A stretch of 64,000 nucleotides of DNA. Origin: a virus. Lineage: Duplodnaviria > Caudoviricetes. The DNA is taken from positions 1-64,000 of IMG/VR virus record IMGVR_UViG_3300049381_000011. One strand, given 5' to 3'. A program made the position numbers and the translations under genes. Numbering within the stretch: position 1 is the stretch's first letter; each line of letters starts with the position of its first letter. Shown piece after piece: positions 1 through 64,000 of this stretch. The notes below the pieces were generated by a model. The model was not told where the DNA came from. It saw nothing but the letters and a program-made list of their open reading frames with translations, and searched no databases.

Positions 1-62
1 CCACCAAAACGGGGGGGGGCCCAGCCGTTGTATCGGCGCCCCCACCCCTGCCAATCTGGTGG

Positions 63-815
63 TTATGTGAGGGCGTCGGCGACCGCGTCGACTTGCCACG
101 CGTCGGCGAGGCCTGCGACCCAGGCGATGACCGTGTCCGCGGGCAGCTCGTACACCGTCCGAGCGAAGGACACCTGGAAGTGTTTCGCTCGTAGGCACTG
201 GCTGGGGTCGAGCGGCGTGAGCCAGCGCAGGATCTCGTACTCGTGCCCGAGTGCGAGCGCCCGGGCGCGATTGAGTCCGGCCGGTGCCCGTGGTGCGGTC
301 CTGGTCGGTGCGATGGGTACCTGGGGCGACCCAGGGGTGATGTCCGCGACGCCTTCGTATCGGACGTCCCAGCGCCGGTTGCAGCCGGCCATCATCTGTT
401 GGGCCATCACCATCGACAGTGACCCTCCGCGACCGAACTGCAACGCGGTGGAGATCGAGTGGCGGGTCCGGCCGATGCGCTCGGCGAGCTCGGTCGGCCC
501 GATCCCTTCCTCCTCCATGGCGGCGCGGATCGCTATCCGGCATGAGTCGGCCAGGCTGGGATTGACGAGCACCTCCCGTACATGGGCGATGTCGTCGACT
601 GACGTCTGGGTGCGGGTGGTGTCCTCGGTGCCGAGCGTGAGCGCCTGCAGCCAGGCCCTGGTCTGGGTGGCGTCGTAGATGCGCCGACGGCCGTGGATCT
701 CCATCGTGTAGCGCAGATCGCGGCCGGTGCCATCAACGCCGACGTATTTATAGCGTTGGCGGGCGTGGTCGGCCATCAGTGTCTGGATGAGCGGCGGGTC
801 TTTCGCCTGGGTCAC
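63..815 (-). CDS. XRE-like HTH DNA-binding protein
   Basis: AMEEEGIGPTELAERIGRTRHSISTAL HTH; GTG start overlaps upstream stop (GTGA at 812-815). Confidence 0.6.
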   Translation of the reverse strand: MTQAKDPPLIQTLMADHARQRYKYVGVDGTGRDLRYTMEIHGRRRIYDATQTRAWLQALTLGTEDTTRTQTSVDDIAHVREVLVNPSLADSCRIAIRAAMEEEGIGPTELAERIGRTRHSISTALQFGRGGSLSMVMAQQMMAGCNRRWDVRYEGVADITPGSPQVPIAPTRTAPRAPAGLNRARALALGHEYEILRWLTPLDPSQCLRAKHFQVSFARTVYELPADTVIAWVAGLADAWQVDAVADALT

Positions 816-1144
816 GGATGCGCTCCTGTTATGCCGGTGTGGATGTGGCGCAGCGTAACGGTCCATCCTCCCTTTTCGACGGTGACCCTGGTGATCCTTT
901 GCCCGAGGTGTTGATCACTGAGGACCGTTCTGCACGTGGCGCCTACTGCCGAGTACCACTCATTCAGGTCGTGCGGATGATCCAGTTCGATGTCGACGCT
1001 GTGCAGGCCTGGCGAAAGGTGAACTTCACTCGGAGCGGATAGGCCACTCCCGACGGCACCGAGCCAGCGCATCATGGCCGTCGCGGACGTCGGCGTGACA
1101 CCCGGTTTGTGCGTCGTGCCAGGCGCGACGGTGTTTGCGGCCAT
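812..1144 (-). CDS. Hypothetical protein
   Basis: GAGGGAG SD before ATG 1144; own promoter at 1182-1210. Confidence 0.6.
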   Translation of the reverse strand: MAANTVAPGTTHKPGVTPTSATAMMRWLGAVGSGLSAPSEVHLSPGLHSVDIELDHPHDLNEWYSAVGATCRTVLSDQHLGQRITRVTVEKGGWTVTLRHIHTGITGAHP

Positions 1145-1181
1145 GAAGGCTCCCTCAGGTGGGTATCGGGTGTGTCGATAC

Positions 1182-1210
1182 AGACTAACCTGAGGCGCAT
1201 AAATCGGAAA
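1182..1210 (-). promoter_or_regulatory. Phage-motif promoter (TTTCCG-17-TAGTCT)
   Basis: Variant of the repeated TTGACGATTTA motif with 17-bp spacing to TANNNT. Confidence 0.6.
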
Positions 1211-1214
1211 TATG

Positions 1215-1694
1215 TTAGATACGAAAAATGGGCCCAGCTCGGCGAACTTCAAGGTCCAGAACGCAGGCGGGGCACAGCGGCCCGGTCGAGCTGACGCCGT
1301 ACTTCGTGAGGTGGCGGCCGCCGCACAGCGAGCACGGGCCCGCGGACGTCGACGGCTTGTCGATCGGGGGGAACTGGCCGTGCGGATCGGCTTCTAGCCT
1401 CACCTTGCGGTAGAACGACGCTTCGTGGCATGTCGTCCAGTGGACTGCGTACCGAGGCCTGTCCGGGTCGTCGCCGGCGGTGAACGGGCGGGCGGTCCAC
1501 TCGCCGGTCTTCGGGTGCTTGTCGAGGACGACCAGGCCGTGGGCGTCGCGGCCGGCGTCGATCGGCACCCGGGCGCCGGTCGCGGTCGGGATCCAGCGGA
1601 CCTTCGACCGGCTGCACCGCGGGACCTGGCACGCTTCGACCTTGTACAGCTCGGCAGGGGTGCCCTTCGTCGACTTGGCAGCCGCCCTGGTCAT
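1215..1694 (-). CDS. Zn-finger-containing hypothetical protein
   Basis: CxxxxC, HWTTC, CSLC...CPAC motifs; coupled to 1691 gene by ATGA overlap. Confidence 0.65.
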   Translation of the reverse strand: MTRAAAKSTKGTPAELYKVEACQVPRCSRSKVRWIPTATGARVPIDAGRDAHGLVVLDKHPKTGEWTARPFTAGDDPDRPRYAVHWTTCHEASFYRKVRLEADPHGQFPPIDKPSTSAGPCSLCGGRHLTKYGVSSTGPLCPACVLDLEVRRAGPIFRI

Positions 1695-2140
1695 GAGGTC
1701 GCCTTCGACCTGAGGCTGGTGACAGCCTTCTGGTAGCGGGCGTAAGCGGCCCGGAACGCGTCGGCAGTTCCGCCACGGTCAGGGTGCGCGGCGGCCATTA
1801 CGGCTCGCAGCCGGGTGACCTTCTCGGCGGCGGTTTCGGGTGGGGGCGGCGCGGCGGCGGACGCCTCTACGAAGAGCTGGTAGTCCGGTGCCCACGCGCC
1901 AACCGATCGGTTGTAGGCGCTTCCGGTCTGTTCGAGGGTCTGCCGGTCCACGGACCGTCTCCGCTCGTGTCCGGCATCGTAGAAGATCCGCTTGGGGGTC
2001 TTCTTGACGATCAGGAAATGCTCGACGGTGGTGACGATGTAGCCGCCGGCATCCTCGTGACTCCAGCTGCCGTACAGGTACTCGGCGGGTGCGACCGGAC
2101 TCTCCGCCAGCTCACCGACCGGCACGGGGCCGGCGGTCAT
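1691..2140 (-). CDS. Protein with C-terminal J-domain-like (HPD) segment
   Basis: AAAHPDRGGTADAFRAAYARY; ATG 2140 overlaps rep stop. Confidence 0.65.
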   Translation of the reverse strand: MTAGPVPVGELAESPVAPAEYLYGSWSHEDAGGYIVTTVEHFLIVKKTPKRIFYDAGHERRRSVDRQTLEQTGSAYNRSVGAWAPDYQLFVEASAAAPPPPETAAEKVTRLRAVMAAAHPDRGGTADAFRAAYARYQKAVTSLRSKATS

Positions 2141-3333
2141 GACGTGCTCGCCGGTGCGGGGTTCGCGGCCTGGTGCAGGTGCTGCAGGAGCTCGGCGAAC
2201 GTGGTGACGTCCAGTCCGCGGCGCTGCGCGTCGCCCATCTGGAGCTCGTGCTGGTGCGGCCGGCAGGTGGGGCATTGCGCCACGCGGTCTGGGCTGCTGC
2301 CGCTGCCGTAGACCGTGATGAGGCCGTGCCTGCATCCGTCGATGGCGCACGGGACGGGTGGGACGTCTGGAGCGGTGGCCTGCCGGGGCAGAGTGCGGCG
2401 GGGCGGTGCTCCGAGGTTGTCTAGCCGAGTCTTGATGCAGGCGTACACGTTGCTGGCGGTGAGTAGGCTTCCTCCGACCTTTTCTGCCAGGTCATCTTCG
2501 TTCCAGCCGGCATCGAGGGCGGTTCCGAGCCGGACGAGTAGCGTCGCGCGCTGCTCGCCGTGGGTTCGACGGTGGGCCGGTTCGCCGGACTCGACGTGGC
2601 GGAGGATGCGGCCGGCAGGGGTTTTCTTCTCTTCTGCGGAGCGAGCTGCCTCCTCCTCCGGGGTCGGGTGGTCGTCCGTGTGAGGCGTCGATGTGGCGGG
2701 AGGGGAGGAGGGGGGTTTTTTCTTATCCCGAGTGTTACCCCCAGTCTTCTTTAAAGCCTGCGGGTTTTGGGCCTGCCGGTTACCGACCTGCCGGTTACCG
2801 ACCTGCCGGTCCGTGAAGGTCGGTTCGGCCTGCGGATCTTCAACGTTTTCGCTGGTGGGACCGACATGCGATTTTGCGCGGTCGGTGGGCGTGCTCTCCC
2901 CGCGCTGTGGTGCTGGCGGTGGTTCGGGCTGTTCTGCCTGGTCAGCCTGTTCTGCGAGGTATGTCGGGTCGAGCCAGCATGGCTCGACCATGACCTTCAT
3001 CCGCCCGTACTGCAGCAGCAGCTCCTCAATCTCCTGCAGCTCTGCTGGGGTGTCGAACGAGTAGGTGTCGGTCGACCAGTGACCTTTGCGGTCCTGGTGC
3101 TTGACCTTGACGACGTATCCCTTGTCGACGAGGTCGCGCATGCTGCGGTACAGAGCGCGGCGCGACGTCTGCTTACGCCGGCGGGCGAGCTCGTCCATCG
3201 TCATCGGGCAGTCATCGGGCAGGCGCAGCAGGATCGCGTGCAGGCCGACGGTCAGCACATCGTCGAACAGGTCGATGGCCTCGTTCGTGATCTGCGTGAA
3301 GCGGGTCAGGCGCCCGCGACGGAAACGGTTCAT
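2137..3333 (-). CDS. Phage replication initiator (N-terminal winged HTH, C-terminal Zn finger)
   Basis: FTQITNEAI...TMDELARR...LYRSMRDLVDKGYV wHTH typical of actinophage initiators; low-complexity linker with DNA repeats; CxxxxC/CPTC at C-terminus. Confidence 0.7.
   Translation of the reverse strand: MNRFRRGRLTRFTQITNEAIDLFDDVLTVGLHAILLRLPDDCPMTMDELARRRKQTSRRALYRSMRDLVDKGYVVKVKHQDRKGHWSTDTYSFDTPAELQEIEELLLQYGRMKVMVEPCWLDPTYLAEQADQAEQPEPPPAPQRGESTPTDRAKSHVGPTSENVEDPQAEPTFTDRQVGNRQVGNRQAQNPQALKKTGGNTRDKKKPPSSPPATSTPHTDDHPTPEEEAARSAEEKKTPAGRILRHVESGEPAHRRTHGEQRATLLVRLGTALDAGWNEDDLAEKVGGSLLTASNVYACIKTRLDNLGAPPRRTLPRQATAPDVPPVPCAIDGCRHGLITVYGSGSSPDRVAQCPTCRPHQHELQMGDAQRRGLDVTTFAELLQHLHQAANPAPASTS
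2772..2810. repeat. 15-bp tandem repeat (CCTGCCGGTTACCGA x2.6), putative iterons inside rep
   Basis: Direct repeats visible in sequence; adjacent T-rich tract at about 2716-2756. Confidence 0.6.
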
Positions 3334-3447
3334 CGCGCATCTCCTGTGCTGCAGGAGACGGAAACCGAAGATGTGGATCTTTCAGAAATACGAGACATGC
3401 CTGGCCCTTAGGTGTACGCAGGCAGCGTCTTTGGGTAGAATCCCCAT

Positions 3448-3556
3448 AGACCGTAGCCCACTAGTTTTGCGAGATGCCGACAGACGCTTGGTGTGTGCAG
3501 TCGGTGTTCCGGTCATCGCGGGCCGCTAGGTTTTGGACGAACCTGGCGGCCCCGCA
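3448..3556 (+). ncRNA. Putative antisense (countertranscript) RNA to the rep leader
   Basis: TGTACG-17-TAGAAT promoter at 3413-3441 on +; two hairpins (about 3473-3508 and 3518-3555) whose G-U pairs form only on the + strand. Confidence 0.5.
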
Positions 3557-3562
3557 GTCTGT

Positions 3563-3826
3563 CTAGGCCTCCCTCGCATGGATCGCAATGCGCGTCTGCA
3601 CCGGACGGGCCGGGGTTGTGATCAGCCCAGCGCCACGCAGGTCCGCGAGCAGCAGGTCGCGCATGTACGCCGCCTCGGTGTTGTAGCCCAGATCGGCCCA
3701 CCGCTGCTGTACCAGGTCCTTTTCGGCCGCCGTGACGTTCGCGCCGATGTTCACCGTGCGCTTTCGGTCCGGGGGCAGTGTGGGGCGTCCTCCACGCGAC
3801 TGTCGGGTTTGGGTGGCCGTCTGCAT
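3563..3826 (-). CDS. Ribbon-helix-helix (CopG/MobC-like) regulator
   Basis: GGRPTLPPDRKRTVNIGANVTAAEKDLVQQRWADLGYNTEAAYMRDLLL pattern. Confidence 0.65.
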   Translation of the reverse strand: MQTATQTRQSRGGRPTLPPDRKRTVNIGANVTAAEKDLVQQRWADLGYNTEAAYMRDLLLADLRGAGLITTPARPVQTRIAIHAREA

Positions 3827-4063
3827 CGAGCACTCCTCTCATCGGGTCCGTCCATAAAAAATAGTCGGGAAAACCACTTTGTGGCTACGCGACACGCGGT
3901 TGCAGCGGGGGAGTTGGCCATTTCTGTATGCTGTGCATGCCCCGTGCGTCCCGGGCGAGTTGGAATTGGTGTGATCGCGCCGCTGCTGCGCCCGCGATCT
4001 TCACGCGCAGGTGGTTCCCAAACCTGACCCTGCAGCGGCCGCCGACTCTCCCCCGATGCCGGT

Positions 4064-4097
4064 TCAGGCGCCCAGCCCACACGGGCTGGGCGCCTGA
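4064..4097. terminator. Perfect hairpin after AAA ATPase gene
   Basis: TCAGGCGCCCAGCCC-ACAC-GGGCTGGGCGCCTGA. Confidence 0.65.
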
Positions 4098-4119
4098 TTC
4101 TTATCCGGACGGGGTCAGG

Positions 4120-5259
4120 TCACTCCTGGACGGACTGTCCGGCCGGTACCGTCTCATCCTCGGTCCGCTTGCCGGGCGCCTCGTCGGCGTCGACCGGGAC
4201 GTGGGCCTCCGCCGTGAGAACGCGAGCCGGGTCCTCCGGTTCGGCGGTCGCGGTCCCCTCGATCACCGTGGACGTCCGGGCGGTCGCCGTGTCGAACTGC
4301 AGCGCACGGACGAGCAGCCATTCGAGCGAGAACTCGACGTCTTTGTACCAGCGGCCCCGCGGGTTGATCTCGACCGGCTCGCTGTTCCCACCGACGCGGA
4401 TCGCAGCCTTACCCGCACGGCGCAGACCGGCGATCTGCGGATACTTGTCCCGCGACAGCCGCACCCAGGCGGTGGTCGCGAAACCCAGCTCCTTCTGCGC
4501 CAGCACCCGGTAGATCTTCCTCTTCGTCGGGTTGCCGTTGTCGTCCATCTCGGAGACCAGCCCACCGCGGGCGGTCACGACCACGATGGCCGACATCGTC
4601 ACCAGCTCAGTGACGAGCTTGCGGTGGCGACGGTTCGCCGCGTTCCAGAACGTTGTCGACACATCGACCTCGTCGTTCGGGTTGATGAGCAACTTCGCGG
4701 CGTTCTTCGGCGCGGTCATCGCCCGACGCTCCGCCCAGTCGGACAGGTACTGCCAGATGACAGTCATCGAGTCGACGATGAACAGGACCGGCTTAGCGCC
4801 GTTCTTGAGCGCTTCCTGCGCCTTCTCCTTGACGTAGGCGACGCAGCCCATGATCTGGTGCCAGGTGCCGTCGTGGACGAGGATGTTCACGTCGTCGTTG
4901 ATCTCGCCGAGCCAGTCGATGTCCTCACCGAACGCCAGGACGTACGTGTCACCGATCATCTCGCTGGTGGACAGCTCGAACGCTAGCGTCGACTTGCCGG
5001 TGTACTCCTCACCCTCCACCAGGATCAGCGGCCAGCGCAGGCCCGGCTGCGGCTTGCGGGTCGTCGGCACGTACGGGGCGAGAACCTGCCGGGCGATCTC
5101 CCTGCGCTGCTCCGCGCTGGGCCGGCTCGCCGACTGCCCGACCCCTGCCGGCCGGTCGGCGCCCGGCTCCTGGACCCCGCCGAGCCATGCCTCGTCGGCT
5201 ACAGCCGGCTTCGCGGCCGCCGCGGTGGTGGGTCGTTCTGCTACCTGAGTGGTCGTCAC
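4120..5259 (-). CDS. AAA/RecA-fold ATPase, Sak4-like recombination protein
   Basis: Walker A GEEYTGKST, Walker B LFIVDSMT; directly downstream of YqaJ exonuclease. Confidence 0.7.
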   Translation of the reverse strand: MTTTQVAERPTTAAAAKPAVADEAWLGGVQEPGADRPAGVGQSASRPSAEQRREIARQVLAPYVPTTRKPQPGLRWPLILVEGEEYTGKSTLAFELSTSEMIGDTYVLAFGEDIDWLGEINDDVNILVHDGTWHQIMGCVAYVKEKAQEALKNGAKPVLFIVDSMTVIWQYLSDWAERRAMTAPKNAAKLLINPNDEVDVSTTFWNAANRRHRKLVTELVTMSAIVVVTARGGLVSEMDDNGNPTKRKIYRVLAQKELGFATTAWVRLSRDKYPQIAGLRRAGKAAIRVGGNSEPVEINPRGRWYKDVEFSLEWLLVRALQFDTATARTSTVIEGTATAEPEDPARVLTAEAHVPVDADEAPGKRTEDETVPAGQSVQE

Positions 5260-6239
5260 TTCTTCGGCTCCTTGAATCTGCGATGTTCCTGGTCAGGTCC
5301 GTAGTACGCCAGCTCCAGTACCGGCGTACCGCGGTCGGTCGCGGTCTGGGCCGTGAGTAGCCCAGCCTTGAACCTGTTTTCGATCAGATCGAGCTCCGCT
5401 TTACGGATCTTGATCTCCTCCTTGAGTACGCGGCGGCGACGTGCCCAGTCCGCGCATCCGGGAAGCTCAGCGAACGGTGCAAGCTGGTCGGCTTTCGCCG
5501 AGCTCTCTTTGCACGCCCGGGTCGTGGCTTCCGACCCGTCGACGGCCGGGGGCAGCCCTTCCAGGACGTGGTCCCAGAACCAGGCGCCGGCGCGCTGCAC
5601 CATGTCGGCGACCCGGTCGACGTCGTACTCCAGCCGCCACGACTTCAGCCCGTACTTTCCGCCGTCGGCGACGACGTACCAGTGCGGCAGGCCGGTCACG
5701 GCCATGCACCAGTGCGCCTGGTCGGCGGCATGCTGCGCGGGCCCGTACCGCCACAGGTCACCCCAGTCGTCGGTGTCCGGGGCTTTGAACTCCACCCCGC
5801 CGCCGTCGTTGGTGAACCGGTCGGGGTTGCATCTCATCCATGACGGCAACGTGCGGCCGGTGTCGGGGTCGAGCTGCAGCCGCGCCCACGTGCCGGTCTT
5901 GCGCATGGACAGGCCGGTGACGTCGGCGAACCACTGGCCGAGCATCGCTTCGGCGTAGCGGCCGCGGGTCATGATGGGCGTCGACCGGATCGGTGGCCGG
6001 CGACCGGTCTTGGTCAGCCACAGCCCGAACTCGGACTCGAATCCGCTGCCCATGATCGTGGCGATGTCGGATCCGCCGATGCCGTCCAATCGGGCATCGA
6101 GCCACGCCTGATGGTGGGTGTGGTATGCGCCGACTGGCAGGATTTCTACCGCTCCGACCGGTTGTGGCCATAGGCTCGCCGGGACGTCGACGGTCGACAC
6201 GGCGGCGGCGATGTTGCTACCGTGGGCCAAAGGAACCAT
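5256..6239 (-). CDS. YqaJ-like (lambda exonuclease family) nuclease
   Basis: WLDARLDGIGGSDIATIMG, RGRYAE, NPDR...GVEFK, QAHWCMAVTG motifs. Confidence 0.9.
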   Translation of the reverse strand: MVPLAHGSNIAAAVSTVDVPASLWPQPVGAVEILPVGAYHTHHQAWLDARLDGIGGSDIATIMGSGFESEFGLWLTKTGRRPPIRSTPIMTRGRYAEAMLGQWFADVTGLSMRKTGTWARLQLDPDTGRTLPSWMRCNPDRFTNDGGGVEFKAPDTDDWGDLWRYGPAQHAADQAHWCMAVTGLPHWYVVADGGKYGLKSWRLEYDVDRVADMVQRAGAWFWDHVLEGLPPAVDGSEATTRACKESSAKADQLAPFAELPGCADWARRRRVLKEEIKIRKAELDLIENRFKAGLLTAQTATDRGTPVLELAYYGPDQEHRRFKEPKK

Positions 6240-6365
6240 GGGTGTCCGTTCTTCTTCGCGGTTGAGCGTGCCGGTGCTTCCTGGTCAGACGAGTCCCTCG
6301 TCACGGCGCGCACACCTCGGTGTGCAGGGCATTCCAGTGCCCGTCCGTGGATGGGGGATTCGTCG

Positions 6366-6908
6366 TTACACGGCCGCCATGTGGTCGACGCCGACAGCCT
6401 GCGGCACGTCGGGGTTCGTGCGCGGCCGCCCGGGCGACGTGCGCCTGGCCTTGAAGTAGTCGGCGTCGAGACGGCCGCACTGCTCGCCCCACGTCAGCAC
6501 GTCAACGGGCCGCCACCGCGGCGCACCCTTCTGCCCGGCGCGACCGTTCTGGCTGAAATGCCCAGGCTGGCGGACTTCTTTGTCCGGGATCGGCGCCGGC
6601 AGGCCCTGGTCGACGGCAAGGGGATTGCGCAGGTACGACCAGCGCCACTTCGCCGCGGTCGACTTGGCCACGCCGAAGACCTGCTCAATCCGGGTGAGCG
6701 ACCACGGCCGGTCATCGCCGCGCATGTACTGGCGGCGACCCAGGCGGGCGCTGTCGGACAGCGCGGCGACCTTTTCGGGGGTCATCTTCCACAGTTCGTC
6801 GATCAGGGTGTAGACGGAGACGATCCGCTGGTCGGGGCGGCTGCGGGCGCTAGGGTCGGTGACGACGTCCAGCGCAGCGAGCAGGGCCGTCTGGTCCTCT
6901 GTCGTCAC
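6366..6908 (-). CDS. HTH DNA-binding protein
   Basis: WSLTRIEQVFGVAKSTAAKW HTH, PGRPR AT-hook-like tail; GAGGTG SD before GTG 6908. Confidence 0.55.
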   Translation of the reverse strand: MTTEDQTALLAALDVVTDPSARSRPDQRIVSVYTLIDELWKMTPEKVAALSDSARLGRRQYMRGDDRPWSLTRIEQVFGVAKSTAAKWRWSYLRNPLAVDQGLPAPIPDKEVRQPGHFSQNGRAGQKGAPRWRPVDVLTWGEQCGRLDADYFKARRTSPGRPRTNPDVPQAVGVDHMAAV

Positions 6909-6969
6909 GGGAATCACCTCAATCGTGTAGGGATGGCAGGCACGCCCGGATGGCGTGCCCGGTCCCTTC

Positions 6970-6998
6970 ACCCTAACCGATCAAGCGTAAATCGGCAA
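6970..6998 (-). promoter_or_regulatory. Phage-motif promoter (TTGCCG-17-TAGGGT)
   Basis: CATGTTATTGCCGATTTA motif. Confidence 0.7.
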
Positions 6999-7012
6999 TA
7001 ACATGTCTCTTA

Positions 7013-7285
7013 TTAATTGGTGTGGATGAGCCCCAGTGCCAGCTGCAGCCGCTCCCACTCCGCCCGGTTCTCATCCGTCGGGGACAGCAGCGTCACGACC
7101 TGCGCGAGGAAATACCGCCGATCGGCGCCGGCGGTGCCACGCACGCATTCCAGCTTCCCTTCGTCGGCCCACTTCGCGACCGTCTTGGCCGCCACGCCGA
7201 ACATGTCCGCGCACTCCGAAGGCCTCAAAAGGGCGGGGCGCTCGCGTAGCCACGCGAGCGCCCCGCCCTGGTCCGTCATCGTCAT
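7013..7285 (-). CDS. bldC: BldC-like MerR/Xis-type HTH protein
   Basis: LLRPSECADMFGVAAKTVAKWADEGKLECVRGTAGADRRY matches the BldC pattern LLTPAEVAxMFxVxPKTVxRWAxxGKLxxIRTLGGHRRY. Confidence 0.65.
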   Translation of the reverse strand: MTMTDQGGALAWLRERPALLRPSECADMFGVAAKTVAKWADEGKLECVRGTAGADRRYFLAQVVTLLSPTDENRAEWERLQLALGLIHTN

Positions 7286-7506
7286 GACTGCAACAAGCCC
7301 ACTCCGACGACGACGACCAGACCTGCGATGGTCAACCATCCCACTCCCTGTACGAACATCAGGCAGGCGGTCCGCAGGTGCCTGCCGACCCGCTGCAGCG
7401 GCGTCCAGTCCACGTACTCCCACACCCTGCCGATCGCGTACACGGCTGCCGTCCAGGCGATCGCCGCCAGGACCCACGCTGCAGGTGTCATGCCTCCATC
7501 CGTCAT
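7282..7506 (-). CDS. Small membrane protein
   Basis: Two hydrophobic segments; ATGA overlaps on both sides. Confidence 0.6.
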   Translation of the reverse strand: MTDGGMTPAAWVLAAIAWTAAVYAIGRVWEYVDWTPLQRVGRHLRTACLMFVQGVGWLTIAGLVVVVGVGLLQS

Positions 7507-7787
7507 GCTTTCCCTGCGTTCTTGCGCTTGATCCGCTGGCGTTCCCGTTCGGATTTGCCGCCCCACACCCCGAACCGCTCGTCGTGTTCCAGGGCGTACG
7601 CCAGGCACTCATCCACGACCGGGCAGCCCGCGCAGATCCGCTTCGCCATGGTCGGCGACTCGCCCTTCTTCGGGAACCACTCGTCGGGCGCCGCCTGGTT
7701 ACACGACGCCCTTTCCTGCCATGCCCCCTCGCCGACCAGGTCAGCGAATTTCATCTGTGCCTCCTGCGCCAACTGGCCGCGGTTCAT
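7503..7787 (-). CDS. whiB: WhiB family Fe-S transcription regulator
   Basis: WQERASC...WFP...AKRICAGCPVVDECLAYAL...GVWGG signature. Confidence 0.95.
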   Translation of the reverse strand: MNRGQLAQEAQMKFADLVGEGAWQERASCNQAAPDEWFPKKGESPTMAKRICAGCPVVDECLAYALEHDERFGVWGGKSERERQRIKRKNAGKA

Positions 7788-8317
7788 GCCTGATCAAGTT
7801 TTCTGCGGGCGCCAGCCAGCGCGGCCTGCGCGCTGCGGGTCGACGTCGCGAGGATCCGCCCGAACGACACGTGGCCCGGGTAGCGCCGGCCGTCGACGCC
7901 GTAGCCGCCGGCGGTGAGCTTGAACGCGCCGGTCACGGCCACCCACAGGTAGCCGCGCTCGGCGACACCGTCCACGTCGGGCGGCATCACCGGCTCGACG
8001 ATCGTCACCAGGACGCCGTCGACGTCGACGACGTCGACGACCCGGGGCATGTACGGCGTCTCGCTCGCCGCGACGATCGCCAGGAACTCCGTGTCGACGT
8101 CAAGTGCGACGACCAGGTCCTCGTCGCGGACGCCGGCGAGCTCGCCCTCGGTCGGGCTGACGATCCGGTAGCTGTACCGGCCGCCGGCGACCCCGGTCAG
8201 CCGCTGCCGCCCGGTCACCCGGTACAGGACCGGCGTGCGGGCGGTGTCGTCAGCGAACCGGACGAGGTCACCACGGTCGTACTGGATGACGGTCGTGTCA
8301 TTGGGGATGTAGCTCAT
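7784..8317 (-). CDS. Hypothetical protein (SH3-like N-terminus)
   Basis: ATG 8317 after CUGGAA hairpin and AGGAAGG SD. Confidence 0.65.
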   Translation of the reverse strand: MSYIPNDTTVIQYDRGDLVRFADDTARTPVLYRVTGRQRLTGVAGGRYSYRIVSPTEGELAGVRDEDLVVALDVDTEFLAIVAASETPYMPRVVDVVDVDGVLVTIVEPVMPPDVDGVAERGYLWVAVTGAFKLTAGGYGVDGRRYPGHVSFGRILATSTRSAQAALAGARRKLDQA

Positions 8318-8340
8318 GGGCGCAATTCCTTCCTGGCCAG

Positions 8341-8395
8341 CGAGGGTTCCAGCCCTCGGTAGATCCAAACTACCCGCACGACCATATATCGTCAA
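8341..8395 (-). promoter_or_regulatory. Phage-motif promoter (TTGACG-17-TAGTTT, 8367-8395) plus CUGGAA leader hairpin (8341-8358)
   Basis: CGAGGG-CTGGAA-CCCTCG followed by CCAGGAAGG. Confidence 0.7.
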
Positions 8396-8410
8396 CATGT
8401 TGTGTCGGCT

Positions 8411-8776
8411 TTACCGGGCGGCTTTTGCCAGGACCGCCCGGGCCAACCGGATTGCCGGCTGCAACGCCACCACCTCAGGCGTCATCTGCGGATGCGACCA
8501 CAGCGGCACCTCGTGCCCGTCGACGTGGAGATGCTGCCCCGCCTCATACGTCAGCAGCTGCGCGACGAGCTCGGCGACCACCGGATCCCACAGCGGAATG
8601 TGCTCGGCGTCCTCCGGTCGGTAGACCGCCTCGGCAACCGTCCCCTCCGGACCATGAACGATGAAGCTGCCCTCATGCTCCTGAACCCACGGACCGGGGG
8701 TCGCCGCCGCGCCAACCGTCCGGATGTACGCGGCCGCGTCCAGGAGCTCCTGCGCCGGCGTGATCTGCTCAGCCAT
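8411..8776 (-). CDS. Hypothetical protein (ATPGPW / Ead-like motif)
   Basis: AAATPGPW...DAEHIPLWDP motif common in actinophage early genes; TGATG coupling. Confidence 0.65.
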   Translation of the reverse strand: MAEQITPAQELLDAAAYIRTVGAAATPGPWVQEHEGSFIVHGPEGTVAEAVYRPEDAEHIPLWDPVVAELVAQLLTYEAGQHLHVDGHEVPLWSHPQMTPEVVALQPAIRLARAVLAKAAR

Positions 8777-9063
8777 CAGCGCGTCCCAGGCCTGCGTGGA
8801 AACTGATCGGCGGACAGCCGATGCCGGTCCCGGGCGATGTACGCGCAGAACTCGAGCGCATGGTCGACCCCCGTGAACCACCTGCTGCCACCTTTATGGT
8901 CGGCCAGGTGCTTTTCGATCTCGGACGCGATCCGCTCCCGGACCAGCGCCTCACCCAGCTCAGCGCTACGCACCCGGAACCGCAGCACCAGGAACGTGGC
9001 CAGCAACCCGGTCGCGGCGAGCAGCACCAGCACCGGCAGCAGGGCGACCAGCACGTCGATCAC
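8776..9063 (-). CDS. Membrane-anchored hypothetical protein
   Basis: N-terminal TM segment; C-terminus resembles that of 52394-52717. Confidence 0.6.
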   Translation of the reverse strand: MIDVLVALLPVLVLLAATGLLATFLVLRFRVRSAELGEALVRERIASEIEKHLADHKGGSRWFTGVDHALEFCAYIARDRHRLSADQFPRRPGTR

Positions 9064-9593
9064 TGAGCGCCTCCCTCAGCGAGTGCTTTCGCGGCCTGTA
9101 CGAGCGCGCCGCGGATGCCAGCCTTGGTGCGGCTGGTGACGCTCGGATACAGGCGTTTGCGTCCACGGACCTCGTCTGCGCACTTGCGGCGTTCCGCGGC
9201 CCGTTCGGCGACGGCGATCATCGGGGTCGCGATGCGCAGCAGGTCGCGAGCAGCGGCCCTGTACAGGTCGCGGTATTCGTCGCCGGCGTCGTCCCAGCTG
9301 GGCCGGGCCGGGTCGTGGCCCTGTTCCATCTGCTCGATCCGGCGGCCGACGGCGTCGACGACGTCCGGGTCGACACCGGCCGGGAGCACGTTGAGGGACT
9401 CCAGAATGCTGGCCAGCACGTCGGGGAGATCCGCGCGCCGCATACCGCCACCGAACTGCAGCGTCGCTTTCAGCTCGTCCGGCCGGCCGGCGTCTGGTTT
9501 CATCTCGATCAGCAGGTAGGGGTCCATGCCGAGAACCGGCTGCAGCAGCCGCAACTCGGTCGTTGCCGGGTCCTGGCCTGCGCCGCTACTCAC
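9060..9593 (-). CDS. Hypothetical protein
   Basis: Translationally coupled in the operon. Confidence 0.6.
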   Translation of the reverse strand: MSSGAGQDPATTELRLLQPVLGMDPYLLIEMKPDAGRPDELKATLQFGGGMRRADLPDVLASILESLNVLPAGVDPDVVDAVGRRIEQMEQGHDPARPSWDDAGDEYRDLYRAAARDLLRIATPMIAVAERAAERRKCADEVRGRKRLYPSVTSRTKAGIRGALVQAAKALAEGGAQ

Positions 9594-10162
9594 AGCGCAC
9601 CAACAGTGGCGTCAGCGGCGGCCGCGTCGGCGTCGGTTCGGGCGGCTTTGCGCAGCATGACAGCCTGCAGGACTGCCGTGTGGACGTTGTGGCTCAGCAC
9701 GTCGAGGGGCAGCGCGCCGTGCTGGTCCGGTAGCGGTTCCATCAGCACGACGGCGGCTGGGTGCTCGTCGTCGGCCCAGTCGAGGGCATGTGCGGCGCAG
9801 ACCTGGATCGCCTGGCGGGGGGTGAATCGGCCGGCGTCGCGGACCATGGACGCGTGCGTGATCCCGTTCGGGGCGATCCACTGTTGCCGGGTAGGGGACC
9901 AGGCCAGCCAATCGCGCTGGTTGGGCAGGTGGTGGCCGTCGGCGACCATCTGCTGCCACAGCGCCTCCACCGTCCAGAATGGTGCCCGCTGAGCTGGGGG
10001 GAGGATTCCGGCGACGTCCTGGTTCGTCATGTCGGGCCGGTAGCGGCACTCGCCGGCGTCGTGGCCGAGCGGACCGCCGGTCAGGTCGCCGCAGATGGCG
10101 CAGTGAGGGTTGCGGCGACCGAAGGTCATCGGACGCAGCTCGGTGTGGTTCAGGTCTGGCAT
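9590..10162 (-). CDS. Hypothetical protein with N-terminal CxxC..H..C
   Basis: GAGGAG SD; coupled downstream. Confidence 0.6.
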   Translation of the reverse strand: MPDLNHTELRPMTFGRRNPHCAICGDLTGGPLGHDAGECRYRPDMTNQDVAGILPPAQRAPFWTVEALWQQMVADGHHLPNQRDWLAWSPTRQQWIAPNGITHASMVRDAGRFTPRQAIQVCAAHALDWADDEHPAAVVLMEPLPDQHGALPLDVLSHNVHTAVLQAVMLRKAARTDADAAAADATVGAL

Positions 10163-10250
10163 TGCTGGGTTCTCCTCATCGGCGGATGTGGGCTGAAACA
10201 GGTGTGGGCCGCCGGCGGTTGCCGGCGGCCCGTCACGTGCTGGTCGGCGG

Positions 10251-10673
10251 TCATGCGTTCGCGAGCTCGGCGAACAGGTCCAGCTGGACCGGTGCTGGTG
10301 GCGGGGAGAGCAGGGCGCATACCGCGAAGTGCAGCCGCAGGTCGTTCCACCGCTGCTGTTCGTCGACGGCGGCGAACGCGGCCCGGAGCTCGTCGACGCG
10401 TTCCTGCGTGATCCCGGGCCGGACCATGTCCCACACCTGGGACCAGGTCACCAGGCCGGGATAGGTGCGTACCGGGTGCGGATATTCGTCGTAGCGCAGC
10501 CCGTCGTCGGTCGCCCAGCTCCGATCGGGGTGGTTGACGATCTCGATCAGTCGGGCGCGGAGCTCCGGGACGTCGCGGGGGTTCCGGGCTGTGCTGACCA
10601 GCGCGAGCATCCCTTCTGCGCCGAGGCTGCCACGGACCATGACAGGCCGGTTGACGGGTTTCGGGTCGCTCAT
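10251..10673 (-). CDS. Hypothetical protein with C-terminal QLDLF clamp-binding-like motif
   Basis: Ends PAPVQLDLFAELANA. Confidence 0.6.
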   Translation of the reverse strand: MSDPKPVNRPVMVRGSLGAEGMLALVSTARNPRDVPELRARLIEIVNHPDRSWATDDGLRYDEYPHPVRTYPGLVTWSQVWDMVRPGITQERVDELRAAFAAVDEQQRWNDLRLHFAVCALLSPPPAPVQLDLFAELANA

Positions 10674-11308
10674 GCCGACCAGTGCCGGACGTCGCCGTAC
10701 TTGGCCGTCTTGGTGTAGATCCGGCCGTTACCGGAGGGGGTGGCGGTGAACACGTCGACGCTGCTTTTCGCGAGCTGGACCGCGACGCCGACCCGGTACT
10801 GGCCGGCGCTGTGGACCGCGACCAGGTCGCCGACCTTGACCGTCGTCGACGTCGTCACGGGCAGCGCGACGAAGTCGGGGTATCGCATCGAGCGGATGCT
10901 GGCGAGGACCAGCGGCGTGTACTGCTCCAGCAGCGCGAGTTTGCGCAGTGTTCGGCGTGCTGCTGACCGGGCGCTGTTGACGGATGTGCACGGGTCGCTG
11001 AGTGGGGTGCTGGTCGGGGTGAAACCCGACTCGTAGCCGGCTCGTTCGCCGGCCTTGTGGTACGGGCTGGCGTGCAGGTAGAAGTCGCTGTGCGCCTGCC
11101 CGGTCGTGTAGCCGCCTGCCCGGTAGGCGCGGCAGGTCTCGGCGATGTTCTCGACGGGCTTGTCGCCGAAGTGTTTGATCGACCAGAACCGCAGCTGGAC
11201 GATGTCGATGTCCACGCCGTCGACGTGTTCGCGGACGACGTTGATGGGTGGGCCGACGTGGTGGACCCGGTTGCCTCGGGCGTCTGCGTCGATCACGGTT
11301 TGGGTCAC
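10670..11308 (-). CDS. Hypothetical protein with C-terminal KOW/SH3-like domain
   Basis: GTG 11308 after CUGGAA hairpin and CCAGGGAG. Confidence 0.6.
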   Translation of the reverse strand: MTQTVIDADARGNRVHHVGPPINVVREHVDGVDIDIVQLRFWSIKHFGDKPVENIAETCRAYRAGGYTTGQAHSDFYLHASPYHKAGERAGYESGFTPTSTPLSDPCTSVNSARSAARRTLRKLALLEQYTPLVLASIRSMRYPDFVALPVTTSTTVKVGDLVAVHSAGQYRVGVAVQLAKSSVDVFTATPSGNGRIYTKTAKYGDVRHWSA

Positions 11309-11325
11309 TTTTGCTCCCTGGTGAG

Positions 11326-11382
11326 TGGCATTTCCAGATGCCAGGTTGTGTGTCAGCGTAACGACTCGGCATAAATCGTGTA
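11326..11382 (-). promoter_or_regulatory. Degenerate phage-motif promoter plus CUGGAA hairpin (11326-11343)
   Basis: TGGCAT-CTGGAA-ATGCCA; ACGATTTA motif with TACGCT -10 (16-bp spacer). Confidence 0.55.
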
Positions 11383-11461
11383 TATAACTGATCGGATTAC
11401 CGGATTTGAGGCGAGTAGGCCGCACCCTCCGGGATTCGGGGGGTGCGGCCAGCCGTATGGG

Positions 11462-12076
11462 CTACTCGCCGTGGCAGCAGCCCTGGCAGCAGTCCGTGTC
11501 GTGGGCCAGGCCGCAGCCCGCGCCCCGGTTCGGGGTGGCGTCACGGCCGCAGTCGTGCGCGCAGCCGGCCGGGGTGGGGTCGGCGCAGAACTGGTGGGCG
11601 GTCTCGCAGCCGGCCTGGATGCCGGGGGTGCCGTAGGTGGTGCAGTTGTCGCAGGCGTCGACGTGGCCGAGCGAGCCGCCGGCGAGGGTGATGAGCAGCC
11701 CGCCGCACGTGCACCGGTATTCGGTCTGGTCCGCGCCTGCGATGCGGGTGTGGATGGCCAGCCACCGCTGGCCGCGCTCACGGATCACCGCGCTGTCGAC
11801 GTCGTGTGTGGCCTTGAGTGCTGCGGCGACGAGCGTGGGCAGCAGCCACGACGCGGTCGCGACGCGGGCGCGGGCCAGGCTGCTGTGGACGTCGGAGATC
11901 TGCCCGGTGGGCAGGTAGCGGACCGCCCAGCTGGTGGAGGAGTCCTCCAGCCGCTCGTAGAGCCACAGGCCGCACTGGCTGGTCGCGGCTGCGATGGTCG
12001 TACCGGAGCCGGGGACGCCGTTGCGCACGGCGGGCATGCGGTGGAGCTTGACTGCGGTGGCGGTCGTCTGGGGCAT
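11462..12076 (-). CDS. Cys/His-rich hypothetical protein
   Basis: C-terminal third has about a dozen Cys; first gene of the leftward operon. Confidence 0.65.
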   Translation of the reverse strand: MPQTTATAVKLHRMPAVRNGVPGSGTTIAAATSQCGLWLYERLEDSSTSWAVRYLPTGQISDVHSSLARARVATASWLLPTLVAAALKATHDVDSAVIRERGQRWLAIHTRIAGADQTEYRCTCGGLLITLAGGSLGHVDACDNCTTYGTPGIQAGCETAHQFCADPTPAGCAHDCGRDATPNRGAGCGLAHDTDCCQGCCHGE

Positions 12077-12093
12077 CGTGTCCTCCTGGTCTG

Positions 12094-12253
12094 GCAGGCG
12101 GTTCCAGCCGCCTGCATGTCTCAGACTAGCCGTATGGCGTTAAATCGTCAATAACATCTACCCGTATTTTCGGTCAGTGTTTGCCACCCAGCCAGCGCGA
12201 ACACGCGCAGCCGTGAACAACTTATTGACGATTTACCGTCGCATGGGTAGCTT
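12094..12253. promoter_or_regulatory. Divergent pair of phage-motif promoters (minus 12123-12151, plus 12225-12253) and CUGGAA hairpin (minus 12094-12115)
   Basis: TTGACG-17-TAGTCT on minus, TTGACG-17-TAGCTT on plus, both with TTATTGACGATTTA. Confidence 0.8.
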
Positions 12254-12279
12254 GATGACAACGACGAGGAGGAGGCGAC

Positions 12280-12597
12280 ATGGAACATGAGCCCTGGTGC
12301 CTGCAGGAGCACGACGAGTCCGAGGACTGCGGCGACCACATGAGCTGGTGCGACCGCGAACACAGGATGGACGCCGAATGCGAGCGCCAGGTCGAGGACG
12401 GCGACGACCTGTTCGCCCCCGCGCTGATCGGCGTCCCCGGCGACTACTGCCGGGTCTCGATCAGCGACGACTACAACGCCGAGGACCTGCCCCGCCTCAT
12501 CGCCCAGCTGCAGGAGCTGCAGCCGCTCGTGATCCGCTCCACCTGGGCCGAGGTCAACAACAACGCCGGACCGGTACCGCCGGGCTGGGAGGGCTGA
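12280..12597 (+). CDS. Acidic Cys/His hypothetical protein
   Basis: GGAGGAGG SD; duplicated HxxWCxxEHxxxxxC. Confidence 0.65.
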   Translation: MEHEPWCLQEHDESEDCGDHMSWCDREHRMDAECERQVEDGDDLFAPALIGVPGDYCRVSISDDYNAEDLPRLIAQLQELQPLVIRSTWAEVNNNAGPVPPGWEG

Positions 12598-12600
12598 CCT

Positions 12601-13137
12601 GTGGCCGTGTACGTCGACGACTACCGGGCACCGGCAGAGGTCAACGGGATCTCCGCCCGCTGGTCGCATCTGCTGGCCGACGGCGACGCCGAGCTGGTCG
12701 CGTTCGGTCGCCGGCTCGGTCTGCGGCCCGGCTGGCTGCAACACGCCGGTCAGCCGACCTGCCATTTCGACGTCACCGACGGCATGCGGGAGAAGGCGAT
12801 CCGGGCCGGCGCGCAGCCGATCACCGTCCGCGACAGCGGTGAGATCGTCCGCAGGCGTCGAGCGGCCCTGCGGACAGCCGCGCAGGAGACCGGCATGCCA
12901 GCGCCAGCGCCGCCGGCCCGCAGGGTGGCGTACAACCCCACTCTGCGACGGCACTCCTGGCTCAAACTGCGCGAGCACGTGTCACGCTGCCGCTGGTGCG
13001 AGATCGAGACCGTCAACCAGCCGGACGAGGAGTCCCGGTCGTGGTTCAAGACCTGGACGTACCCGTCCGGCGGGCACGGCACGACGTACGGCGGCGTGAA
13101 GCTCCCGACGTGCAGTGGACCCCTGGAAGCGCGCTGA
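12601..13137 (+). CDS. DUF4031 family protein with C-terminal Zn ribbon
   Basis: MAVYVDD...WSHLLAD..ELVAFGRRLGLRPGWLQ...HFDVT...REKAIRAGA signature. Confidence 0.8.
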   Translation: MAVYVDDYRAPAEVNGISARWSHLLADGDAELVAFGRRLGLRPGWLQHAGQPTCHFDVTDGMREKAIRAGAQPITVRDSGEIVRRRRAALRTAAQETGMPAPAPPARRVAYNPTLRRHSWLKLREHVSRCRWCEIETVNQPDEESRSWFKTWTYPSGGHGTTYGGVKLPTCSGPLEAR

Positions 13138-13459
13138 TGGCCGACTGGTACGCCGCACGCCCGCGACCGGCGACGGCCGACGAGCGGCGCGCAAGCCGGG
13201 CGCAGCTGTACGCCGACCTGCTCGCCGCGCTACCCAGACCTGGCGCGCGTCCGATGCCGACCGTGTGCTGGCCGAGCGGTTCGCGATGGACTCCTACGAC
13301 TGGTCGAGCAAGTTGTGGCCGGCGCTGGACCTGCTGGTCCGGCACGGCCTGGTCGAGCGGCTCGCTGTCGAGGATCAGCGGGAGCGCAGCTGGCGCAAGA
13401 CGCAGGAGGGTGCGGCGTGGTCTGGGACGCCGTTTGCGCTGCTCAACACCCTCAAATAA
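13137..13459 (+). pseudogene. Frameshifted winged-helix-like gene
   Basis: ATG 13137 (TGATG coupling) reads MADWY...PMPT; the protein-like continuation RVLAERF...LWPALDLLVRHGLVERL is in another frame; one added base near 13260 would join them. Confidence 0.55.
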
Positions 13460-13475
13460 AAGCGTGCATATGTTA

Positions 13476-13548
13476 TTGACGATTTAACTTTGGGCGGGTA
13501 ACGTATCAGGTACAGGCGCTGGAAACGCCCACCAACCCGACCAGGAGG
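13476..13548 (+). promoter_or_regulatory. Phage-motif promoter (TTGACG-17-TAACGT) plus CUGGAA(A) hairpin and CCAGGAGG
   Basis: CATATGTTATTGACGATTTA; GGCG-CTGGAAA-CGCC at 13515-13529. Confidence 0.75.
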
Positions 13549-13553
13549 ACATC

Positions 13554-13901
13554 ATGTCGAAGGCCATGCTCACCGACGCGCAGTTCGAGACCATCGCCAG
13601 CGTCCTGGCCCGGCACGGCGGGAGCGCGCTCCGGTTCGCCGACACCAAGACCGTCATGACCCTCACCGCGCTGAACCGCAAGGGCATGGCGACGATCGTC
13701 TGGGGTGTCGTCGACGGCCGGCGCGGCATCCACTCGGCGGAGATCACCGGCTACGGCCGGACCATCCACCGCGACGAGACCACCCGCCGCGCGGCGGTCG
13801 CCAAGCGCGACGCCAGCCTCGCCGGCGAGGCCACCCGTCGCGCGATCGACGTGCAGCTGGGCCTGGCCCCCGCATCGTGCGGATACGCCTACAGCGCGTG
13901 A
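13554..13901 (+). CDS. Small winged-helix-like hypothetical protein
   Basis: LTDAQ...TLTALNRKGM...EITGYG pattern; strong SD. Confidence 0.65.
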   Translation: MSKAMLTDAQFETIASVLARHGGSALRFADTKTVMTLTALNRKGMATIVWGVVDGRRGIHSAEITGYGRTIHRDETTRRAAVAKRDASLAGEATRRAIDVQLGLAPASCGYAYSA

Positions 13902-13912
13902 CCATCACCGCG

Positions 13913-13947
13913 ACGTCCCCGGCCGGTTGATCCCGCCGGGGACGTCG
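13913..13947 (+). terminator. Hairpin after 13554-13901
   Basis: GACGTCCCCGGC...GCCGGGGACGTC. Confidence 0.6.
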
Positions 13948-14021
13948 TCTGTCACCCGATGTGCCAACCCGCCGAGAAACCCCGCATATGTTATTGAATT
14001 CGCCTGGCCGGGGGTAATGTC

Positions 14022-14605
14022 GCTGACGCGCGGACCTGTGGTTTCGCGCTCAGCCGGTCGGAGACTGACTCTGCGGCCGCACGCAAGACCAGACCGGGTT
14101 GACCCCGGAATGGACAGACACGGACACACACCGTTAGCTAGCCGGACCGTTGCTCCCGGCGGCATCGGTGTGCCCGCAAGGTGAGACCCAGGGTGAGGCC
14201 AGCCCAAAAGTGGGGCCGCCCGCGTTGGACGCGCGGACGACCCCGTTCCTCCCCCTGGCCCCGCGACCGTGTGGCGGTCGCGGGTGGGCGGTGGCGTGCT
14301 GAGGGTTGACCGTGCCCCGTGCATCCCTCAGATGCGCCGCCGTCCCCCTTGCGAGTGATGGATCTTGGCCGTCTGGGCGTTCGGCGAACGCGACGGTCGG
14401 TTCTGAAGCCGTGAAAGGGTCGAAGCGCAGCGCAAGCGAGCGCCTGCACCGGGCTGTTTTCCCAGTACGCGGGCCTAAACCCTGCGCGATGTGCGGATGT
14501 TACCGCCGGGAGTGTTACCCCGGGTCACGCAGCGCAGGAAGATTTCCCCCGACAAGCGGATGGTGCACTAATTTGTGACCGTTCGGGCCGTTTTCGCTAA
14601 CGGCG
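14022..14605 (+). ncRNA. Putative large structured noncoding RNA (~590 nt)
   Basis: No credible ORF; preceded by CATATGTTATTGAAT...TAATGT promoter variant (about 13985-14020); more than a dozen consecutive hairpins; ends just before the next promoter. Confidence 0.6.
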
Positions 14606-14626
14606 CGAATCCACATGCGCATGTTA

Positions 14627-14655
14627 TTGACGATTTATAAGCACATGGCTAGTCT
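14627..14655 (+). promoter_or_regulatory. Phage-motif promoter (TTGACG-17-TAGTCT)
   Basis: CATGTTATTGACGATTTA. Confidence 0.75.
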
Positions 14656-14687
14656 GGACATAACACCAGTTTGCTGAGGGAGATCCC

Positions 14688-14969
14688 ATGTTCCGCACAC
14701 TGTCCCGGAAACGTGCCGACCAGTCCAGCACCGGCCGGAAGCGTTCTCGCGACAGCCGCGAGAGGCCGTACAACGGCCACACCAGAGTGGAGATCCCCAT
14801 GGGAGCCCGCATCAAGCCGCTACCCGGCGGCCGTCACCCGTCCGTCTCAGCCGCCACAGCATCAGCCCTGCGTGAGAACACCCAGGAGCTGCCGGAGATC
14901 AAGGACGCCCGTCTCAACAAGACGTCCCCGTGGCCCGCCCACATCCGACCGTTGAACACCGGTAGGTAG
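14688..14969 (+). CDS. Basic hypothetical protein
   Basis: GAGGGGAG SD following the promoter. Confidence 0.5.
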   Translation: MFRTLSRKRADQSSTGRKRSRDSRERPYNGHTRVEIPMGARIKPLPGGRHPSVSAATASALRENTQELPEIKDARLNKTSPWPAHIRPLNTGR

Positions 14970-15079
14970 GCGGGACCGGCCAAACGCTATTTGGCCGGTC
15001 CCGGCAGGACATCTTGCCACGGACCGAACCGCCGTGGGCACCCAGCCGGGGTGCCCACGGCACCACCCGAAAGGCGAAC

Positions 15080-15493
15080 ATGACAAATGACGGAGCGACC
15101 GCGACGGACACCTGGCCACCACAGCAGCGTGCCGTCGCCGAGCAGCTACTCGCCGGCGACCTAGCCGACAATCTCGTCAGCGCGCTGAAGCCCAACGGCG
15201 GCATGTACTCCGTCACGTGCGGCTGGGGCTACATGGACGTCAGCCGCAACGACGGACCCGACGGCAGCTACACCGTCGTCGCCATCCCCCGCCCCGCGCT
15301 GACCTTCACCACGGACGCTGGACCGCAGCAGCCCGTGTTCCTGCACTTCTGCGGCTGCCAGGCCGACGTGACCGTCTGGCCCGGAACGCACGTCGACGTC
15401 CTCCAGGCCGCCACCATCGCGATCATGAAAGCGTTGCAGAGCCTACGCCAGACCCAGGACGCGATCAAGGCCATGCGCCTGTACGACAACTGA
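15080..15493 (+). CDS. Hypothetical protein
   Basis: GAAAGG SD, GC3-rich codons. Confidence 0.65.
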   Translation: MTNDGATATDTWPPQQRAVAEQLLAGDLADNLVSALKPNGGMYSVTCGWGYMDVSRNDGPDGSYTVVAIPRPALTFTTDAGPQQPVFLHFCGCQADVTVWPGTHVDVLQAATIAIMKALQSLRQTQDAIKAMRLYDN

Positions 15494-15614
15494 GCCACAC
15501 TCTCCCCGCCGGGCGGGGGTCGAGCGTCCCCCCGACGCCGACCCTCGCCCTCTTTCACACCCGGCCCACGCGCCGCGCAGCACCCCGCCGCAGGCCTGCC
15601 GTTAGCGTGAACGG

Positions 15615-15800
15615 ATGCCCGACACACGACCGGCCCGAGTGAAACGCGAACAGAAGCCGTTCCAGCAACTCAACCCGATACAGAAGGTCTCCTATGTCTT
15701 CGGCGTGGCCATCGGCGTCGCGTTGATCCTGGGCGCGATACGGCTCGCCTGGTGGTGGCTGCTATGGCCACTGTGGAACGACATCGCCAGCCTGTTCTGA
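15615..15800 (+). CDS. Small membrane protein
   Basis: Single long hydrophobic segment. Confidence 0.5.
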   Translation: MPDTRPARVKREQKPFQQLNPIQKVSYVFGVAIGVALILGAIRLAWWWLLWPLWNDIASLF

Positions 15801-15863
15801 CCCGCAACGACTAATATCGGCCCCCGCCGGCCCGGCGGGGCACGGCGGGGGCAACAGGACAGG

Positions 15864-16247
15864 TCATGCCTTACGGACGGTGCCGGTCTTCCCGTCGATG
15901 ATCCGAACCGCGTCCTCATCCCGGGCGTACACCGGTTTCGACGCGACGAGGTTGAGCGCGACCAGCCACCGGCCGATCCGCGGCCAGCGCCGCTCAACGA
16001 GCCGCGCCAGGGCGTAATACCCGGCGATGACAAGCCCCGCCGTGACGATCCCCGCGGACGCCGACGCCCCCGGCTTGATCACGATGTGCCAGTGGACAGC
16101 CAACCAGGCGACCAGGGCACCGATCCCGATCGGCACCCATGTGCGGATCAGCGACACGACGTAGCCCGGCGGAACGTAGTGGTCGAGCAGCTCGTCGACG
16201 TAGCCGGCCGGATCGAACTGCGGATCACGTGATGACGGTGTGGACAT
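15864..16247 (-). CDS. Holin-like membrane protein
   Basis: SLIRTWVPIGIGALVAWL...YYALARLVERRWP pattern, 2 TM; last gene of the late arm. Confidence 0.7.
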   Translation of the reverse strand: MSTPSSRDPQFDPAGYVDELLDHYVPPGYVVSLIRTWVPIGIGALVAWLAVHWHIVIKPGASASAGIVTAGLVIAGYYALARLVERRWPRIGRWLVALNLVASKPVYARDEDAVRIIDGKTGTVRKA

Positions 16248-16272
16248 GGAACCCTCCCTTACCGGTGACCGC

Positions 16273-16644
16273 TCACTGCGAGCGGCCCTTCGTGCTGGTG
16301 GCTGGTGGTGGCTGATCGGATGGCTGGACCGGGTCCTCCGGGTTGGGGGTGATGCCCTTCTCCCGCAGCTGGTAGCGGTATTTCGCGGCGATGTCACGCC
16401 AGTAGTCCAGGTCCCGGCGCGCTACCCGCTCGCGACGTTCGGCGTCGTCCGCCCGCGCCGCCAAATCGGTGATTGTCTCCCGTTCCCGGGCCCGGGCGCC
16501 GCCCCGCAGCGTTGCCCACGACTTGACGACCGACGACAAGAACACAGCGCCTCCGGACGACAGCAGTGCCGTCACGACGAGCGTCATCACAGACGCGTCA
16601 GCGACGGCCGCGGCGACGGCGGCGAGGTCATCGAGGACGGGCAC
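16273..16644 (-). CDS. Membrane/coiled-coil protein (lysis cassette)
   Basis: N-terminal TM plus coiled coil. Confidence 0.6.
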   Translation of the reverse strand: MPVLDDLAAVAAAVADASVMTLVVTALLSSGGAVFLSSVVKSWATLRGGARARERETITDLAARADDAERRERVARRDLDYWRDIAAKYRYQLREKGITPNPEDPVQPSDQPPPATSTKGRSQ

Positions 16645-16646
16645 CG

Positions 16647-17108
16647 TTAACCGCCTTTCGGTCGGCGATCCCAGCGCTTCGCCGTACGGTGCCTGGGTGC
16701 GATGGACTGCACAGCTTTACGAACCGCGGCGACTTCCAGCCAGCGGACGGCGAGGAACGCGGCCATGGCGAGGAGGACCGCACCGCCTGCGAGGGACGTC
16801 GTCCGCCCGGACGACAGCGCCGACACCCCATACACGGCGGCGACAGCGGTCAGGAGCGGCAGGCCGAGGTACTCGCCGATCCACCGGTCCGTGATCGCCC
16901 CGAACGCCGACAGCAGCCCACCACCGGTGAGGAACACCGCCCACACCATGAGCAGCTGCGCGATCGGCGCGGTCGCCCGTTCGACCGCCGGCGCCGGCCA
17001 CTGCGCGGCGAACATTCCAGCCGCGGCCATCAGCATGTAGCCGCCGGCGCGGACCAGCCGCCGGCGCTGCCTCGGATACCTGACCGGTGCGCCGCTCTGG
17101 TGAGACAT
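16647..17108 (-). CDS. 4-TM membrane protein (lysis cassette)
   Basis: Four hydrophobic segments. Confidence 0.6.
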   Translation of the reverse strand: MSHQSGAPVRYPRQRRRLVRAGGYMLMAAAGMFAAQWPAPAVERATAPIAQLLMVWAVFLTGGGLLSAFGAITDRWIGEYLGLPLLTAVAAVYGVSALSSGRTTSLAGGAVLLAMAAFLAVRWLEVAAVRKAVQSIAPRHRTAKRWDRRPKGG

Positions 17109-17122
17109 GCACCCCTCCGACG

Positions 17123-19720
17123 TCAGGCGATCGCTGCCGGCACCCCGGACGGCGTTTCGATCTTGGCCGTGGATTCGATCGTCACGGACGGACGCAGGAG
17201 CAGCGACACGAGCCCGACGAGGGACTCCGACTGCGACGCGGTCAGGACCCGGCTCTGGGTACCTTCACCGGCAGGCCCGGCGGAGTCGAACACGACACCG
17301 GTGATGTCCTGGCTGCCGCCGTTCGACGCGAGCTCAGCCCGTTTGATGTCGCCGCCGGCGTCGCTGGACCAGGTGGTCACCAGCCCGGTCGCGGCGTGCC
17401 GGGTTCCGGCGATCGTCAGGAGCCAGTCCCCGGCCGCCCCGGTCACCGCCGGCGTTGTGTGGGCGGTGCCGCTGTCACCGTCGTCGACCTGGTGGTCACT
17501 GACCGGTGTCAGCGCGTTCAGCCCGCGGTAGGTGCCCAGCCAGGCCCAGTTCTTGTACGCCGATGACAGGTTCCACGTGTACGACGCCGGCTCGCCCCCG
17601 GCGGCTTGTTTGCGGTACACGGCCACGCGTAGCCCGTTACCGTCGACGACCTGGTCGACGAGCGCCCACCCCGTCGGGACGACCGTGATCGTCGTTTCGG
17701 GGGTGCTGGTCTTCAGATGGCAGATGACGGCGATCATCTGATCGCCTGCCTCGGTCAAACCCGACCGGGGGACGACGATCGACGTCGTCGCACCGTTGAG
17801 CACCTCCCCGGAACCGATGTACTGCGCCTCCGTCGACGCCGGCGCTGCCGAGAACACATCCGTCTGCGTCAGCCGCTCGATGCCGTTGAGCGCGTCGTAG
17901 CCGACATACGTGACGGCGATCGACACCCCGTCGTCGACGACCGACACCCGGCCGTACTGGCTGCCCTGAACGTCCGCGCCCGTGTTGTACACCGCGGTGA
18001 ACGCGGTCAGATTCCGGCCGCCGCCGATGTTCCCGAACGGCGCCGCGCAGTACACCGCGAACGCGCCGTACGGGTTCGCCGCCGGCGTCGCCCTGCCCAG
18101 GCTGTGACTGTCGGAGTGCAGCACGATCGCGTTGATGTCGTTCGCCTGGATGTGATCGGCGATCAGCTGACGCTCGTAGGCGTACGACCACCATTTATCC
18201 TCGCCGTCGGACGTCGACGCCGCCCCGATCCACCCCGGATCCGTAGCGATGATCTTCAACGGTTCGGTTTGGTCAAGTTCGGCGAGCAGCCACGCCCGCT
18301 GGGTCGCGCCGAGCGCCGTTTTACCCGGCCCGTCCGTGCCGAGACCAGCCGTACGGGCCATGGACCGCACGTCGACGACGATGATCCGCACCCGGCCGAC
18401 AACGAACGAGTAGTACAGCGCCGATTTCGTACCGCCGACATCGCCGAGCGGCAGATGTGGGACGACCTGCTGGTAGGCGTTGATGCTGGCCTGGTTGGAG
18501 GCCACATTGGAGTCTGCGTTGTCGCCCGGGCCCGCGTCATGATCAGACCTCAGGTACAGGGTCGGGACCTCGCGCAGCAGCTCCGCGAGACCGGCCGCCC
18601 CAACGATCTGCGTCTGCCAATGACCGCGGTGTACCGACTCCAGCGTCGACGTCGGATCCCGGTAGTGAAAATCGCCGAGATGCAGCAGGAACAGGGGATT
18701 GAAGACCGTACGGATGTCGTCGAACGCCTCCCGACGCACCGAGTTGTTGAGTGTGCAACCACCGAACGCGAACGCAAACGACGCAGCGACCCCGGCCGTC
18801 GGGAGGGTCCAGCTACGGCCGACGGACCCGACCGGCTGGCTGACGTCCGCCAGCTGCCAGTAGTAGCGCACCGCCGGATCAAGGCCTGTCGCCGTCAGGT
18901 CGACATACCCGTTCCCGTCCGGGGCGACCGGCCCGAACGTGTCCACCACCGCGGTCATCGCCAGGTCGGTGGCCACGACGAGCTCCACCGACGAGCACGC
19001 CGCGGTGAGCGCCCGGACCCGGAATCCTTCGTCGGTCGGCGCACCCACCCAGGCGTGCGTGACCGTGCCCGGCACTGCTGCCGGACCGAACCAGGTGGTG
19101 CCCTCGATCGCCGCGTCGTCCATGTGGACGGATACGGCGAGGGACGCCGATCCGGGGACCCCGTACCGGAACTGGTCCGCGGCAGCGGTGAACACGACGG
19201 ACGAGAACGACATCGTCTCGGCGACGACCGTCGAGTCCATCGACGTGTAGATCCGCAGCACGATCGCGCCGACCGTCGTCGAGAAGTCGATGTCCCATTC
19301 CAGGCGTGCCCACGTCCCGGCAGCGATCGTGACGGTGGAGTTTCCCAGGGTCGTGTTCGCCGCGTTACGGATGTTGATCTGCCCGGTCGAGTTGATCGAG
19401 ATCCGGGCCGCCTGGTTGGCCCCTGACCGGTAGGAGAACAGGGCCCGCTCGACCGGCGGCAGCGTGTCCGGGTGGATGTACCAGCGCTGCACATCGGAGG
19501 TGACGCTCGCCAGGGTGTAGAAGGCGTACGCGGAGACGCTGCTGGCACCGGTCGCGCTGCGGCATGAGAGCGTCCCGTGCGCGGCGGCCGCGTTGGAGAA
19601 CTCGAGGATGCCACCGGAGCCGATGACGGTCCCGTCGATCGCGTTCCCGGAGATCCCGCCGGTGTTCAGATTGGTGAGGGTGACGCCGCTGGTGCCGCCC
19701 TCGAACGTGTTGGTCCGCAC
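17123..19720 (-). CDS. Tail-associated protein with central PhoD-like metallophosphoesterase domain
   Basis: LHLGDFHYRD, SDHDAG, YYSFVVGRVRIIVVDVRS, LGATQRAWL, HSDSHS motifs, flanked by beta-rich domains; lies after tail-tip genes. Confidence 0.75.
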   Translation of the reverse strand: MRTNTFEGGTSGVTLTNLNTGGISGNAIDGTVIGSGGILEFSNAAAAHGTLSCRSATGASSVSAYAFYTLASVTSDVQRWYIHPDTLPPVERALFSYRSGANQAARISINSTGQINIRNAANTTLGNSTVTIAAGTWARLEWDIDFSTTVGAIVLRIYTSMDSTVVAETMSFSSVVFTAAADQFRYGVPGSASLAVSVHMDDAAIEGTTWFGPAAVPGTVTHAWVGAPTDEGFRVRALTAACSSVELVVATDLAMTAVVDTFGPVAPDGNGYVDLTATGLDPAVRYYWQLADVSQPVGSVGRSWTLPTAGVAASFAFAFGGCTLNNSVRREAFDDIRTVFNPLFLLHLGDFHYRDPTSTLESVHRGHWQTQIVGAAGLAELLREVPTLYLRSDHDAGPGDNADSNVASNQASINAYQQVVPHLPLGDVGGTKSALYYSFVVGRVRIIVVDVRSMARTAGLGTDGPGKTALGATQRAWLLAELDQTEPLKIIATDPGWIGAASTSDGEDKWWSYAYERQLIADHIQANDINAIVLHSDSHSLGRATPAANPYGAFAVYCAAPFGNIGGGRNLTAFTAVYNTGADVQGSQYGRVSVVDDGVSIAVTYVGYDALNGIERLTQTDVFSAAPASTEAQYIGSGEVLNGATTSIVVPRSGLTEAGDQMIAVICHLKTSTPETTITVVPTGWALVDQVVDGNGLRVAVYRKQAAGGEPASYTWNLSSAYKNWAWLGTYRGLNALTPVSDHQVDDGDSGTAHTTPAVTGAAGDWLLTIAGTRHAATGLVTTWSSDAGGDIKRAELASNGGSQDITGVVFDSAGPAGEGTQSRVLTASQSESLVGLVSLLLRPSVTIESTAKIETPSGVPAAIA

Positions 19721-19746
19721 CGGTCACCCCTGTGTAGTTGTGAAGG

Positions 19747-20952
19747 TCAGTAGGCGAGGATCTGCACCGTCAGACCGGCGCCGGCTGGCGCCGACCCGAC
19801 CGCGTCGACGTCGACGCTCAGATAGGCGCCGTCAGGCCACGTCGTCACACCGGGTGTGACCTTCCCGGACGTGACCGCACCGGAGATGATCGTCGGTTTC
19901 GTGACTGGGCAGGCGGTGACGCCGTTCAGATTCACGTCGATGACGATCGACGCGCCACCAGGTGCTGTGACAACGCTCGCCCGGATCGACCGCAGCGTGA
20001 GCGCCTGACCGGTGTCGTTGTACCAGCGCGTTCCGCCGACACCCACCGCCAGCGTGCCCTGAACCCACAGCGTCGGACCGGAGTTGATGTTCGGGGCGCG
20101 GAGCCGGCCCAGAGCGTCGCAGAGCGCCAGGATCGCGAGACCGTTGTCCGTCCACTCCTGCAGGTTCGCGGTCTGCCCAGGCAGGCCCTTGACCCGGAAC
20201 GCCACCGAGTTGGGAGCTGCGGGCAGCGCCCGCAGCTCCCCCTTTTCGTTGGCGTACCCGGTCCGCTGCCCGGTCGCGGTCTGGAATCCCCAAATGTCGG
20301 CGATCTGGCCCGCCAGCGCGGTGACCATGCCGGCATGGTCGTCGACCGTCGTCGGTGAGAACCGCTTCTCGCCGGTGATGTTCTGGACGCCGGTCGTCTG
20401 GACGGTGCCGGCCAGGCCAGGTACATTCGCTGGTCGCCACAGGCCCTCGTCGCCGAGAGTTTCGTCGAAGACGAGCAGCTGCCCTTCGACAGCGGCTTCC
20501 GTCAGCGCTGTGTCGACGTTGGCGAGGTCCGCGACGGCCGTCTGGTGCGGATTCGACGTCTGGATATGTGTGAGCAGGTCCAGGACGAGGGTTTCGACGA
20601 CCGGGCCCAGTGCGGCGACGTCTGAGGTGACCATGAGGGAGCGGTTGCCGCCGTCCGCGGACGCCCACAGCAGCCACACCCCCTCAGGGCCGAAGACCTG
20701 CGGGATCGCGCCGAGCGGTAGCGTGCCGGTGCCGTCGGCTGTCATGACGTGGTCGACGACCGTGTCAGGGGCGCCCGGCATCCGCAGGTCGGTGTACTGA
20801 CTGCCGCCAGTTTGGGCGTTGAAGAACGTGACCGTGGCGTTCTGTGTCAGCTGCGCCATGTCGTCCGCGTTGTCGTCGTCGCCGACGATGTCCACGGAGT
20901 CGACCTCGGTCAGGATCAGGTCGGTGATGCCACCGCCGAATAGATGACGCAT
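19747..20952 (-). CDS. Minor tail / fibre protein
   Basis: MRHLFGG...TFFNAQTGGSQYTDL N-terminus typical of actinophage minor tail proteins; NPHQT motif. Confidence 0.7.
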   Translation of the reverse strand: MRHLFGGGITDLILTEVDSVDIVGDDDNADDMAQLTQNATVTFFNAQTGGSQYTDLRMPGAPDTVVDHVMTADGTGTLPLGAIPQVFGPEGVWLLWASADGGNRSLMVTSDVAALGPVVETLVLDLLTHIQTSNPHQTAVADLANVDTALTEAAVEGQLLVFDETLGDEGLWRPANVPGLAGTVQTTGVQNITGEKRFSPTTVDDHAGMVTALAGQIADIWGFQTATGQRTGYANEKGELRALPAAPNSVAFRVKGLPGQTANLQEWTDNGLAILALCDALGRLRAPNINSGPTLWVQGTLAVGVGGTRWYNDTGQALTLRSIRASVVTAPGGASIVIDVNLNGVTACPVTKPTIISGAVTSGKVTPGVTTWPDGAYLSVDVDAVGSAPAGAGLTVQILAY

Positions 20953-20953
20953 G

Positions 20954-21904
20954 TCAGATCACCGCCGGGAAGGTGAACGTGCCCAGCACTTCGGTGTTCG
21001 TCTGGACACCGAAGTGGATGGCGAGGGTGACGACACCGGTTGGTTTCACTGCGGCGAGCGCGACGTTGTACGTGTTCGGAGACCCGAACAGGTAGACGGG
21101 GAAGGCCAGTTCGACGCCTGGCCTGCATCCGGTCGCGATCTGACAGATGTCGGTGCCGGCAGTGGTCGCCGCCCCGGTCCGCTGCGCATGGAACTGCACG
21201 GTGACGTAGCCGTTCAGCCGGCTCACGACAGACGGGTCGGCGTTCCAGCCCGCCAGGTTCGTGACCCCGTCGAACCAGCCGCTGTCAGCTGTTTTCTCGA
21301 TCCACTTCGAGATGCCGTCGGACATGTACACCTTGCCGGTGTCCGTCTCGCAGACCTCTAAAAACTGTTGATGCGCAGGCTTTTGAGCGGCTTTGCACAG
21401 AATCCGGGTGGGTGCGATGTGCTGCGTCACCGACACGACCGCGCCGGCGTCGATGTGGGTGAACCCGGGGGGAGCGGTGACCTTCGCCATCGGCACCTCG
21501 AACACGCCGGTGCCTGCGCCGGCCAGGTCCAGATCCTGCGTCAACGTCGGCAGCACGGGGATCGCTGCGGCCACGCCGGTCTTGACGGCCGTCCGCAACC
21601 TCCAGTCGGACCTGGTGAGGCGCAGCACCACCAGGTCCAGCCGCGAGTTGGAGGTGGCGTTCGTCGCGATCGCCTTCGTGACATGCGTGTCACCGGCCGT
21701 CCACCCGAATCCGCGTAGTCCACCCGCGGCATTCGCGCGGATCTTGACGTGCGGTCCGGTCTCGTCACTGAACACGATCGGCGAATCGGCCGGCGAGCCA
21801 CGGAATCCGTTCGGCACAAGCGTCGACATCAGACGCTCGTACTCGACGTCGGTCACCTCGTCCGGGGGGACACTCGCCGGGTCTGGCCACGACTTTTCGG
21901 CCAT
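20954..21904 (-). CDS. Minor tail protein
   Basis: MAEKSWP...RLDLVVLRL...PTLTQD...FEVPMA; synteny. Confidence 0.7.
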   Translation of the reverse strand: MAEKSWPDPASVPPDEVTDVEYERLMSTLVPNGFRGSPADSPIVFSDETGPHVKIRANAAGGLRGFGWTAGDTHVTKAIATNATSNSRLDLVVLRLTRSDWRLRTAVKTGVAAAIPVLPTLTQDLDLAGAGTGVFEVPMAKVTAPPGFTHIDAGAVVSVTQHIAPTRILCKAAQKPAHQQFLEVCETDTGKVYMSDGISKWIEKTADSGWFDGVTNLAGWNADPSVVSRLNGYVTVQFHAQRTGAATTAGTDICQIATGCRPGVELAFPVYLFGSPNTYNVALAAVKPTGVVTLAIHFGVQTNTEVLGTFTFPAVI

Positions 21905-21905
21905 C

Positions 21906-23051
21906 TCAGGTCCTTTCGAGCAGAGCGATACGGCGGAGCAGGTCCGCGATCACGCGTACGGTGGCGGCATCGGACGTCGAGTCGATCGACCCGACCGATG
22001 GGGTGACCGTCTCGCCCTGGTCCGGCTGGGCTTTGAAACGGACCGAGCTGACGACGTCGGGGAGGATGAGCCCAGACGCGAGTTGTGTGGACACGCGTGC
22101 TCCGAGCGGGTAGTCGATGCCGTAACGGGCGTGAGCGCCGTCGATCGCGACAGCCGACAGGCCGGTCTTTTCGGCTTTCGCCGCCAGTTCGGTGTCGCCG
22201 TACTGCTGCAACCCGGTCGTGTCGCTGACACCGGACTGGTTGACGAACGTTTCGATACGTCCCCACGTCCCGGACGCCGCCGTGGACCGCTCGACAACGA
22301 TCCGGCCCGCGCCGGTCCCGGTCCCGCCGACGATCGCGACAGTTGCCTGCGGCCCTTCAGGGTTCGTCGTCATCGACCGCAGGTTCCCCAGCGCCCGCGA
22401 GAACACGACCTTTTTCGTCAGGTCAGGGCACTCGTAGACCTCGAACAGCAGCTGCCCGCCGGACTCCCGCACCCGGAAGCCGAGCCCGCCGCCGGCAACA
22501 GCGATCTGCCGCAGCACATCGGTCAGCGCCTGAAAACGGGTGGTGATGTTGATGTCCGTTCCGATGCTCGCGACCGAGCCGAGGATCAGGTGCGGAATCC
22601 GCCGGTTGAGCAGGGCGCCCGGGCCGGCGTTGAGGTTCACCAGGGCGCGCATCAGCAGCTCGGCGTTGACCGTGTCGGCGGTGTAGTAGTCGATGTCCTG
22701 CAGCGCCGCGATGAGTGCCGGATTCGGGTAGGTGAGCCGCCACGAGAGGTAGACGAGGTTGTCGGCCCAGCCGATGTCGACGAGGCCGCGGCCGGCGAGC
22801 TGGCGATCCGACGCCGACCACCGGTACGCGCCCGGTTTCTCGATCGGCCCGGACGACAGCGGCTCCCCGTGACGGGTGACGAGGACTCGGTTTCCGGGCT
22901 GGATCGCGTTGAGCAGCGCCCGGCTGGCCGGTGCGGTGAGCATGCCGCCGCCGACCTGGTTGTGCCGGATCACGCAGTCCAGCGACGTCCATGACCCGAT
23001 CGGATTCGTGATCGGTTTGAGGGCAGGGTCGGTGATCAGAATTCGATACAT
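21906..23051 (-). CDS. Tail-tip hub protein (ReqiPepy6 Gp37-like)
   Basis: GGTGTGAGR...WGRIETFV...YGIDYPLGARV; follows Dit. Confidence 0.75.
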   Translation of the reverse strand: MYRILITDPALKPITNPIGSWTSLDCVIRHNQVGGGMLTAPASRALLNAIQPGNRVLVTRHGEPLSSGPIEKPGAYRWSASDRQLAGRGLVDIGWADNLVYLSWRLTYPNPALIAALQDIDYYTADTVNAELLMRALVNLNAGPGALLNRRIPHLILGSVASIGTDINITTRFQALTDVLRQIAVAGGGLGFRVRESGGQLLFEVYECPDLTKKVVFSRALGNLRSMTTNPEGPQATVAIVGGTGTGAGRIVVERSTAASGTWGRIETFVNQSGVSDTTGLQQYGDTELAAKAEKTGLSAVAIDGAHARYGIDYPLGARVSTQLASGLILPDVVSSVRFKAQPDQGETVTPSVGSIDSTSDAATVRVIADLLRRIALLERT

Positions 23052-23056
23052 CGCAC

Positions 23057-24001
23057 CTAGGCCATCTCGTGGAGGATGTCGAATTCGCCCTCGATGAGCG
23101 TCCCCGCACCGGACCCGTCGAATACGAAACTGATCTGGTTGACGCCCTGGTCGAGCGGCCACAGCTCGCTGTTCCCGGACCAGTTGATCGCTTCAGGCCA
23201 CGGCGTTCCGTCCGGGCCGGTGACTGTTTCCGGATTGGTCGTGATCGTCACGACTTCCCCGACGCCGAGGGGGGCGCCCTGCGAGCCGAGGACGTCGAGG
23301 GTCCACGACTGGTCGAGGGTCAGCGACGTCGCGACGAGGGAGTCGAACGGTCCGGTGACCCGCCACGACGGCCACGCCGGCACGTCGCCCGGGTTGAACG
23401 CCGTCGTTGCGCCGGTCTTCTGCGACGACGAGATCCGCAGGAACGGCGACAGGAACGAGCCGCCGGCGTCGGCGAACACGCCACGTTGGATCGGCTGCGG
23501 TGTCGGGCTGCGCCAGTACGCCTGCGGGCACAGCAGCGTCAACGCCATCAGGTCGTTGCGCCGACCCAGGAGCGGGTCGCCTTCGTAGCCGTCCTGGTAG
23601 ACGGCGTCGATCATTCTCGACGTCCCATCCGGACGCAGGATGATCAACTGGCCTGGGCCTCGGTACTTCGTCATCGTGAACGCGCCACCCAGCGCCCGGA
23701 ACCGGTCCGTGAACTGGGTGTGGTTGGCACCCTCCACGAACAGCGGCAGTGTCATCTGCCGTGGTGGCGTCCACGCCGAGTCGATGCTGATCCCGCCGCG
23801 GTCCTTCTCGCTGACCGTGTACGACACCGGCGCCGCGCCCAGGCCGCGGACGCCGACGGTCGCGAACCAGCCGAGGTTCCGATCGCTGAGATTCCACACA
23901 CCACCCAGAGGGTCGATCCAGGTGATGCGTGGAATGTCAGCTGGTTGCGGTGGTGCCGGAGGCGGAGGCGGGGTGTAGCTCCTCCCGCGTACGAGCGGCA
24001 T
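23057..24001 (-). CDS. Distal tail protein (Dit)
   Basis: NPGDVPAWPSWRVTGP, LWPLDQGVNQI; directly after tape measure. Confidence 0.75.
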   Translation of the reverse strand: MPLVRGRSYTPPPPPAPPQPADIPRITWIDPLGGVWNLSDRNLGWFATVGVRGLGAAPVSYTVSEKDRGGISIDSAWTPPRQMTLPLFVEGANHTQFTDRFRALGGAFTMTKYRGPGQLIILRPDGTSRMIDAVYQDGYEGDPLLGRRNDLMALTLLCPQAYWRSPTPQPIQRGVFADAGGSFLSPFLRISSSQKTGATTAFNPGDVPAWPSWRVTGPFDSLVATSLTLDQSWTLDVLGSQGAPLGVGEVVTITTNPETVTGPDGTPWPEAINWSGNSELWPLDQGVNQISFVFDGSGAGTLIEGEFDILHEMA

Positions 24002-27000
24002 TAGCTGGTCCTCCCCGTCCGGGTGAACTGCAGCGCCTCGTTGCGGTACTGCAGGGACTGCATGTCCTCCAGGCCAAAGTTCGTTTTGGCCGGATACACC
24101 TGGTAGTACGTGTTGTAGTTCGCCGGTTCGCTGCTACGGCCGTCGATGAGCGCATCCCACTGCGCCCCCGTCAGGACCGGCTCAGGGCGACCGGTCGCGT
24201 TGTGGGCGATGGTGATTCCGGGCATCAGGTAGCCGCCCGTGTCGTAGGTGCCGACGTTCGCGAACGACGCCACATCGGTGGCTTTCGGGCCGACGACGAC
24301 CCCATCCCCGCCCCGCGACTCGAACTTCAGCCCGACGAGATTCCCGGCGGTGTGACCGACGGACCCGCCACCCCGCTGCCCAGGCCCAGCCCAACCGGCC
24401 GTGAACGCGCCGCGACCAGGCTTCGGGAAGTAGGCCGCCTCGTTCGCCGTGGAGAACGTGTGGTTGTGCGGCTGACGGCCGTGCGTGAGGTTCCATGCCG
24501 CCGACACCAGACCGGAGCAGTCGTAGCCCGCCGGGCCCGCTTCCGCCCACGCGTACGGCTTCCCGGCCTGCGCCCGGATGAAGTCCTGCACCGCGGCGAC
24601 ATCACCGCTCACCGGCCCGGCGTACTCACCGGTGAACACGTTCTCGATCTTGTCTTTGATCCAGGTCAGCGTCCCGCCGAGGACCTTGTCGCCGACCGCC
24701 CGCAGGATGTCGCGCGCCATCCCGACACCGGGAACCTGAGCTATCAGGCCGTTGACCTTGTCGCGGACGTAGCCGATCGGATCGGACAGCCCGTTCCAAA
24801 GGCTGGCCAGCCCGCCGACGAACCCGCCGTCGGCGAACCCGGGCAGGGCGATGCCCTGCGACGTGTCCCCAGGCCGTGACCCGGCCCGGCCGATGAGCTG
24901 GTCGAAGAAGTCGACGCCGAGCGATGACACCACCGCGGCGGGGATGACGTACTCCCCGTTGCTCAGCCGGGCGAGGATCGAGTCCGAGGTGCCTGAGCCC
25001 GGACCGGCGATGTAGCCACCGGTCGCGAAACCTGCTGGTAGCGGAATCTGGACGTTGTCCGGCTTGACCCCGAACATCGAAGCGATCTTGTTATATGCAG
25101 CCAGCAAGCCCGCATTCAAAACCGTCTCTATTACGAACTTAATAGGCTTTTTCGCAGCGTCCTGAATGGACGACCAGGCCGCAGAAACGGCGTCGACGCC
25201 GCGTCGGAAGGCGGGCGCGACGTGCTGTTCGATGATGTTTCCGAACGCGGTGAAGATCGGCTTCACGAACTCCCACACCGTGTTGATCACAGCGCGGATG
25301 CCGTCAAACGCCGGCTTGATCACGTGCTCGTACAGCCAGGAGAAAATCCCGGCGACGATCTTCACTCCGATCTGGATCAGACCGAAGACGACCTGGATGA
25401 CGGCCCAGGCGACCGAGATGGCCAGCTGGATTCCCTGCCAAGCCGGTTCGATCACGTTGTGCCACAGGAACAACACGACCGGAATCAGAACGTTTTCGAT
25501 CATGAAGCCGATCGCGGCGAGGATCGGCTGCAGAACCGCCCACGCGAACTCGACCGACGCCTGGATCCCCGCAAACGCGGGCACGATCACGTTCTGCCAG
25601 AACGACACGACGATCGGCGCCAGAACATCGAAAACGATCTTCATGCCGAGGAGTGCCGGCTGGATCACGTTGACCCAGGTCCACATGATGAACGCGCCGA
25701 TCGCCGTGAACGTCGGCCGCAGCACCGTCTCCCACAGCCAGACCGCTGCCGTGGCGATCGCGGAGAACACCGCGTCGACGACGGTCCGGAAGATCTCGAA
25801 GTGCTTGTAGGCGTACACGACCGCGGCCGCGACAGCGATGATCCCGACGATGATCGCCGTGATCGGGCCGCCGACCGCGACAACGATGACAGCGACGAGC
25901 GCACCCACCGCAGCGACGAGCGCGATCAGCTCGCCCGGTGACAGCGACGCCAGCCATTCCGCCGTAGCGATCGCCACGTCGAGGACGACCGACGCCAGCG
26001 GCGCCAGGCCTTCACCGAGGCGGATGACCAGGTCGAACAGGGCACCGAGAAGTTCCAGCACCTTCGGACCCTCAGCCCGGACGTAGGCGAGGAACGACTC
26101 GAACCCTGCCGACCCTGCCAGCGACTTGGCCCACTCCGCGAACCCTGCAGCCAGATCGGCGAGACCGGCGATCATCTGGTCCGAGAACGGCAGGAACGCC
26201 AGGAACAGCGCCCCGAACCCCTCCGCCGTCGACCCGAGAATCGACCCGAGGCTGTCGAGCAGCGGACCGGCGTACTGGCCCAGCATGTCGAAGAAGTTGA
26301 TCCAGAACGGTGATGCGAGCGCCTGCCCCGCCTTGAGGAACAGTTCCCCCATCACTGTCGCGAGGATCGACGTGAATTTGATGACCTGCGGCATGACCGG
26401 CAGGAACGCCTCAATACCTGCCTGGACACCTGGCAGCAGCCCCTGCTCGGCGGCCTGCCGCAGCTCCACAAAGATCGGCTTCAGGGCGAGGAGGAACGTG
26501 ACGAACGCCCGCCCTGCAGGGCTCAGCCCGGCCATCGCGTCCGCGGCCGCTTTCGCCGCCGCACCGCCCGCCGAGCCGGCGGACTCGTACGCCTGCGCGA
26601 GGGAACGCTGCGCCTGCGCCACCGACTGGGTGGCACGCACGACAGCCTCGTTCGCCGCCTCGATCCGTTCCTGCGCCGAGACGACCTGCGTCGACCCTTC
26701 GATCCCGGCCGCCTGAACCTTGGCGTGCTCGTCGACGAGCCTGCTGTTACGCAGCTTTACGTCGTCGAGCTGCGCCTCAGCCTGGTCCAGGGCCAGCTGG
26801 GCGCGCTGCCGTTCGGCGTTCGTTGACTGCGGGTTGTTCATCACCTCGTCGAGGCGTTGCCGGGCGTCGGCCAGGTCCAGGAGCGCGGCCCGCTGGTCGA
26901 GCGCCCCGTCACGGACCGCAGAGTTGAGATCCTGCATCGCACGTAGGGCGTCTTCACGCGCCTGCGTGAGGCTCTCCTGCTCCCGCCGTGCCGCTTTCTG

Positions 27001-28305
27001 CGCCTGGGTCAGGGACTGCTCCGAGTTGCGGAGCGAGTCGAGCGCGTTCGCGATCCCGGCCTGGCGTGCGGCGAGCTGCGACGCCGACGTTCCCGCCTGC
27101 GACTGCGCCGCGGACACCTTCTGAATCGCGCCGAACACGCCGGAGAACGCGAGGACCAGGGCGCCGAGCCCGAACAGGGCAGCGATGGCCGCCGGGCCGA
27201 TCGCCGCGATAGCCGCCGCCGCCGCGGCCGCCGCCGGAACGATGACGAGGATGAGTGACACGCCGGCGGCGCCGAGCCCTGCCAGCGCGACCCGGGCAGC
27301 GACCGCGGAGAAGATCAGCGCACCGAGTGATGCGATCGCCCCACCGGTGTCCACGTCGACGTTGATCGTCGGATCGATCGCGTCGACAGCCTTCGCCTCG
27401 CCGGCGATCGCGGCGAGCTGCGCGGCGGCCGCCGCCGTATCGACCCGCACACGCGGGTCAGCGGTCGAGTTACCGAGCGCGGTTAGCTGCGCCTGCAGGT
27501 CCCGGATCCGGGCCAACGCCGTCGCCGCGTCGAGGTCGACGCCGATCCGGGCGTCGGCGAGCGCTGCGAGCTCGTTCGTGATTCGGGCCATGTCCCGGTC
27601 CGCGTCGGACGAGTCGACGGTCAGCTCGATCTCAGGCAGCTGCGCGATCGCGCGCTGGACCCGCGACCGTAGATCCTGCTCGAACCGGCCGACCCTGATC
27701 CCGACCTCTACCGGGGTCCGGGCCTGCTTCTGCAGGTCGGCAAGGTCCCGCTTTAGGTTCGTGATCTCGGCGCCGGCCCGGATCGCGTCCAAACCGAGCG
27801 GCACATCTCCGCCGGCCTCGTGCACTTTTTCGACGTCGCGGGCCAGTCCGGACAGCTGGTTGCGCAGCAGCTGCACCCGGGCGATCGCCTCGTCGTCGGT
27901 GATGTCGACGCCGATGGTCCGGTCGCCGAGCTCGCCGAGCTGCCGCCGAATGTTCGCGACTTTCCGCTCGATCGGCGACGAGTCGGCGTCGATCTTCGCG
28001 TTCGGGAGCGACTTCAGCGCCGCTTCTACCCGCCCTTTGAGGGTCCGGGCGAGCGCAGCCCCGATCTCCTCACCCGCCCGCGCGGCGCGTGCTGTAGCCG
28101 GCCGGCTGCCGTGCCGGACACCCTCCGACACCGACTCGGACACCCGGCCGACGACCGGCTGACCGATTTTTGTGCCGAGCTCACGCCCCAGCACCTCAGC
28201 TGCGGGCAGGATCTGCGCCCGAAGCTTGGCGTAGAAGCCGGACGCGTCCGGTTCGACGTCGAGAGCTACCTGTCCTGCGAGCGCCACACCGTCAGGACTG
28301 GTCAT
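24001..28305 (-). CDS. Tape measure protein with C-terminal NlpC/P60 peptidoglycan hydrolase domain
   Basis: 1434 aa Ala-rich helical repeats; FATGGYIAGPGSGTSDSI; GKPYAWAEAGPAGYDCSGLVS...HTAG. Confidence 0.92.
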   Translation of the reverse strand: MTSPDGVALAGQVALDVEPDASGFYAKLRAQILPAAEVLGRELGTKIGQPVVGRVSESVSEGVRHGSRPATARAARAGEEIGAALARTLKGRVEAALKSLPNAKIDADSSPIERKVANIRRQLGELGDRTIGVDITDDEAIARVQLLRNQLSGLARDVEKVHEAGGDVPLGLDAIRAGAEITNLKRDLADLQKQARTPVEVGIRVGRFEQDLRSRVQRAIAQLPEIELTVDSSDADRDMARITNELAALADARIGVDLDAATALARIRDLQAQLTALGNSTADPRVRVDTAAAAAQLAAIAGEAKAVDAIDPTINVDVDTGGAIASLGALIFSAVAARVALAGLGAAGVSLILVIVPAAAAAAAAIAAIGPAAIAALFGLGALVLAFSGVFGAIQKVSAAQSQAGTSASQLAARQAGIANALDSLRNSEQSLTQAQKAARREQESLTQAREDALRAMQDLNSAVRDGALDQRAALLDLADARQRLDEVMNNPQSTNAERQRAQLALDQAEAQLDDVKLRNSRLVDEHAKVQAAGIEGSTQVVSAQERIEAANEAVVRATQSVAQAQRSLAQAYESAGSAGGAAAKAAADAMAGLSPAGRAFVTFLLALKPIFVELRQAAEQGLLPGVQAGIEAFLPVMPQVIKFTSILATVMGELFLKAGQALASPFWINFFDMLGQYAGPLLDSLGSILGSTAEGFGALFLAFLPFSDQMIAGLADLAAGFAEWAKSLAGSAGFESFLAYVRAEGPKVLELLGALFDLVIRLGEGLAPLASVVLDVAIATAEWLASLSPGELIALVAAVGALVAVIVVAVGGPITAIIVGIIAVAAAVVYAYKHFEIFRTVVDAVFSAIATAAVWLWETVLRPTFTAIGAFIMWTWVNVIQPALLGMKIVFDVLAPIVVSFWQNVIVPAFAGIQASVEFAWAVLQPILAAIGFMIENVLIPVVLFLWHNVIEPAWQGIQLAISVAWAVIQVVFGLIQIGVKIVAGIFSWLYEHVIKPAFDGIRAVINTVWEFVKPIFTAFGNIIEQHVAPAFRRGVDAVSAAWSSIQDAAKKPIKFVIETVLNAGLLAAYNKIASMFGVKPDNVQIPLPAGFATGGYIAGPGSGTSDSILARLSNGEYVIPAAVVSSLGVDFFDQLIGRAGSRPGDTSQGIALPGFADGGFVGGLASLWNGLSDPIGYVRDKVNGLIAQVPGVGMARDILRAVGDKVLGGTLTWIKDKIENVFTGEYAGPVSGDVAAVQDFIRAQAGKPYAWAEAGPAGYDCSGLVSAAWNLTHGRQPHNHTFSTANEAAYFPKPGRGAFTAGWAGPGQRGGGSVGHTAGNLVGLKFESRGGDGVVVGPKATDVASFANVGTYDTGGYLMPGITIAHNATGRPEPVLTGAQWDALIDGRSSEPANYNTYYQVYPAKTNFGLEDMQSLQYRNEALQFTRTGRTS

Positions 28306-28329
28306 CGGTGCGGCCCCCTCAGGCTGGCG

Positions 28330-28851
28330 CTATTCAGATATCGGCGGTCCGGGATTCTTCGCTGCGATGGCCTTACGTCGGTTCGCCTGACGTTCCAGGC
28401 GTTCGACCTCCAGCTGGTCGTACTGCTCGCGGCCCTCTTCGTACGTCGCCTCCGCGCGTTCGAGGGACGACAAGACACCGGGTCGGCGCCACGGATCCGG
28501 CTGCGGTGGACTACCGCCGTTGACCTTGATCAGGGCGAAGACGAGCGTGTCGAGGCGTTCACCGATCCGGCAGAGGAGGTCATCGGTGTACGAGTGCGGT
28601 CCCCAGCCCGGCCGTGGCACCGCGGACAGTGCGGCGAGCTCGTGCGGGTCCATCGCGTCACGCATCGCCGTTTTCGTTCGTGACGCGGGCGGTAGCTGCT
28701 CGATGAGGACGGCCAGGCGTCGGTACGTCATCCGTGACGTGCCACCACCTGGCCGGTACAGATCGCGGAGGTCGAGTTGCCGGTCGGCGAGGTCCGCTTC
28801 TACCTGCGGCCCGTACGCCGCAAGGGTCGCTGTGACCTCGGCGATTTTCCC
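28330..28851 (-). CDS. Tail assembly chaperone C-terminal extension (via -1 frameshift)
   Basis: Reached from slippery G GGA AAA at 28851-28845. Confidence 0.75.
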   Translation of the reverse strand, partial: GKIAEVTATLAAYGPQVEADLADRQLDLRDLYRPGGGTSRMTYRRLAVLIEQLPPASRTKTAMRDAMDPHELAALSAVPRPGWGPHSYTDDLLCRIGERLDTLVFALIKVNGGSPPQPDPWRRPGVLSSLERAEATYEEGREQYDQLEVERLERQANRRKAIAAKNPGPPISE

Positions 28852-29309
28852 AGCGACTGGCCGGTGAGCGCTCCCCACTCTTCCAACATCGTGTTGATCT
28901 GACCCAGCGTCGGGTCAAGATCGAGCCAGGTGTCGTAGTCGTCGAGTGCCAGGCACAGCGACGCCCAGGTCTCGAAATCGCCGCGCTGCATCGCACTGTT
29001 GCCCCGCGATGGCCAGTCCGACGACGCCAGGACGTGGATGACGTCCCGGCGGCCGCCAGCACCGCCGAGTGGTACCGCGACCGCGCCGTCCGGATAGTCC
29101 GGGGCAGGCTCGTCCAGCTCGGTGTCGACTTCAGCGATCGTCGCTTCGGTGTGGGCGCCTACCGGGTCGGCAGGCCGGTCGACGGGCAGCGGCTCAACGT
29201 TCTGCGCCGTCGCGGCGAGCTGCTGGCTACGGACACGCTCGTAGTCGGCTGCCTGCACGTCGACGTAGGCGACGGCCGGTTCGGTGGTGCCGTGGGCGGG
29301 CACGGACAT
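28800..29309 (-). CDS. Tail assembly chaperone
   Basis: Between major tail and tape measure; ends GQSLGK at the slippery site. Confidence 0.8.
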   Translation of the reverse strand: MSVPAHGTTEPAVAYVDVQAADYERVRSQQLAATAQNVEPLPVDRPADPVGAHTEATIAEVDTELDEPAPDYPDGAVAVPLGGAGGRRDVIHVLASSDWPSRGNSAMQRGDFETWASLCLALDDYDTWLDLDPTLGQINTMLEEWGALTGQSLGKSPRSQRPLRRTGRR

Positions 29310-29327
29310 GCTGATCTCCCTGGTTGT

Positions 29328-29906
29328 TTAGTTGCCGAGCGCGGGGATGGAGTAGTACCAGTGGATGGCGACCCCGTCCTCACCCGGATACGCGGTCATC
29401 GTGACGCCGTACGTGACGCCCTCAGATGCCTTGATCGAGAACTCTTTGCGGTCGGTGACTTCGAGGATCGGGACGACGCCACGGATGCGGTTCGGCCCGT
29501 CGACGAGGTCGAAAACGGCGGCCATCTGGACCGTTTCCGGCTCACCCTCGGTGAAGTCGAAGAGACCGTCGTCGTCGACGGTGATCGAGTCGAGGGCCTT
29601 ACGGTTGTAGACCTCGATCGCCGTGGGGTTGCTTTCGAGCATGACGAGCTCGAACGTCGTCTCGGACGTGGTCACGAGCTTGCGGACCGGCGCCGACGAG
29701 CCGAACGCCCGGATGACGGTCGTCGACTCCGAGACAGCCTTTTTCAGACCGTCTTCGGAGCACCAGCCAGCATCGCGGAAGTTCGCGTGCAGCGACGCGG
29801 CCGCGGCGCTCGGCAACGTGGTGCCGAGCGCTGCGAAGCTGGCCAGCGCCGCGCCGGCGGTGCCGCCGCCCTTGACGCCGGCGAGGATAAGAGCGCGGTT
29901 GCCCAT
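29328..29906 (-). CDS. Major tail tube protein
   Basis: DAGWCSEDGL...FELVMLES...YGVTMTAYP motifs. Confidence 0.85.
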   Translation of the reverse strand: MGNRALILAGVKGGGTAGAALASFAALGTTLPSAAAASLHANFRDAGWCSEDGLKKAVSESTTVIRAFGSSAPVRKLVTTSETTFELVMLESNPTAIEVYNRKALDSITVDDDGLFDFTEGEPETVQMAAVFDLVDGPNRIRGVVPILEVTDRKEFSIKASEGVTYGVTMTAYPGEDGVAIHWYYSIPALGN

Positions 29907-29980
29907 GAGGGTCCCTCCTGCGGGTACGACAAAGGCCCCCGGCAGATGCCGGAGGCCTACGAGATGCGCGAGCGAGCGGG

Positions 29981-30448
29981 TCAGCCGCGGGATTTGATGT
30001 GGAACGAGTACGCGGCGCCGTTACGGCGCATCGGGCTGTTGCTGTCGTCGTACGGGCGGGCGCAGGGACGACTGATCGTGCGGACGTCCGACACCGTGGC
30101 GGTTTCGGTGTAGTAGCCGGGCAGATGCCGCAGGTACGCGGTCCGCAGCAGCTCGGACAGGTCGTTCGCTTCTACCGGGCGCGGATTCCCATCAACGTCC
30201 GGTCCGACATAGACGTCAACGTCGACGTTGACGACGTCCTGGGCGACGTTCCGGTCAGCGCCACCGAACTGGGAGATGACGACCAGTGGCAGCATCGCCG
30301 TGGTGATCCCGCCTACGGGTTTCTCGCCGGCGACGGTCATCCCGGGCACGTCAGCCATCGCCTGGCTGGTCCAGGAGATCAGCAGCTCGATCGCGTCGGC
30401 GTACCGTGCAAGGGCCAGCGCGACCAGGTCCAGCGGCTCAACCGACAT
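29981..30448 (-). CDS. Tail terminator / completion protein
   Basis: LPLVVISQFGG...VDVDVY; synteny. Confidence 0.7.
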   Translation of the reverse strand: MSVEPLDLVALALARYADAIELLISWTSQAMADVPGMTVAGEKPVGGITTAMLPLVVISQFGGADRNVAQDVVNVDVDVYVGPDVDGNPRPVEANDLSELLRTAYLRHLPGYYTETATVSDVRTISRPCARPYDDSNSPMRRNGAAYSFHIKSRG

Positions 30449-30450
30449 CG

Positions 30451-30771
30451 CTAGTCCTCTTTCTTGACGCCCTTCCCTGCCCGCGGCGGGTCAGCGGGCG
30501 GCGGATCCGTGTCGGGGATGGCTGGGGTGTCGACGGCCGGCGCCGATCCGGTCGCGGCCGATGGACTGGGCACGGCGTCTTCGGGCTCCGGTTCCGTCCA
30601 GGCGCCCAGCGGCGTATCCGCGGCCACCAATCGGACCCGGTTCTGGTCGACGAGCCGTCGGGCGTCGTCGGCGAGCATGTCGACAACCGTCGACATTTTG
30701 GTCCGGTCCTTGTCGTAGATGACCAGCACCCGCCGGTAACCCTCCGGTGCTTCCTTCGCGACTTTCGGCAC
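30451..30771 (-). CDS. Hypothetical virion-associated protein
   Basis: Short domain plus Pro/Ala/Asp tail. Confidence 0.5.
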   Translation of the reverse strand: MPKVAKEAPEGYRRVLVIYDKDRTKMSTVVDMLADDARRLVDQNRVRLVAADTPLGAWTEPEPEDAVPSPSAATGSAPAVDTPAIPDTDPPPADPPRAGKGVKKED

Positions 30772-30784
30772 GTCATGTCCCCTC

Positions 30785-31126
30785 TCAGAGTTTCAAGGCG
30801 TCGGCAGCTCGGCCGAGGATTCGTTGCGCATCCATGTACCTGGTCCCAAATTCGAGGAACCGGGCGTGGGGGGTGTCGTTGAGCAGCCGCCCGTAAGCAC
30901 GCGGGGGTGTACCCCGCACCCCCGATTCGACGGTGAAGCCGCCACCGGCGCCCTCAGGCACCTGCGGTGGGGGAGTGTTGTCGCGGTACCAGCCCGTGTC
31001 GACGGGGGCGATCGCCAGCGCGTAAAACTCGGCGAGCTGCATCTTCAGCCGGCAGGCGCGGACCATCGGCGGTGCGGCGAGCGCCTGCTGCAGGCCTTGC
31101 GGGTAAGGGGTGAGCCGTGCGACCAC
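30785..31126 (-). CDS. HK97 gp10-like neck/tail completion protein
   Basis: APVDTG...HARFLEFGTRYMDAQRILGRA. Confidence 0.8.
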   Translation of the reverse strand: MVARLTPYPQGLQQALAAPPMVRACRLKMQLAEFYALAIAPVDTGWYRDNTPPPQVPEGAGGGFTVESGVRGTPPRAYGRLLNDTPHARFLEFGTRYMDAQRILGRAADALKL

Positions 31127-31147
31127 AACCCACCCCCTTTTCCCAGG

Positions 31148-32077
31148 TCAGAACTGTCCGGGTGCCACCTGGAACACGTTCAGGCCGATCGCCCGCCAGC
31201 CGTCGACGACCTGCTGCCGGTCGTCGAGAACGAATAGGACGTCGTACTGGTCGCGGATGTCCAGGTCGAACATCTCCCGCTTGACGACGTAGTCCTTACG
31301 CATGTCGCCGGCCGTGCGCATGAACAGCCCGGCGTGCGGAACCCCGACATGGTCGGCGAGCCACTTCTCGGTCGCGTCACGGCACCCGGAGGTCCGGCCG
31401 GAGCAGTAGACGATCGTGTGCCCGGCGATGTGCATCGCCCGGACCGCCTCGATCGCGGCCCGGTTCGGCCGGTCCAGGTGGACCTGCGTCTCGTCGTACG
31501 GCGACCGTGTGCCGTGCAGCGCGACGGTCCCGTCGACGTCGACCATCACGGCTGTCGGCGTACCGGCGGCCGCCACGTACGGAACGACCTCGTCCGGCGG
31601 TGCGGCTTCGTCCTGCGGCCCGGGTAGCGGCTTGCCGTTCAGCGGTGCCACGTACCGGCGGTGCAGGTCGACGATGACGTCGTCGTCCAGCCGGGCGACC
31701 CCTTCCCGCCGGGCGTTGCGGTCCAGGCAGACCTGCAGCGGCTCGTAGGTCAGGTCCCACACCTCGAACTCGGCGCCGGCGAGCTGCGCCGCGGCGTACA
31801 ACTCCCGGGCGGTTCGCTGCCGCAGGTTCATGTCGTCGCAGATCACGTCGACACCGGCGCGTAGCAGCGCGCCGATCGCCGCATGCTGGGCGATGACGAT
31901 CGCCCGTTCGGTACCAGGCCCGACACCCTTCTGGACGTGCTTGGACTGGTGGCCCATGGCACGGAGGTCGTCGCGGTTGATCCGGGCTCGGTTCTCGGGA
32001 TCCTCGGCGACCCAGGCGTGCGCCCGGGTCGTCTTACCGCACCCCGGAATCCCACGGGTGATGATCAGCTTCGGCAT
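31148..32077 (-). CDS. pseT: Polynucleotide kinase/phosphatase (T4 PseT-like)
   Basis: P-loop RGIPGCGKTT, INRDDLR; HAD DVDGTVA, SGR, LFMR..GDMRKD..VK, LDDRQQVV. Confidence 0.92.
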   Translation of the reverse strand: MPKLIITRGIPGCGKTTRAHAWVAEDPENRARINRDDLRAMGHQSKHVQKGVGPGTERAIVIAQHAAIGALLRAGVDVICDDMNLRQRTARELYAAAQLAGAEFEVWDLTYEPLQVCLDRNARREGVARLDDDVIVDLHRRYVAPLNGKPLPGPQDEAAPPDEVVPYVAAAGTPTAVMVDVDGTVALHGTRSPYDETQVHLDRPNRAAIEAVRAMHIAGHTIVYCSGRTSGCRDATEKWLADHVGVPHAGLFMRTAGDMRKDYVVKREMFDLDIRDQYDVLFVLDDRQQVVDGWRAIGLNVFQVAPGQF

Positions 32078-32110
32078 GGCAGTCCAATCGGCGGGAAGCG
32101 GTGTTGCATC

Positions 32111-32139
32111 AGACTGACCACTGTCCCGTAAATCGGCAA
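32111..32139 (-). promoter_or_regulatory. Phage-motif promoter for PNKP (TTGCCG-17-CAGTCT)
   Basis: ATGTTGCCGATTTA. Confidence 0.55.
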
Positions 32140-32177
32140 CATTGTCAGCTCTGATGCCACCCCGCACACCGGCTGGA

Positions 32178-32420
32178 TTACAGGTAGATCCAGTCGGTGC
32201 GGACCCAGTTGACCCGGTCGGGTTGCAGCATCAGCAGCGCCGCGTACCCGGACGCCTGCCCGTTGAGCAGCGCGAGCGCTTCCATCTGCCCGTGGGGTGT
32301 GTCTGCGGCGTCGTGCCAGGCCTGCGATGTGATGGCCCACCGTCGGCTGTGCTCCGGATCCGGGGTGCCGGGGATGATGCCGGCGGAGACCTCAGCAACG
32401 ACCCGGGCAGTGTCCGACAT
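32178..32420 (-). CDS. Small hypothetical protein
   Basis: GC3-rich ORF after an AT-rich patch. Confidence 0.55.
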   Translation of the reverse strand: MSDTARVVAEVSAGIIPGTPDPEHSRRWAITSQAWHDAADTPHGQMEALALLNGQASGYAALLMLQPDRVNWVRTDWIYL

Positions 32421-32546
32421 GTAGTTTCCACTCTGATAGTCGTATCGACGGTGACGAGTTAATGCCACGATTTTGGTTGGAAAACAGGAAGTTGCCCTGT
32501 TCACCGGCCCTGTACCGTGTCCCGGAATGTGGTCGCCGAGCTGCGG

Positions 32547-32849
32547 TCAGCGGCGCCCAGCGGCGCGCACCGTGACAGGTTCGGCACCCATACGGGACCA
32601 CGCGACCTGGCCGGTGAGATCCCGCCACACCTGCGCGGCCGCCGGCGGCCAGTCGAAGCGCCGCCGGTCTGGGATCGCCGCGGCGAGCTGGTCGACGTGC
32701 ACATGCCGACCTTCCGACCCGGGACAGTCGCGGGTGCACCAGTCGAGCACAGCTAGCGGCACATTGCCGCCGTCGGGCGCCTGCGCGTAGACCCGGTCGT
32801 CGTCGAACCGCATCCAGATCGGTTCGCTGCCAGCGTGTGGATCCACCAT
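32547..32849 (-). CDS. Hypothetical protein
   Basis: GGAGG SD before ATG 32849. Confidence 0.5.
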   Translation of the reverse strand: MVDPHAGSEPIWMRFDDDRVYAQAPDGGNVPLAVLDWCTRDCPGSEGRHVHVDQLAAAIPDRRRFDWPPAAAQVWRDLTGQVAWSRMGAEPVTVRAAGRR

Positions 32850-32865
32850 TGCCTCCATGCCCGAA

Positions 32866-33516
32866 CTAACCGGCGACACGTCTGGCGATGACGCGCAGCC
32901 CCGAGTTGACGCCGGTCATCGCATCGTGCTGGTCCTCAGGCGTGCCGACGACATCGTAGGTCAGGCCGCGGATCTGCAGCTGGTCCGCGGCGAGGACGAC
33001 CGTCCCCGCGGGGAACAGCACTTCGACCTGGTCGACGGTCATCTGATGCTGGCCAGGTTCCGTCGACGACAGCGGCCGTACAGCGGTGGTCATGGCCACC
33101 GTCAGCTCGTTCGCGTAGCGGGGGTTCTGGTGCCGGTCGACGCCGACGGCGATCCGGCGCATGACGATGACCGGTTCGGCGCCGAGCGTCGGCCCGTACT
33201 CGGAGCCGATCGTCACGGCGATCTCAGCGTGGTCGGGGGTGCCCATCCCGGGCATGGTGTGGACGACGGACGCGGACACGTAGCCGCGTCGGCCGTCGGC
33301 CATCGTCGCGAGGGACCCGGCAGGGCAGACGACCTCAGGGCCGGCGACGATCGTCATCATCGTCAGCCGGACGACCCCGGTCGCCCCGACCGCCGAGACG
33401 ATCTTCTCGTTGATGTGGCAGCGGACCTGTTCGGCAGCCCCGTACGACCCCCACACGCCCTGGTACGGCTCAAAGTCGAACACGTGGCGCAGCAGCGCTT
33501 TCGGTACCCGGCCCAT
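32866..33516 (-). CDS. Head closure / stopper protein, apparently two tandem domains
   Basis: First half LLRHVFDFEPYQG...PDHAEIAV; second half EPVIVMRR...DQLQIRGLTYDVVGTP...RRVAG. Confidence 0.65.
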   Translation of the reverse strand: MGRVPKALLRHVFDFEPYQGVWGSYGAAEQVRCHINEKIVSAVGATGVVRLTMMTIVAGPEVVCPAGSLATMADGRRGYVSASVVHTMPGMGTPDHAEIAVTIGSEYGPTLGAEPVIVMRRIAVGVDRHQNPRYANELTVAMTTAVRPLSSTEPGQHQMTVDQVEVLFPAGTVVLAADQLQIRGLTYDVVGTPEDQHDAMTGVNSGLRVIARRVAG

Positions 33517-33524
33517 CAGTCAGC

Positions 33525-34193
33525 TCACCATGTTGTCGGGGCGTGGCCGAGCATCCCGGCCACGCGAAGGATGGACATCGTCGACGGGCCCAGCCGTGCC
33601 GCGGCGGCCGCCCGGGTGCCTTTGCCGCCGCTGTTCCAGCCCAGGGCCACGTTGGAGATGCTGGCCGAGGCGAGCATCGCGGTCGCGCCGGTACCGTCGT
33701 CGCCGATCTCCGCCCACCAGCGGACCGTTTCACAGACCGCCTCCATCATCGCTTTGATGATCTTGGTGTTGGTGGGCATCTCATCCTCGTCGACGTCGTA
33801 CACCGACCCGATGAGGACCTCGTCGACGAGCGCCGACGCGTTACGCAGCCGCCAGTCCGCGTCGAGCGGCGGCGCCTCGTTGAGGTAGTGCGTCAGCTGG
33901 GCCGAGTTGGCGTACGTATGCCGGGGGTCGCTCCCGATCGACGCTGGGCCGACCGCCACTTTCTGCACGCGCGACCCGGCACCGACACCGGTGATGACCC
34001 ACACCATCTGCCACACGCCGGCCATCGTGTACGTGACCAGCGCCACCCACTTCCCGGTCAGCTCATCCCGGGTAACCGTCGCGACGAACGGCGTCCCGGT
34101 CGGTGGGTGAACCGTCAGCGCGACGGCGGTGTCGTCGTCGTACACCTGCAGTGTGATGTCGATCGTGTCGGTGTTGCCCTCGGTCGCGGCCAT
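33525..34193 (-). CDS. Head-tail adaptor with N-terminal Ig-like domain
   Basis: YANSAQLTHYL...LRNASALVD...AVCETVRWW...SASISNV. Confidence 0.65.
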   Translation of the reverse strand: MAATEGNTDTIDITLQVYDDDTAVALTVHPPTGTPFVATVTRDELTGKWVALVTYTMAGVWQMVWVITGVGAGSRVQKVAVGPASIGSDPRHTYANSAQLTHYLNEAPPLDADWRLRNASALVDEVLIGSVYDVDEDEMPTNTKIIKAMMEAVCETVRWWAEIGDDGTGATAMLASASISNVALGWNSGGKGTRAAAAARLGPSTMSILRVAGMLGHAPTTW

Positions 34194-34201
34194 GGCTGTC
34201 C

Positions 34202-35662
34202 TTAGAGGCTGGTCGTGGTCCGGACGGAGTCGGACGGTGACGTCCGGGTGAAGGTGACCAGCGGCGCGCTGCGGGTGGTGACAGCTGTCTGGGTCGGCGT
34301 CGCGGTGACCGTCATTCCCCTACCCGGCACAACGGTCGGCGGGGTCGGGTCTTCGCTGGCGGCGAACGCGGCCAGGTCCAGTCCGCTGCCCGCTGCCCGT
34401 ACGGCGGCGGTCCCGTACGTGTACGCGTCGGCGAGGTCCAGGCCGACGAGCCCGGCCCGGGCGGCGTACGACACCCGACCGACGGACCCGGCAAGCTCGA
34501 GACCCCCACCGACCGTCCGACCGAACGCGACGGCACGGCTGCTGGTCGCGGCCGCCTGCAGCGCGCTGCCGACCGACCGGGATACCGCTGACGTGCGTTC
34601 GCCGGCGACAGCGAGTCCGAGCCCGGCGGTCACGGACCGGGCGATGACCGACGCGCCCGCTGCAGCACCGGCCAGGTCAAGCCCGCCGGCGATCGCGCGG
34701 TGAAGCTCCGCGGTACGGTTCGCGGCCGCCGACACGTTCAGTGCTGCCGCGCCGGCCCGCACCGATCCGAGGAGCCGCGTGACGTCGCCGGCGACGGCGA
34801 GCCCGGAGGCGATGCTGGCGTTTCGGGCGTTGATCCGGGCGGCCGCGCCGGCAAGGGCGAGCCCTGCTGCAGCGGCGCGCTGCCCGGCAACGGTACGGGT
34901 CGGGACCTGCGCGACGCCGATAGCCGCGGCAGCGGTGCGACCGACAGCCTGCAGCGCGCTGTTGACGCCGGCGAGGCCGATCCCGCTGGCGATGCTGATG
35001 ACGTGGTGGGGAAGGTTGGGCAGGGTCGTATCGGACAGGACCAGGTCGTCGAGACGGACGGACGCGTTCGATGTCGCGCTCGCGGCCCCCCAGTCGATCT
35101 CACCGACCGCGTCGGTGCCCCAGCTGACCCCGGTCGGGTTGAACACCTCGTCCGGGGTCGCGACCAGCGGATTCCGGTGCACATACAGCAGCCCTGGCGC
35201 GGACAGCCCAACGGTGAAACCGAACCGGACCAGCCACCAGTCCGATGTCGTCATCCCGGCGGTCGTCGACACGACCGTGTTCGAGCCCGTCGACCGGCGC
35301 AGCTCGATCTGCCCCGACGTGTTGATACTCAGCCGTGCCAGCTGCACAGACGCGCCGCCCCTAGCCCGCCAGATCGGCGTGATCGAGGTCAGCGCTCCCG
35401 GCCGGATGAGGAGCCGCCCGTACACCTGGGTGATCGTCCCGCCGAGCGCGGTACTCCACCTGACCGACGCGACCGCCGCGGTGCCGCCGGTGGTGGCCTG
35501 CAGCGACAGAGCACCCCGTGAGGCGACACTGCTGTAGGCCACCGTGGCGCCGGACCCGATCGTGACCAGGTTGAACGCGTTCCCACCGACAGCGGAGTTA
35601 CCGGTGCTGACCGTCGTCCCGGACGACTGCCCGGATTCCATCGTGTGAGCGAGGGTTACCAC
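34202..35662 (-). CDS. Putative head/neck fibre protein (lectin-like N-domain plus Ala/Gly repeats)
   Basis: N-terminal ~220 aa resembles N-terminus of 17123-19720; roughly 20-aa quasi-repeats follow. Confidence 0.55.
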   Translation of the reverse strand: MVTLAHTMESGQSSGTTVSTGNSAVGGNAFNLVTIGSGATVAYSSVASRGALSLQATTGGTAAVASVRWSTALGGTITQVYGRLLIRPGALTSITPIWRARGGASVQLARLSINTSGQIELRRSTGSNTVVSTTAGMTTSDWWLVRFGFTVGLSAPGLLYVHRNPLVATPDEVFNPTGVSWGTDAVGEIDWGAASATSNASVRLDDLVLSDTTLPNLPHHVISIASGIGLAGVNSALQAVGRTAAAAIGVAQVPTRTVAGQRAAAAGLALAGAAARINARNASIASGLAVAGDVTRLLGSVRAGAAALNVSAAANRTAELHRAIAGGLDLAGAAAGASVIARSVTAGLGLAVAGERTSAVSRSVGSALQAAATSSRAVAFGRTVGGGLELAGSVGRVSYAARAGLVGLDLADAYTYGTAAVRAAGSGLDLAAFAASEDPTPPTVVPGRGMTVTATPTQTAVTTRSAPLVTFTRTSPSDSVRTTTSL

Positions 35663-35682
35663 AGGGCGCCCCTCCGGTCAGG

Positions 35683-36087
35683 TCAGGACCCGGACAGGGT
35701 CACCGTTTCGGTGATCAGCACGCTGTCACCGACAGCGGCGAGTAGAGCGCTGGACGGCGACATCAGCGCAGACCAGGGCATGATCCCGGCCGATGCGGCA
35801 TTGAACACGCCGACCTTCGCCGGCGTCGACGGCAGCACATCCGACCCGTTCGCCGTGAACGTCGCGGTGAGCGTGTACGTCGCCGCGTCGGTCGTGTGCC
35901 CGTACGTCGCGACCTTCCGGATCAGGCCACCACTCGCGGTGGCGATCTCCCCGGTGAGAGTCGTTTCGCCGGCCGACGGTGCGGTGGCGTCCTCGGTCAG
36001 CGCCAGGTAGTCCGCGACCGCTGCGCGTGAGCCGCTGCGGTCGCCGAGCGCCGAGGCGCCCCAGTTCCGGCCCGCTGTGTGAAACAT
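35683..36087 (-). CDS. Fibre/collar-like structural protein
   Basis: YLALTEDATAPSAGETTLTGEI...KVGVFNAASAG...GDSVLITETV pattern seen in fibre-base proteins. Confidence 0.55.
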   Translation of the reverse strand: MFHTAGRNWGASALGDRSGSRAAVADYLALTEDATAPSAGETTLTGEIATASGGLIRKVATYGHTTDAATYTLTATFTANGSDVLPSTPAKVGVFNAASAGIMPWSALMSPSSALLAAVGDSVLITETVTLSGS

Positions 36088-36425
36088 CAGACCTCCCCAT
36101 CCGGCTGGTGATCAGGGTCCGGGTCGCGTAGCTCGCAGCCCCAGTGAGCGGCGAGGAGCTGCCCGAGAACCTCATCCGTTGACGCCACCCAGGCGGGCGC
36201 GGCCGCAGACGAGTGAGCACTCCACACACCCCGGTTGGAGTCCGTGAGCTCGGCTGCCATCTCCAGCAGACCGAGACCAGGTGCCATAGTCACCGCAGTG
36301 CGGCGTTTTCCTGCGGGGAGCGGCACGAACGCCCTCGTCCCCCGGTTGTCGATTTCGACCAGCTCATGCGCGTCCCGGTTGCCCAGATACACGATCGTCG
36401 GCTGGCTGTCGGTGTCAGGCTGCAC
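36087..36425 (-). CDS. Hypothetical protein
   Basis: TGATG coupling with downstream gene. Confidence 0.55.
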   Translation of the reverse strand: MQPDTDSQPTIVYLGNRDAHELVEIDNRGTRAFVPLPAGKRRTAVTMAPGLGLLEMAAELTDSNRGVWSAHSSAAAPAWVASTDEVLGQLLAAHWGCELRDPDPDHQPDGEV

Positions 36426-36522
36426 GTCATGACCTCACAGAGGGTCGCGTGATGGGTGGCGTCGACCGTCTCCCCGCCGAGAGCGGTCGACGCCACGAAA
36501 ATGGCGGACGGCGCCCCCGCGT

Positions 36523-36906
36523 TTAGGCGGGGACGTCGACCGTGTAGTCGACCTCGATCGTGATCGCGGTCGGGGAACCGGCCGGTGCTGCGATGCTGAC
36601 CGTGATGGCGTCACCGGCGTCAACGGACGCGTTCTGGATCGTCGTCGACGACGCCCAGGAGTCGGTCGTCGAGACCAGAGCGACGGCGAGGAAGTTCCCG
36701 TCGGCGCCGGCCGCGTTGATCGCGGCCGCTGAGCCGCCCGCCCGGTACGCGCGTACCGCGGTGACGGTCGCGGCGACCGGCATTTTGAAGATCGCATAGG
36801 TTGCCGCACTGGTGGTCAGGAACACCTGGCTGACCGTGCGCTTACGCGCGTGGAGCAGGCTGACCTCGCCGGCGACACCATCAACGCTGTGGACTTTGTA
36901 GCCCAT
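36523..36906 (-). CDS. Beta-rich putative decoration protein
   Basis: AAGGAG SD; resembles the C-terminal domain of 19747-20952. Confidence 0.55.
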   Translation of the reverse strand: MGYKVHSVDGVAGEVSLLHARKRTVSQVFLTTSAATYAIFKMPVAATVTAVRAYRAGGSAAAINAAGADGNFLAVALVSTTDSWASSTTIQNASVDAGDAITVSIAAPAGSPTAITIEVDYTVDVPA

Positions 36907-36950
36907 GTGCTGTTCTCCTTCGTGACGATTCGGTTAGGACCGTGCCGGCG

Positions 36951-37682
36951 TCAGCTGGCCTTGCCGCCCTTGGGGGTCTTCTTCGCCGGCGGTACCGGCT
37001 CGTCGGTGCCGGCGTCGCCGGCGTCCGCGGTGACGTCGCCGGTAGGCAGCTCGACGTCAACGACCGGCTGCTCCGCCTCGCCGTCGACGTCCGGGCCAGC
37101 GCCGGCGTCCGGGTCGACGTCCGGGTCGACGTCGACGTCGCCGGTGCTCTCCTCACCAGTGTCCGACGTGGCCGAGGCCTGCGCCTGCAGCGCCTCCTGC
37201 GCCTGCAGGGCCTCCCACTGCTCCCGGGTGAAGACCGGCTCCGCCTGGTCGGACGTGTTGACGACGAGCGCCGACGTCCGGCCGAGGATGCCCGCCGAGC
37301 TGTGCGCGGCCCGCTCCTGCTCGGCACGGGCCAGGAGCGACTCCCGGTCGCCGCCGGGCGACGTCGCGGCCCGCATGCCCGGACGGGACAGGATGCCACC
37401 GCCGTCGTTGGTGCCCTCCGCCGTGGCGTGAGCGATCGTGATGGCGTCCGGCTCCGGAGGAACATCGGTCAGGCCGTTGTTCGCCCGGTGCAGGGCCGCG
37501 TCGATCCGCGACTGCTGCTCGGTACGAGCCGCAAGAACAGCGTTGATCTGGGACTGCGGCGCCTCGGACACCGGCACCTGGGTGAAGTTCTGGCGAGCCT
37601 CCAGGTCGGCGGACACGCCGTCGGTGAGGTGGAGCTCGCCGGTGTTGGTGTTGCGGTATGCGATCAGGTTGACTTCGGACAC
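36951..37682 (-). CDS. Hypothetical protein with acidic tail, downstream of capsid
   Basis: Small N-terminal domain plus D/E/P-rich tail. Confidence 0.6.
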   Translation of the reverse strand: MSEVNLIAYRNTNTGELHLTDGVSADLEARQNFTQVPVSEAPQSQINAVLAARTEQQSRIDAALHRANNGLTDVPPEPDAITIAHATAEGTNDGGGILSRPGMRAATSPGGDRESLLARAEQERAAHSSAGILGRTSALVVNTSDQAEPVFTREQWEALQAQEALQAQASATSDTGEESTGDVDVDPDVDPDAGAGPDVDGEAEQPVVDVELPTGDVTADAGDAGTDEPVPPAKKTPKGGKAS

Positions 37683-37776
37683 GGACGTCCGCCCCTCAGC
37701 TAGTAAAGATCTTCAATGTTCGGGAAGGGTGCGTGGGGGCCAAGCCCCCGCGGCCACACGGCCCCCACGCAGCTCG

Positions 37777-38682
37777 TTAGACGCCGAGCGCGCCGCGGAT
37801 GAGTACCGCGCGGTTCGCGTCGAGGGTCTTCGTGCCGTACAGGCAGTCGATAGAAATGACGTCCTGCTTCTTGTCCATGTCGTAGCCGTAGATCACGCGC
37901 AGGCCGAAGCCCTTGTAGTTCGCGATCGCGGCGTTCGTCGCGCCGCGGGGCAGGGCCAGCGGACGGATCGCGAGCGCGAACGCGGTCCGGTGGAATGCGA
38001 CGCCGACCTCGGTGGTCGAGACACCAGCACCAGGCGTGGGAACGCTGATGTTGTTGGACATGTACGGGTCGAAGCCGTGGAGCCGGTTGCCCAGCGACGC
38101 CTCCGTGAGACCCGCGGTGTCGCCGCGAGCGTCGGCGCGCTGCAGGATGTCCTGCTTCGACCACTCAGCCGAGGTGACCGGGCCGACGACCGCGCGCCGC
38201 TCACTGAACGGCACATTGTTCTGGGTCAGGACCCGGCCGGCTGCGATGAGCGCGTTCGGGTGTGACCACAGCTCGCCGGAGGTGGTGCCGACCGTGGAGA
38301 CGATGTCGGAGCGCAGCGCGAGGATGTCGCGGTCGATCTTCTGCGAGATCGCCTCCATCGCCGGGGCGAGGAGCCGCTCCGAGAAGTCGGTGATCTTCAG
38401 GGTCAGATCTTCGCTGGTCACCGCGAAGGAGACGTCGGCGAAGTGGTTGAGGGTCATCGGGATACCGGACTCGGTCGCGTCCTGGACCGTGATACCCGAA
38501 GCGCGAACGTACTCGTTCGCGACGAACACGGCCGGCTTACGGATCGTGATCGTGTCGCCCTGCCGACCCGCGAAGGTGTCCTCGTAGTCGCGGTGGACAA
38601 GCGCGGCCATGATCGTGGTCTCGTACAGGTTCGCGAGCGCCGCGTTAGCGATCACGTCCGGCGTGAGAAGAGTGTTTGCCAT
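37777..38682 (-). CDS. Major capsid protein (P22 coat-like family)
   Basis: MANTLLTPDVIA...GDTITIRKP...AFHRTAFALAIRPL...SIDCLYGTKTLD. Confidence 0.9.
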   Translation of the reverse strand: MANTLLTPDVIANAALANLYETTIMAALVHRDYEDTFAGRQGDTITIRKPAVFVANEYVRASGITVQDATESGIPMTLNHFADVSFAVTSEDLTLKITDFSERLLAPAMEAISQKIDRDILALRSDIVSTVGTTSGELWSHPNALIAAGRVLTQNNVPFSERRAVVGPVTSAEWSKQDILQRADARGDTAGLTEASLGNRLHGFDPYMSNNISVPTPGAGVSTTEVGVAFHRTAFALAIRPLALPRGATNAAIANYKGFGLRVIYGYDMDKKQDVISIDCLYGTKTLDANRAVLIRGALGV

Positions 38683-38695
38683 AACAGGTCAGCTC

Positions 38696-39736
38696 CTAGC
38701 TGCCCGCGCCCCTACTGCTCTTGATCTGGGCGCGGAAATCGTCAACGGACTGGGGATCCGCGGTTCCTCCTCCGGCGGGCCCGCCGCCGAATTCGCCGCC
38801 GCTGGAGACGGGTGGCACCTGCGGCGCCGGAATCAGTCCGGTGACCTTGAGCGCTGGATCTGCCTTCACGGCTGTCTCAATTGCCGTGGAGAGCTGGGTT
38901 GCGAAGTCGGCGCCAGCCGGGTCCAGCCCGGTGACGGTGTCCATGAACCGGCGTGAGTCCGTCAGCCGGTGCGGGTCCGCTTCGTGTGTTTGCGCGGCCT
39001 GCCAGATCGCCAGCTCGACCGACTTCGTCTTGAGCGTGTCGGCGGTCTGCTTCTGCTCTTTCTGGGCCTGCTTGTGCTGCTGCTGCGACTCGGTCAGCTG
39101 CCCGGCGAGCTGCTCGACACGCTGCTCCGGAGTGAGCTCCTTGTCGGCCGGCGTCGGCTTCAAGCCGAGCGACTGCGACATCGTGTCGATCAGCTGCTGC
39201 AGCTTCGTTGAGGCTTCCGCCTGCGCCGTTTCAGCGGCCGTCTTCGCCGCATGCCGGTTGTCGCCGGACTCGCGGCGCAGCTCGCCGATGTACTGCTGCA
39301 CATCGGGCGGGAAATCGGTGATCGGCCGTTTCGACATCGGCACCGTTGCTGTCGCCGGCGGGGGTTGTGGTGCCCCGGACCCGGGCTGCCCGGGCGACTG
39401 CCCGGACGCCGGGACGACCGGTGGTGCCGTTGGCGTTGGTGCCGGCGGCGGGGTGAACTGGACCCCGGGCACTCCGGCCGGTGGGGTCGGGACTGCGGCG
39501 GGAGGCGCCGACGGGGCGACGGCACCTCCCACACCCAGACCGAGCGGATCGCCTCCCGGGTCGGCTGGTGCTGCAGGCGCCGTGGGGGCCGCGGGGGCGG
39601 CTGGCGTTGCAGCGGTGCCGTCCATGGGCACCCCGTACCGTGGCCGGCGCGCTGCGGCCGCGACCGCTGTCAACGCTGTGGCTGTGGTGCGGGGGTCAGC
39701 GAGCGCGTCAGGCGCATCCGCTCGGAGCTTCAACAT
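38696..39736 (-). CDS. Capsid scaffolding protein
   Basis: Pro/Ala-rich N-terminus, coiled coil, ADPHRLTDSRRFM, SSGGEFGG; just upstream of capsid. Confidence 0.8.
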   Translation of the reverse strand: MLKLRADAPDALADPRTTATALTAVAAAARRPRYGVPMDGTAATPAAPAAPTAPAAPADPGGDPLGLGVGGAVAPSAPPAAVPTPPAGVPGVQFTPPPAPTPTAPPVVPASGQSPGQPGSGAPQPPPATATVPMSKRPITDFPPDVQQYIGELRRESGDNRHAAKTAAETAQAEASTKLQQLIDTMSQSLGLKPTPADKELTPEQRVEQLAGQLTESQQQHKQAQKEQKQTADTLKTKSVELAIWQAAQTHEADPHRLTDSRRFMDTVTGLDPAGADFATQLSTAIETAVKADPALKVTGLIPAPQVPPVSSGGEFGGGPAGGGTADPQSVDDFRAQIKSSRGAGS

Positions 39737-39986
39737 GGGTGCCCTCCCGGGGCGTTCGGCGCCCGTCAAGGGCCCGTGGCGGGTATGAGTGAGCCCCGCC
39801 TGCCGGTGCGGCAGGCGGGGCTGAAAAGCCGAGCAGCCGCAGCCCAGAAGGGCTACGGCTGCAGGGAAGATGATCAGGCTGGGACGGTGACGGCCGTGTT
39901 AGGCTCTGATCCGCGGACTCGACATTCGCATCAGAGGCCCTGGTCTGGTGATTCACCAGCAACCGGGGCTTTCTTCATACCCCCGG

Positions 39987-40184
39987 TCATGACTCGTGAT
40001 CGATGAGCCCGGGCGCTGGCGGCCGCCAGTGCAGATAGGACCGCATCCACGCGGACGCGAGCGGCTGCTGGCTGGCGACGTCGTACGGGCAGGCAGCGAC
40101 ACCGACGTTCTGCCGGCCGGCGTGCATGCCCAGGTCCCGGGCCTGTTCGAGCGCGACAGCGGCATCATCGGCAGGGGTGCTCAT
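39987..40184 (-). CDS. Rmf/CrpP-fold-like small protein
   Basis: ARDLGMHAGRQNVGVAACPY...LASAWMRSY matches the G..AG.......CPY......W..G[WY] pattern; ATGA-coupled to 40181 gene. Confidence 0.6.
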   Translation of the reverse strand: MSTPADDAAVALEQARDLGMHAGRQNVGVAACPYDVASQQPLASAWMRSYLHWRPPAPGLIDHES

Positions 40185-41854
40185 ACGAAGTCCCTTCCGT
40201 TCGACTGCCCGGCGGTGACCTTCGCCGCCGCCGTGTCAGCGCGCCGGCCCAACACCTGCGCTTTGAACTGGGTGTAGGTCATGCGCCCATTGTCAGACCA
40301 CCAGCGCAGCAGATCCTCCGACGCGTACTTGCGTGCGGTGGCCAGCGGACCGGAGAACAGCATCACCGGGTCCATCCGGATGGACTTCCCTGCCGAGTTG
40401 AGCAGATGCCCACGCGTGTCGGCTTCGGCCTGGGCGTAGCGCAGGCTCACCCACTCGTCGTACTGGCGGCGGACCGCCCGGTCGGTCGTCTCCGCGCCGC
40501 TGCGGTCGACCGCCGAGGTGGCCTGCTCGGCGCGCATCGACGTCGGATCGATGTCGTGCACTGCGGCGTACGCCTCCACGTAGTCCATACCCCGGCCGAG
40601 GAGCTCGTCCAGGCGCCGGTCCTGTTCCGGTGTCGGCTCCCGCCACTGCGTCGGTCGGGATCTCGCTGTCTGGCTGGTGCCGCGGTCGGGTGGCCCGTAC
40701 CTCAGCCGGTCATTGCGGTCGACGCCGGCGAACTCGGCCAGGTCCCGGAACGCGGTGATGAACAGTGCGGCCTGCTGGTTCTCGGTGCGGGTGTCCCACC
40801 GGTGCGCCACCTGAATGTCGGCGAGCGGTGCGGTGTCGGCGAGCCCGTACGCGTGACGCATCGCCATCGCGTACCGGTCGTGGGTGGATGGGTCACCGGC
40901 AGCGCGGTCCTTCTGCGCCTGCTCGCTGATCTCTTTCCACGTGTCCCACGGCTTCGCGACGTTCGCCGCCCGGACCGCTTTCCGCGGTACGGTCAGCCCG
41001 CCCTCATCAGCGGGTCCGCGCTGCCATTCCCGCGCGTCGACGGGCAGGTTCCCGAACTCGGCTTCGTGCCGGTACCAGGCCAAATACCACGATGTTCGTT
41101 CCTCCACCGACATGGAGTCGGCTGCTTCGGCGGCCCGAATGTCCTTCTCGCCGGCGTCGTCGGGCAGCCCGAGCGTCCGCTGCTGCGCGGTAGTCATCCG
41201 ACGTCGGTCGGGGGACGACGAGTCGGTCGTGGCGTAGCTCTGGATCAGTCCCCACTGGCCGACGGGGTTACTGACCAGTGCCGGACCCTGCGGCCCGGCG
41301 GCTTTACGCCGGTCGTGGTCCTCACGCCGGTCCATCTCGTCGACGAGGCGCTGCATCAGCGACTCATCACCAAGCTCGGTAGCGAACGAGAACACCTCGT
41401 ACAGCTCGTCTTCGCCGAGGTCTTCCGGCCGTTTGTTGAACGCGGCTGATTCGAGCGCGGCCCGCGCTGCGAGCTCCTTTTTCAGCTCGCTGCGCCGGTG
41501 GATCTCCGTCCCGTACTGCGTTCCCAGGTCGCTGCCCATGTTGGCGATGACACCGGCGAACAGTTCACTGTCGGGGACCTGTGACAGGTCCGGGCGCATC
41601 GGCGACACCACCCGGACCGGCGCCGGGTCGACGTCGGCGGCCGCCGTGCCCGACTCGACGGTCACCGGATGGTTGCGCCGCTCGGCGGGGGTGTCGGCGT
41701 TCGCCGCGGCGACCTGCGCCATGCGGCGTACCACCACGGCGGTCCGTCCGGCGAGGCCACGACCGTGGAGGGTGCCACGGCACGCGCAGACGCACGTCGT
41801 CCCGTCGGCGTTCGAGCACTCGTCGCTGTGCGGCGCCCCGGGAATCTCCGCCAT
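40181..41854 (-). CDS. Head-module accessory protein with Cys/His N-terminal module
   Basis: AGGAGG SD, ATG 41854; CVCACRGTLHG; C-terminal AEADTRGHLLN...LFSGP...YASEDLLRWW domain recalled from actinophage minor-capsid extensions. Confidence 0.7.
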   Translation of the reverse strand: MAEIPGAPHSDECSNADGTTCVCACRGTLHGRGLAGRTAVVVRRMAQVAAANADTPAERRNHPVTVESGTAAADVDPAPVRVVSPMRPDLSQVPDSELFAGVIANMGSDLGTQYGTEIHRRSELKKELAARAALESAAFNKRPEDLGEDELYEVFSFATELGDESLMQRLVDEMDRREDHDRRKAAGPQGPALVSNPVGQWGLIQSYATTDSSSPDRRRMTTAQQRTLGLPDDAGEKDIRAAEAADSMSVEERTSWYLAWYRHEAEFGNLPVDAREWQRGPADEGGLTVPRKAVRAANVAKPWDTWKEISEQAQKDRAAGDPSTHDRYAMAMRHAYGLADTAPLADIQVAHRWDTRTENQQAALFITAFRDLAEFAGVDRNDRLRYGPPDRGTSQTARSRPTQWREPTPEQDRRLDELLGRGMDYVEAYAAVHDIDPTSMRAEQATSAVDRSGAETTDRAVRRQYDEWVSLRYAQAEADTRGHLLNSAGKSIRMDPVMLFSGPLATARKYASEDLLRWWSDNGRMTYTQFKAQVLGRRADTAAAKVTAGQSNGRDFV

Positions 41855-41867
41855 GCTGGCCTGCCTC

Positions 41868-43067
41868 CTACGTGCTGGTCGGAAGATGCTCGGGGATGCC
41901 CAGGAGCGCGGCACGGTCGTTGACCCGGCCAGCCGGGGGGATGATCCCGGCGCCGATCTGCTCCCGGTAGTGGACCCGGGTGAGTTTGTGGCGACGGATG
42001 TGAGCGGCCATCTCGGCGTCCCATACGGCGATCCGGTTGAGGGCCTGGCGGTGCGCCTGGTCGGTCAGCGACGTGAGCGCCATCTCGCGCCAGTGACGCA
42101 GCGTCCGTTCGATCTCACGCTGCCGGGCCCGGGCGGTGTTCCCGTCGGGGTCGGCGGTCCGGCCGGCTTTGATGAGCAGCGACACCCCCGGCCGGTACGA
42201 CCGGATGGTGTGCAAACAGTTGGGGTGCATGAGCCCGGCGGCCATCGCCTGGTCGAGCGTCGCGACGACGTTGACGGTGACGGCGACACCGGTCCGGGCG
42301 TGCGGGACCTGCTGCCAGCCTGTCGGCCCCCACAAGGCGAGCACCTGCTGTTCCCACGGCCTGCAGCGCGGGCATTCGCCCGGACGATCGTCGACGGACA
42401 CCAGCCGGACGCCGGCGGCAGTGAACTCGTCGACGAGGCCAACGATCGCGGCGCGGTGAACAGCGGTCCGGACCGACATGTCCACGTAGGTGTGCAGGCG
42501 CAGCTGCCGGCCGTCGCTGGTCGTGAACGTCGTGATGCCGCGGGCGGCGAGCGCCGACCAGGCGGCCTGCGCGGCTTGCCTAGTTGTGACGGCGCCGGAC
42601 AGGCGGCGCGCTGCAGCGCCGGCGACAGCACGCCGGTACACGTCGATGGTGCGGGGCAGGATCGCCGCGTGAAGCGGCCGGAGCTCCTGGACGGTTGCGT
42701 CGGCGAGCGCCTGGATTGCTGCGGAGCCGCGGCGCGCTGCAGCACCGGCTGGTAGGCCTGCGGGGCGGATGGTGGGGGAGCCGTACGCCGCGAGCTCCGC
42801 GACGGCGTCGTGCGCTCCGGAGCGCCAGCCGGCGGCGATCGCGGCCCGGACCTCGCGGCCGCTGGCGAGGGTCAGCGAGACGGCGATTTTCTGCGCGTCT
42901 CGGCGTAGGGCGTGGATTTGATCGAGGCGGGTTTTCTGCCAGTCGGTGGCGTCGAGTCCCAGCGCGAGCCGGTCGGTGATCGCGCGGAGGAGCGCTGTTT
43001 CGCCTTCGCGGTAGATCGACGCTGTCGTGGCGGCGATCGCGGCCACATTGTGCATGTCAACCGGCAT
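41868..43067 (-). CDS. Minor capsid protein (MuF / Phage_min_cap2-like)
   Basis: YVDMSVRTA...GECPRCRPWEQQV...GLMHPNCLH...QREIERTLRHWR. Confidence 0.85.
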   Translation of the reverse strand: MPVDMHNVAAIAATTASIYREGETALLRAITDRLALGLDATDWQKTRLDQIHALRRDAQKIAVSLTLASGREVRAAIAAGWRSGAHDAVAELAAYGSPTIRPAGLPAGAAARRGSAAIQALADATVQELRPLHAAILPRTIDVYRRAVAGAAARRLSGAVTTRQAAQAAWSALAARGITTFTTSDGRQLRLHTYVDMSVRTAVHRAAIVGLVDEFTAAGVRLVSVDDRPGECPRCRPWEQQVLALWGPTGWQQVPHARTGVAVTVNVVATLDQAMAAGLMHPNCLHTIRSYRPGVSLLIKAGRTADPDGNTARARQREIERTLRHWREMALTSLTDQAHRQALNRIAVWDAEMAAHIRRHKLTRVHYREQIGAGIIPPAGRVNDRAALLGIPEHLPTST

Positions 43068-43097
43068 CCAACACCCCGTTAAAGCGGATATGACATG

Positions 43098-43167
43098 TTG
43101 ACGATTTACCGCTTTCCGGTTAATGTAAAGACACCCGGGCGCTGGAACGCCCACCACGACCAGGAGG
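43098..43167 (+). promoter_or_regulatory. Phage-motif promoter (TTGACG-17-TAATGT) plus CUGGAA hairpin (43137-43152) and CCAGGAGG
   Basis: Direct inspection. Confidence 0.75.
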
Positions 43168-43173
43168 AACCCC

Positions 43174-43527
43174 ATGGCACGTGAACTCAGCCCCCTCGCC
43201 CAGGCCGCGAAGACCGTCCGGGCGCAGATCAAGGTCGACCGGGCCGCAGGCAAGTACGAAGGCCTGCCCGCCGAGGTGAAGATCTCCGTACGGTCCGAGA
43301 CCGCGAGCATGTACTCCAACCTGGCCATCGACCTGAGCGGCGTCCCCATCCAGTGGGGATGGGAGCACGGCGGCAAACCCGCGCCGGCGCTGAAGAAGAT
43401 CGCTGAGGCGCTCGCCGACCTGGGTCGCGAGCACGCACCCTCGCACTCCTGGGTGAGCGTCACCGAAGACGACGCGCTGAGCCTCGCCAGCCGCTACATG
43501 GAGGGATGGCAGCCCGGTCGGGACTGA
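43174..43527 (+). CDS. Hypothetical protein (moron)
   Basis: Own promoter, SD and downstream hairpin at 43532-43579. Confidence 0.7.
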   Translation: MARELSPLAQAAKTVRAQIKVDRAAGKYEGLPAEVKISVRSETASMYSNLAIDLSGVPIQWGWEHGGKPAPALKKIAEALADLGREHAPSHSWVSVTEDDALSLASRYMEGWQPGRD

Positions 43528-43662
43528 CCGTCACGTCAGGCGCCCTGGGCTGAACGTCTGGCCTGGGGCGCCTGACGTGTCAGCACTGGCCACGTTATTC
43601 CGATTTATCGCCAGACGGAAAGTGTGAGACTACATACAGCGTCCCACGTAAGGAGCAAAGCA

Positions 43663-44784
43663 ATGCCCGATCCATACATGCGAATTGATGACCTGTTCAG
43701 TCCGGCGCTGCTCGCCGCGTCACTCGCGACTGGTCACGTCCGTCAACAGCTCCACCCGACCGAACCCCTGGCGATCCTCAACTACACCGAGATCTGCCAG
43801 TACACGAACGTGTGGGACGAGGTGACCTTCGCCTGCCGTGGCCTGATCTTCAACACCCAGACCCGCCAGATCGTCGCCCGCCCGTTCCCGAAGTTCTTCA
43901 ACCACGGCCAGACCGGCGCCCCCGACATTCCGCTGAACGCTGCCGTCGAGGTGACCGACAAGGCCGACGGCAGCATGGGCATCCTGTACGAGCTGCCCTC
44001 CGGCGGCCACGCGATCGCGACCCGGGGCTCGTTCACCTCCGACCAGGCGCTACACGCGACCGAGGTGTGGGACACCCGCTACATCGACCAAGTCACGCCG
44101 CTGCCCGGCACCACCGCACTATTCGAGATCATCTACCCGGCGAACCGGATCGTTGTCGACTACCGCGACGTCGACGACCTGGTCCTGCTCGGCGGAGTAC
44201 AGATCGCCGACGGCATCAACCTGTCACCACAGATCATGCGAGCGGCGATCGGCTGGACCGGCCCGCTGATCGCCGTCATGCCCTACGCGACCCTCGCCGA
44301 GGCGCTCGCCGCCGAACCCCGCCCGAACAGCGAGGGCCTCGTCGTCACCTGGCCCGGCGGCGGCTGGTCACGGGTGAAGGTCAAGCAGGAGGACTACGTC
44401 CGGCTGCACCGCATCGTCACCGGCCTGACAGCCCGGGTCATCTGGGAGCACCTGGCCCAGGGCCTGCACCTGCTGGAGCTGATCGCCGGCCTGCCCGACG
44501 AGTTTCACGCCTGGGCCCGCGCCGTCGCCGACTCGCTGGAGTCCGAGGTCCAGGACCACCACGAACGGATCACGAAGGAATACGCGGGGATCATCGACGA
44601 GATGCGGTACGCCGAAACGCTCGAGCGCCGTGACTTCGCCGACCGGGTCGCTGACCACCCCGACAAGTGGGCGTTGTTCTTCCTCCTGGACCAGCGTGAC
44701 ATCCGCCCTGGTCTGTGGCAGATGGTCCGTCCGGCGGCGGGGTGGACACCGTCAGGGCGCACGTACAGCGACGCCGTAGCCTGA
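43663..44784 (+). CDS. T4 Rnl1-like RNA ligase
   Basis: ARPFPKFFN, motif I DKADGS, ATRGSFTSDQA, FEII, SEGLVV, RVKVKQEDY. Confidence 0.92.
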   Translation: MPDPYMRIDDLFSPALLAASLATGHVRQQLHPTEPLAILNYTEICQYTNVWDEVTFACRGLIFNTQTRQIVARPFPKFFNHGQTGAPDIPLNAAVEVTDKADGSMGILYELPSGGHAIATRGSFTSDQALHATEVWDTRYIDQVTPLPGTTALFEIIYPANRIVVDYRDVDDLVLLGGVQIADGINLSPQIMRAAIGWTGPLIAVMPYATLAEALAAEPRPNSEGLVVTWPGGGWSRVKVKQEDYVRLHRIVTGLTARVIWEHLAQGLHLLELIAGLPDEFHAWARAVADSLESEVQDHHERITKEYAGIIDEMRYAETLERRDFADRVADHPDKWALFFLLDQRDIRPGLWQMVRPAAGWTPSGRTYSDAVA

Positions 44785-44818
44785 CCCACCTGGCAGCCCG
44801 ACCGCCACCCCCACGGGG

Positions 44819-46480
44819 CTACGGTCGGGCTTCGTCGTCTGCCGGCCCGGGCCCGGGCTCGCCTGGCTTGCCGGGTGCGGTGTCGCCGGCGACACCGGTG
44901 CCTGGGTCGGCAACCGGCGGCGGGGCGTCCTCCTCACGGATCCGGATCACCTCCTGCTCGATCTTCTTCGCATCCCAGTCCGGATGCAGCCTGCTGACAA
45001 GGGTGTGGACGGACGCGGCCCGGGCGCTGGCGAGCAGCTGCAGCGTTGTCGCCTCCTGCTGCGGGTCGACCGCCACCCCGTCCGGCCAGTTGACCTTCGG
45101 CATCGCGGCGACCATGCCGTCCTTGCCGAACTGTTTGATGTCGATTTCCTGCATGGCGTAGGCCAGCCGGGCGATCGGCCCCCGCGCGTACAGGAGTTTC
45201 TTTCCCCTGGTCCGGTACGAGGCTGCCTCCCGCGCGACCACTTCCGTTGCTGTCGCGGCGACCTCGTCAGCCTCACCGAACGTTTGCGTGGAGTAGCCGG
45301 ATCCGCGCAGGATCTGCGCCACCAGCTGCGTGCACGTACGGTCGTGCTGCTCGACTCTGATTTCAAACTGGACGTGCTCCAGCTTCATGCCGCCTTCGGT
45401 GGAGTCGATCAGGTCGACGCCGGTGAAGACCTCCTGCTCCAGGTCAAACGTCGCGCCGGCGCCACGACCAGCGGTCCGTAGGTAGGACTTCGGGACGATG
45501 ATCCTGCCCTTGCCCAGGCGCAGGTCACGCATCCATGACGTCCACGCCTCGTCGAGGGCGTCCATGAGCGGCTCGACACCCTGGTAGTCCGACCGGCCCA
45601 GCGGCGACCCGCGCAGAATCCGGTTCGGGCGCATGTTCGGCAGGTACTCGACTGCCATACCGGTAGCACCGGTCACGATCGTCGTCCCGTCGGCCGGGTC
45701 GACGAGCAGAGCGAACGCCGTCGTTTCCGGATGCGCGGTCAGCGGCATCCGATGGCCGAGTTTCCCCTCGTCCGTCGACCTGTACAGAGCGTGTTGGACC
45801 TGGGCGGCGCGGTGGTATTCGAGGTGGCGCCACCAGTACTTGCTGTCGGTGCCCTCCAGCCGTTCCAGATGCCGCCAGAACGTCACCCCGACGAGCTGCT
45901 GGCCACGCCACTCCGGCACAGCAGCGTCAGGTGGGATCGCGTCGAGCAGCGGATGCGCGGCGACGACCGGGTCCCAGCGGACGCGTAGGTAGGCGCCGCC
46001 GTACGCCGCGGCGATCTCGCCAGCCTCCAACCAGATCGCCTGCGCGTTGGCCAGTTCCAGGATGTCGTTCAGCCGGTCTTTCGTCGGGTTCGTTGCCGGG
46101 CCCGCATCATCGTCCGGTTCCTCGCCGCCCAGCGTGGGGAACAGGAATTCGGGTGGCTCACCGAACAGCAGGTCCGCGGACGTTGCCGCGACGTCACCGG
46201 CGAGCGGGATGTGGAGCTTGTGCTGTTTGGTTGATCCGGCGCCGGGTGGGCTGCCCCAGAACCGGCGCTGGATCCCGCGGGCGATCGCCGTCACGAACCG
46301 GGCGCCGGCCGGCTGCCCGGTCGGGAGCTCGCTACCGGGCCCGAACCCTGGCGTGTCCTGGTAGACGGCGGCGAGCTCTTCCGGGTCGCCGCCGTACCAG
46401 GCACCCCATTGCGCGTACAGCTTGTTCGCCGCGGCCGTCGACGGCGGTGGCCACGCGACGTTAGTGACGGGCAGCGGCAT
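44819..46480 (-). CDS. Portal protein (A118/SPP1-like)
   Basis: LHIPLAGDVAATSADLLFGEPP, LGRSDY, FEIRVEQH, ATATEV. Confidence 0.9.
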   Translation of the reverse strand: MPLPVTNVAWPPPSTAAANKLYAQWGAWYGGDPEELAAVYQDTPGFGPGSELPTGQPAGARFVTAIARGIQRRFWGSPPGAGSTKQHKLHIPLAGDVAATSADLLFGEPPEFLFPTLGGEEPDDDAGPATNPTKDRLNDILELANAQAIWLEAGEIAAAYGGAYLRVRWDPVVAAHPLLDAIPPDAAVPEWRGQQLVGVTFWRHLERLEGTDSKYWWRHLEYHRAAQVQHALYRSTDEGKLGHRMPLTAHPETTAFALLVDPADGTTIVTGATGMAVEYLPNMRPNRILRGSPLGRSDYQGVEPLMDALDEAWTSWMRDLRLGKGRIIVPKSYLRTAGRGAGATFDLEQEVFTGVDLIDSTEGGMKLEHVQFEIRVEQHDRTCTQLVAQILRGSGYSTQTFGEADEVAATATEVVAREAASYRTRGKKLLYARGPIARLAYAMQEIDIKQFGKDGMVAAMPKVNWPDGVAVDPQQEATTLQLLASARAASVHTLVSRLHPDWDAKKIEQEVIRIREEDAPPPVADPGTGVAGDTAPGKPGEPGPGPADDEARP

Positions 46481-46652
46481 CGTCCGTCGTCTCCTTGCGT
46501 CGCTTGCGGCCGGTCATCATGCGGTGGCGGTAGCGCCACGAGTACGACCCGGTGTCCTCGTCACGGATGAGCTGGAATTCGGGTTTGCAGTCGCATTTGT
46601 CGTTCGCGCGATGCTGGCCGGCTTCCGCGTACGGGATGTAGTGAGCCGTCAT
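46461..46652 (-). CDS. Small Cys/His protein
   Basis: H....CDCKP...HR motif. Confidence 0.5.
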   Translation of the reverse strand: MTAHYIPYAEAGQHRANDKCDCKPEFQLIRDEDTGSYSWRYRHRMMTGRKRRKETTDDAAARH

Positions 46653-46740
46653 CACCCCTACCCGCCCTTCGTGTACGCGGTTTGAGCTGCAAAAACGGCC
46701 CCAGCGGTCTGCTGGAGCCGTCAGGTCGGTCGGGTGTGGC

Positions 46741-46998
46741 TTAGACGTGCGCGGGACACCAGGCCGTGTGTGAGCCGCCGGCTGCTCGCGCGTCGGTTTC
46801 GGTGTCGTACAGGGCCACCGACGTCCGCCACTCCGGGACATCCGCGGAGTCGCTGATCACGCGTACGTTGACGGTCCAGGAGCCGTCGGTGCGCTGGCTC
46901 CAGACGCGTGTGACCAGCGCGAGCGCTTCCTCCGCGCCGTTGTTCTTCTGGGCGTCCATCGGGACGATGACTTTCTGGCCGAGGCTGGGTGTCCGCAC
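46741..46998 (-). CDS. Small SH3-like phage protein
   Basis: PSLGQKV...ALVTRVW...VNVRV...TSV pattern; AGGAG SD. Confidence 0.6.
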   Translation of the reverse strand: MRTPSLGQKVIVPMDAQKNNGAEEALALVTRVWSQRTDGSWTVNVRVISDSADVPEWRTSVALYDTETDARAAGGSHTAWCPAHV

Positions 46999-47223
46999 AG
47001 TGCTCTCCTACGTTGGGTGCGCCGACGTTCGGCGCGGGTCGGTACGGTGATGTCGTGGCCAGCCGAGTACAGATACAGCAGCAATTCGGCTTGTGGTGTG
47101 TGACCTGGGTCGAGCCCCGCCATGGCAGGCCGTGCCGCTTCTGGCAGTGGCACCGGTCGCAGACGATCGCCTACGACCACGCCGGCGAGCTGATCGCACA
47201 GGCGTCCAGCGGGGCGCCGGCTG

Positions 47224-47541
47224 TCAGTTGACGATCGTCCAGTCGTCGGCGAGGAGGTCCGAGATCGTCGGCACCCACGGGCAGAACGAGCCGTCGGCGG
47301 TGGCCAGCATCAGGTACGGGCGGAACACGCAGACGGTGCCCTCCGGGATACCGGTCGCCTGGGCGGTGTTCCCGTTGATCGCGATCCCGTCCGGGTAGCC
47401 CTTCTGCAGCACCACCCACTGACCGGGGCCGTTCCAGCTGGCCCGGGACACTTTGGACCCTGACTTCAGCTCGGCGAGCGCGTACGAGAAGTCGAGCTCG
47501 GCTGGCCGCTTGTTGGCTGGGTCGGGAAAGCTGTGGTCCAT
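47224..47541 (-). CDS. DUF2829 / Tad2-like anti-Thoeris protein
   Basis: DFSYALAELKSGSKVSRASWNG...PYLMLATADGSFCPWVPTISDLLADDW signature. Confidence 0.85.
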   Translation of the reverse strand: MDHSFPDPANKRPAELDFSYALAELKSGSKVSRASWNGPGQWVVLQKGYPDGIAINGNTAQATGIPEGTVCVFRPYLMLATADGSFCPWVPTISDLLADDWTIVN

Positions 47542-47619
47542 GGCGGGCGGGCCTTTCGTGATGGGATCCGACAGTCAGCCACCGGAGGCGGCCGCGACGG
47601 CGGGCAATAGGTTGGGCTG

Positions 47620-47883
47620 ATGGAGCACACGCTGAACGTCGAACTTGCCCGGATGAGCCGGCATGGCTGGCGGGTCGATCAGCGGTACGGGGCGCAGGCG
47701 ACCGTGTCCAGGCCGACGCTGTGGCTGCCTACCTGGGTGCACCTGCTGCTGATCGTGCCGACGTGCATGGTCTGGGCTGTGGTGTGGGCGTGGATGCGCA
47801 GCACAGGTATGCGTCGCACGTCCAGGCTCGTGACCGTGTTGCAGCCCGGTCGGGTGACGGTGACGTCGGTCCCGTCGTCGTAG
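47620..47883 (+). CDS. Small membrane protein
   Basis: GWRV...HLLLIVPTCMVWAVVW pattern. Confidence 0.5.
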   Translation: MEHTLNVELARMSRHGWRVDQRYGAQATVSRPTLWLPTWVHLLLIVPTCMVWAVVWAWMRSTGMRRTSRLVTVLQPGRVTVTSVPSS

Positions 47884-47891
47884 CCGGCCGG

Positions 47892-48239
47892 TTAGCCCTG
47901 CAGCTCGTACGCGGTGATTTCCAGCTCGGCGTGCGCGACGTCGACGAGCAGGTAGCCGCCGTACAGGTTCGCTGGGTACGGACCGAACCGGATCGTTTTC
48001 CCCGCGGCGATCGGGGTGATCTTCGGTTCGATGCCTTGGCCGTCGGATCCGCCGAGGAGGTGGATGGTCACGGACCGGGCGGTCACCCCGCCGTTGGTGT
48101 TCTCGACGTCGATGAACATCCGCCCCCGGTTGGGGATCTTGTGGCCGTCGGCGGGGACGCCCACGGTCGCGACGACGGTGGACAGGTCCAGGCCGTCGGT
48201 CCGGTCGACGACGTACGGGGTGATCGTTCCGCGTGCCAT
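47892..48239 (-). CDS. Beta-rich putative virion decoration protein
   Basis: GGAGG SD; MARGTI...DGHKIPNRG...IAAGKTIRFGPYP. Confidence 0.55.
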   Translation of the reverse strand: MARGTITPYVVDRTDGLDLSTVVATVGVPADGHKIPNRGRMFIDVENTNGGVTARSVTIHLLGGSDGQGIEPKITPIAAGKTIRFGPYPANLYGGYLLVDVAHAELEITAYELQG

Positions 48240-48304
48240 TTCGTACCTCCACTGATGTAAATGATCTGTTGACACTTGGCGGGACGTAAACGTATGATTT
48301 AGCT

Positions 48305-48520
48305 ATGATTTCCGCTGGAACGGTAAGTCTGATCACCCCGGCCAGGAACGCACCCGCGGCCGCTCACGGCAGCTGCGCCCACTGCATCTGCAACCCGCAG
48401 GCCAACCGTGGCCACCACTGCCACCAGGCCGGCTGCACCGCCTGCACCATCGGCTGCCCCGACGCCGGCGACGACGCCGGCTGCATCCGCGCACACGAAA
48501 CGGTGACCATCCCGGCCTGA
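48305..48520 (+). CDS. Leaderless Cys/His-rich peptide
   Basis: TTGACA-18-TATGAT promoter (48269-48298) places the TSS at about the ATG. Confidence 0.5.
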   Translation: MISAGTVSLITPARNAPAAAHGSCAHCICNPQANRGHHCHQAGCTACTIGCPDAGDDAGCIRAHETVTIPA

Positions 48521-48581
48521 CCTAGGCCCTGTCACACCGGGGGCGTAAAGATGTCATTTACGCCCCCGGTCAAGGAGCACC

Positions 48582-48947
48582 ATGGCAAAACGCATCGAAA
48601 CGAGCCCCGACATCGCCCGGGCCGCCGGCGGGTACCTGCGCGCCAACGGCCTGGGCGACAACGCCGAAACAGCCATCCCCGCAGTCGCCACGCGAATCAC
48701 TGACTACCGCCCGGAAGCGGTCCCAGACAAGTCGGTCACGCTGTCCGCGCTCGCCCTGCTGTCCGAGATCCGCACCGTGTACGACCGGCGCGAGCTGGTC
48801 CTGATCGACCACGCCCGCCAGCTGGGCGCCACATGGGACGAGATCGGACGGATGCTCGGCTACAACCCGACCATCCAGGGCGCCGCACAGCGCCGTAAGA
48901 CCCTCGCCGAGCTCTACCTCCAGGAGGTCACCAGTGAGCACCACTGA
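48582..48947 (+). CDS. HTH-like protein
   Basis: LIDHARQLGATWDEIGRMLG...QGAAQRR. Confidence 0.65.
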   Translation: MAKRIETSPDIARAAGGYLRANGLGDNAETAIPAVATRITDYRPEAVPDKSVTLSALALLSEIRTVYDRRELVLIDHARQLGATWDEIGRMLGYNPTIQGAAQRRKTLAELYLQEVTSEHH

Positions 48948-49476
48948 CAACCTTTTCGCACCGTCACCCGAACCGGCCTTCCGCGCCCGGACCGACGTCC
49001 AGGCCACCGTCGACCGGATCATCGCGCTGATGAAGCCCGACGGCTCCGGCTTCACCGAACGCCAGGTGCCGGGCTACTCCTTCACCGACCGCGTACCCGA
49101 CCCGCTGCTCGCCATCCAAGCGGCGCAGCTCGTCCGTGACTACGCCAGCTCCTACATCGACCGGGCAGCCCTGCTCGCCCGCCGGGAAGGCACGTCGTGG
49201 GCCGACCTGTTCACCCTGCTCGCGCTGGAAGCCGTCGACGGGAAGTCCACGGCGGAGGTTGCCTACGAGCACGTCCTAGGACCGGATCCGGAACACCAGC
49301 CGCTGTGGCAGACACGCACTGTGTCGTGGCACTGCTCAACCTGCAGCGCGTACGTCACCGACCGGGGACCGTACGAAAGCCACCCCGACGACAACGAAAG
49401 CGGCCACACCGCTGACTGCACCCGACACCAGACCGCGATCGCCGAGTGGCGCGTACGCACCGGATGGGAAGACTGA
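48934..49476 (+). CDS. HTH plus Zn-ribbon protein
   Basis: ARREGTSWADL; WHCSTC...DRGPY..HP...GHTADC. Confidence 0.65.
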   Translation: MSTTDNLFAPSPEPAFRARTDVQATVDRIIALMKPDGSGFTERQVPGYSFTDRVPDPLLAIQAAQLVRDYASSYIDRAALLARREGTSWADLFTLLALEAVDGKSTAEVAYEHVLGPDPEHQPLWQTRTVSWHCSTCSAYVTDRGPYESHPDDNESGHTADCTRHQTAIAEWRVRTGWED

Positions 49477-49793
49477 TGTTCGGACAGACACGCCGCGAGG
49501 CGGCAGAAGCCGAACTCGAGCGCGAGCGCCAGGCCGTGGAGCGGCAGGAGCGGGACGCGCGAGATGAGGAGAGGCGAGCCGAAGCTAGACGCACTCAGGA
49601 AGCCCAGGCCGCCGAGCATGCAGCCAAGATCCAAGCGCGCATCGCAGAGGTTCTAGCGCTTACCCCTGAGGAGCACATTCAGCGGGCCGCCAATTGGTCA
49701 GCCGAGCCCTTCAGCAGCGACCATGTGATCAAAGTCCAGAACGCGATCCAGACCGAGCTCCTGTGGGCGCTCGTGAAACGACGCAGCTCATGA
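49476..49793 (+). CDS. Coiled-coil hypothetical protein
   Basis: TGATG coupling. Confidence 0.55.
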   Translation: MFGQTRREAAEAELERERQAVERQERDARDEERRAEARRTQEAQAAEHAAKIQARIAEVLALTPEEHIQRAANWSAEPFSSDHVIKVQNAIQTELLWALVKRRSS

Positions 49794-49836
49794 CCGACGT
49801 ACAGCGGATGACATCGACAATCCGGCTCCTCCGTGC

Positions 49837-50121
49837 ATGGCGACCACAGCTCTCGTATGTGCTGGGATCGGCTTAGCGTGCCTCGCCTTCTCGGTCGTCT
49901 TCACCGTGATTGCGGGCAGCTCACCGCGATGGATCTGGTACGCCCAGATATCCACCACGGTGGTCCTGGCGTTCCTCATCCCGCTGGTGTACAGGAAGCG
50001 TCGCCAGCTGATCGTCCAGCTGCAGGAGCTCGACAAGACGCCGCAGCTCGACAAGACGGCTTATCAGGGCGGCGAGGCTCGCGTGCAACCAAGGCGTCGA
50101 CCGTCAGCACTCAGGGGCTGA
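49837..50121 (+). CDS. 2-TM membrane protein
   Basis: Hydrophobic segments. Confidence 0.5.
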   Translation: MATTALVCAGIGLACLAFSVVFTVIAGSSPRWIWYAQISTTVVLAFLIPLVYRKRRQLIVQLQELDKTPQLDKTAYQGGEARVQPRRRPSALRG

Positions 50122-50182
50122 TCATGCACGTAACCGACACCGTCAACAACGATCCCGACCAGATGGCAACCGAGGAGCGACC

Positions 50183-50632
50183 GTGACCAAAACGACCTAC
50201 ACCGGCGAACAGATGAGAGACCTACTGGTTGCCGGCAGCCTCTGCCAGGGCCGCCACGTCCAGGCCGCTGTACACCTGCTGCTTTTCACCGACCTCCACA
50301 CCCGACCCTGGTTCGCCGAGATCGTTGAGATCGGCCCCGGCGGCGCCGGCGGGGCGTTGCTCGAGTGCGCATTCGTCAACTGGACGGATCTGCCCAACCG
50401 GATCGATCCTCGACTCGGATCCGGCACGGTCAACCTGATCAATCTCGCCGTAGCGTTCGCCGACCGTCAGCAGATCGATATCGCTGCTGCGGTCACCAGC
50501 CACGGACACGCGCACGCGCGCCGGATCGCTGAGGCGGTCTTGATCCTGGCCGGCTACCAGGACTGGTACACGCTGCAGCCCGGCCCGGACCTCGTCGAGC
50601 ACCAGCGCTTCACCGAGGAGCTGCTCGGATGA
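50183..50632 (+). CDS. Hypothetical protein
   Basis: GAGGAG SD. Confidence 0.6.
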   Translation: MTKTTYTGEQMRDLLVAGSLCQGRHVQAAVHLLLFTDLHTRPWFAEIVEIGPGGAGGALLECAFVNWTDLPNRIDPRLGSGTVNLINLAVAFADRQQIDIAAAVTSHGHAHARRIAEAVLILAGYQDWYTLQPGPDLVEHQRFTEELLG

Positions 50633-51045
50633 CCCACGCAATCGAGTGTGTCGACGACGACCACGCGGTCGACCTGGCCGCGGTGCTCCGCGATGAGTAC
50701 CACTACCGCAACGTCCGGGTGGAGAACGCCACCGTCTACGCGGACCGGTTCGCTGTAGACGAAACCAGCGACACCCTGGTCACATATGCGATCGCGTACG
50801 GCTACGCGCCGAAGCCTGCCGAGCCGGTCCAGCTGGGTCCGTTCGAGGAAGACAAGCCGGACCCGTCGCAGCCCATGACCATGGGGCATGTCCGCGCGTG
50901 GGTTGCGGCCCGGTCGCACATCCCGGACGACTACCACGTCGACGCGTCGCTGGTCGAGTTTCCTCGCAGCTGGGCTCGGGGCAACCCGTTCTACACGAAC
51001 GTCCTGCTGAACCTCCACACGCCAGACCCGGCGGAGCTCATCTAA
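50629..51045 (+). CDS. Hypothetical protein
   Basis: ATGA coupling; followed by hairpin at 51048-51090. Confidence 0.6.
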   Translation: MTHAIECVDDDHAVDLAAVLRDEYHYRNVRVENATVYADRFAVDETSDTLVTYAIAYGYAPKPAEPVQLGPFEEDKPDPSQPMTMGHVRAWVAARSHIPDDYHVDASLVEFPRSWARGNPFYTNVLLNLHTPDPAELI

Positions 51046-51132
51046 AACGGTGGGGTTCGGGGCGATCCGTAAGCGCCCCGAACCCCACCGATCATCACAT
51101 CCCGAACCGCCGACTATCCAGGGAGTACCGAA

Positions 51133-51585
51133 GTGACGAAGATCAAAGACGCTGAGGAAGTCGTCAGCGAGCTGCACCCCTATTTCGAATGGTCCGCGAA
51201 GCACTCCAGCTCGGCGGCCGCGACGATCGCCGAATTGGTTCGCTACCTCAACCACGCCACCGAGCATCCCGAGGCAGTACCGCTGCCTCAGGATGTTGGC
51301 GCCATCCTCTACCAGCTCGGCACCACCCTGGAGCGGCTGCCGCAGACTCTCTGGCAGCTCGGCCAGCTGGTACGGAAGCATGCCGACAACCCGGCGCTGG
51401 CCAGTAGCGGGAGCCCTGAGCGGATGAAAGGGCATGCCGCGGCTGAATGGGCGTTGGTGGTCGCGGCCAGGCTGCGCGACACGCAGCGCGACACTCAGCT
51501 GAAGGACATCGGCAAGCAGTTGAAGCGGCTCGGCTGGGATGCCGAGTATCTGCACCTGACGGTATCCGACGACGAGGAGGTGTGA
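51133..51585 (+). CDS. Hypothetical protein
   Basis: AELVRYLNHAT motif seen in actinomycete mobile elements; GGGAG SD. Confidence 0.6.
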   Translation: MTKIKDAEEVVSELHPYFEWSAKHSSSAAATIAELVRYLNHATEHPEAVPLPQDVGAILYQLGTTLERLPQTLWQLGQLVRKHADNPALASSGSPERMKGHAAAEWALVVAARLRDTQRDTQLKDIGKQLKRLGWDAEYLHLTVSDDEEV

Positions 51586-51588
51586 TCC

Positions 51589-51885
51589 ATGACCGGCAGC
51601 ACGGAGCGTGACACCGTGGTGGGCGACAAGCTGGCTGCGCTACGCGGCAGCACCGACGCGGTGATCTGGCCGATCGAACCCGCCAGCCCCTGGCCTGGCC
51701 AGCCGATGGCGATCGCCATGCTCTGGCTCGCTGTCGCGGTTGCTGCCATCCTGGCGATCCGCGAGGTGCCGAGCAGCGCGACAGTCGACTTTTGGACCGC
51801 GTTCACGCTCGGTGCGGTCAGCGCGGCGCTGGCGTTCGTGACCGTCCGGTTCGTGGCGCTGGTCGTCCGGCAGGTTCGGTCGTGA
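51589..51885 (+). CDS. 2-TM membrane protein
   Basis: GAGGAGG SD; hydrophobic segments. Confidence 0.55.
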   Translation: MTGSTERDTVVGDKLAALRGSTDAVIWPIEPASPWPGQPMAIAMLWLAVAVAAILAIREVPSSATVDFWTAFTLGAVSAALAFVTVRFVALVVRQVRS

Positions 51886-52014
51886 CCGGCGGGTAGGTCG
51901 CGCGTCGCCCGTGGCGCTCGGTGGTAACGTGCGAGACGCCGACCTGCTGGACCTGGAAACCGCCTTCATCGCTTACGCGTTGGGGGCGGTTTTCGCGTAC
52001 GTGAAAAGGTTTCA

Positions 52015-52042
52015 CCCGACCATAAGAGTCATTATGATGTAA
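52015..52042. other. dif-like (XerC/D-type) recombination site candidate
   Basis: CCCGACCATAA-GAGTCA-TTATGATGTAA, 11-6-11 geometry with CATAA/TTATG inner dyad, in a convergent intergenic gap. Confidence 0.45.
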
Positions 52043-52074
52043 GGTTTTCGCGAATCACGTTCGCGTTTGGTGGG

Positions 52075-52311
52075 TCAGTCGACCGGCTCGGACTCGGACG
52101 CAGCGTCGTCCAGAACGAACTGGAGGGTGTACTTCTGACCCGGCTCGAACAGATCGCCGACGGCACCCTTGACCGTCATGGACAGTGACAGCGACGGAGT
52201 GGCGGCCGCCCATTCCTGGTTCGCGCCGTCCGCGTAGTTCGGGGCAAACGACAGGTTGACCTGATCGCCATACGGGCTCTTGGTCTGGCACTGAACTTTC
52301 GCGGTGATCAT
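52075..52311 (-). CDS. Small conserved phage protein
   Basis: NQEWAAATPS.S.SM...FEPGQKYTLQF pattern. Confidence 0.65.
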   Translation of the reverse strand: MITAKVQCQTKSPYGDQVNLSFAPNYADGANQEWAAATPSLSLSMTVKGAVGDLFEPGQKYTLQFVLDDAASESEPVD

Positions 52312-52393
52312 GCTGCTACTCCTCTGTTCTCGAACGCTGCTCGCGTCCGTCGGTCATGGGACAGAAAACTCGCCGTGCGTCGGCCGGCCCCGG

Positions 52394-52717
52394 TCACCGC
52401 GGGATTCTCGTGAGGAATCCGCGTGGCGGCGCGGCAGCGTCGTCGTCGACGTCGACCGGGCGCAGTAGCCGGCGGCCCGTCTCGCCGAGCGCGACCCGGG
52501 CGGCGAACGTCAGCCCGTCGTCGAACTGTTCCTCATCGTGCAGACCGGCATAGCCGGGGTCGCGGTGCTCCCGGATGTCGCTGGCGATCTGCCGGCGCAG
52601 GTGCCGCAGCTCGCCTCTGGCGCGCTGGCGCCCGATGAACAGCAGCGCGATCACAGCGCCGGTGCCGAGCGGCAACACCAGGTGGTTCATAACCCACCAG
52701 AACAGGCCCACGTTCAT
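52394..52717 (-). CDS. Membrane-anchored hypothetical protein
   Basis: N-terminal TM; GAGGTG SD. Confidence 0.55.
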   Translation of the reverse strand: MNVGLFWWVMNHLVLPLGTGAVIALLFIGRQRARGELRHLRRQIASDIREHRDPGYAGLHDEEQFDDGLTFAARVALGETGRRLLRPVDVDDDAAAPPRGFLTRIPR

Positions 52718-52726
52718 CTCACCTCG

Positions 52727-53014
52727 TCAGACCGTCGACCCGACCACGGTGTAGGGCACCGCGTCGTCCGATGACACCAGTCGGATCGACGCCGCGTTCA
52801 CGTCGAGATTCGCGACCCGCAGCCGGACCCGTTCGCCGGCGAGGACCGGGTACATGTCATCGGCGGCCGCTACCGGTGTGCTGCCGTCGACCGTCACCCA
52901 GATCGTGGCGGCCGCGGACCGGTTGATGATCTCGGCCCATCCTCCGTGCTGGACGATCGGCACCGTGACGGCGACGGTGGCGGCGAGGGTTCCGGACTTC
53001 GCGCGGGCTGCCAT
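52727..53014 (-). CDS. Beta-rich hypothetical protein
   Basis: GAAAGG SD before ATG 53014. Confidence 0.55.
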   Translation of the reverse strand: MAARAKSGTLAATVAVTVPIVQHGGWAEIINRSAAATIWVTVDGSTPVAAADDMYPVLAGERVRLRVANLDVNAASIRLVSSDDAVPYTVVGSTV

Positions 53015-53036
53015 GGCGGGGCCTTTCGCTGGTGGG

Positions 53037-53324
53037 CTATCCGAGGTTCGTACGCCGCGGTGTAGCGCGCTCGGTTTCGATCGCGTCGATCTGCGCCTGG
53101 TCGGCGCCGGCGGCGAGCAGCAGCTCGCGCATGCGCGGTCCGGGCCATTGGTCGGGGGTGTTCGCTGCGGCGTGTGACAGCAGATGCACATCGGTGCTGA
53201 TCGCGCGGAGGACCGAGGTCGGGTAGTCCGGGGGGACGTCGGTCAGGGCTGCGATCCGGTGGGCGGATCCGACCAGCTGGGCGACGGTCACGCGTTCGGC
53301 TTTGCGGTGCCGGGCGATCTCCAC
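53037..53324 (-). CDS. Hypothetical protein
   Basis: GTG 53324 just after the small upstream ORF. Confidence 0.45.
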   Translation of the reverse strand: MEIARHRKAERVTVAQLVGSAHRIAALTDVPPDYPTSVLRAISTDVHLLSHAAANTPDQWPGPRMRELLLAAGADQAQIDAIETERATPRRTNLG

Positions 53325-53334
53325 ACCGGCGACT

Positions 53335-53511
53335 TTACGCGTCGATCGGGGTCCGGCTCTCCAGCTGGACGAGCAGCTGGCGAGCCGCGGGCGGCATCTG
53401 CTCGAACGTGTTGATGCCGGAGACACCGGCGCGGATCTGCAGGCGTTCGGCGACGGTGGCGCGGCCGTTGGTCATCGCGTCGGACGCGCGTCGCCATAGC
53501 TCAGGGGTCAT
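53335..53511 (-). CDS. 58-aa ORF overlapping the end of the ART-like gene (absent from the ORF track)
   Basis: MTPELWRRASDAMTNGRATVAERLQIRAGVSGINTFEQMPPAARQLLVQLESRTPIDA; GAGGAGG upstream. Confidence 0.55.
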   Translation of the reverse strand: MTPELWRRASDAMTNGRATVAERLQIRAGVSGINTFEQMPPAARQLLVQLESRTPIDA

Positions 53512-54544
53512 ATCGGTCGCTCGCCTCCTCGATCATCAGTACCGTCCGGTTGAAGATGATCACCTGGTCGGCGTTCTGCTCATCCGTGACGTCGTCAGGA
53601 TAGTAGGCGCCGTCACCCTCGGAGTCCTCACCCTTGATGTGCACACCATCGTAGCCGCGCATGACCGCGTACCAGGAACTGTCCGATGCGGTGCTGAACC
53701 ACTTCCAGGCGTCCGCGTCCTGGGTGTCCAGCCAGGCTCGGTGCTCGCGCTGCAGCTGCACAAAGTCGATGATCTTGGCGTCCGGGTCGATGGCCATCCG
53801 CATGAGACCGCCAGGGTTGCCGCCGTACGAGGTGACGAGGTCACCTGCCCACTCCCGCAGCCCGTCGGGTTCCCATCTGCCCTGGCCTTCGTACGGCCCG
53901 CTGCGGCTCATCATGATCGCCGGTTCGTGGCCGCGGTAAACCTCGGCTGTCGACCTGCGGGGGGATGTGTAGATCCCGTTGCCGTAGATCCCTTTGCCCA
54001 TCTCCCAGGCACCGGTCCGCGTTGCTTCGGACATCTCAACGGCCTTGAGGTCACCCGCGCCGGAAACGCCACGCCACACCTGCGACCAGCCGTTCGCGAT
54101 CGCCGTGTCGAGCTCCTCAGGCGAGACGACACGCGCCGGATCACTCCAGCCGGTCTGGCGGCGCACGAGCGCTGTCAGGAGCTTGTCGCCATGCGGGGCC
54201 GGGTCGCGTTTCGCGTCGGAGACCAGCGTGTCGAAGTCGTCGGCAGCCCGGTCCTCAATGTCACGGCCGGCGTGCCGGTTGCTCTTCCCTGCGACCTGCG
54301 CGGTCCGCACGGCGACAGCGTCCTGCCTGCGGTTCGTGGCGTCGAGCCGGACCGGGTCCCGGCGACGCTGCGCCGGCGTGGTCGTCGACGCTTCGGCCCG
54401 CATTTTGGCCATGCGGCGCAGGAGCGCACCGTCACGGCCTGGCTTGCGGACACCGTGGAGGGTGCCACGGCACGCGCAGACGCACACGGTGCCGTCGGCG
54501 TCGCCGCAGATGTCGGTGTGGGTGCCGCCGGCGATCTCAGACAC
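53501..54544 (-). CDS. Cys/His N-terminal module fused to an ADP-ribosyltransferase-like domain
   Basis: VWRGV...GKGIYGNGIYTS...AEVY...RGYDGV...QVIIFNR resembles PARP-like ART folds of MuF-type extensions. Confidence 0.6.
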   Translation of the reverse strand: MSEIAGGTHTDICGDADGTVCVCACRGTLHGVRKPGRDGALLRRMAKMRAEASTTTPAQRRRDPVRLDATNRRQDAVAVRTAQVAGKSNRHAGRDIEDRAADDFDTLVSDAKRDPAPHGDKLLTALVRRQTGWSDPARVVSPEELDTAIANGWSQVWRGVSGAGDLKAVEMSEATRTGAWEMGKGIYGNGIYTSPRRSTAEVYRGHEPAIMMSRSGPYEGQGRWEPDGLREWAGDLVTSYGGNPGGLMRMAIDPDAKIIDFVQLQREHRAWLDTQDADAWKWFSTASDSSWYAVMRGYDGVHIKGEDSEGDGAYYPDDVTDEQNADQVIIFNRTVLMIEEASDRYDP

Positions 54545-54568
54545 GCCAGCCTCCGCACAGTGGGGTTC

Positions 54569-54991
54569 TTACAGGAGGACGAAGACCTCGTCGACGGCGA
54601 GGAGTCCGGCGTCGGACGGGTGCGGGTCGTGGACCAGGCGCAGGTCCATGTCGACGATGACGACGTGCTGCCATGGTCCGCGTGGTGACGGGCCGGAGCC
54701 GATGACCCAGCGGTCGACGTCCGGGTCGACGAAGGCATGCCGGACGTCGCCGTCGACGACGGGCACGCACACGAACTTGCGGCCGCGGCCGGTGGCCCAG
54801 GCGCACATGTCGTCCCACCACGATTCGCCGGCAGCGGCGAAGTGGGGCACCTGGTCGTAGTCGACGCCGGCGAGCGACGCGACTGCGGCTCGGAGGCAGT
54901 CCCCGGGTTGGCCGTCGGCGTTGTGGCCGTCGCCGCGGCCGGGGTCGGCGATGATGCGCTGGCGGATGAGGAGGGTTGCTGTGGTGGCCAT
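54569..54991 (-). CDS. Papain/C39-like fold protein
   Basis: GDCLRAAVASL...HVVIV...VHDPHP (Cys-His-Asp order). Confidence 0.5.
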   Translation of the reverse strand: MATTATLLIRQRIIADPGRGDGHNADGQPGDCLRAAVASLAGVDYDQVPHFAAAGESWWDDMCAWATGRGRKFVCVPVVDGDVRHAFVDPDVDRWVIGSGPSPRGPWQHVVIVDMDLRLVHDPHPSDAGLLAVDEVFVLL

Positions 54992-55182
54992 GGCTACCGC
55001 TCGCCCCAGGTGTACATGGCGCCGGCGAGCCGGTCGACCATCCGCCAGCTGCGCCGCTCCCACCGTTCGGTCCGGTGACGGTGCAGGCAGTCGTTGAGGC
55101 CGGTGAGCAGCAGACCGAGGCGTGCGATCCGGGGTAGTGGCGGCCGCGGCGGGCAGCTCTGGCACATGTCAACACTCCACAC

Positions 55183-55219
55183 TTGACATAACTTGTATGC
55201 GACTACATACTAGTTATGT
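55183..55219 (+). promoter_or_regulatory. TTGACA-17-CATACT promoter overlapped by a palindromic operator
   Basis: ACATAACT-T-GTATG-CGACTA-CATAC-T-AGTTATGT inverted repeat at 55186-55219. Confidence 0.7.
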
Positions 55220-55250
55220 AGCTGGTTGGCGATCGAGATTGGACACCGCG

Positions 55251-55418
55251 ATGAACGACATGGATCTCTTCGGCACCGAGACCACGACCGACACCGCCCC
55301 GGTCGTCGTCGAGCAGCTGGGCCTGTTCGCCACCGAGGCGTTCACCCGCCCGAAGCCGCTCCCCACCGTCGTCAAGGCGCCGAAGTTCGCCGACCAGCTC
55401 GACCTGTTCTCCAACTGA
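55251..55418 (+). CDS. 55-aa peptide with three beta-clamp-binding-like motifs
   Basis: DMDLF, QLGLF, QLDLF; GC3-rich codons. Confidence 0.6.
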   Translation: MNDMDLFGTETTTDTAPVVVEQLGLFATEAFTRPKPLPTVVKAPKFADQLDLFSN

Positions 55419-55429
55419 AGGGCCCGACC

Positions 55430-55831
55430 ATGACCGGCACCGACCCGCAGACTCCCCCCACCGACCATCCGGGCGACGTCGTCGACGAGGAGGTGAGGCG
55501 GGCTTTCGAGATCGTCGAGAGAGGCGCTCGGGCGCGGCTAGCGCTGCAGGAACAGGTTGCGTCGCTCGCCGAAGCGGCACGCGAGATCGACGACGACTTC
55601 CCCGCGCTGCCGATCGACGTGAGACGCATAACCTCCCACGTCATCGCCGCGACCATCTCGGACCTGGTCAGGATCATCGACCTGGCACAGACGGCGATCG
55701 TCACCGCGATCGGGGCCGGTCGCGACCGGCCCGGCGACCAGCTCACCCGCGCGCAGCTCGCCGACGCGCTGGGCATCGACCCCCGCAACCTCGAACGGCA
55801 CAAGCTGGTCCGGAAGGCCAGCGAGATCTAA
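55430..55831 (+). CDS. Helical protein with C-terminal HTH
   Basis: LTRAQLADALGIDPRNL. Confidence 0.65.
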   Translation: MTGTDPQTPPTDHPGDVVDEEVRRAFEIVERGARARLALQEQVASLAEAAREIDDDFPALPIDVRRITSHVIAATISDLVRIIDLAQTAIVTAIGAGRDRPGDQLTRAQLADALGIDPRNLERHKLVRKASEI

Positions 55832-55835
55832 ACGG

Positions 55836-56216
55836 CTACGCAGTACCGGCGGGCGCCTGGTCGGGCTCGCCGGCTTTCTGCTGCCCGGTCCACGGGAGCA
55901 TCAGCCCGTCACCCGGCCTACGCGGTATGACGTGCACGTTCAGGTGGAACACCGTCTGCGTCGCAGCCGTACCGATCGACGTGATGATGTTGCAGCCGAT
56001 CAGGTCGCTGGCGAGCAGCGCGGCGATCCGCATCACCCGTGCGGTGGTGAGGAGGTCCGTAGTCGCGTCCGGGACGTGGAGCCGCGGTACGACGAGCATG
56101 TGTCCCGGCACGACCGGTTCGAGCGGCTCGAAAGCGACGGCGGAGCGCCAGCCGCGGTCAAACTCTCGGCGCTGGATCCGGTCGCAGAACGGGCACTGCT
56201 CCGCTGGCGCGTTCAT
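55836..56216 (-). CDS. HIT family protein with variant triad (HLNVH)
   Basis: CPFC, PLEPVVPGHMLVVPRLHV, ATQTVFHLNVHVIPR. Confidence 0.85.
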   Translation of the reverse strand: MNAPAEQCPFCDRIQRREFDRGWRSAVAFEPLEPVVPGHMLVVPRLHVPDATTDLLTTARVMRIAALLASDLIGCNIITSIGTAATQTVFHLNVHVIPRRPGDGLMLPWTGQQKAGEPDQAPAGTA

Positions 56217-56629
56217 CGGGCGCACAGCACGATGTCGGCGGACCGTTCGGCGACGACCCGCGCTGCCCGACGGCGAACCCAGCTGAAAAACAGCCGATTG
56301 CCGATGTAGCCGGCGGCCTGGGCGCCGGCGGCGCCGGCGAACAGCCAACTGTGCCAGCCGGCGACGTCGAGCGCGCCGACGGTCAGCGCGCTGCACGTCA
56401 GCACGTTGATCCCGAATCCTGTGAAGCCGAGGATCCAGCCGGCCCGACCGGGGGACGCGAGCGCCTGCACCACAGCGAACTGGAGGTGCGGTGCGGCGGC
56501 GGTAATGGCCAGACGTGCGTCGGCGGCCGCGTGCCGCATGTCGGTCGTCGGTCGTTCGAGGAGCACGAGCTCAGCCGCGTCAAACGCGGCCTGGCTGATC
56601 GGGGCGAGAAGTTGCGTGATGGGTCGCAT
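56213..56629 (-). CDS. Membrane protein
   Basis: GGAGG SD; 2 TM. Confidence 0.55.
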   Translation of the reverse strand: MRPITQLLAPISQAAFDAAELVLLERPTTDMRHAAADARLAITAAAPHLQFAVVQALASPGRAGWILGFTGFGINVLTCSALTVGALDVAGWHSWLFAGAAGAQAAGYIGNRLFFSWVRRRAARVVAERSADIVLCAR

Positions 56630-56668
56630 GGTTCCTCCAAGGTGCGGGCTCGGCGGACGTACAGAGGT

Positions 56669-56884
56669 CTACTTGTCTTCGGCGGGGGGTCTGGCCAGGC
56701 CGTGGGTGGCGATCGCGACGCCGAGGTCGCGCCACCCTTCCGCGACGGCCAGGAGCCGGCTCGCTTCGCCGATGCTCTCGCAGCTCTCGGCCTGGGCGAG
56801 CAGGACGGCTGCCCGTTCGGCGCAGGTGTGCCGGTCGACTGCCTGCGACTGTGGGACGGCGACGGGTGTCTCAGACGTCGTCAT
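56669..56884 (-). CDS. Small hypothetical protein
   Basis: ATGA overlap with terminase stop. Confidence 0.5.
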   Translation of the reverse strand: MTTSETPVAVPQSQAVDRHTCAERAAVLLAQAESCESIGEASRLLAVAEGWRDLGVAIATHGLARPPAEDK

Positions 56885-58197
56885 AGGATGATCTTGTCCT
56901 TGATGTAGGGCCGCCAAAGCGACTCGGTGGTGTGGACGCCATAGCGGAGCGCGTCGCAGCTGTGGTCATCGGCCTTGATCGGGACGTCTTCGCCCTTCTG
57001 GGCCTTCTCGTCATCCCAGCTGTAGCCCGGGATTTCGTCGATCAGGCCGCGGCACGACTCGTGGACCAGCAGCCGGAAGTTCGCGAGCAGCGTCGCGACG
57101 TTCCGGATGCCGTCCAGGACGTTGTTGCGTGCTTTCGTCGGCGTGAGGTCGTCCTCGAACAGCTGGACGATGAACGACCTGGCGGACGGGTCGACGCAGA
57201 TGTACTCCGGGTCGATCCCCCGCTGCGGGACGAGTAGCCCTGTCGCCGCATCCGGTGTGCCGGTGCCGGGGATCTCGTGGTTGGCCAGCCAGCGCTGGAT
57301 CGACACGCTGTACTGCGCGTCGGTTTTGCTCTTGTGCGCCTGCTTGGCGTCGTAGCGGTATTCGCTGGTCGCGTACAGGCGCTGGTCGACGCCCATGCCG
57401 AGCGAGATCGCCGAGAACGGGTTGGAGGTGCCGTAGTCGACGCCGACGGACAGCCAACGGTCCATGATCGGGAGCCGGTTGACGACGTGGCGGGACTCGT
57501 CCCACATGTCGTAGATCGCACCCTCAGCGGCGACCCAGTGCCCGAGGACGAAGCGGCGGAAGTAGAGGCCCACGAATTGGGCTTTGATCGCTGCTTTGAA
57601 TTCCGGGTCGAGGAACGGGTTGTCGTCCAGGGTGAAGTGCCAGTGCCGCAGCCGGGTGTCCTGCGGCCGCAGGATGAAGTCTTTGCGCAGCCAGTGCGAC
57701 GGGTTGTCGGGGTTGGTGGTGGCGAACAGCATCGCCCCGCGGACGCTCATGCGGCCCAGGAGCTGGGTCCAGAACTCGCGCGGTACGAGGGTCGCCTCGT
57801 CGACGTAGGCGCCGGCCACCGTCATGCCTCGCAGGCGGGTTTCCGCCCGGGCGTCGTTAGCTCCGATGATGTCGACGACCCTGCCGAAGATCCACGCCTG
57901 GTTAGAGCCGGGCGTGTAGTGGATCTCGTCGGCGATCGGTCCGAACAGCGCCGGGTCCTGCAGCACGGAGAACAGGTTCCGGTTGATCGTGTCCTTGGTG
58001 CGGCCGACCATGACCAGGCGGCCGCCGAGCGGCGCGTTACGGACGTACAGCACCCAGCGCAGCAGCGACGCGACCGTCTTGCCGGCACGGATCGCGCCGG
58101 TCCACACGTTGACGCGGGCCCGCGCCTGCCGGATCGACGCGAGTTGTGCCAGTGACAGCGGCGGCGCGGCGCGGAGCTCGTCGTAGGCGACGGTCAT
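56881..58197 (-). CDS. terL: Terminase large subunit (PBSX-like)
   Basis: GAIRAGKT, YVDEATL, TTNPDNPSHWL, GVDYGTSNP, DDHSCDALRY. Confidence 0.95.
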   Translation of the reverse strand: MTVAYDELRAAPPLSLAQLASIRQARARVNVWTGAIRAGKTVASLLRWVLYVRNAPLGGRLVMVGRTKDTINRNLFSVLQDPALFGPIADEIHYTPGSNQAWIFGRVVDIIGANDARAETRLRGMTVAGAYVDEATLVPREFWTQLLGRMSVRGAMLFATTNPDNPSHWLRKDFILRPQDTRLRHWHFTLDDNPFLDPEFKAAIKAQFVGLYFRRFVLGHWVAAEGAIYDMWDESRHVVNRLPIMDRWLSVGVDYGTSNPFSAISLGMGVDQRLYATSEYRYDAKQAHKSKTDAQYSVSIQRWLANHEIPGTGTPDAATGLLVPQRGIDPEYICVDPSARSFIVQLFEDDLTPTKARNNVLDGIRNVATLLANFRLLVHESCRGLIDEIPGYSWDDEKAQKGEDVPIKADDHSCDALRYGVHTTESLWRPYIKDKIIL

Positions 58198-58775
58198 GAC
58201 GGGCCGTCGCCGGCGTCGACGTCGCCGGCGGCCGGGGTGTCGGTGGCGATCGACGGGAGTGGTTCGGGGTATCCGTCGTCGTATCCGTCGCCCTGGTCGA
58301 CGTCGAGGGCGAGCATCTGCGCGAGCCGGTCGACGAGCGAGACACCGGAGTTGCCCTCGTCGGGTTTCGTGTCGTACTTCAGCAGGTTGATGTGCTGGGT
58401 GACGGCGATCCCGACGGCGGCCATGCCGTGTTTGACCTCGGACAGGGGCGGCTCACCGAGCCGCATCGTGATCACTTCGTTTTTGACCGGGATGTGGACG
58501 ACGTACGCCGACGTGCACCGCGCGGCGACATGCTCGGCGAGGTCGAGGAGCTGCTGCGCGAACGCGGCCCGGCGGGCGGCGAGGTCGACGACCCGCGCCT
58601 CGGTGGCCGCTGCGGTCGCTGACCGGTTGAACGCATCCGGTTTGATCTTCTTCGCCAGTCCGGACACGGTGCCACGGCCTACGCCGTGGTCGCGTGCGAT
58701 CTGGTTGCGTGGCTTGCCGGCCTCGATGTCGGCGATGATCGCCGCCCGGACCTCTTCGGACAGAGGGGCACCCAC
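58194..58775 (-). CDS. terS: Terminase small subunit (HTH)
   Basis: GKPRNQIARDHGVGRGTVS; coupled to terL. Confidence 0.75.
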   Translation of the reverse strand: MGAPLSEEVRAAIIADIEAGKPRNQIARDHGVGRGTVSGLAKKIKPDAFNRSATAAATEARVVDLAARRAAFAQQLLDLAEHVAARCTSAYVVHIPVKNEVITMRLGEPPLSEVKHGMAAVGIAVTQHINLLKYDTKPDEGNSGVSLVDRLAQMLALDVDQGDGYDDGYPEPLPSIATDTPAAGDVDAGDGPS

Positions 58776-59039
58776 GACGGTTCACACCCCTTGACGGCGA
58801 GCACGGGGCACGGCAGCCGTCAACGTGATGTGAGTGGCGACCCGGTGCCCGACCGGGACAGCCCCGGATTCAGTCCGGGTGAGACGCGGCAGCGCCCGGG
58901 GTGCCGATGATTGGGCACACTCCGGGCGCTGCGTAAGGCGTTGGATGGATCCTGACGGGTTGGCGGGTGGTCGTCAAGCGTGTCGCGGTTTGGTGTGTTT
59001 TCTGGTCCACCAAAACCAGACATAATCGTGCACATGTTA

Positions 59040-59112
59040 TTGACGATTTAACGGGTTGGGGATAGAATTGATCTACACCCGGGGTGCTGGAACACCCCAC
59101 CTGACCAGGGAG
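59040..59112 (+). promoter_or_regulatory. Phage-motif promoter (TTGACG-17-TAGAAT) plus CUGGAA hairpin (59081-59098)
   Basis: GGGGTG-CTGGAA-CACCCC then CCAGGGAG. Confidence 0.75.
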
Positions 59113-59119
59113 AACACCT

Positions 59120-59368
59120 GTGGATATCAAGACTCAGTGGACGATTCAGACGAGCGAGACGTTCTCCGCGCTGATCCCGCTGGCCGAAATCGCCGAGCAG
59201 CTGCAGGAGACCGAGGAGGAGACTTTGCGCCTGGTGGCGGCCGGCGAGGTCGAGGCGCACGACCGTTGGTCCGAAACCGTGCTCAGCGGCCGCGAGACCG
59301 AGGACATCTCCGTCTACTTCGCCGTTGACGAGCGCTCCATCGACGAGATGGGGCCGCACCTGTTCTGA
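59120..59368 (+). CDS. Acidic small protein
   Basis: Own promoter/SD; downstream hairpin at about 59376-59418. Confidence 0.65.
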   Translation: MDIKTQWTIQTSETFSALIPLAEIAEQLQETEEETLRLVAAGEVEAHDRWSETVLSGRETEDISVYFAVDERSIDEMGPHLF

Positions 59369-59437
59369 TGATCGGTCGGGGGTTCGGGCAGGTCATGCGG
59401 CTTGCCCGAACCCCCCGAATATATCCCGCACATGTTA

Positions 59438-59466
59438 TTGACGATTTAACTCTGGGCGGTTACTAT
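59438..59466 (+). promoter_or_regulatory. Phage-motif promoter (TTGACG-17-TACTAT)
   Basis: CACATGTTATTGACGATTTA. Confidence 0.75.
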
Positions 59467-59497
59467 AGACAAAGAAGCCACCCCCGAAGGAGCCCCC

Positions 59498-59749
59498 ATG
59501 CTGGACCTGGACCTGGCCACACAGATCAAGAAGCTCCACACCGCCACCTACGGCATGGTCACCCCCGCCCGGACGGCAACGCCCCTCATCGACGACGACG
59601 CGATCACCGCCGCGCACATGCTCGTCAACGGCAAGCCGGACGAGGCCCGCGAACTGTTCGGCAGCAACGGACGCCTGGGCGGCGCGCTCCTGCGCCAGCT
59701 GCAGAACCTCCAGTACCTCCAGGCCCACGGCGAGCACATCCAAGCCTGA
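59498..59749 (+). CDS. Hypothetical protein
   Basis: AAGGAG SD. Confidence 0.65.
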   Translation: MLDLDLATQIKKLHTATYGMVTPARTATPLIDDDAITAAHMLVNGKPDEARELFGSNGRLGGALLRQLQNLQYLQAHGEHIQA

Positions 59750-59811
59750 CCGGACCAGGGGCGGGCACTGCCCGCCCCTCCCGCACCGAACGCGCAGGGG
59801 AGGAACCGACA

Positions 59812-60252
59812 ATGTTCGAGCAGTTCACCACTGAAGTCATCCCCCACTGGCACGACTTCGGCTCCGGCCGCACATGCGCGAGCTGCCAGGCCACCGATTT
59901 CAGCTGGGGCACATACCTGCTCGGCTCAGAAGCGGAGACGACTGTCGCCTGCTACCCGTGCGGCGCCCGGTACCGCGACGAATACGACTGGCCACTGATC
60001 CAGATCGACGTCACCCCCGAAGCCGAGCAGACGCTGTACGAGGCGATCAGCGTCCAAGCTGCCGAGCTCAACCGGCTCGCGAACGCGACCTACGGCATGG
60101 ACGGCCGCGACGAGACGACGATCGAAGCGGCGCTGCAGTGGATGGCCGGCGAGCACGCCCTGGCCGTCGCGATGGTCGGCACCCTCCGCGCTGACCTGCT
60201 AGCCGCGATCGTCGACGAGATGGACAACCTCAACTGGCTCAGCAACAGCTGA
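59812..60252 (+). CDS. Zn-ribbon hypothetical protein
   Basis: GGAGG SD; CASC...CYPC. Confidence 0.65.
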   Translation: MFEQFTTEVIPHWHDFGSGRTCASCQATDFSWGTYLLGSEAETTVACYPCGARYRDEYDWPLIQIDVTPEAEQTLYEAISVQAAELNRLANATYGMDGRDETTIEAALQWMAGEHALAVAMVGTLRADLLAAIVDEMDNLNWLSNS

Positions 60253-60304
60253 CCGCGATCCGCCCGGGCGCTGGAACGCCCACCCCCCGACCAGGAGGCA
60301 ACAC

Positions 60305-60823
60305 GTGATCACAGCAACGACGACCATCGGCCAGCAGCTCGCCGGCGAGATCGTCACCATCGGCCGGAGCCTGTACCCGGACGTCGCCGAGCGCGTCGAC
60401 CGGGCGTTCGGAACGGTCGGGGTCGCGCTCGCCCGCCTGGTCGAGGCGGGGCACGTCGTCGACGTCACCGAGTCGGGAGTGGCCAGCATGCGAGCGGCCG
60501 TCCACCACCTGCACCAGGAGGTCGGCGAACACGCGCTCGGCGCCGGCTGTCTTCTGTGCGGCCCTGCCGGTCAGCTGGACGTCGACGTTGCCGGAACGCG
60601 TATGGCACCTGACCTGATCTCGACCGAGCTGGAGCGGTACGAAGGCCGGCTGGAGTCGATCCACATCATCGCGATGCGGAAGGGGCTGTCGGAGTGGGAG
60701 GTCGTCGAGGTGTATGTGCACGGTGACGTGTCCGGTCCGGAGACTGTCTGGACAGCGTGGTCGACGGCGGCGATCGCGCAGCGCGTCCAGTGCGCTGTCG
60801 ACCGTGGGTTCGCTGTGGTGTGA
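60305..60823 (+). CDS. Hypothetical protein
   Basis: CUGGAA hairpin at 60266-60281 plus CCAGGAGG upstream. Confidence 0.65.
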   Translation: MITATTTIGQQLAGEIVTIGRSLYPDVAERVDRAFGTVGVALARLVEAGHVVDVTESGVASMRAAVHHLHQEVGEHALGAGCLLCGPAGQLDVDVAGTRMAPDLISTELERYEGRLESIHIIAMRKGLSEWEVVEVYVHGDVSGPETVWTAWSTAAIAQRVQCAVDRGFAVV

Positions 60824-60894
60824 CCTCGGCAGGAGAGCAGTAACGTCATCAACCACACGAGGCGCTGGAACGCCCACTACCCGAGGAGACCAGG

Positions 60895-61437
60895 ATGTCG
60901 ACCCCCACCGCTGGCCAGCAGCTCGCCGCGACGGTTCACGATGGATCGCCCTACTGCATCGGTCACCATGACGCGGATGGCGAATGCGTCGAAGCCTCTC
61001 CCTGCGACCCCCGCTGCCTGGGCCATCACGGCAAGCCTGTGCCCTGCACCCCGTGCCCCCAGTCGCGGTGCGTCGAACACGACACTGCCGGCTGCGCAGA
61101 CCTGTGCCAAAGGATCTACTGCACCGGCCACGAAATGGACGACGACGAGGACCTGTGCTGCATCATCGCCAAGCACGCGCCCTGGTGCCCGCCGGCATGC
61201 CGCGCCCACGGGACCGACGGCGAGCACGAGCTGGACCTCGGCAACGACGTCGTCATCTACAGCGAGCTGCTCGAACCCAGTACATACATGTGCGTCTCAC
61301 TCGACGACAGCGCCCACGATGTCGCCGACGCCGACGCGCTGATCGCCAAGACCGAAGCGATCCTGGCTGCGATGCGCACAGCCAGGATGATCCTCGCGGT
61401 GGAGGCAGCCAGCGCGGCCGCGCTGCAGCTCCCCTGA
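60895..61437 (+). CDS. Cys/His-repeat metal-binding protein
   Basis: Repeated CxxHxxxxxC units; CUGGAA hairpin at 60861-60874 upstream. Confidence 0.65.
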   Translation: MSTPTAGQQLAATVHDGSPYCIGHHDADGECVEASPCDPRCLGHHGKPVPCTPCPQSRCVEHDTAGCADLCQRIYCTGHEMDDDEDLCCIIAKHAPWCPPACRAHGTDGEHELDLGNDVVIYSELLEPSTYMCVSLDDSAHDVADADALIAKTEAILAAMRTARMILAVEAASAAALQLP

Positions 61438-61475
61438 ACGCCACCGAGGCGCGAAACGCTCGATACCGTCGTCGC

Positions 61476-61871
61476 ATGCGACAAGAAGCTGTTGCGACGT
61501 CGACGCCGGCGACGCCCACACCCGGACCGCCGTCCCTCAGCACCTATGACGACAGCGCTGTCCTTTGGGGCGCGTGGTCGTACTCCCCGACGCTGAGCCA
61601 TTACCCGGAAGCCTGCCCGAATGCGCGCTGTGGCTACACCGGGCCGTCGCTCGTGACTGTCGGAGTTGTCCAACCGCTGCTCAATGAGGTTTTCATCGGT
61701 GAGGTGCGGGCGGACGGCGTCACGCAGTTGGTGGAGGTTCTTCCTCTGGCTCGTCTGATCGCGTTCCGGTGTGAGGTGTGCGCGAACCAGCGGATCTACG
61801 ACCGGTGGGGCGGCGCTGGCGGGGAGTTCGTCGAGATCGACGGTGAGGGTACGCAGGAGACCCTGTTCTGA
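61476..61871 (+). CDS. Zn-ribbon protein ending QETLF
   Basis: CPNARC...CEVC; start uncertain. Confidence 0.5.
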   Translation: MRQEAVATSTPATPTPGPPSLSTYDDSAVLWGAWSYSPTLSHYPEACPNARCGYTGPSLVTVGVVQPLLNEVFIGEVRADGVTQLVEVLPLARLIAFRCEVCANQRIYDRWGGAGGEFVEIDGEGTQETLF

Positions 61872-61917
61872 CCTGCGTCGGACGTATCATCTCAGCCCGT
61901 AAAACGGGCACATGTTA

Positions 61918-61988
61918 TTGACGATTTACCGGCATACGTGTAGCGTGAACATCACCGGGCACTGGAGAGCCCCACCACGACCAGGGAG
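61918..61988 (+). promoter_or_regulatory. Phage-motif promoter (TTGACG-17-TAGCGT) plus hairpin GGGC-ACTGGAGA-GCCC and CCAGGGAG
   Basis: Direct inspection. Confidence 0.75.
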
Positions 61989-61993
61989 AGAAC

Positions 61994-62407
61994 ATGAACG
62001 ACATCGCCAACGCGGACCAGGCCACCAACCCGCTCGCAGCCCACCAGGCCGCCGCAACACACGCCGTACGGCTCGCCGCGCTGCTCCCGGCAGACGAGAT
62101 CCGCGGGCACTTCTACCGGCACGACGGCTCGCCGACCAACCGGTGGGCGCTCGTCACCCTGTACGCCAACAGCTGCGAGCACGCCGACCTGGCCGCGACG
62201 CTCAACCCGTCGCCGTGGGCCATGAAGATGCTGAACTGGGCGGTCCGCGCGCTGGCCGGAATGGTGGAGCGGTCCGGGGCGGTCGACCTGGCGCACATCG
62301 ACGCGCTGGCCGAGGACGCCGCTCGCGAAGAGGCGATGCTCGCGGCCGTCACGCCCGATCGGCCCCTTACTGGCATCTTCTCGACGCCGTGGCTTCCGAA
62401 CGTCTGA
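61994..62407 (+). CDS. Hypothetical protein
   Basis: Own promoter/SD. Confidence 0.65.
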   Translation: MNDIANADQATNPLAAHQAAATHAVRLAALLPADEIRGHFYRHDGSPTNRWALVTLYANSCEHADLAATLNPSPWAMKMLNWAVRALAGMVERSGAVDLAHIDALAEDAAREEAMLAAVTPDRPLTGIFSTPWLPNV

Positions 62408-62526
62408 TCCGCAGGCCGAAACACATCGCCGGGAGGCAGACGTGTCGGACGGTGGATCCGTCCCCGATGAGGCCATCGGTCCGTACCGCCAGGGCGCTGG
62501 AACGCCCACCCGACCAGGAGGAACGC

Positions 62527-63087
62527 ATGCCCCACACCACCACCCCGACGCTCGCCGAGCTGGCCACCACCATCAACACACTGTGGACCGGCCTGCCCGC
62601 CAACATCCGGAACGTCGAGGCTGGATTCCTGCGTACCGAGCTGGAGCTCGCGTCGCTGATCGCATCGGGCACCGTGACCGGCGTGAGCGCCGACGGCATC
62701 ACCACGCTGCAGCAGACCGCCGCGTACCTCCAGATGCGCCACGACGACGGGACCGTCGTCCCCCGGATGGCGCTGGCCACCATCACCGACCCGGAGCCTG
62801 CCGGCGAGTCGGTCATCTACACCCACCGCGCCACCGCCAAGCGCTTCGCCCTGGTCCACGTTGGCCGCGGCCGCCCGGTCATGGCAAAGGCCGGCGACCG
62901 GGTCGAGAACGCCGACGGAGCCGAGGTTGAGCTGTCCCCCGTCGCGGCGACGATCATCCCTGTCCCCGATGACCAGCCGACCTACATCGTCTGCCGGTTC
63001 ATCGACGAGGACGACGACGTCAACGATGAGGATGCGTACGTGAAAGCCCACGAATTCACCGGCCTGGTCTGGGTCGCGATCAACTGA
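62527..63087 (+). CDS. Hypothetical protein
   Basis: CUGGAA hairpin at 62492-62507 plus CCAGGAGG upstream. Confidence 0.65.
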   Translation: MPHTTTPTLAELATTINTLWTGLPANIRNVEAGFLRTELELASLIASGTVTGVSADGITTLQQTAAYLQMRHDDGTVVPRMALATITDPEPAGESVIYTHRATAKRFALVHVGRGRPVMAKAGDRVENADGAEVELSPVAATIIPVPDDQPTYIVCRFIDEDDDVNDEDAYVKAHEFTGLVWVAIN

Positions 63088-63174
63088 CCCGCCCCGCCCC
63101 GGCCTGCCGGACGGGCAAGTGCTCGTCCGGCAGGCCACCTGCACACCGAATCCGATTCGAGAGAGGTCAACCTG

Positions 63175-64000
63175 ATGCAGCCGACACAAACCGCTGATGC
63201 CGTCCCCGCCACGCAGACAACCGGCGAGGTAACCCTCCTACGCGCCGAGCTTGCACACACGCAGGAGATGCTCCGCGACGCACGCTCCATCACGATGCTG
63301 GAGCTCGCCAACCGTCTCGACCCCGGCCCGTCCGCCGGCCTGCCGGACGGGCTGAACGAAGTGGGTCGTATCGCGCTGGCCCGCGATCGAGGCCTGGCCG
63401 GCAATCTGCGCATGTGGGCACGTCAGCCCGGTGTGCTCGACAAGCCCTACGCGGCCGTCGGATTCCGTACCCAGCTGCTCGCCGCGCTCGCCGACCAGGA
63501 GACACACACCGGTCTGCGCCCGCTGCTGGCCGCCGCGCTGCACGTCCTGACCCAGTCGCCTGCTCTGGACCTGGTCCAGGAGCCGGCGAGCATCTACCGC
63601 CTGTCCAGCGATGCGCATGTCGTTGAGCTGATCGCCACAGCGATCCGCAAGCGGGAGAGGACCGCAGAGGAGATCACATCCGCCGAGCATGAGCTCGGCT
63701 ACCACAACGCGATCATGGGCTATCGGGACCTGGCCCGCGACATCCTGCGCGAGATCGACAAGACGGTCGCCGCCTTACCCACGGCCGCCAGCGTCGAGCA
63801 GAGCCACACTGTGCCCGAATCTGAGTCCGAGGAGCTGCCGCTGCCGACGCTGTACATCGACTGCCCGAGCTGTACAGACGAGGAAGCCACGAAGGCCAAC
63901 CATGCCGAGTGGCGGGCCTGGCACCTCAGCGAAGAGAAAGCACTCGCTTCTTACATCGAAGCCGGTGGCAGCCTCGCCGACTGGGAACGCAGCCCGGCAC
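63175..64000 (+). CDS. Hypothetical protein, truncated by window end
   Basis: GAGG SD, ATG 63175; frame appears open to the end. Confidence 0.55.
   Translation, partial: MQPTQTADAVPATQTTGEVTLLRAELAHTQEMLRDARSITMLELANRLDPGPSAGLPDGLNEVGRIALARDRGLAGNLRMWARQPGVLDKPYAAVGFRTQLLAALADQETHTGLRPLLAAALHVLTQSPALDLVQEPASIYRLSSDAHVVELIATAIRKRERTAEEITSAEHELGYHNAIMGYRDLARDILREIDKTVAALPTAASVEQSHTVPESESEELPLPTLYIDCPSCTDEEATKANHAEWRAWHLSEEKALASYIEAGGSLADWERSPA

Follow-up and report, generated by a model that had tools for sequence, protein, structure and literature searches.

The closest known systems to the leader described here are the SAS and ESAS motifs of Cluster K mycobacteriophages (Pope et al. 2011; PMC3203893), with SAS/ESAS-like motifs also reported in Cluster EF Microbacterium phages (PMC7302621). 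The ESAS, an imperfect inverted repeat of 17 bp, departs from symmetry in ways that do not support RNA pairing, and the authors who described it favour DNA-binding proteins (PMC3203893). In the T4-type phages RB49 and phi1, promoter-early stem-loop (PeSL) cassettes carry stem-loops that function as terminators; their position relative to the promoter varies, and their loops are not conserved (Arbiol et al. 2010; PMC2839356). A third point of comparison are the binding sites of CsrA, which present GGA mostly in six-nucleotide hairpin loops on stems of typically four or fewer pairs; the protein bridges two sites 10-63 nt apart, with an optimum at about 18 nt (PMC7652899).

The leader was found in the 95,941-bp virus record of an uncultivated soil actinophage, 64,000 nt of which form the window, the stretch of DNA analysed here. 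It consists of a variable-stem hairpin with a fixed CUGGAA loop, followed by a CCAGG-type ribosome-binding box, and precedes 12 unrelated small genes. The copies are as follows, with covariance model scores in bits.

6342-6327, minus: GGGCA/CUGGAA/UGCCC, long leader without promoter (span 6239-6342), 33.3 bits; two more small hairpins, then box GACCAGGAAG at about 6286-6277, minus; gene 5256-6239, minus (ATG 6239), for a YqaJ-like exonuclease (Pfam YqaJ match).
8358-8341, minus: CGAGGG/CUGGAA/CCCUCG, box GGCCAGGAAG, 41.6 bits; promoter and leader 8315-8395 (-35 TTGACG 8395-8390, -10 TAGTTT 8372-8367, minus); ATG 8317, minus, 177-aa orphan without Pfam or PHROG family match.
11343-11326, minus: UGGCAU/CUGGAA/AUGCCA, box CACCAGGGAG, 41.2 bits; promoter and leader 11306-11383 (degenerate -35 ATACAC 11383-11378, -10 TACGCT 11360-11355, minus); GTG 11308, minus, 212-aa orphan.
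12115-12094, minus: 8-bp stem GCAGGCGG/CCGCCUGC, box GACCAGGAGG, 49.8 bits; promoter and leader 12074-12151 (-35 TTGACG 12151-12146, -10 TAGTCT 12128-12123, minus); ATG 12076, minus, 204-aa Cys-rich orphan.
13515-13529, plus: GGCG/CUGGAAA/CGCC with a 7-nt loop, box GACCAGGAGG, 38.3 bits; promoter and leader 13476-13556 (-35 TTGACG 13476-13481, -10 TAACGT 13499-13504, plus); ATG 13554, plus, 115-aa protein, basic, whose predicted fold resembles a winged helix.
43137-43152, plus: GGGCG/CUGGAA/CGCCC, box GACCAGGAGG, 52 bits; promoter and leader 43098-43176 (-35 43098-43103, -10 TAATGT 43121-43126, plus); plus-strand two-gene island of a 117-aa orphan (ATG 43174) and an Rnl1-like RNA ligase (43624-44784).
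59081-59098, plus: GGGGUG/CUGGAA/CACCCC, box GACCAGGGAG, 50.4 bits; promoter and leader 59040-59122 (-35 59040-59045, -10 TAGAAT 59063-59068, plus); GTG 59120, plus, 82-aa acidic orphan.
60266-60281, plus, intra-operon, no promoter: GGGCG/CUGGAA/CGCCC, box GACCAGGAGG, 49.9 bits; leader 60266-60307; GTG 60305, plus, 172-aa orphan.
60861-60874, plus, intra-operon: GGCG/CUGGAA/CGCC, 34.2 bits; leader 60861-60897, with GAGGAG and ACCAGG immediately 5' of the start; ATG 60895, plus, 180-aa Cys/His-rich orphan.
61957-61972, plus: GGGC/ACUGGAGA/GCCC with an 8-nt loop, box GACCAGGGAG, 45.1 bits; promoter and leader 61918-61996 (-35 61918-61923, -10 TAGCGT 61941-61946, plus); ATG 61994, plus, 137-aa orphan.
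62492-62507, plus, intra-operon, no promoter: GGGCG/CUGGAA/CGCCC, box GACCAGGAGG, 47.5 bits; leader 62492-62529; ATG 62527, plus, 186-aa orphan.
95867-95852, minus: covariance model match outside the window.

A covariance model, as suggested in a preliminary description of this DNA, was built from the copies themselves and run over the whole 95,941-bp record. It returned exactly 12 matches, scoring 33-52 bits; 11 lie in the window, and the next best reached 17 bits. The preliminary description had counted about 11 copies; its ten main hairpin sites are all present, whereas the copy at 6342-6327 had been missed. It had also listed a variant at 48307-48329 on the plus strand (CCG/CUGGAA/CGG), which is not a member: the stem has 3 bp, the model score is 10 bits (E 2.5), and the site falls inside the coding region (ATG 48305 to TGA 48520) of a small, leaderless ORF rich in Cys and His. 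A strict pattern that demands a CTGGAA loop, a minimum stem of 4 bp and CCAGG no more than 22 nt away has 10 occurrences, where 30 Markov shuffles average 0.03, and 9 of the 12 genome occurrences of ACCAGG[AG]AG adjoin a hairpin.

In agreement with the RNA structure proposed previously, five of the six stem pairs show compensatory, two-sided changes, and this covariation was reached by none of 500 shuffles. At least seven different stems, 4 to 8 bp long, enclose the unchanged loop; the (G)ACCAGG box, which carries the Shine-Dalgarno sequence, is likewise invariant over the copies. Compensatory stems around a fixed loop are, at the level of sequence, a sign that selection acts on the folded single strand, and the combination of covarying stems and fixed loop indicates a sequence-specific partner for the loop. 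The hairpin lies within the minimum-energy fold of 10 of the 12 leaders; the remainder of each leader is no more folded than shuffled sequence (z -1.7 to +1.5), hence the ribosome site is not masked in cis.

The element points in the direction of the next gene in all 12 copies, as previously claimed, and its position before the start codon is fixed. A G-poor, unstructured linker of 4-15 nt separates hairpin and box, which is the ribosome site in 11 copies and lies 5-7 nt from the start codon in nine (11 nt at 8358; directly abutting, with zero gap, at 60861). In copy 6342 the GACCAGGAAG box, 42 nt past the hairpin and 37 nt ahead of ATG 6239, is kept although it is not a ribosome site, which argues that the box belongs with the hairpin.

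In eight copies the hairpin begins 7-12 nt past the -10 of a conserved TTGACG-17-TAnnnT promoter, so that the transcript start is expected 0-5 nt 5' of it; the promoter at 59040 was also recovered by an independent consensus scan (10 of 12 matches). No promoter was found upstream of four copies, namely 60266 and 62492, as described before, as well as 60861, which has a TAACGT relic 14 nt upstream without a -35, and 6342. Conversely, four promoters of the same class have no CUGGAA hairpin. Hence the leader is a module separate from the promoter, most likely a portable RNA element for translation initiation. The earlier term phage-wide is an overstatement for an element that marks 12 leaders and is missing behind four promoters of this class. 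A same-class promoter at 7004, minus, is followed by a different 5' hairpin.

The proteins encoded downstream of the 12 leaders are unrelated to one another, which argues against duplication of the leader along with a gene family, and in Pfam and PHROG searches they are mostly orphans. The island behind copy 43137 is flanked by minus-strand minor-head-protein and portal genes (PHROG matches for ligase, portal and minor head protein).

With SAS/ESAS the leader shares its occurrence in an actinophage, a copy number within about 10-19 per genome, a conserved box with a Shine-Dalgarno core a few nucleotides before starts, a second element just upstream of many copies, and a single orientation, mostly ahead of non-structural genes of different families. 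The sequences, however, are unrelated (GACCAGGAGG here, GGGATAGGAGCCC or GGGAAAGGACCCC there), and unlike ESAS the stem, 4-8 bp long, varies freely with compensation around an invariant 6-nt loop. As in PeSL, orphan genes in variable regions are headed by a stem-loop and a Shine-Dalgarno sequence together with a conserved early promoter of the sigma-70 type, and copies probably serve as crossover points for cassette gain and loss. In contrast to PeSL, the hairpin is always transcribed, is fixed between transcript start and ribosome site, keeps its loop invariant, lacks a T-run, and is also found without a promoter. Rfam gave no match to the leader, and viral, genome and metagenome collections, like the portal-protein relatives, yielded no copy.

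Taken as a whole, the leader is most likely a shared translation-control site with a putative partner. We tentatively favour, as one possible form of it, a two-part operator in which loop and box would serve a predicted GGA-type regulator that binds RNA in trans. One GGA would be displayed in the hexaloop and the other in the ribosome-binding site, and a regulator spanning both may block or tune ribosome access, so that an early or accessory gene set could be run as one post-transcriptional regulon. As in CsrA/RsmA sites (PMC7652899), GGA occupies positions 3-5 of the hexaloop and a second GGA overlaps the Shine-Dalgarno sequence; the two are 17-26 nt apart in 11 copies, inside the published 10-63 nt range and near its optimum. 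By inspection, the box ACCAGGAGG agrees at 7 of 9 positions with the SELEX core ACARGGAUG (PMC7652899). A weak thirteenth copy at 86894-86847 also counts for this reading, as its loop UCAGGGAACC keeps GGA while CUGG is lost (CAGGG instead). The agreement at the second site is partly free because any Shine-Dalgarno sequence contains GGA.

The candidate regulator may be a CsrA of the host, should the host encode it, or else an unrecognised protein of either phage or host; we infer its existence, its identity and the sign of its action. Of 301 genomes sampled from the class, 60 have CsrA genes, as do two genomes carrying portal-protein relatives of the phage. No CsrA was found in a six-frame search of the phage, in the two genomes with the closest portal relatives, or in the Streptomyces and Kitasatospora genomes tested, and RNA-binding Pfam families were found neither among the motif-bearing genes nor among 67 other phage ORFs. 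Against a CsrA-type site, C-U precedes the loop GGA where CsrA sites have a conserved A, and the 4-8 G+C-rich stem pairs are longer and stronger than the norm for CsrA ligands. The double-GGA CsrA/RsmA option raised previously fits the published geometry but finds no CsrA gene in the phage, and the resemblance is one of working principle rather than of demonstrated membership in that family.

Pairing between loop and box, but not a model of GGA half-sites, accounts for the invariant first C of CCAGG. Loop CUGG and box CCAG could form a compact H-type pseudoknot right before GGAGG, self-contained and acting without a trans factor as a cis translation enhancer, ribosome-positioning device or mRNA stabiliser. 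Over the 12 copies 96% of cells are compatible with the four pairs, and the loop-box duplex energy is about -5.8 kcal/mol; both Cs of CCAGG are invariant, even at 6342 where the box is not the ribosome site, and with a G-poor linker the box stays available for pairing. We nevertheless consider this fold unlikely. No CUGG/CCAG pair is altered on both sides in the 12 copies, and without such changes conservation does not separate pairing from two fixed protein sites. Pairing never exceeds 4 bp, the base 5' of CCAG being A or G but never U, the partner of loop A5, and the conserved loop AA and the GA ahead of the box are left unexplained. The first loop base directly abuts the stem, with no bridging nucleotide on that side, which would be sterically unfavourable; copy 6342 has two other hairpins between the partners, and the weak thirteenth copy carries CAGGG in place of CUGG. 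The phage T4 gene 32 operator is a single autoregulatory site with a pseudoknot, established by experiment, upstream of an unstructured ribosome-site region. Here, too, a folded 5' element and an open ribosome-binding region would form a phage translational operator, but the sites number 12, on genes unrelated to one another, and the knot is a possible rather than an established fold.

The mRNAs of ompA, aprE, SP82 and T7 gene 10 are stabilised by 5' stem-loops with a ribosome site. The leader could likewise be a 5'-end stabiliser, hairpin and strong ribosome site shielding the mRNA from 5'-end-dependent RNases, or a processing mark, where an intra-operon cut would give every cistron the same protected 5' end and the processing enzyme would recognise the loop. 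The position of the hairpin in all eight promoter-bearing copies (7-12 nt past the -10, 0-5 nt from the likely transcript start) is consistent with this, as is its being the sole stable structure of the leader, and the other hairpin after the 7004 promoter suggests that 5' hairpins may be a general habit of the phage. A plain stabiliser, an option named previously, could do with any loop, whereas the loop here stays invariant while at least seven stems differ, and neither the conserved ACCAGG box nor its retention at 6342 is accounted for. We therefore regard a stabilising or processing role as distinctly unlikely to be the main one.

In contigs from other soil metagenomes, gene cassettes are gained and lost with break points inside the promoter-hairpin module. 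One joint leads from the promoter at 59459 to the hairpin at 60267, skipping 807 nt, in two soil runs (X2 and X4) of two studies, and its connecting 17 letters are the same as in the -10 region of copy 13515; the other, in run X2, leads from the promoter at 59052 to 60855, just 5' of hairpin 60861, skipping 1802 nt. The contigs are of 2-4x depth, were placed at 80% likeness and cover only 29-32 letters on the shorter side of a joint; the joints therefore need confirmation. As a secondary role, the conserved module may thus double as a crossover point at which cassettes are swapped between related phages. That it is mainly a DNA-level recombination linker, moving orphan cassettes by homologous recombination with the hairpin at most a weak transcription attenuator, is very improbable, even though the two joints, the orphan genes behind the copies and the promoter/stem-loop/ribosome-site architecture of PeSL (PMC2839356) point that way. 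Recombination works best on identical repeats, whereas the stems here differ, with compensation, around a fixed loop; the hairpins lie downstream of their own promoters, and since no T-run follows them 3' they are poor intrinsic terminators.

The boxB-like option of the preliminary description, a nut-type site at which the nascent hairpin recruits an antitermination factor to RNA polymerase at every early promoter, can draw on a small hairpin with a sequence-specific loop within the first 30 nt of eight early-type transcripts and on the Arg-rich N-terminus encoded by the motif-bearing gene 95830-95468, but is extremely unlikely: each of the 12 sites keeps a fixed distance to a start codon and is tied to a ribosome site, and three of them head consecutive genes in a 2.3-kb stretch of one operon; the 6-nt loop does not look GNRA-like, there is neither a boxA-like element nor an N-like protein, and the Arg-rich product runs into two hydrophobic segments like a membrane protein.

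The 115-aa product of the gene at ATG 13554 has PadR/ArsR/MarR-like structural neighbours in the ESM Atlas, which we record as a lead.

A covariance model made from an alignment of the 12 copies of the leader element, and run over the whole record (G000) with filters off, gave 12 matches at 33-52 bits, with every other hit at 17 bits or lower. Eleven copies lie inside the window, among them all ten main hairpin sites of the preliminary description and also copy 6342-6327, which is real though absent from that description. A strict pattern count found 10 copies, compared with 0.03 in shuffled sequences. As had been claimed, the element points in the direction of the next gene, which holds for 12 of 12 copies (named here by their hairpin start). 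A variant at about 48307 that had been counted as a copy was rejected: its stem is 3 bp long, its score is 10 bits, and it falls within a leaderless ORF rich in Cys and His. This ORF, 48305-48520 on the plus strand, is a probable small gene with a 71-aa product, its ATG 6 nt past a TATGAT -10 and with TTGACA 17 nt upstream. Two further leaders lie outside the window:

95867-95852, minus strand: twelfth copy, found with the covariance model
86847-86894 of G000 (6847-6894 of its later stretch, L007), minus strand: degenerate thirteenth leader, 17 bits

The thirteenth leader has the stem GGCGCG/CGCGCC and a 10-nt loop, UCAGGGAACC, in which GGA is kept and CUGG is lost. It continues with ACCAGGAGG and the ATG of a 323-aa protein with a weak beta-lactamase-like match.

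RNA structure had been argued from stems that vary and yet stay paired, and the alignment bears this out. Five of the six pairs change on both sides, the observed level of stem covariation was reached by 0 of 500 shuffles, and the signal is lost once the partner is shifted by 1-3 columns. At least seven different stems (GGGCG, GGGGUG, CGAGGG, UGGCAU, GCAGGCGG, GCGCC and GGGCA) surround the same loop. Ten of the 12 copies have CUGGAA, with GGA at loop positions 3-5, and the other two have a 7- or 8-nt variant. Because the loop is invariant over free stems, a partner that reads the loop sequence is called for. A G-poor linker of 4-15 nt separates the hairpin from the box (G)ACCAGG[A/G]AG. Of the 12 occurrences of ACCAGG[AG]AG in the genome, nine adjoin a hairpin. 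The distance from box to start codon is 5-7 nt in nine copies and 11 nt at 8358, making 5-11 nt in 10 of 12, while at 60861 the box abuts the ATG. At copy 6342 the box, GACCAGGAAG, is found 42 nt past the hairpin and 37 nt ahead of the ATG; it is thus retained here without serving as the ribosome site, which ties the box to the hairpin. In folding calculations the hairpin was part of the minimum-energy structure in 10 of 12 leaders and the remainder was no more structured than shuffles. The ribosome site is therefore left open, with no masking in cis.

Our tentative preference is for a reading in which loop and box form a two-part protein site, ahead of a pseudoknot between the two. The hexaloop would show one GGA, at positions 3-5, and the box at the ribosome site would carry the second. 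Loop GGA and box GGA are separated by 17-26 nt in 11 copies and by 54 nt in copy 6342. In CsrA targets, GGA sits in loops that mostly have six nucleotides, and two sites 10-63 nt apart can be bridged, best at about 18 nt (PMC7652899). The present leaders likewise have GGA in what is mostly a hexaloop, and a second site over the Shine-Dalgarno sequence within that range of distances. They differ from CsrA/RsmA sites, with their ACA..GGA core, in that the stems are strong and the loop has no A before GGA (C-U-GGA), although the box (CCA-GGA) has one. The second-ranked explanation, a pseudoknot in which CUGG of the loop pairs with CCAG of the box, is unlikely. Such pairing is possible in 96% of cells, but it never exceeds 4 bp, and the loop/CCAG covariation that had been proposed as a check was not seen.

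A protein reading the two GGA sites could be of host or phage origin. A six-frame search of the phage revealed no CsrA, and a Pfam scan of 67 phage ORFs no RNA-binding family. Of 301 genomes sampled from the class, 60 have CsrA; these include five unpublished ones (G050, G014, G037, G043 and G270), without which the count is 55 of 296. CsrA is therefore not rare in the class. It is present in the bacterial genomes G263 and G088, both of which carry portal relatives; a search for the phage host with the lysin gave zero matches in 301 genomes. CsrA was not found in G112, G391, G314, G036, G006 and G007, and the closest portal-relative genomes as well as the Streptomyces and Kitasatospora genomes tested are without it. 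If the phage tapped host CsrA, the protein would convey the physiological or motility state of the host; the alternative reader would be a new, unrecognised GGA-binding protein encoded by the phage. No notable independent hairpin with a UUCCAG loop was found in a search for an antisense or sponge RNA. Two UUCCAG-loop hairpins at ~67.4-67.7 kb are part of a coding region and look like chance occurrences. The gene-free stretch 14022-14605 contains neither an anti-leader sequence nor an excess of GGA.

Eight copies stand behind a conserved promoter, ATGTTATTGACGATTTA, with -35 TTGACG, an exact 17-nt spacer and -10 TAnnnT. In these copies the first stem base follows the -10 by 7-12 nt, and the hairpin should lie 0-5 nt from the transcript start. 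The promoters, of which the extended form is always 17 nt from a TAnnnT -10, are:

6988-7004, minus strand: extended promoter
12141-12157, minus strand: extended promoter
12219-12235, plus strand: extended promoter
13470-13486, plus strand: extended promoter
14621-14637, plus strand: extended promoter
59034-59050, plus strand: extended promoter
59432-59448, plus strand: extended promoter
61912-61928, plus strand: extended promoter
before copies 8358, 11343 and 43137: looser forms
95910, minus strand: further copy, outside the window

Copies 60266 and 62492 had been described as free of a promoter motif; this is correct, and 6342 and 60861 likewise lack one. Four promoters of the same class (12219 and 14621 and 59432 on the plus strand, 7004 on the minus strand) are not followed by a CUGGAA hairpin. 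Since promoters without hairpin and hairpins without promoter both occur, the leader is a module of its own. That the hairpin acts as a 5' stabiliser or processing mark is quite unlikely in our judgement. Behind the promoter on the minus strand at 6946-7004 stands an unlike 5' hairpin, GGCACGCC/GGCGUGCC, followed by GAGGUGAU, and 5' hairpins seem to be generally favoured in leaders of this phage. Conservation around the -35 of the extended promoter goes well past the need of a sigma factor and points to a putative overlapping operator. A small hairpin with a TAAA-type loop precedes several extended promoters, e.g. at 61895-61909.

The genes behind the copies encode products of 82-212 aa and, behind copy 6342, a 327-aa YqaJ-like exonuclease. 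No paralogy was detected among these proteins, which are unrelated to one another, and with the exception of the exonuclease no Pfam or PHROG family was found for them. A search of a large protein collection with one 172-aa product returned only the protein itself and no homologue. One product looks like a winged-helix DNA binder in a predicted model, which we take as a lead only.

Four other soil runs yielded contigs that match parts of 58-64 kb with 80-100% likeness. These contigs contain two joints, resting on 2-4x depth, 29-32 letters on the shorter side and reads placed at 80% likeness. In two runs from two studies, promoter 59432-59459 is joined to hairpin position 60267 with 807 nt removed, and the joint is bridged by a 17-letter stretch identical to that in the -10 region of copy 13515. 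Another contig links promoter position 59052 to 60855, just before hairpin 60861; 1802 nt are removed, and 21 new letters provide a -10, TAACGT, spaced correctly at 17 nt. The joints indicate that operon-internal copies are promoter-proximal in sister phages and that cassette borders lie inside the module. Among the differences listed, those near copies sit in linkers or flanks (60285, 60876, 60880 and 62510) and none in loop or box. The stretch 59052-60855 is hyperplastic, with relatives in other soil metagenomes that are without the 807 or 1802 nt, a loss that takes away one to several orphan genes.

This arrangement resembles the PeSL elements of T4-type phages, which combine a strong sigma-70-like early promoter, a stem-loop, a Shine-Dalgarno sequence, orphan genes and cassette exchange. 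The eight copies of the form TTGACG-17-TAnnnT likewise join promoter, stem-loop and Shine-Dalgarno sequence ahead of genes without Pfam, PHROG or database homologues. Both joints, at low depth and with short sides, one of them in two runs, have their break points in promoter-hairpin modules, where recombination between copies may add or remove cassettes. The stem-loop of PeSL, however, is a terminator without a fixed loop and takes variable positions around the promoter (PMC2839356), whereas the hairpin here keeps a fixed place after the -10, is not followed by a T-run, and is not called on the sense strand by a terminator scan. A mainly recombinational, PeSL-like role is improbable. A lambda-type nut site pairs a boxA with a boxB whose pentaloop has a GNRA-like fold; such sites are few per genome and go with an arginine-rich, N-like protein. 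A nut-like function is highly improbable for an element with a six-nt loop, no boxA seen and 12 sites, in a phage whose sole arginine-rich product resembles a membrane protein.

Returning to the two-part protein site, a wider version of it is conceivable but rather unlikely: some dozen early or accessory genes may form one translational regulon, controlled through a CsrA-style two-site GGA operator by host CsrA or a new phage GGA-binder. The same module would then also act as a recombination joint in cassette exchange.

Among known elements of actinophages, SAS is a 13-bp consensus, GGGATAGGAGCCC, at the ribosome-site position in Cluster K mycobacteriophages (PMC3203893), and an SAS-like form, GGGAAAGGACCCC, occupies this position in the EF type (PMC7302621). 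The box (G)ACCAGG[A/G]AG does not match these consensus sequences. The likeness to SAS/ESAS lies in many co-oriented copies (here 12) and in unrelated genes; as for SAS, which is found in one orientation 3-8 nt before start codons, the genes concerned are mostly non-structural. ESAS, an imperfect inverted repeat of 17 bp, follows a sequence consensus, departures from which do not preserve RNA pairing (PMC3203893). By contrast, the present stems have no consensus and only the loop is conserved. SAS and ESAS have been known since 2011 without a mechanism, and the evidence for ESAS is against RNA structure (PMC3203893). The present element is a cleaner case, being a short hairpin with compensatory changes, an invariant loop and a fixed box at the ribosome site, independent of the promoter, so that what reads the leaders becomes directly testable. 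With CsrA or a functional analogue as the reader, the phage would tie a whole set of genes to a global RNA regulator of its host in Actinomycetota. To judge from the cassette joints, such leaders seem also to shape the movement of orphan genes between phages.

The IMG/VR record, whose first 64 kb form the window, is 95,941 bp long, has 68% G+C and is 93% complete by CheckV; it looks like it derives from a soil metagenome. The window encodes terminase, portal, major head protein and tape measure. The portal protein shares 40-56% identity with its counterparts in Streptomyces phages Galactica and Hiyaa, ~90-kb Streptomyces plasmids and other uncultivated records. No near-identical DNA was found among INPHARED phages. 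An Rfam match, which would have removed the novelty of the element, was not found at gathering score over the window; over 58950-62600, three unrelated chance hits appeared at E <=10. The strict pattern CTGGAACGCCC-N(3-15)-GACCAGGAGG matched 0 stretches of viral contigs, and its 40 matches in genome contigs and 26 in metagenome contigs were each single and in a coding or non-hairpin context. With a loose pattern, none of the matches listed in viral contigs exceeded 21.5 bits with the covariance model, and the promoter 16-mer gave only single chance matches in unrelated viral contigs. In five full virus records related by portal protein (40-56% identity) the best covariance score was <=23 bits, and five bacterial genomes with prophage relatives gave single matches only, at <=28 bits. 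Three relatives were scanned for any over-represented loop ahead of the ribosome site, and none was found. Within the collections searched, the element is so far private to the lineage of this phage.

Other features of the genome were noted. Copy 43137 heads a two-gene island at 43174-44784 on the plus strand, composed of a 117-aa orphan gene and an Rnl1-like RNA ligase (PHROG 562, E 2e-62), which sits between minus-strand minor-head-protein and portal genes. A gene with a Tad2-like (Thoeris anti-defence 2) domain lies at 47230-47493 on the minus strand (Pfam PF11195, E 4e-24), and a joint scan of 67 ORFs gave one match each to the WhiB, DUF4031, HIT and Phd/YefM antitoxin families. Beyond the window, at 93270-93745 of G000 (13270-13745 of L007), ~15 copies of the palindrome CGACCGGTCG occur within 480 bp, eight of them as the 12-mer CCGACCGGTCGG. 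This array looks like an iteron, partition or transfer-locus array, and an FtsK/SpoIIIE-like gene (87347-89617) is found a few kb from it.

Follow-up and report, generated by a model that had tools for sequence, protein, structure and literature searches.

Three adjacent GC-rich hairpins, designated H0, HA and HB and spanning ~150 nt in total (14212-14345), form the conserved core of a gene-free gap in the phage genome under study (G0), and they recur in all five gaps that follow a homologue of one small upstream gene. This module is probably either a short regulatory RNA or a transcription-stop module. Our preferred, though tentative, reading is that it closes a two-part cassette, in which a regulator-like gene would be followed by a promoter and by a 200-320-nt non-coding RNA ending in the hairpin stop or control module. 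As judged by sequence comparison, this cassette belongs to a small clade of Streptomyces-type siphophages.

Phage, host and related loci

The window, i.e. the whole stretch of 64,000 nt that was analyzed, comprises bases 1-64000 of a 95,941-bp IMG/VR virus record with an estimated completeness of 93% and ~68% GC. Its genes for a terminase and an SPP1-type portal, together with a 1434-aa ORF of tape-measure size, indicate a siphophage-type structural module, and no tRNA was found in it. The host is probably Streptomyces or a close relative, since relatives of the capsid protein, at 61-71% identity, were found in four Streptomyces genomes. Near-identical strains are present in several soil DNA metagenomes, the runs in which the sequence was detected were all of DNA, and in four soil DNA runs of low depth the strains were ~1-1.6% different in the gap, with no difference being informative for pairing. 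The soil strain of run X2 differs from the window within 13435-13720 by deletion of base 13619 and insertion of a T after 13623, has several substitutions within the upstream gene, and carries ~8 substitutions per 37 nt in the 5' UTR of the next gene (14639-14675) versus ~1% in the gap; depth was low in this run and some of the differences may be assembly errors.

A terminase search identified G1 (IMGVR_UViG_2739368068_000001, an 83-kb record from an isolate genome), which is syntenic with G0 and whose capsid and terminase are 84% and 67% identical, respectively. Protein searches using the last gene of the tail module and a profile of the upstream gene yielded the additional loci L257, L259/L260 and L261, as well as L262, a G1-like fragment. 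Searches of other kinds were less productive. At the DNA level, the region had no match in phage records, a single 33-nt match to a PKS stretch in plasmids, nothing in five ~83-kb terL relatives, and only the promoter motif in common with the rest of the phage's own genome. Against viral contigs, no relatives were retrieved when the flanking proteins or the tail protein served individually as query, and the upstream protein as a lone query retrieved itself only. Neither 40 further terL relatives nor four Streptomyces prophages with a related capsid gene have the upstream gene and its neighbors.

Extent and coding content of the gap

Codon-position composition delimits the gap on both sides (Table 1), with GC3 at 0.95-1.0 for 13554-13901 (0.97 in one measure) and at 0.80-0.85 for 14688-14969. 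Across the 786 nt in between (13902-14687) there is no frame-specific GC3 signal, and since no frame stands out, the earlier statement that the gap holds no credible gene was borne out. Six-frame peptide comparison between gaps returned just low-complexity Arg/Pro matches that were not collinear, with no conserved peptide, and indel lengths in the HB alignment are not divisible by three. The gap contains neither iterons nor any other family of repeats. A reading as attP was rejected, as no integrase was found in G0 and the integrase of G1 lies 44 kb away from the gap.

The gap had also been described as the largest of its kind, but when ORF-poor stretches are ranked with a crude GC3 filter, it comes second in the window and sixth in the 96-kb record. 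The largest stretch, 38683-39986, contains no high-GC3 ORF, lies just upstream of the capsid gene and might be either a structured region or a gene of the scaffold type with unusual composition. It overlaps 39601-40184, a 584-nt segment with the strongest fold among those sampled (MFE -327 kcal/mol, z -5.1).

Table 1. Positions of features in and around the gene-free gap of G0
Feature	Position	Strand	Remarks
Small upstream gene, 115 aa	13554..13901	+	GC3 0.97; adjoins the element in all five loci
Terminator-like hairpin ending the unit of the upstream gene	13911..13947	+	16-nt arms, 94% complementary, 5-nt loop
Promoter-like stretch (putative)	13985..14021	+	Half motif copy CATATGTTATTGA and -10-like TAATGT (14016-14021)
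5' part of putative transcript	14022..14120	+	Three local hairpins in G0; z -3.09
Hairpin H0	14212..14244		13-bp GC-rich stem; in all five loci (13-14 bp)
Hairpin HA	14260..14284		Perfect 10-bp stem with CGCGAC core; stems of 8-12 bp at the same place in all loci
Hairpin HB	14286..14345	+	Long stem GGCGG.GG./CGCCGCC, inner stem and C-rich tail; alignment A9, five loci
Right-hand part of gap	14351..14612		Variable, unconserved, folds no better than shuffles
Full promoter-motif copy and leader of next gene (14688-14969)	14618..14687	+	Motif related to the copy at 13985

Folding of the whole region

A preliminary description of this DNA had read 14022-14605 as a single ornate RNA of ~590 nt, either GOLLD/ROOL-like or of a new large class. 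What speaks for such an RNA is the long gene-free gap, the many predicted stems and an overall z of -2.8. Folded in one piece, the region has an MFE of -288.9 kcal/mol on the plus strand (z -2.81) and -287.9 kcal/mol on the minus strand (z -3.25), i.e. no net preference for either strand, where several G-U pairs and GCAA tetraloops had been said to work on the plus strand only. The plus-strand z of -2.81 lies within the genome's own range: dinucleotide-shuffle z-scores of 13 other windows ran from +1.1 to -5.1 (three of the 13 at or below -2.5), and the GC-adjusted MFE of the 584-nt region was at the 16-19th percentile among 159 same-size windows tiled over this genome. The stems that had been named do exist, including the perfect 10-bp stem at 14260-14284 and the long stem at 14287-14341, but both their density and the resulting fold are ordinary for this genome. 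In phage DNA of 68% GC, a long stretch that looks tiled with stems is to be expected by chance, and the 150 nt that matter were singled out only through comparison with relatives.

Folding strength is also unevenly spread over the region. Sub-windows 14022-14120 (z -3.1) and 14203-14350 (z -4.4) were more stable than their shuffles, 14100-14205 (z +0.2) and 14351-14480 (z +1.36) were worse than theirs, and 14470-14612 (z -1.94) did not differ significantly. Counterparts of 14022-14120 in the homologues had z-scores of +0.97, -2.42 and -0.48, so that structure in this part is inconsistent. No gathering-score match to Rfam 15, GOLLD and ROOL included, was obtained in the whole 64-kb window; within 13850-14750 there were six noise matches to unrelated small RNAs (E 1.6-9.7), far below gathering score. 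Homologous gaps vary in length from 450 to 822 nt, only the ~150-nt module and a short 5' block are conserved among these diverged sequences, and over the right-hand ~250 nt there is no conservation and no folding beyond that of shuffles. A whole-length multi-domain structure with covariation, which would mark a generic large ornate RNA, was not found, and the single 590-nt RNA is effectively excluded.

A three-hairpin module shared by homologous gaps

The gene-free gap after the upstream-gene homologue is 752 nt long in G1, 822 nt in L257, and 450-456 nt in L259/L260 and L261. Local alignment of the gaps to one another gave one strong collinear block, with scores of 66 (G1/L257), 50 (G1/L259), 39 (L257/L259), 38 (G0/L259) and 32 (G0/G1). 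Taken alone, the G0/G1 score is only at about the 97th percentile relative to real genomic windows, but the block has the same offset in the two gaps (360 versus 339 nt). The module itself folds with a z of -4.4 in G0 and -6.5 in G1. The stretch between the conserved block at the left end of the gap and H0 is unconserved and not consistently structured, and the same holds for everything to the right of HB, where no above-background block is shared with G1, L257 or L259, save one weak L257/L259 match.

Of the hairpins, HA has its CGCGAC core in G0, G1 and L257, and its pairs are all Watson-Crick across loci except for one G.A in L257; between G1 and L257 it shows one compensatory change, from T-A to C-G. 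The outer stem of HB has the form GGCGGCGG(C)GGGGG/CCCCCGYCGCCGCC and is followed by the inner stem. Its apical loop, listed as GGUUGACCGUGCCCCGUGC for G0, conforms in all loci to ..CCGU(0-3)GCCCCGUGC.., and is single-stranded throughout. In alignment A9 of HB from the five loci, 92% of cells are paired, versus ~50% when partners are slid by 1-2 columns. Homologous gaps do share a conserved paired module, but the double changes within HB are no better than in column shuffles: variation is mostly one-sided (G-C to G.U), with two of 16 pairs changed on both sides. True double compensatory changes are few because the stems are largely conserved in sequence over four independent lineages, and that small number of lineages also renders the covariation statistics weak. 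H0 and HA were aligned by hand, starting from the arms; MAFFT misaligned both entire gaps and entire modules, and its alignments were excluded.

A covariance model of HB (R2) scored 63-79 bits on the six known loci, while a single-sequence model (R1) recovered G1 as weak fragments only. R2 had no match in L255, L256 and L258, three related loci without the upstream gene, of which L255 has no large gene-free gap and L256 and L258 have gene-free stretches of ~350-370 nt. That the module is kept in all five gaps, each time beside one small regulator-like gene, is the reason for reading it as a probable regulatory RNA or transcription-stop module. Among 151 Streptomyces genomes R2 found nothing genuine, the lone match being a false one inside a relaxase-like gene, and the module was not found in 10 IMG/VR loci chosen by pattern. 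A second pattern scan of viral contigs added no member, metagenome contigs scanned with a strict pattern yielded a single chance match, in a proline-rich gene, and a scan of viral contigs for the loop motif found it in a hairpin context in G0 and G1 only. Because nothing genuine appeared in the 151 genomes or the pattern-scan loci, the module seems, as far as could be searched, to be limited to four diverged lineages with the upstream gene in common.

The recurrence of the hairpins also bears on the reading that the gap is mostly a functionless spacer, or contains decayed gene remnants, with ordinary terminator hairpins persisting by chance. Most of the gap is indeed unconserved and unstructured, and GC-rich hairpins are common in this genome; yet hairpin order, HB loop and gene linkage are shared by four diverged lineages whose gaps are otherwise saturated, and we consider a mere spacer improbable.

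Two further observations were made during these comparisons. Another strong GC-rich hairpin pair is present at 7225-7323 (+), in the leftward early region, and scores 23 bits with R1. The 15-mer GGCGGCTGGACCGCC, a small hairpin of the promoter-cassette leader type, is identical in the G1 gap (L166 14509-14523) and the L259 gap (L259 2053-2067), lying ~90 nt and ~30 nt upstream of H0, respectively, and is absent from the G0 gap.

Strand asymmetry of the hairpins

Alignment cells that pair by wobble on one strand present an A.C mismatch on the other, and could thus be counted by the strand they fit. For H0, six such cells fit the minus strand only and none the plus strand, while for HB nine fit plus and one minus. 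The earlier suggestion that G-U pairs favor the plus strand accordingly holds for HB; it fails for H0, which favors the minus strand, and for HA, where all pairs are Watson-Crick. Two plus-strand C.A mismatches in H0 become G.U wobbles on the minus strand. Computed stabilities follow the same division, with the plus-strand form of HB being the more stable one by 1-9 kcal/mol in all five loci, and H0 being 1.4-8 kcal/mol more stable as minus-strand RNA in G0 (-26.9 versus -19.7), L259, L261 and L257, and 0.6 less stable in G1 (-33.5 versus -34.1).

L259 and L261 are near-identical, yet the positions of their H0 mismatches differ, and therefore at least four independent events must have occurred, all in the same direction. 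This pattern suggests selection on the module at the RNA level and is the strongest evidence for it obtained here, since a uniform mutation bias cannot act in opposite directions on hairpins 60 nt apart, and wobble pairs serve no purpose in duplex DNA. It also hints at transcription of the module from both strands. A U-rich tract comes after minus-strand H0 in G0 (ACUUUUGGG) and in L259/L261 (GUCUUCGAUGU), and none does in G1 or L257. On the plus strand, no U-tract follows HB in the loci compared, and a scan with a terminator consensus found no terminator-like site within 14212-14345.

Signs of use of both strands would also fit a sense/antisense RNA overlap that controls replication or copy number, in the manner of ColE1 or mycobacteriophage origins. 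Such a role would agree with the three adjacent hairpins and their wobbles, which indicate selection on both strands, with the position of a 450-820 nt gene-free region between tail genes and early region, and with the failure to find an integrase in G0. We regard it as quite unlikely, however, since neither G0 nor G1 yielded a ParB (ParB_N), a ParA-like gene was seen in G1 only and at a distance of 11 kb, G1 encodes a tyrosine integrase, inspection by eye of the right-hand parts of the gaps revealed no minus-strand promoter, and the region has no sequence match in the phage or plasmid records searched.

The upstream gene and its neighborhood

The upstream gene is the sole gene common to the loci around the gap, and the genes downstream are not homologous. 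Its homologues, at 35-53% identity, are found in G1 (35%), L257, L259 and L261, with the gap following each. The product had no sequence match in Pfam, PHROG or PDB. An AlphaFold2 model built from the five sequences (pLDDT 79) has the order helix-strand-helix-strand-strand-long helix, and the best Foldseek matches were all PadR/MarR winged-helix regulators, albeit weak ones (E 2.5e-3, TM 0.45-0.56); the protein is thus predicted to be regulator-like, with a winged helix and a long C-terminal helix. The terminator-like hairpin noted earlier at 13913-13947 was confirmed at 13911-13947, and an equivalent hairpin occupies the same place in G1 and L257. Genes beyond the gap have their own copies of the phage promoter in G0, G1 and L257, and include an endolysin-like gene with PG_binding_1 in L257, L259 and L261.

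A neighboring gene of this kind raises the possibility that the inverted repeats act as duplex DNA, serving as operators or binding sites of the winged-helix protein, with the RNA hairpins being incidental. The strict co-occurrence of module and gene points this way, as do the palindrome binding of PadR/MarR-type proteins, to which the fold was matched, and the perfect palindrome of HA with its CGCGAC core in three of four lineages. Still, we hold this to be unlikely, given that arms of 8-20 bp and loops of 4-26 nt between loci are ill-suited to a fixed dimer site, that the most conserved part is the asymmetric loop of HB and not the arms, and that strand-specific wobbles would be meaningless for duplex DNA.

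Promoter-like elements and a repeated leader cassette

The motif CATATGTTATTGA occurs in seven copies in the window, versus 0.08 expected. Six of these carry a ~90-nt cassette, at 12148-12160 (-) and at 13467, 14618, 59031, 59429 and 61909 (+), which contains CAYATGTTATTGACGATTTAAC, with a -35-like TTGACG joined directly to CGATTTAAC, and a -10-like TAGnnT. In four of the six (12148, 13467, 59031 and 61909), a leader hairpin GGCGCTGGAAACGCC and a ribosome-binding stretch ACCAGGAGGA precede the start codon. In appearance this is a family of early promoters that bear operators and share a conserved 5' UTR, loosely resembling the start-associated sequences of mycobacteriophages. A diverged counterpart in G1 (L166 13875-13960 and 14995-15070) is based on the palindrome CAACATGTTG, and L257 has a similar leader. 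A scan of viral contigs with the 17-mer promoter gave low-GC chance matches only.

The remaining copy starts at 13985, i.e. upstream of the putative transcript, where the preliminary description had placed a copy of the promoter motif; the motif is present, but as a half copy that agrees with the ~40-nt promoter and leader cassette over its first 13 nt only, and whose TTGAAT is separated from TAATGT by 15 nt, compared to 17 nt in the other copies. The promoter that had been proposed downstream was recovered as the related copy at 14618. A promoter belonging to the non-coding stretch itself is plausible, in that the -10-like element recurs at the left ends of the gaps. These share a conserved block of the form GG-TAnnnT, 5-6 nt and then (A)CGCGGCC (the G0 row being aligned by eye), in which the hexamer is TAATGT in G0, TACGCT in G1, TAGTCT in L257 and a degenerate TACGGG in L259. 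We infer that this block represents a -10 element and start region.

With a putative promoter of its own, and with the loop GCCCCGUGC both conserved and single-stranded in all loci, the stretch could also encode a small RNA of ~200-320 nt that acts in trans by pairing of its HB loop with an mRNA of the host or phage, a role that seems doubtful to us, as does the accompanying notion that the hairpins serve its stability and termination; the preference of H0 for the minus strand speaks against such an RNA.

Proposed function and comparison with known systems

In the cassette that we favor, the upstream gene would end at its own hairpin, and a -10-like promoter ~115 nt past its stop codon would direct a plus-strand non-coding RNA, ~320 nt long in G0 and 200-260 nt in the relatives, that runs into H0-HA-HB. 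The module may then act as an RNA-level transcription stop, attenuator or insulator in both directions, with HB acting on plus-strand RNA and H0 on minus-strand RNA, and the conserved loop of HB may be a recognition site for a factor, possibly the neighboring protein. Against a role as a stop are the lack of a plus-strand U-tract after HB, the conserved loop, and, for the promoter, a poor -35 with 15-nt spacing. Should the module work as an RNA element, it would be an undescribed cis-regulatory or terminator motif of Streptomyces phages that is tied to one gene, and the whole would be a compact gene-plus-site cassette, usable as an insulator or attenuator part.

Intrinsic terminators likewise place GC-rich stems of 10-20 bp where a transcription unit ends, and minus-strand H0 has the U-rich tail in three loci. 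An I-shaped type of intrinsic (rho-independent) terminator has been reported for Actinobacteria. The module differs in being three hairpins in a row, with no U-tract after HB and with a conserved apical loop, and a conserved loop sequence is unusual for a plain terminator. GOLLD and ROOL resemble the gap as phage-associated non-coding sequences of several hundred nt; however, the gap matches neither model, has ~150 nt that are conserved, and lacks a multi-domain architecture.

The three successive stem-loops described here, which show signs of two-strand use, resemble those of ColE1 RNA II and RNA I, where three stem-loops are likewise read on both strands; for control of the ColE1 type, only a plus-strand -10-like element was identified here, and it is the wobble asymmetry that hints at both strands. 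Replication of mycobacteriophage prophages with non-RepA parABS systems requires a non-coding RNA of 400-500 nt that lies between the tail genes and parA (Wetzel et al. 2020, PMC7157519). The gap is comparable in being a gene-free, presumably transcribed stretch, a few hundred nt long, close to where the tail genes of an actinophage end, and different in that there is no adjacent parABS, no sequence similarity, and an integrase in G1; a non-coding RNA adjoining parABS in a genome without integrase was seen in neither G0 nor G1. By analogy with these systems, the module might be a two-strand RNA pair that, together with the winged-helix protein, controls replication or copy number as an RNA-based origin in Streptomyces phages, which would make it a possible vector origin for actinomycetes; we judge this to be quite unlikely.

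A parallel to the cassette as we read it is provided by phage lambda, where a pR'-6S RNA-tR' unit lies downstream of gene Q. In both arrangements a promoter would come immediately after a small regulator gene, and a non-coding leader of ~200 nt would then lead to a strong stop signal. The neighboring protein of the present cassette is predicted to be of the winged-helix type and not Q-like, and the downstream genes have promoter copies of their own in G0, G1 and L257, and antitermination by a lambda-like scheme would be a purely speculative extension of the analogy. The likeness to lambda includes, in L257, L259 and L261, an endolysin-like gene downstream.

Follow-up and report, generated by a model that had tools for sequence, protein, structure and literature searches.

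A phage-encoded two-gene unit specifies a candidate multivalent ligand of the bacterial sliding clamp

Does a phage peptide that carries three motifs of the kind used by clients of the bacterial sliding clamp act on that clamp? The sliding clamp (DnaN, or β-clamp) is a hub of bacterial replication and repair. In actinomycetes it is a validated antibiotic target, as griselimycin illustrates for mycobacteria, and a review describes the role of multiple clamp-binding motifs in one partner as not understood (PMC11139829). The peptide (P0001, 55 aa) is the first product of a plus-strand two-gene unit (55183–55831) carried by an uncultured soil actinomycete phage record of 95,941 bases, the first 64,000 nucleotides of which form the window analysed here; the second gene encodes a protein of 133 aa (P0002). 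The features discussed below are collected in Table 1.

Table 1 Location of the two-gene unit, its motifs, landmark genes and analogues
Feature	Position	Strand	Details
Sigma-70/HrdB-type promoter	55183–55211	+	TTGACA 55183–55188, 17-nt spacer, CATACT 55206–55211
Dyad	55186–55219	.	14-nt arms 55186–55199 and 55206–55219, 6-nt spacer; candidate operator or hairpin
Peptide gene P0001, stop included	55251–55418	+	Translation; coding 55251–55415, stop 55416–55418
Motif 1, DMDLF, residues 3–7	55257–55271	+	Partial clamp-binding motif, Gln absent
Motif 2, QLGLF, residues 22–26	55314–55328	+	Canonical clamp-binding pentapeptide, exact match
Motif 3, QLDLF, residues 49–53	55395–55409	+	Consensus clamp-binding pentapeptide, exact match
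P0002 gene, 133 aa	55430–55831	+	Translation; start 11 nt past peptide stop
Second exact QLDLF	10272–10286	minus	Near C terminus of 140-aa ORF (10251–10673), after proline-rich linker
TerL	56881–58197	minus
Portal	44819–46480	minus
Analogue P0005, 62 aa, Micromonospora sp.	L138:10596–10784
Analogue, 64 aa, 101-kb IMG/VR contig	L157:3851–4042

About 10 kb of small accessory genes, bounded by TerL on one side and the portal gene on the other, surround the unit, which is oriented opposite to its flanking genes. A preliminary description had placed it antisense inside the packaging arm. This is true of its orientation relative to TerL and portal, but loosely worded, because the accessory stretch holds further plus-strand islands. 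The promoter–dyad–two-gene layout is kept in all three versions of the unit that were found. Synteny gave no further copies: the neighbouring phrog_5845 gene has relatives of 60% identity in two IMG/VR contigs, neither of which carries the unit upstream. With its own strong promoter, a private dyad and an intergenic gap of 11 nt, the unit appears to be an autonomous module.

The peptide sequence quoted in the preliminary description is exact at 55251–55415. GC contents of 0.62, 0.40 and 0.98 at the three codon positions of this open reading frame (ORF) are, as judged from base composition, the signature of a real high-GC gene, whereas the overlapping frames do not carry the high-GC3 coding signature. 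A weak Shine–Dalgarno sequence (GAGATTGGA) lies some 10 nt before the start, and the sources that contain the locus are all soil metagenome DNA contigs, with no RNA source listed. AlphaFold2 predicts no secondary structure in the peptide (pTM 0.12), which agrees with the earlier expectation of disorder and is what the model of a short-linear-motif carrier would lead one to expect. The peptide has no match in Pfam, PHROG, NCBIfam, PADLOC or the PDB. Also considered and rejected were an arbitrium-type signalling peptide (signal sequence absent, N terminus acidic), a RiPP precursor (modifying enzymes absent nearby) and a leader peptide of gene 2 (55 codons with motif-level selection being too long).

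All three clamp-binding-like motifs claimed for the peptide are in place, but only two are canonical, DMDLF being without the Gln. QLGLF is also the C-terminal motif of Escherichia coli Pol II. Gln supplies much of the affinity of clamp motifs, QLDLF is the strongest-binding pentapeptide in several studies, and several motifs in one partner raise the apparent affinity through avidity (PMC11139829). DMDLF itself is similar to motifs that matter in the phage Mu proteins C and Mor, namely the N-terminal Qx[D/E][L/M]F and the ‘DLF-only’ type (PMC12867686). The motifs are spaced by 14 and then 22 residues, with the first beginning at residue 3 and the last stopping two residues before the C terminus. 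Given the amino-acid usage of the record, the probability of at least two QLxLF in 55 residues is about 4e-8, and no shuffle of the peptide's own composition reached that number (0 of 2,000,000); three [LM]xLF occurred at a frequency of 1.5e-5. One chance case is conceivable across a scan of this size, so the conservation test outweighs the motif count.

Relatives of the peptide are few. A word-indexed search of 5.8 billion proteins returned a single copy with 96% identity (P0003), and phmmer against 1.84 billion representatives returned the same copy and nothing else. Scans of IMG/VR and JGI metagenomes gave no homologue, tblastn of 50,697 phage records yielded a single match at chance level (E = 9), and the ESM Atlas held no match above 0.76. 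A diverged relative (P0008; 57 aa, 67% identical) was reached through the 90% cluster list of P0002 and then its contig, L170. These are the only two relatives, and both come from soil metagenomes.

Motif conservation in homologues had been set beforehand as a check, and all three motifs are kept in both relatives. The comparison comprises three gene versions in all and rests essentially on the one diverged sequence, P0008, in which 18 of the 55 residues differ: 0 of 15 within the motifs and 18 of 40 in the rest (hypergeometric P = 7.9e-4). For the motifs, pN is 0 and pS 0.21; elsewhere the values are 0.289 and 0.332, and the linkers are almost neutral (pN/pS about 0.9). DMDLF is unchanged with one synonymous change at D5, QLGLF is unchanged with a synonymous change of Q22 from CAG to CAA in L170, and QLDLF is unchanged even though the flanking K45, A47 and N55 are altered. 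P0008 has no indels between the motifs, and indels are present just outside the gene. Nucleotide divergence from L170 is 38/165 in the peptide gene compared with 27/393 in the neighbouring gene. The peptide gene is therefore a divergence hot spot, and the motifs have been kept against a fast background.

We then consider what the motifs bind. The preliminary description had called for a complex prediction with actinomycete DnaN, which was run with the peptide and two copies of S. coelicolor DnaN as a stand-in for that of the host. The complex scored 0.58, above the best of three controls (0.00), and was graded as ‘weak support’; with an unrelated protein in place of DnaN, the score fell to 0.00. 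The runs agree in at least 67% of their contacts and the pLDDT of the partner is at least 48. Of 78 solved complexes 51 attain this mark, as do 2 of 108 mismatched pairs; at scores of 0.60 or below, it is attained by only 5 solved complexes and by all 4 passing mismatches. Complexes of clamps with peptides have already been solved, so a pass may reflect likeness to them. Actinobacterial clamps use the motif class found in the peptide: in mycobacteria, the C-terminal Q[Y/L]ALF of DnaQ is required for DnaN pull-down (PMC11348249).

Translating the entire record in all six frames gives four occurrences of QL[SDG]LF, each in a frame with the coding GC3 signature: twice in the peptide, once in the 140-aa ORF listed in Table 1 and once at record position 70271. 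Outside the peptide, GC3-supported ORFs contain 2 QLxLF compared with 0.13 expected. These two further exact QLDLF in coding frames, one of them classically C-terminal, suggest that the phage deals with the host clamp. Family searches of the 96-kb record recognised no clamp, no DNA polymerase of families A, B or C and no DnaB helicase, and the phage is therefore likely to rely on the clamp of its host. They found no integrase family either, and a prophage setting is therefore not established. Because the phage probably shares the host clamp, a strong clamp blocker would also harm the phage itself, and inhibition, if there is any, has to be conditional, partial or timed. The earlier proposal that the peptide blocks host replication thus divides: the conserved motifs favour its clamp-ligand part, whereas the missing replication genes count against a plain block. 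A regulated competitor or adaptor would fit better than a plain shut-off factor.

The second gene had been said to encode a helix–turn–helix (HTH) protein. A 133-aa gene does follow, and its AlphaFold2 model (mean pLDDT 68) ends in a low-confidence three-helix tail, but its Pfam HTH matches are below threshold (HTH_20, E 5.6e-4 and 20.3 bits against a cut-off of 27; Xre-like antitoxin HTH, E 0.033). The model places helices at residues 14–56 and 64–96 and three short helices at 107–132, giving a disordered N-terminal tail, a long helical hairpin and a short C-terminal HTH-like region. No PDB structure matched at E ≤ 0.001 in a Foldseek search, phmmer likewise returned no PDB sequence, and the one PADLOC line (PD-T7-4; E 0.009, 13.5 bits) is at noise level. 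A homologue search returned one copy of 97% identity; IMG/VR, phage and metagenome searches returned no relatives, and the Atlas only leads below 0.9. Compared with its L170 counterpart, P0002 has a pN/pS of 0.45 and an identical stretch of 30 residues at the C terminus. It has no QxxLF-type motif. We regard P0002 as a candidate autoregulator, for which a repressor or antitoxin role may be inferred.

Such regulation would act at the promoter of the unit. The TTGACA-17-CATACT promoter of the preliminary description is confirmed and is the sole sigma-70-like match on either strand of 54000–57000, where shuffles give an expectation of 0.1; in L170 the −10 element is CATAAT. The ‘34-bp palindrome’ described over it is a dyad that overlaps the end of the −35 element, the spacer and the −10 element, but consists of two 14-nt arms, complementary at 13 of 14 positions, around a 6-nt spacer. 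No other copy of the half-site occurs in the 95,941-base record with up to two mismatches. The claim that the unit has its own operator therefore keeps a private dyad at the promoter, but the change in L170 also suits a different function. There, a mirrored change from G:C to T:A and repair of the single mismatch give a perfect 14/14 dyad, and the 87 nt upstream carry three substitutions, every one of them within its arms. It is possible, though doubtful, that the dyad works as a nucleic-acid hairpin, in antisense read-through RNA of the late operon or in DNA, in which case gene 2 would not be its regulator. Preserved pairing fits a hairpin equally well, the C-terminal 30 residues of P0002 are identical in L170 despite the changed dyad, and the stem folds well on both strands (−13.7 kcal/mol on the plus strand, −15.4 on the minus strand and −16.0 in L170; z-scores −3.9 to −5.9). 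However, the dyad is AT-rich in a genome of 67% GC and covers exactly the −35/−10 interval, its half-sites lie 20 nt apart centre to centre, as is usual for the site of a dimeric repressor, and it is upstream of the predicted plus-strand transcript start, with no T-run after it on either strand. One covarying pair is indecisive, because a symmetric protein would also select the mirrored change.

Taking these observations together, we propose an accessory module in which a disordered three-motif DnaN ligand is paired with gene 2 as candidate autoregulator, a reading that we hold to be moderately probable. Going by its motifs and their conservation, the peptide probably serves in nature as a multivalent ligand or blocker of the clamp. 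Its only selected features are the three LxLF-type β-clamp-binding motifs at fixed spacing, which we infer to dock in the hydrophobic client pockets of host DnaN. The DnaN ring has two pockets, so one peptide, with 22 linker residues separating QLGLF from QLDLF, could occupy both; such occupancy would bring avidity and exclude other clients, including polymerase, loader and repair enzymes. In a phage without a recognisable clamp or polymerase, the effect is probably conditional, that of a regulated competitor or modulator or of a toxin-like brake and not of a constitutive shut-off. As for a factor working at the private promoter dyad, the product of gene 2 would be the leading candidate.

A more specific and tentative version, which may well be wrong, is a ‘clamp staple’ whose two canonical motifs fill both pockets of one DnaN ring. 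The linker would then be conserved in length and free in sequence, and the third motif would add allovalency or bridge to a second ring. With such a staple under its own switch, a phage wholly dependent on the host replisome could evict clamp clients at a chosen time, be they repair nucleases such as NucS, translesion polymerases or the replicase. Such a peptide would amount to a multivalent, gene-encoded equivalent of griselimycin and of the synthetic peptides built on clamp motifs.

Rival readings differ over the motifs and over the unit. That the ORF is non-functional, its motifs being the chance product of a small frame in GC-rich DNA, seems to us very improbable. The weak ribosome-binding site and the lack of a listed RNA source would suit this reading, and a single 4e-8 event is possible among about 250,000 windows and tens of millions of short frames; yet the frame combines a GC3 of 98% with a GC2 of 40%, has a dedicated promoter, keeps frame and length in three versions and shows a pN of 0 in its motifs against 0.29 outside them. 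The motifs could instead be real and selected but meet a partner other than DnaN, such as the helical hairpin of P0002 or another host hub, since conservation shows that they matter and not what they bind. The complex score of 0.58 may come from likeness to solved clamp–peptide structures, and motif 1 departs from the clamp consensus. We nevertheless consider another partner improbable: two of the three are exact matches to the clamp consensus, down to a Gln that a generic hydrophobic contact does not need, one occupies the C-terminal end, a position shared by many clamp clients, and the score vanished once an unrelated protein replaced DnaN.

For the unit as a whole, a toxin–antitoxin or abortive-infection function is conceivable but unlikely. 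Here the peptide would be a DnaN toxin that P0002 neutralises and represses through the dyad, and loss of the labile partner would stop replication. It is one particular form of the clamp-ligand idea. The layout speaks for it, with a two-gene operon, a short gap, a private dyad over the promoter, the toxin first and a partner with a C-terminal HTH; toxin-first order and a C-terminal HTH partner are also seen in mqsRA-type systems. The faint match of P0002 to the ‘Antitoxin Xre-like HTH’ family agrees with it, as does the fact that two unrelated toxins, SocB and the Rosmer toxin RipA, strike the same clamp pocket (PMC12795458). Against this, neither protein matches a toxin, antitoxin or defence family above noise (PADLOC, Pfam, NCBIfam), a disordered 55-residue toxin with near-neutral linkers would be atypical, mutual binding of peptide and P0002 is an assumption, and no integrase family was found. 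An adaptor role, in which the peptide tethers P0002 or another phage factor to DNA-loaded clamps and couples transcription to replication, would make the unit similar to a split form of phage Mu Mor/C, or to T4 gp33/gp55 with gp45. The N-terminal MNDMDLF and C-terminal QLDLF just upstream of a 133-aa protein, the helical, dimer-like N-domain and C-terminal HTH in the P0002 model, and the position within the late region are in keeping with such a role. We judge it distinctly improbable, however: P0002 has no match to the Mor family (E up to 0.1) and no Mor-like fold by Foldseek, the motifs sit on a separate polypeptide whose contact with P0002 is an assumption, the unit opposes the late genes and has its own host-type promoter, and a dyad found only at that promoter makes no other target promoters evident.

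If the clamp-ligand reading is true, the peptide offers a minimal natural system for avidity on a two-pocket ring, in which evolution has marked the key residues and spacings, and a template for bivalent clamp inhibitors. It would also represent a new way for a phage without its own replisome to manage that of its host.

Known clamp clients provide the closest comparison. QL[S/D]LF-type motifs are found in Pol II, Pol IV, Pol III alpha, Hda and MutS/L, and the mycobacterial clients include DnaQ, through its Q[Y/L]ALF, DnaE1 and NucS. The peptide shares with them the pentapeptide, its disordered or terminal location and its conservation amid drifting surroundings (PMC11139829, PMC11348249). Unlike these enzymes and regulators, which use the motif as a tether, it consists of three motifs and linkers with no other domain.

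Mini-proteins of similar design occur elsewhere. In IMG/VR, nearly all that a pattern scan for two QLxLF 7–37 residues apart picked up, apart from the analogue on contig L157, was repeats in non-coding frames. The L157 protein and P0005 both start with M-x-Q-L-D-L-F-G, continue with a Thr/Pro-rich linker and QL[S/A]LF, and are encoded by the first gene of a two-gene unit; they differ from P0001 in having no third QLxLF and in partner genes unrelated to P0002. With the motifs held fixed, similarity to P0001 vanishes (z = 0.2 for P0005 and 1.6 for the L157 protein), and a profile of the two gave no evidence of homology to P0001 beyond the motifs. This family was absent from about 1,100 sampled actinomycete genomes. 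From their sequences, the two appear to be analogues of the peptide from actinomycete mobile elements.

Other phage and toxin proteins reach the clamp by different means. The HTH activators C and Mor of phage Mu measure about 130–140 aa and carry Qx[D/E][L/M]F in the N-terminal part and QPDLF in the C-terminal part; the clamp is needed for late transcription, and the proteins are toxic through clamp titration when over-made (PMC12867686). Like our unit, they are phage-encoded and pair x-x-D-L-F (N-terminal) with Q-x-D-L-F (C-terminal) in association with a small HTH protein, but there the motifs and HTH share one polypeptide, whereas here they are separate products and a third motif is present. 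The unit does not belong to the Mor/C family, and it may share only its logic. SocB of SocAB (Caulobacter) and RipA of Rosmer RipAB (Streptococcus pneumoniae) come from two-gene modules whose toxin acts on the hydrophobic pocket of DnaN; suppressor mutations map to that pocket, and replication is stopped or perturbed (PMC12795458). The peptide has no sequence or profile similarity to either (Pfam, NCBIfam, PADLOC), and they are not described as free, disordered multi-motif peptides as P0001 would be. The staphylococcal phages Twort and G1 are large lytic myoviruses with their own replication genes, whereas our record shows none. Their proteins, Twort gp168 and G1 gp240, are reported to bind host DnaN and shut off host replication (PMC3594737); tblastn against the 50,697 phage records linked neither to the peptide.

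The nearest parallel in design is eukaryotic. Spd1 of fission yeast is a disordered protein with tandem PCNA-binding motifs (cited in PMC11139829), and proteins of this type resemble the peptide in being small and disordered and in carrying at least two clamp-docking motifs that compete with other clients. They act on PCNA through PIP or APIM motifs and are not homologous to the peptide. The literature searched contained no description of a bacterial or phage counterpart. If the two canonical motifs do staple one DnaN ring, the peptide would be without precedent in the bacterial world as a free-standing multi-motif clamp ligand, in parallel to Spd1 and p21 for PCNA.

The promoter, palindrome, peptide gene and second gene of the preliminary description all lie where it had placed them (see the feature table). 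The peptide gene carries the third-position GC signature of coding sequence, and the frames overlapping it do not. Given the amino-acid usage of the record, the probability of two QLxLF pentapeptides in 55 residues is about 4e-8, and 0 of 2,000,000 own-composition shuffles of the peptide (P0001) contained two. Because hundreds of thousands of windows were scanned, so that one chance double-QLxLF case is conceivable, we sought independent evidence. P0001 matches no family in Pfam, PHROGs, NCBIfam, PADLOC or PDB; phmmer, run exhaustively against 1.84 billion representatives, found nothing beyond one 96% identical copy. The six-frame translation of the whole record contains four QL[SDG]LF pentapeptides, every one in a frame with a coding signature and two of them in P0001; for QLxLF in GC3-supported ORFs outside the peptide, 0.13 would be expected and two are observed. 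In a 140-aa ORF the motif follows a proline-rich linker and lies at the C-terminal end, its classic place; this ORF shares its arm with a RecE-like exonuclease and a replication-initiator-like gene; an IMG/VR search yielded no relatives of it. The fourth QL[SDG]LF of the record is internal to a 213-aa ORF with a Cys-rich C-terminal region (CPGCG...CTACEWW).

Features of the two-gene unit, its surroundings and analogous units (window coordinates unless a record or contig is named)
Feature	Position	Strand	Remarks
Portal	44819-46480	minus	annotated in window
57-aa ORF	54994-55167	minus	between unit and phrog_5845 gene
Promoter TTGACA-17-CATACT	55183-55211		
Peptide gene (P0001)	55251-55418	plus	codon-position GC 0.62/0.40/0.98
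Gene 2 (133-aa P0002)	55430-55831	plus	begins 11 nt past peptide stop
HIT-family gene	55836-56396	minus	Pfam HIT E 2.9e-10; phrog_3962; convergent with unit
TerL	56881-58197	minus	annotated in window
MuF-like head protein, protease-like protein, major head protein, tape measure		minus	annotated in window
140-aa ORF, no family	10251-10673	minus	ends ...PPPAPVQLDLFAELANA; exact consensus clamp motif, C-terminal
213-aa ORF, no family	record 69933-70574 (L005:5933-6574, beyond window)	minus	internal TGTQLDLFGAL
Analogue unit, Micromonospora sp. contig NZ_JBITMV010000023.1	L138:10596-11295		two genes
Analogue unit, IMG/VR contig of 100,981 b	L157:3851-4510		two genes

Through the 90% cluster of the gene-2 protein (entry P0007) and that entry's contig we reached L170, one of three metagenomic versions of the unit, which keeps promoter, dyad, peptide gene and second gene in the same arrangement. 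Its 57-aa peptide (P0008) differs from P0001 at 18 of 55 aligned residues, and none of these changes falls in DMDLF, QLGLF or QLDLF (hypergeometric P = 7.9e-4); the motifs are thus conserved in a homologue, the check that the preliminary description had proposed. Nei-Gojobori counts between our unit and L170 give a pN of 0 and a pS of 0.21 for the motif residues, 0.289 and 0.332 for the rest of the peptide, and 0.052 and 0.115 for the neighbouring 133-aa gene; because pN and pS are so similar outside the motifs, that part of the peptide evolves close to neutrality. Between the motifs there are no indels, although some occur at the C-terminal end of the peptide, in the gap between the two genes and in the N-terminal tail of gene 2. 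On this comparison selection keeps the three short motifs and the distances between them, and nothing beyond that, a pattern that marks disordered proteins carrying short linear motifs. AlphaFold2 agrees with this reading and with the disorder described as likely for the peptide, predicting no secondary structure (pTM 0.12). In nucleotides, the peptide gene is a divergence hot spot, with 38 of 165 nucleotides changed (23%) versus 27 of 393 (6.9%) in gene 2. Positions 55251-55415 are about three times more diverged than 55430-55828 (pS 0.30 versus 0.115), and many linker codons differ in two or all three nucleotides; possible causes of this fast linker change are local hypermutation, recombination and diversifying selection.

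In E. coli Pol II the motif at the C-terminus is QLGLF. The consensus pentapeptide for clamp binding is QLDLF, the tightest binder in several studies, with a strong contribution from the Gln (PMC11139829). Actinobacterial clamps recognise the same motif class, since DnaN pull-down depends on a C-terminal Q[Y/L]ALF in mycobacterial DnaQ (PMC11348249) and the clamp stimulates Streptomyces NucS (PMC11109965). The N-terminal MNDMDLF of P0001 has no Gln and is similar to the Qx[D/E][L/M]F found at the N-terminus of Mu Mor/C family members; for Mor, even a ‘DLF-only’ motif matters (PMC12867686). Complex prediction with P0001 and two copies of Streptomyces coelicolor DnaN, as a stand-in, returned ‘weak support’ at a score of 0.58 (best of three controls, 0.00; runs sharing at least 67% of contacts; partner pLDDT at least 48). 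In calibration, 51 of 78 solved complexes passed the mark, as did 2 of 108 mismatched pairs, and scores of 0.60 or below comprised only 5 of the solved complexes and all 4 passing mismatches. As clamp-peptide complexes have already been solved, the pass may reflect likeness to those structures, and we take the prediction to shift the odds of DnaN binding only a little.

The promoter is the sole promoter-like site on either strand in 3 kb. The 34-bp palindrome said to cover it does overlap it, and consists more precisely of two 14-nt arms, complementary at 13 of 14 positions and 6 nt apart; the half-site has no further occurrence in the whole record. The dyad spans the −35/−10 interval, and the 20-nt distance between its half-sites is that of a site bound by a dimeric repressor; the gene 2 product is the only nearby DNA-binding candidate. 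That product had been called an HTH protein: the gene is present, and the HTH assignment rests on sub-threshold Pfam matches (HTH_20, E = 5.6e-4). In its AlphaFold model a long helical hairpin (14-56, 64-96) precedes three short helices of low confidence, and fold and sequence searches against solved structures gave no match. All three substitutions in the 87-nt upstream region of L170 lie within the dyad arms; one mends the lone mismatch and two are a mirrored change of G:C to T:A, producing a perfect 14/14 dyad. Because they restore or preserve pairing, the symmetry is under selection. The L170 −10 element is improved to CATAAT. We consider the dyad probably an operator, a better reading than a hairpin. 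The hairpin is a live rival: the stem folds well on either strand (z = −3.9 to −5.9), and the pairing-preserving change arose while the candidate reader stayed constant, the C-terminal 30 residues of the gene 2 protein being identical in L170.

The window is the opening 64 kb of an IMG/VR virus record of 95,941 bases, which is linear (CheckV completeness 93%) and belongs to a tailed phage of high GC (about 67%). Its TerL is closest to the terminases of Streptomyces phages and Micromonospora phage pMLP1 (53-55% identity), so the host is probably a mycelial actinomycete; the DNA contigs holding the locus come from soil metagenomes in every case. The unit sits in the TerL-portal interval, about 10 kb of small genes in mixed orientations and mostly without family. 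Upstream it is divergent from the 57-aa ORF and a phrog_5845 gene, both on the minus strand. The 57-aa ORF is missing from L170 (L170:100-125), where the phrog_5845 gene begins 16 nt from the −35 hexamer with the same ...GGAGTGTTGACATG start context, which suggests that it arose recently, by insertion or duplication of the start region. Downstream, the stops of gene 2 and the HIT-family gene are 4 bp apart; the HIT-family protein has a weak PADLOC match to HIT-type ThsC (E = 7e-4). No minus-strand promoter was detected between this gene and the next minus-strand genes. Given the convergent arrangement, late minus-strand transcription must cross the unit antisense to reach those genes, so the unit would be expressed mainly while late transcription is off.

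The proposal that P0001 is a DnaN ligand is partly upheld, by the motif conservation in L170 and, weakly, by the complex prediction. We lean slightly towards it, with two or three motifs giving avidity. A clamp dimer has two pockets, and several motifs in one partner raise apparent affinity (PMC11139829); by our own estimate from the ring dimensions, the 22-residue linker could in principle span both pockets of one ring. Docked P0001 would then compete with polymerase, loader and repair clients of the clamp. Action as a timed evictor of host repair enzymes is not separated from this reading and falls within the same estimate. The record encodes a RecE-like exonuclease and a weakly matched DnaD or replication-initiator-like protein, and most of its genes have no PHROG match; family searches of the whole record found no clamp, Pol III alpha, family A or B polymerase or DnaB helicase, and neither a tyrosine integrase nor a large serine recombinase. 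With no recognisable replisome families, a phage borrowing the host replisome could not afford an unconditional clamp blocker, which argues for timed, partial or conditional action; such action is in keeping with a unit that has a control element to itself. That P0001 is a toxin-like brake restrained by the gene 2 product seems unlikely to us, and we find it more doubtful still that it is an adaptor that, in the manner of Mu C and T4 gp33/gp55, links loaded clamps to the HTH protein or to other factors. The unit is rare and could be tested cheaply; it is of real interest to the study of the clamp and to the design of inhibitors.

By pattern scanning we recovered one small family of analogues on actinomycete elements, made up of P0005, on the Micromonospora contig, and a peptide at L157:3851-4042 (M-x-QLDLFG ... 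QL[S/A]LF). These 62-64-aa peptides start M-[ED]-QLDLFG, carry a second QL[SA]LF and share the end ...LDPALH..LI; the product of the second gene is conserved, about 150-160 aa long, and contains ECGHxHxNRDW. Both units adjoin a large TraB-like gene, and L138 also has an integrase-like gene nearby. Their similarity to P0001 is accounted for by the motifs alone, their partner genes are unrelated to P0002, and a sample of about 1,100 actinomycete genomes yielded no copy of the two-gene unit. It is possibly a second class of multi-motif clamp peptides, on conjugative or integrative elements. Larger chromosomal proteins also carry two QLxLF 20-30 residues apart in proline/alanine-rich tails, in Nonomuraea (L042, L052; 347-364 aa, ending ...DQLDLFP...DDQLDLFAAA), Sorangium (L024, L059; starting MRQLSLFEG...GQLDLFAQ), a Prevotellaceae MAG (L076), Streptomyces rubellomurinus (L070) and a Polyangia MAG (L034). 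Clamp motifs in tandem may thus occur more often than published work would indicate.

P0001 is predicted to act like a clamp-binding-motif client, yet it is no member of any such family by sequence, profile or fold. Its mode of action may resemble that of SocB and RipA, toxins that target the clamp pocket (PMC12795458), or that of the DnaN binders of staphylococcal phages (PMC3594737), but it stands outside all of them by the same three measures. Its nearest conceptual relatives are eukaryotic: Spd1 and other small disordered proteins in which PCNA motifs occur in tandem (cited in PMC11139829).
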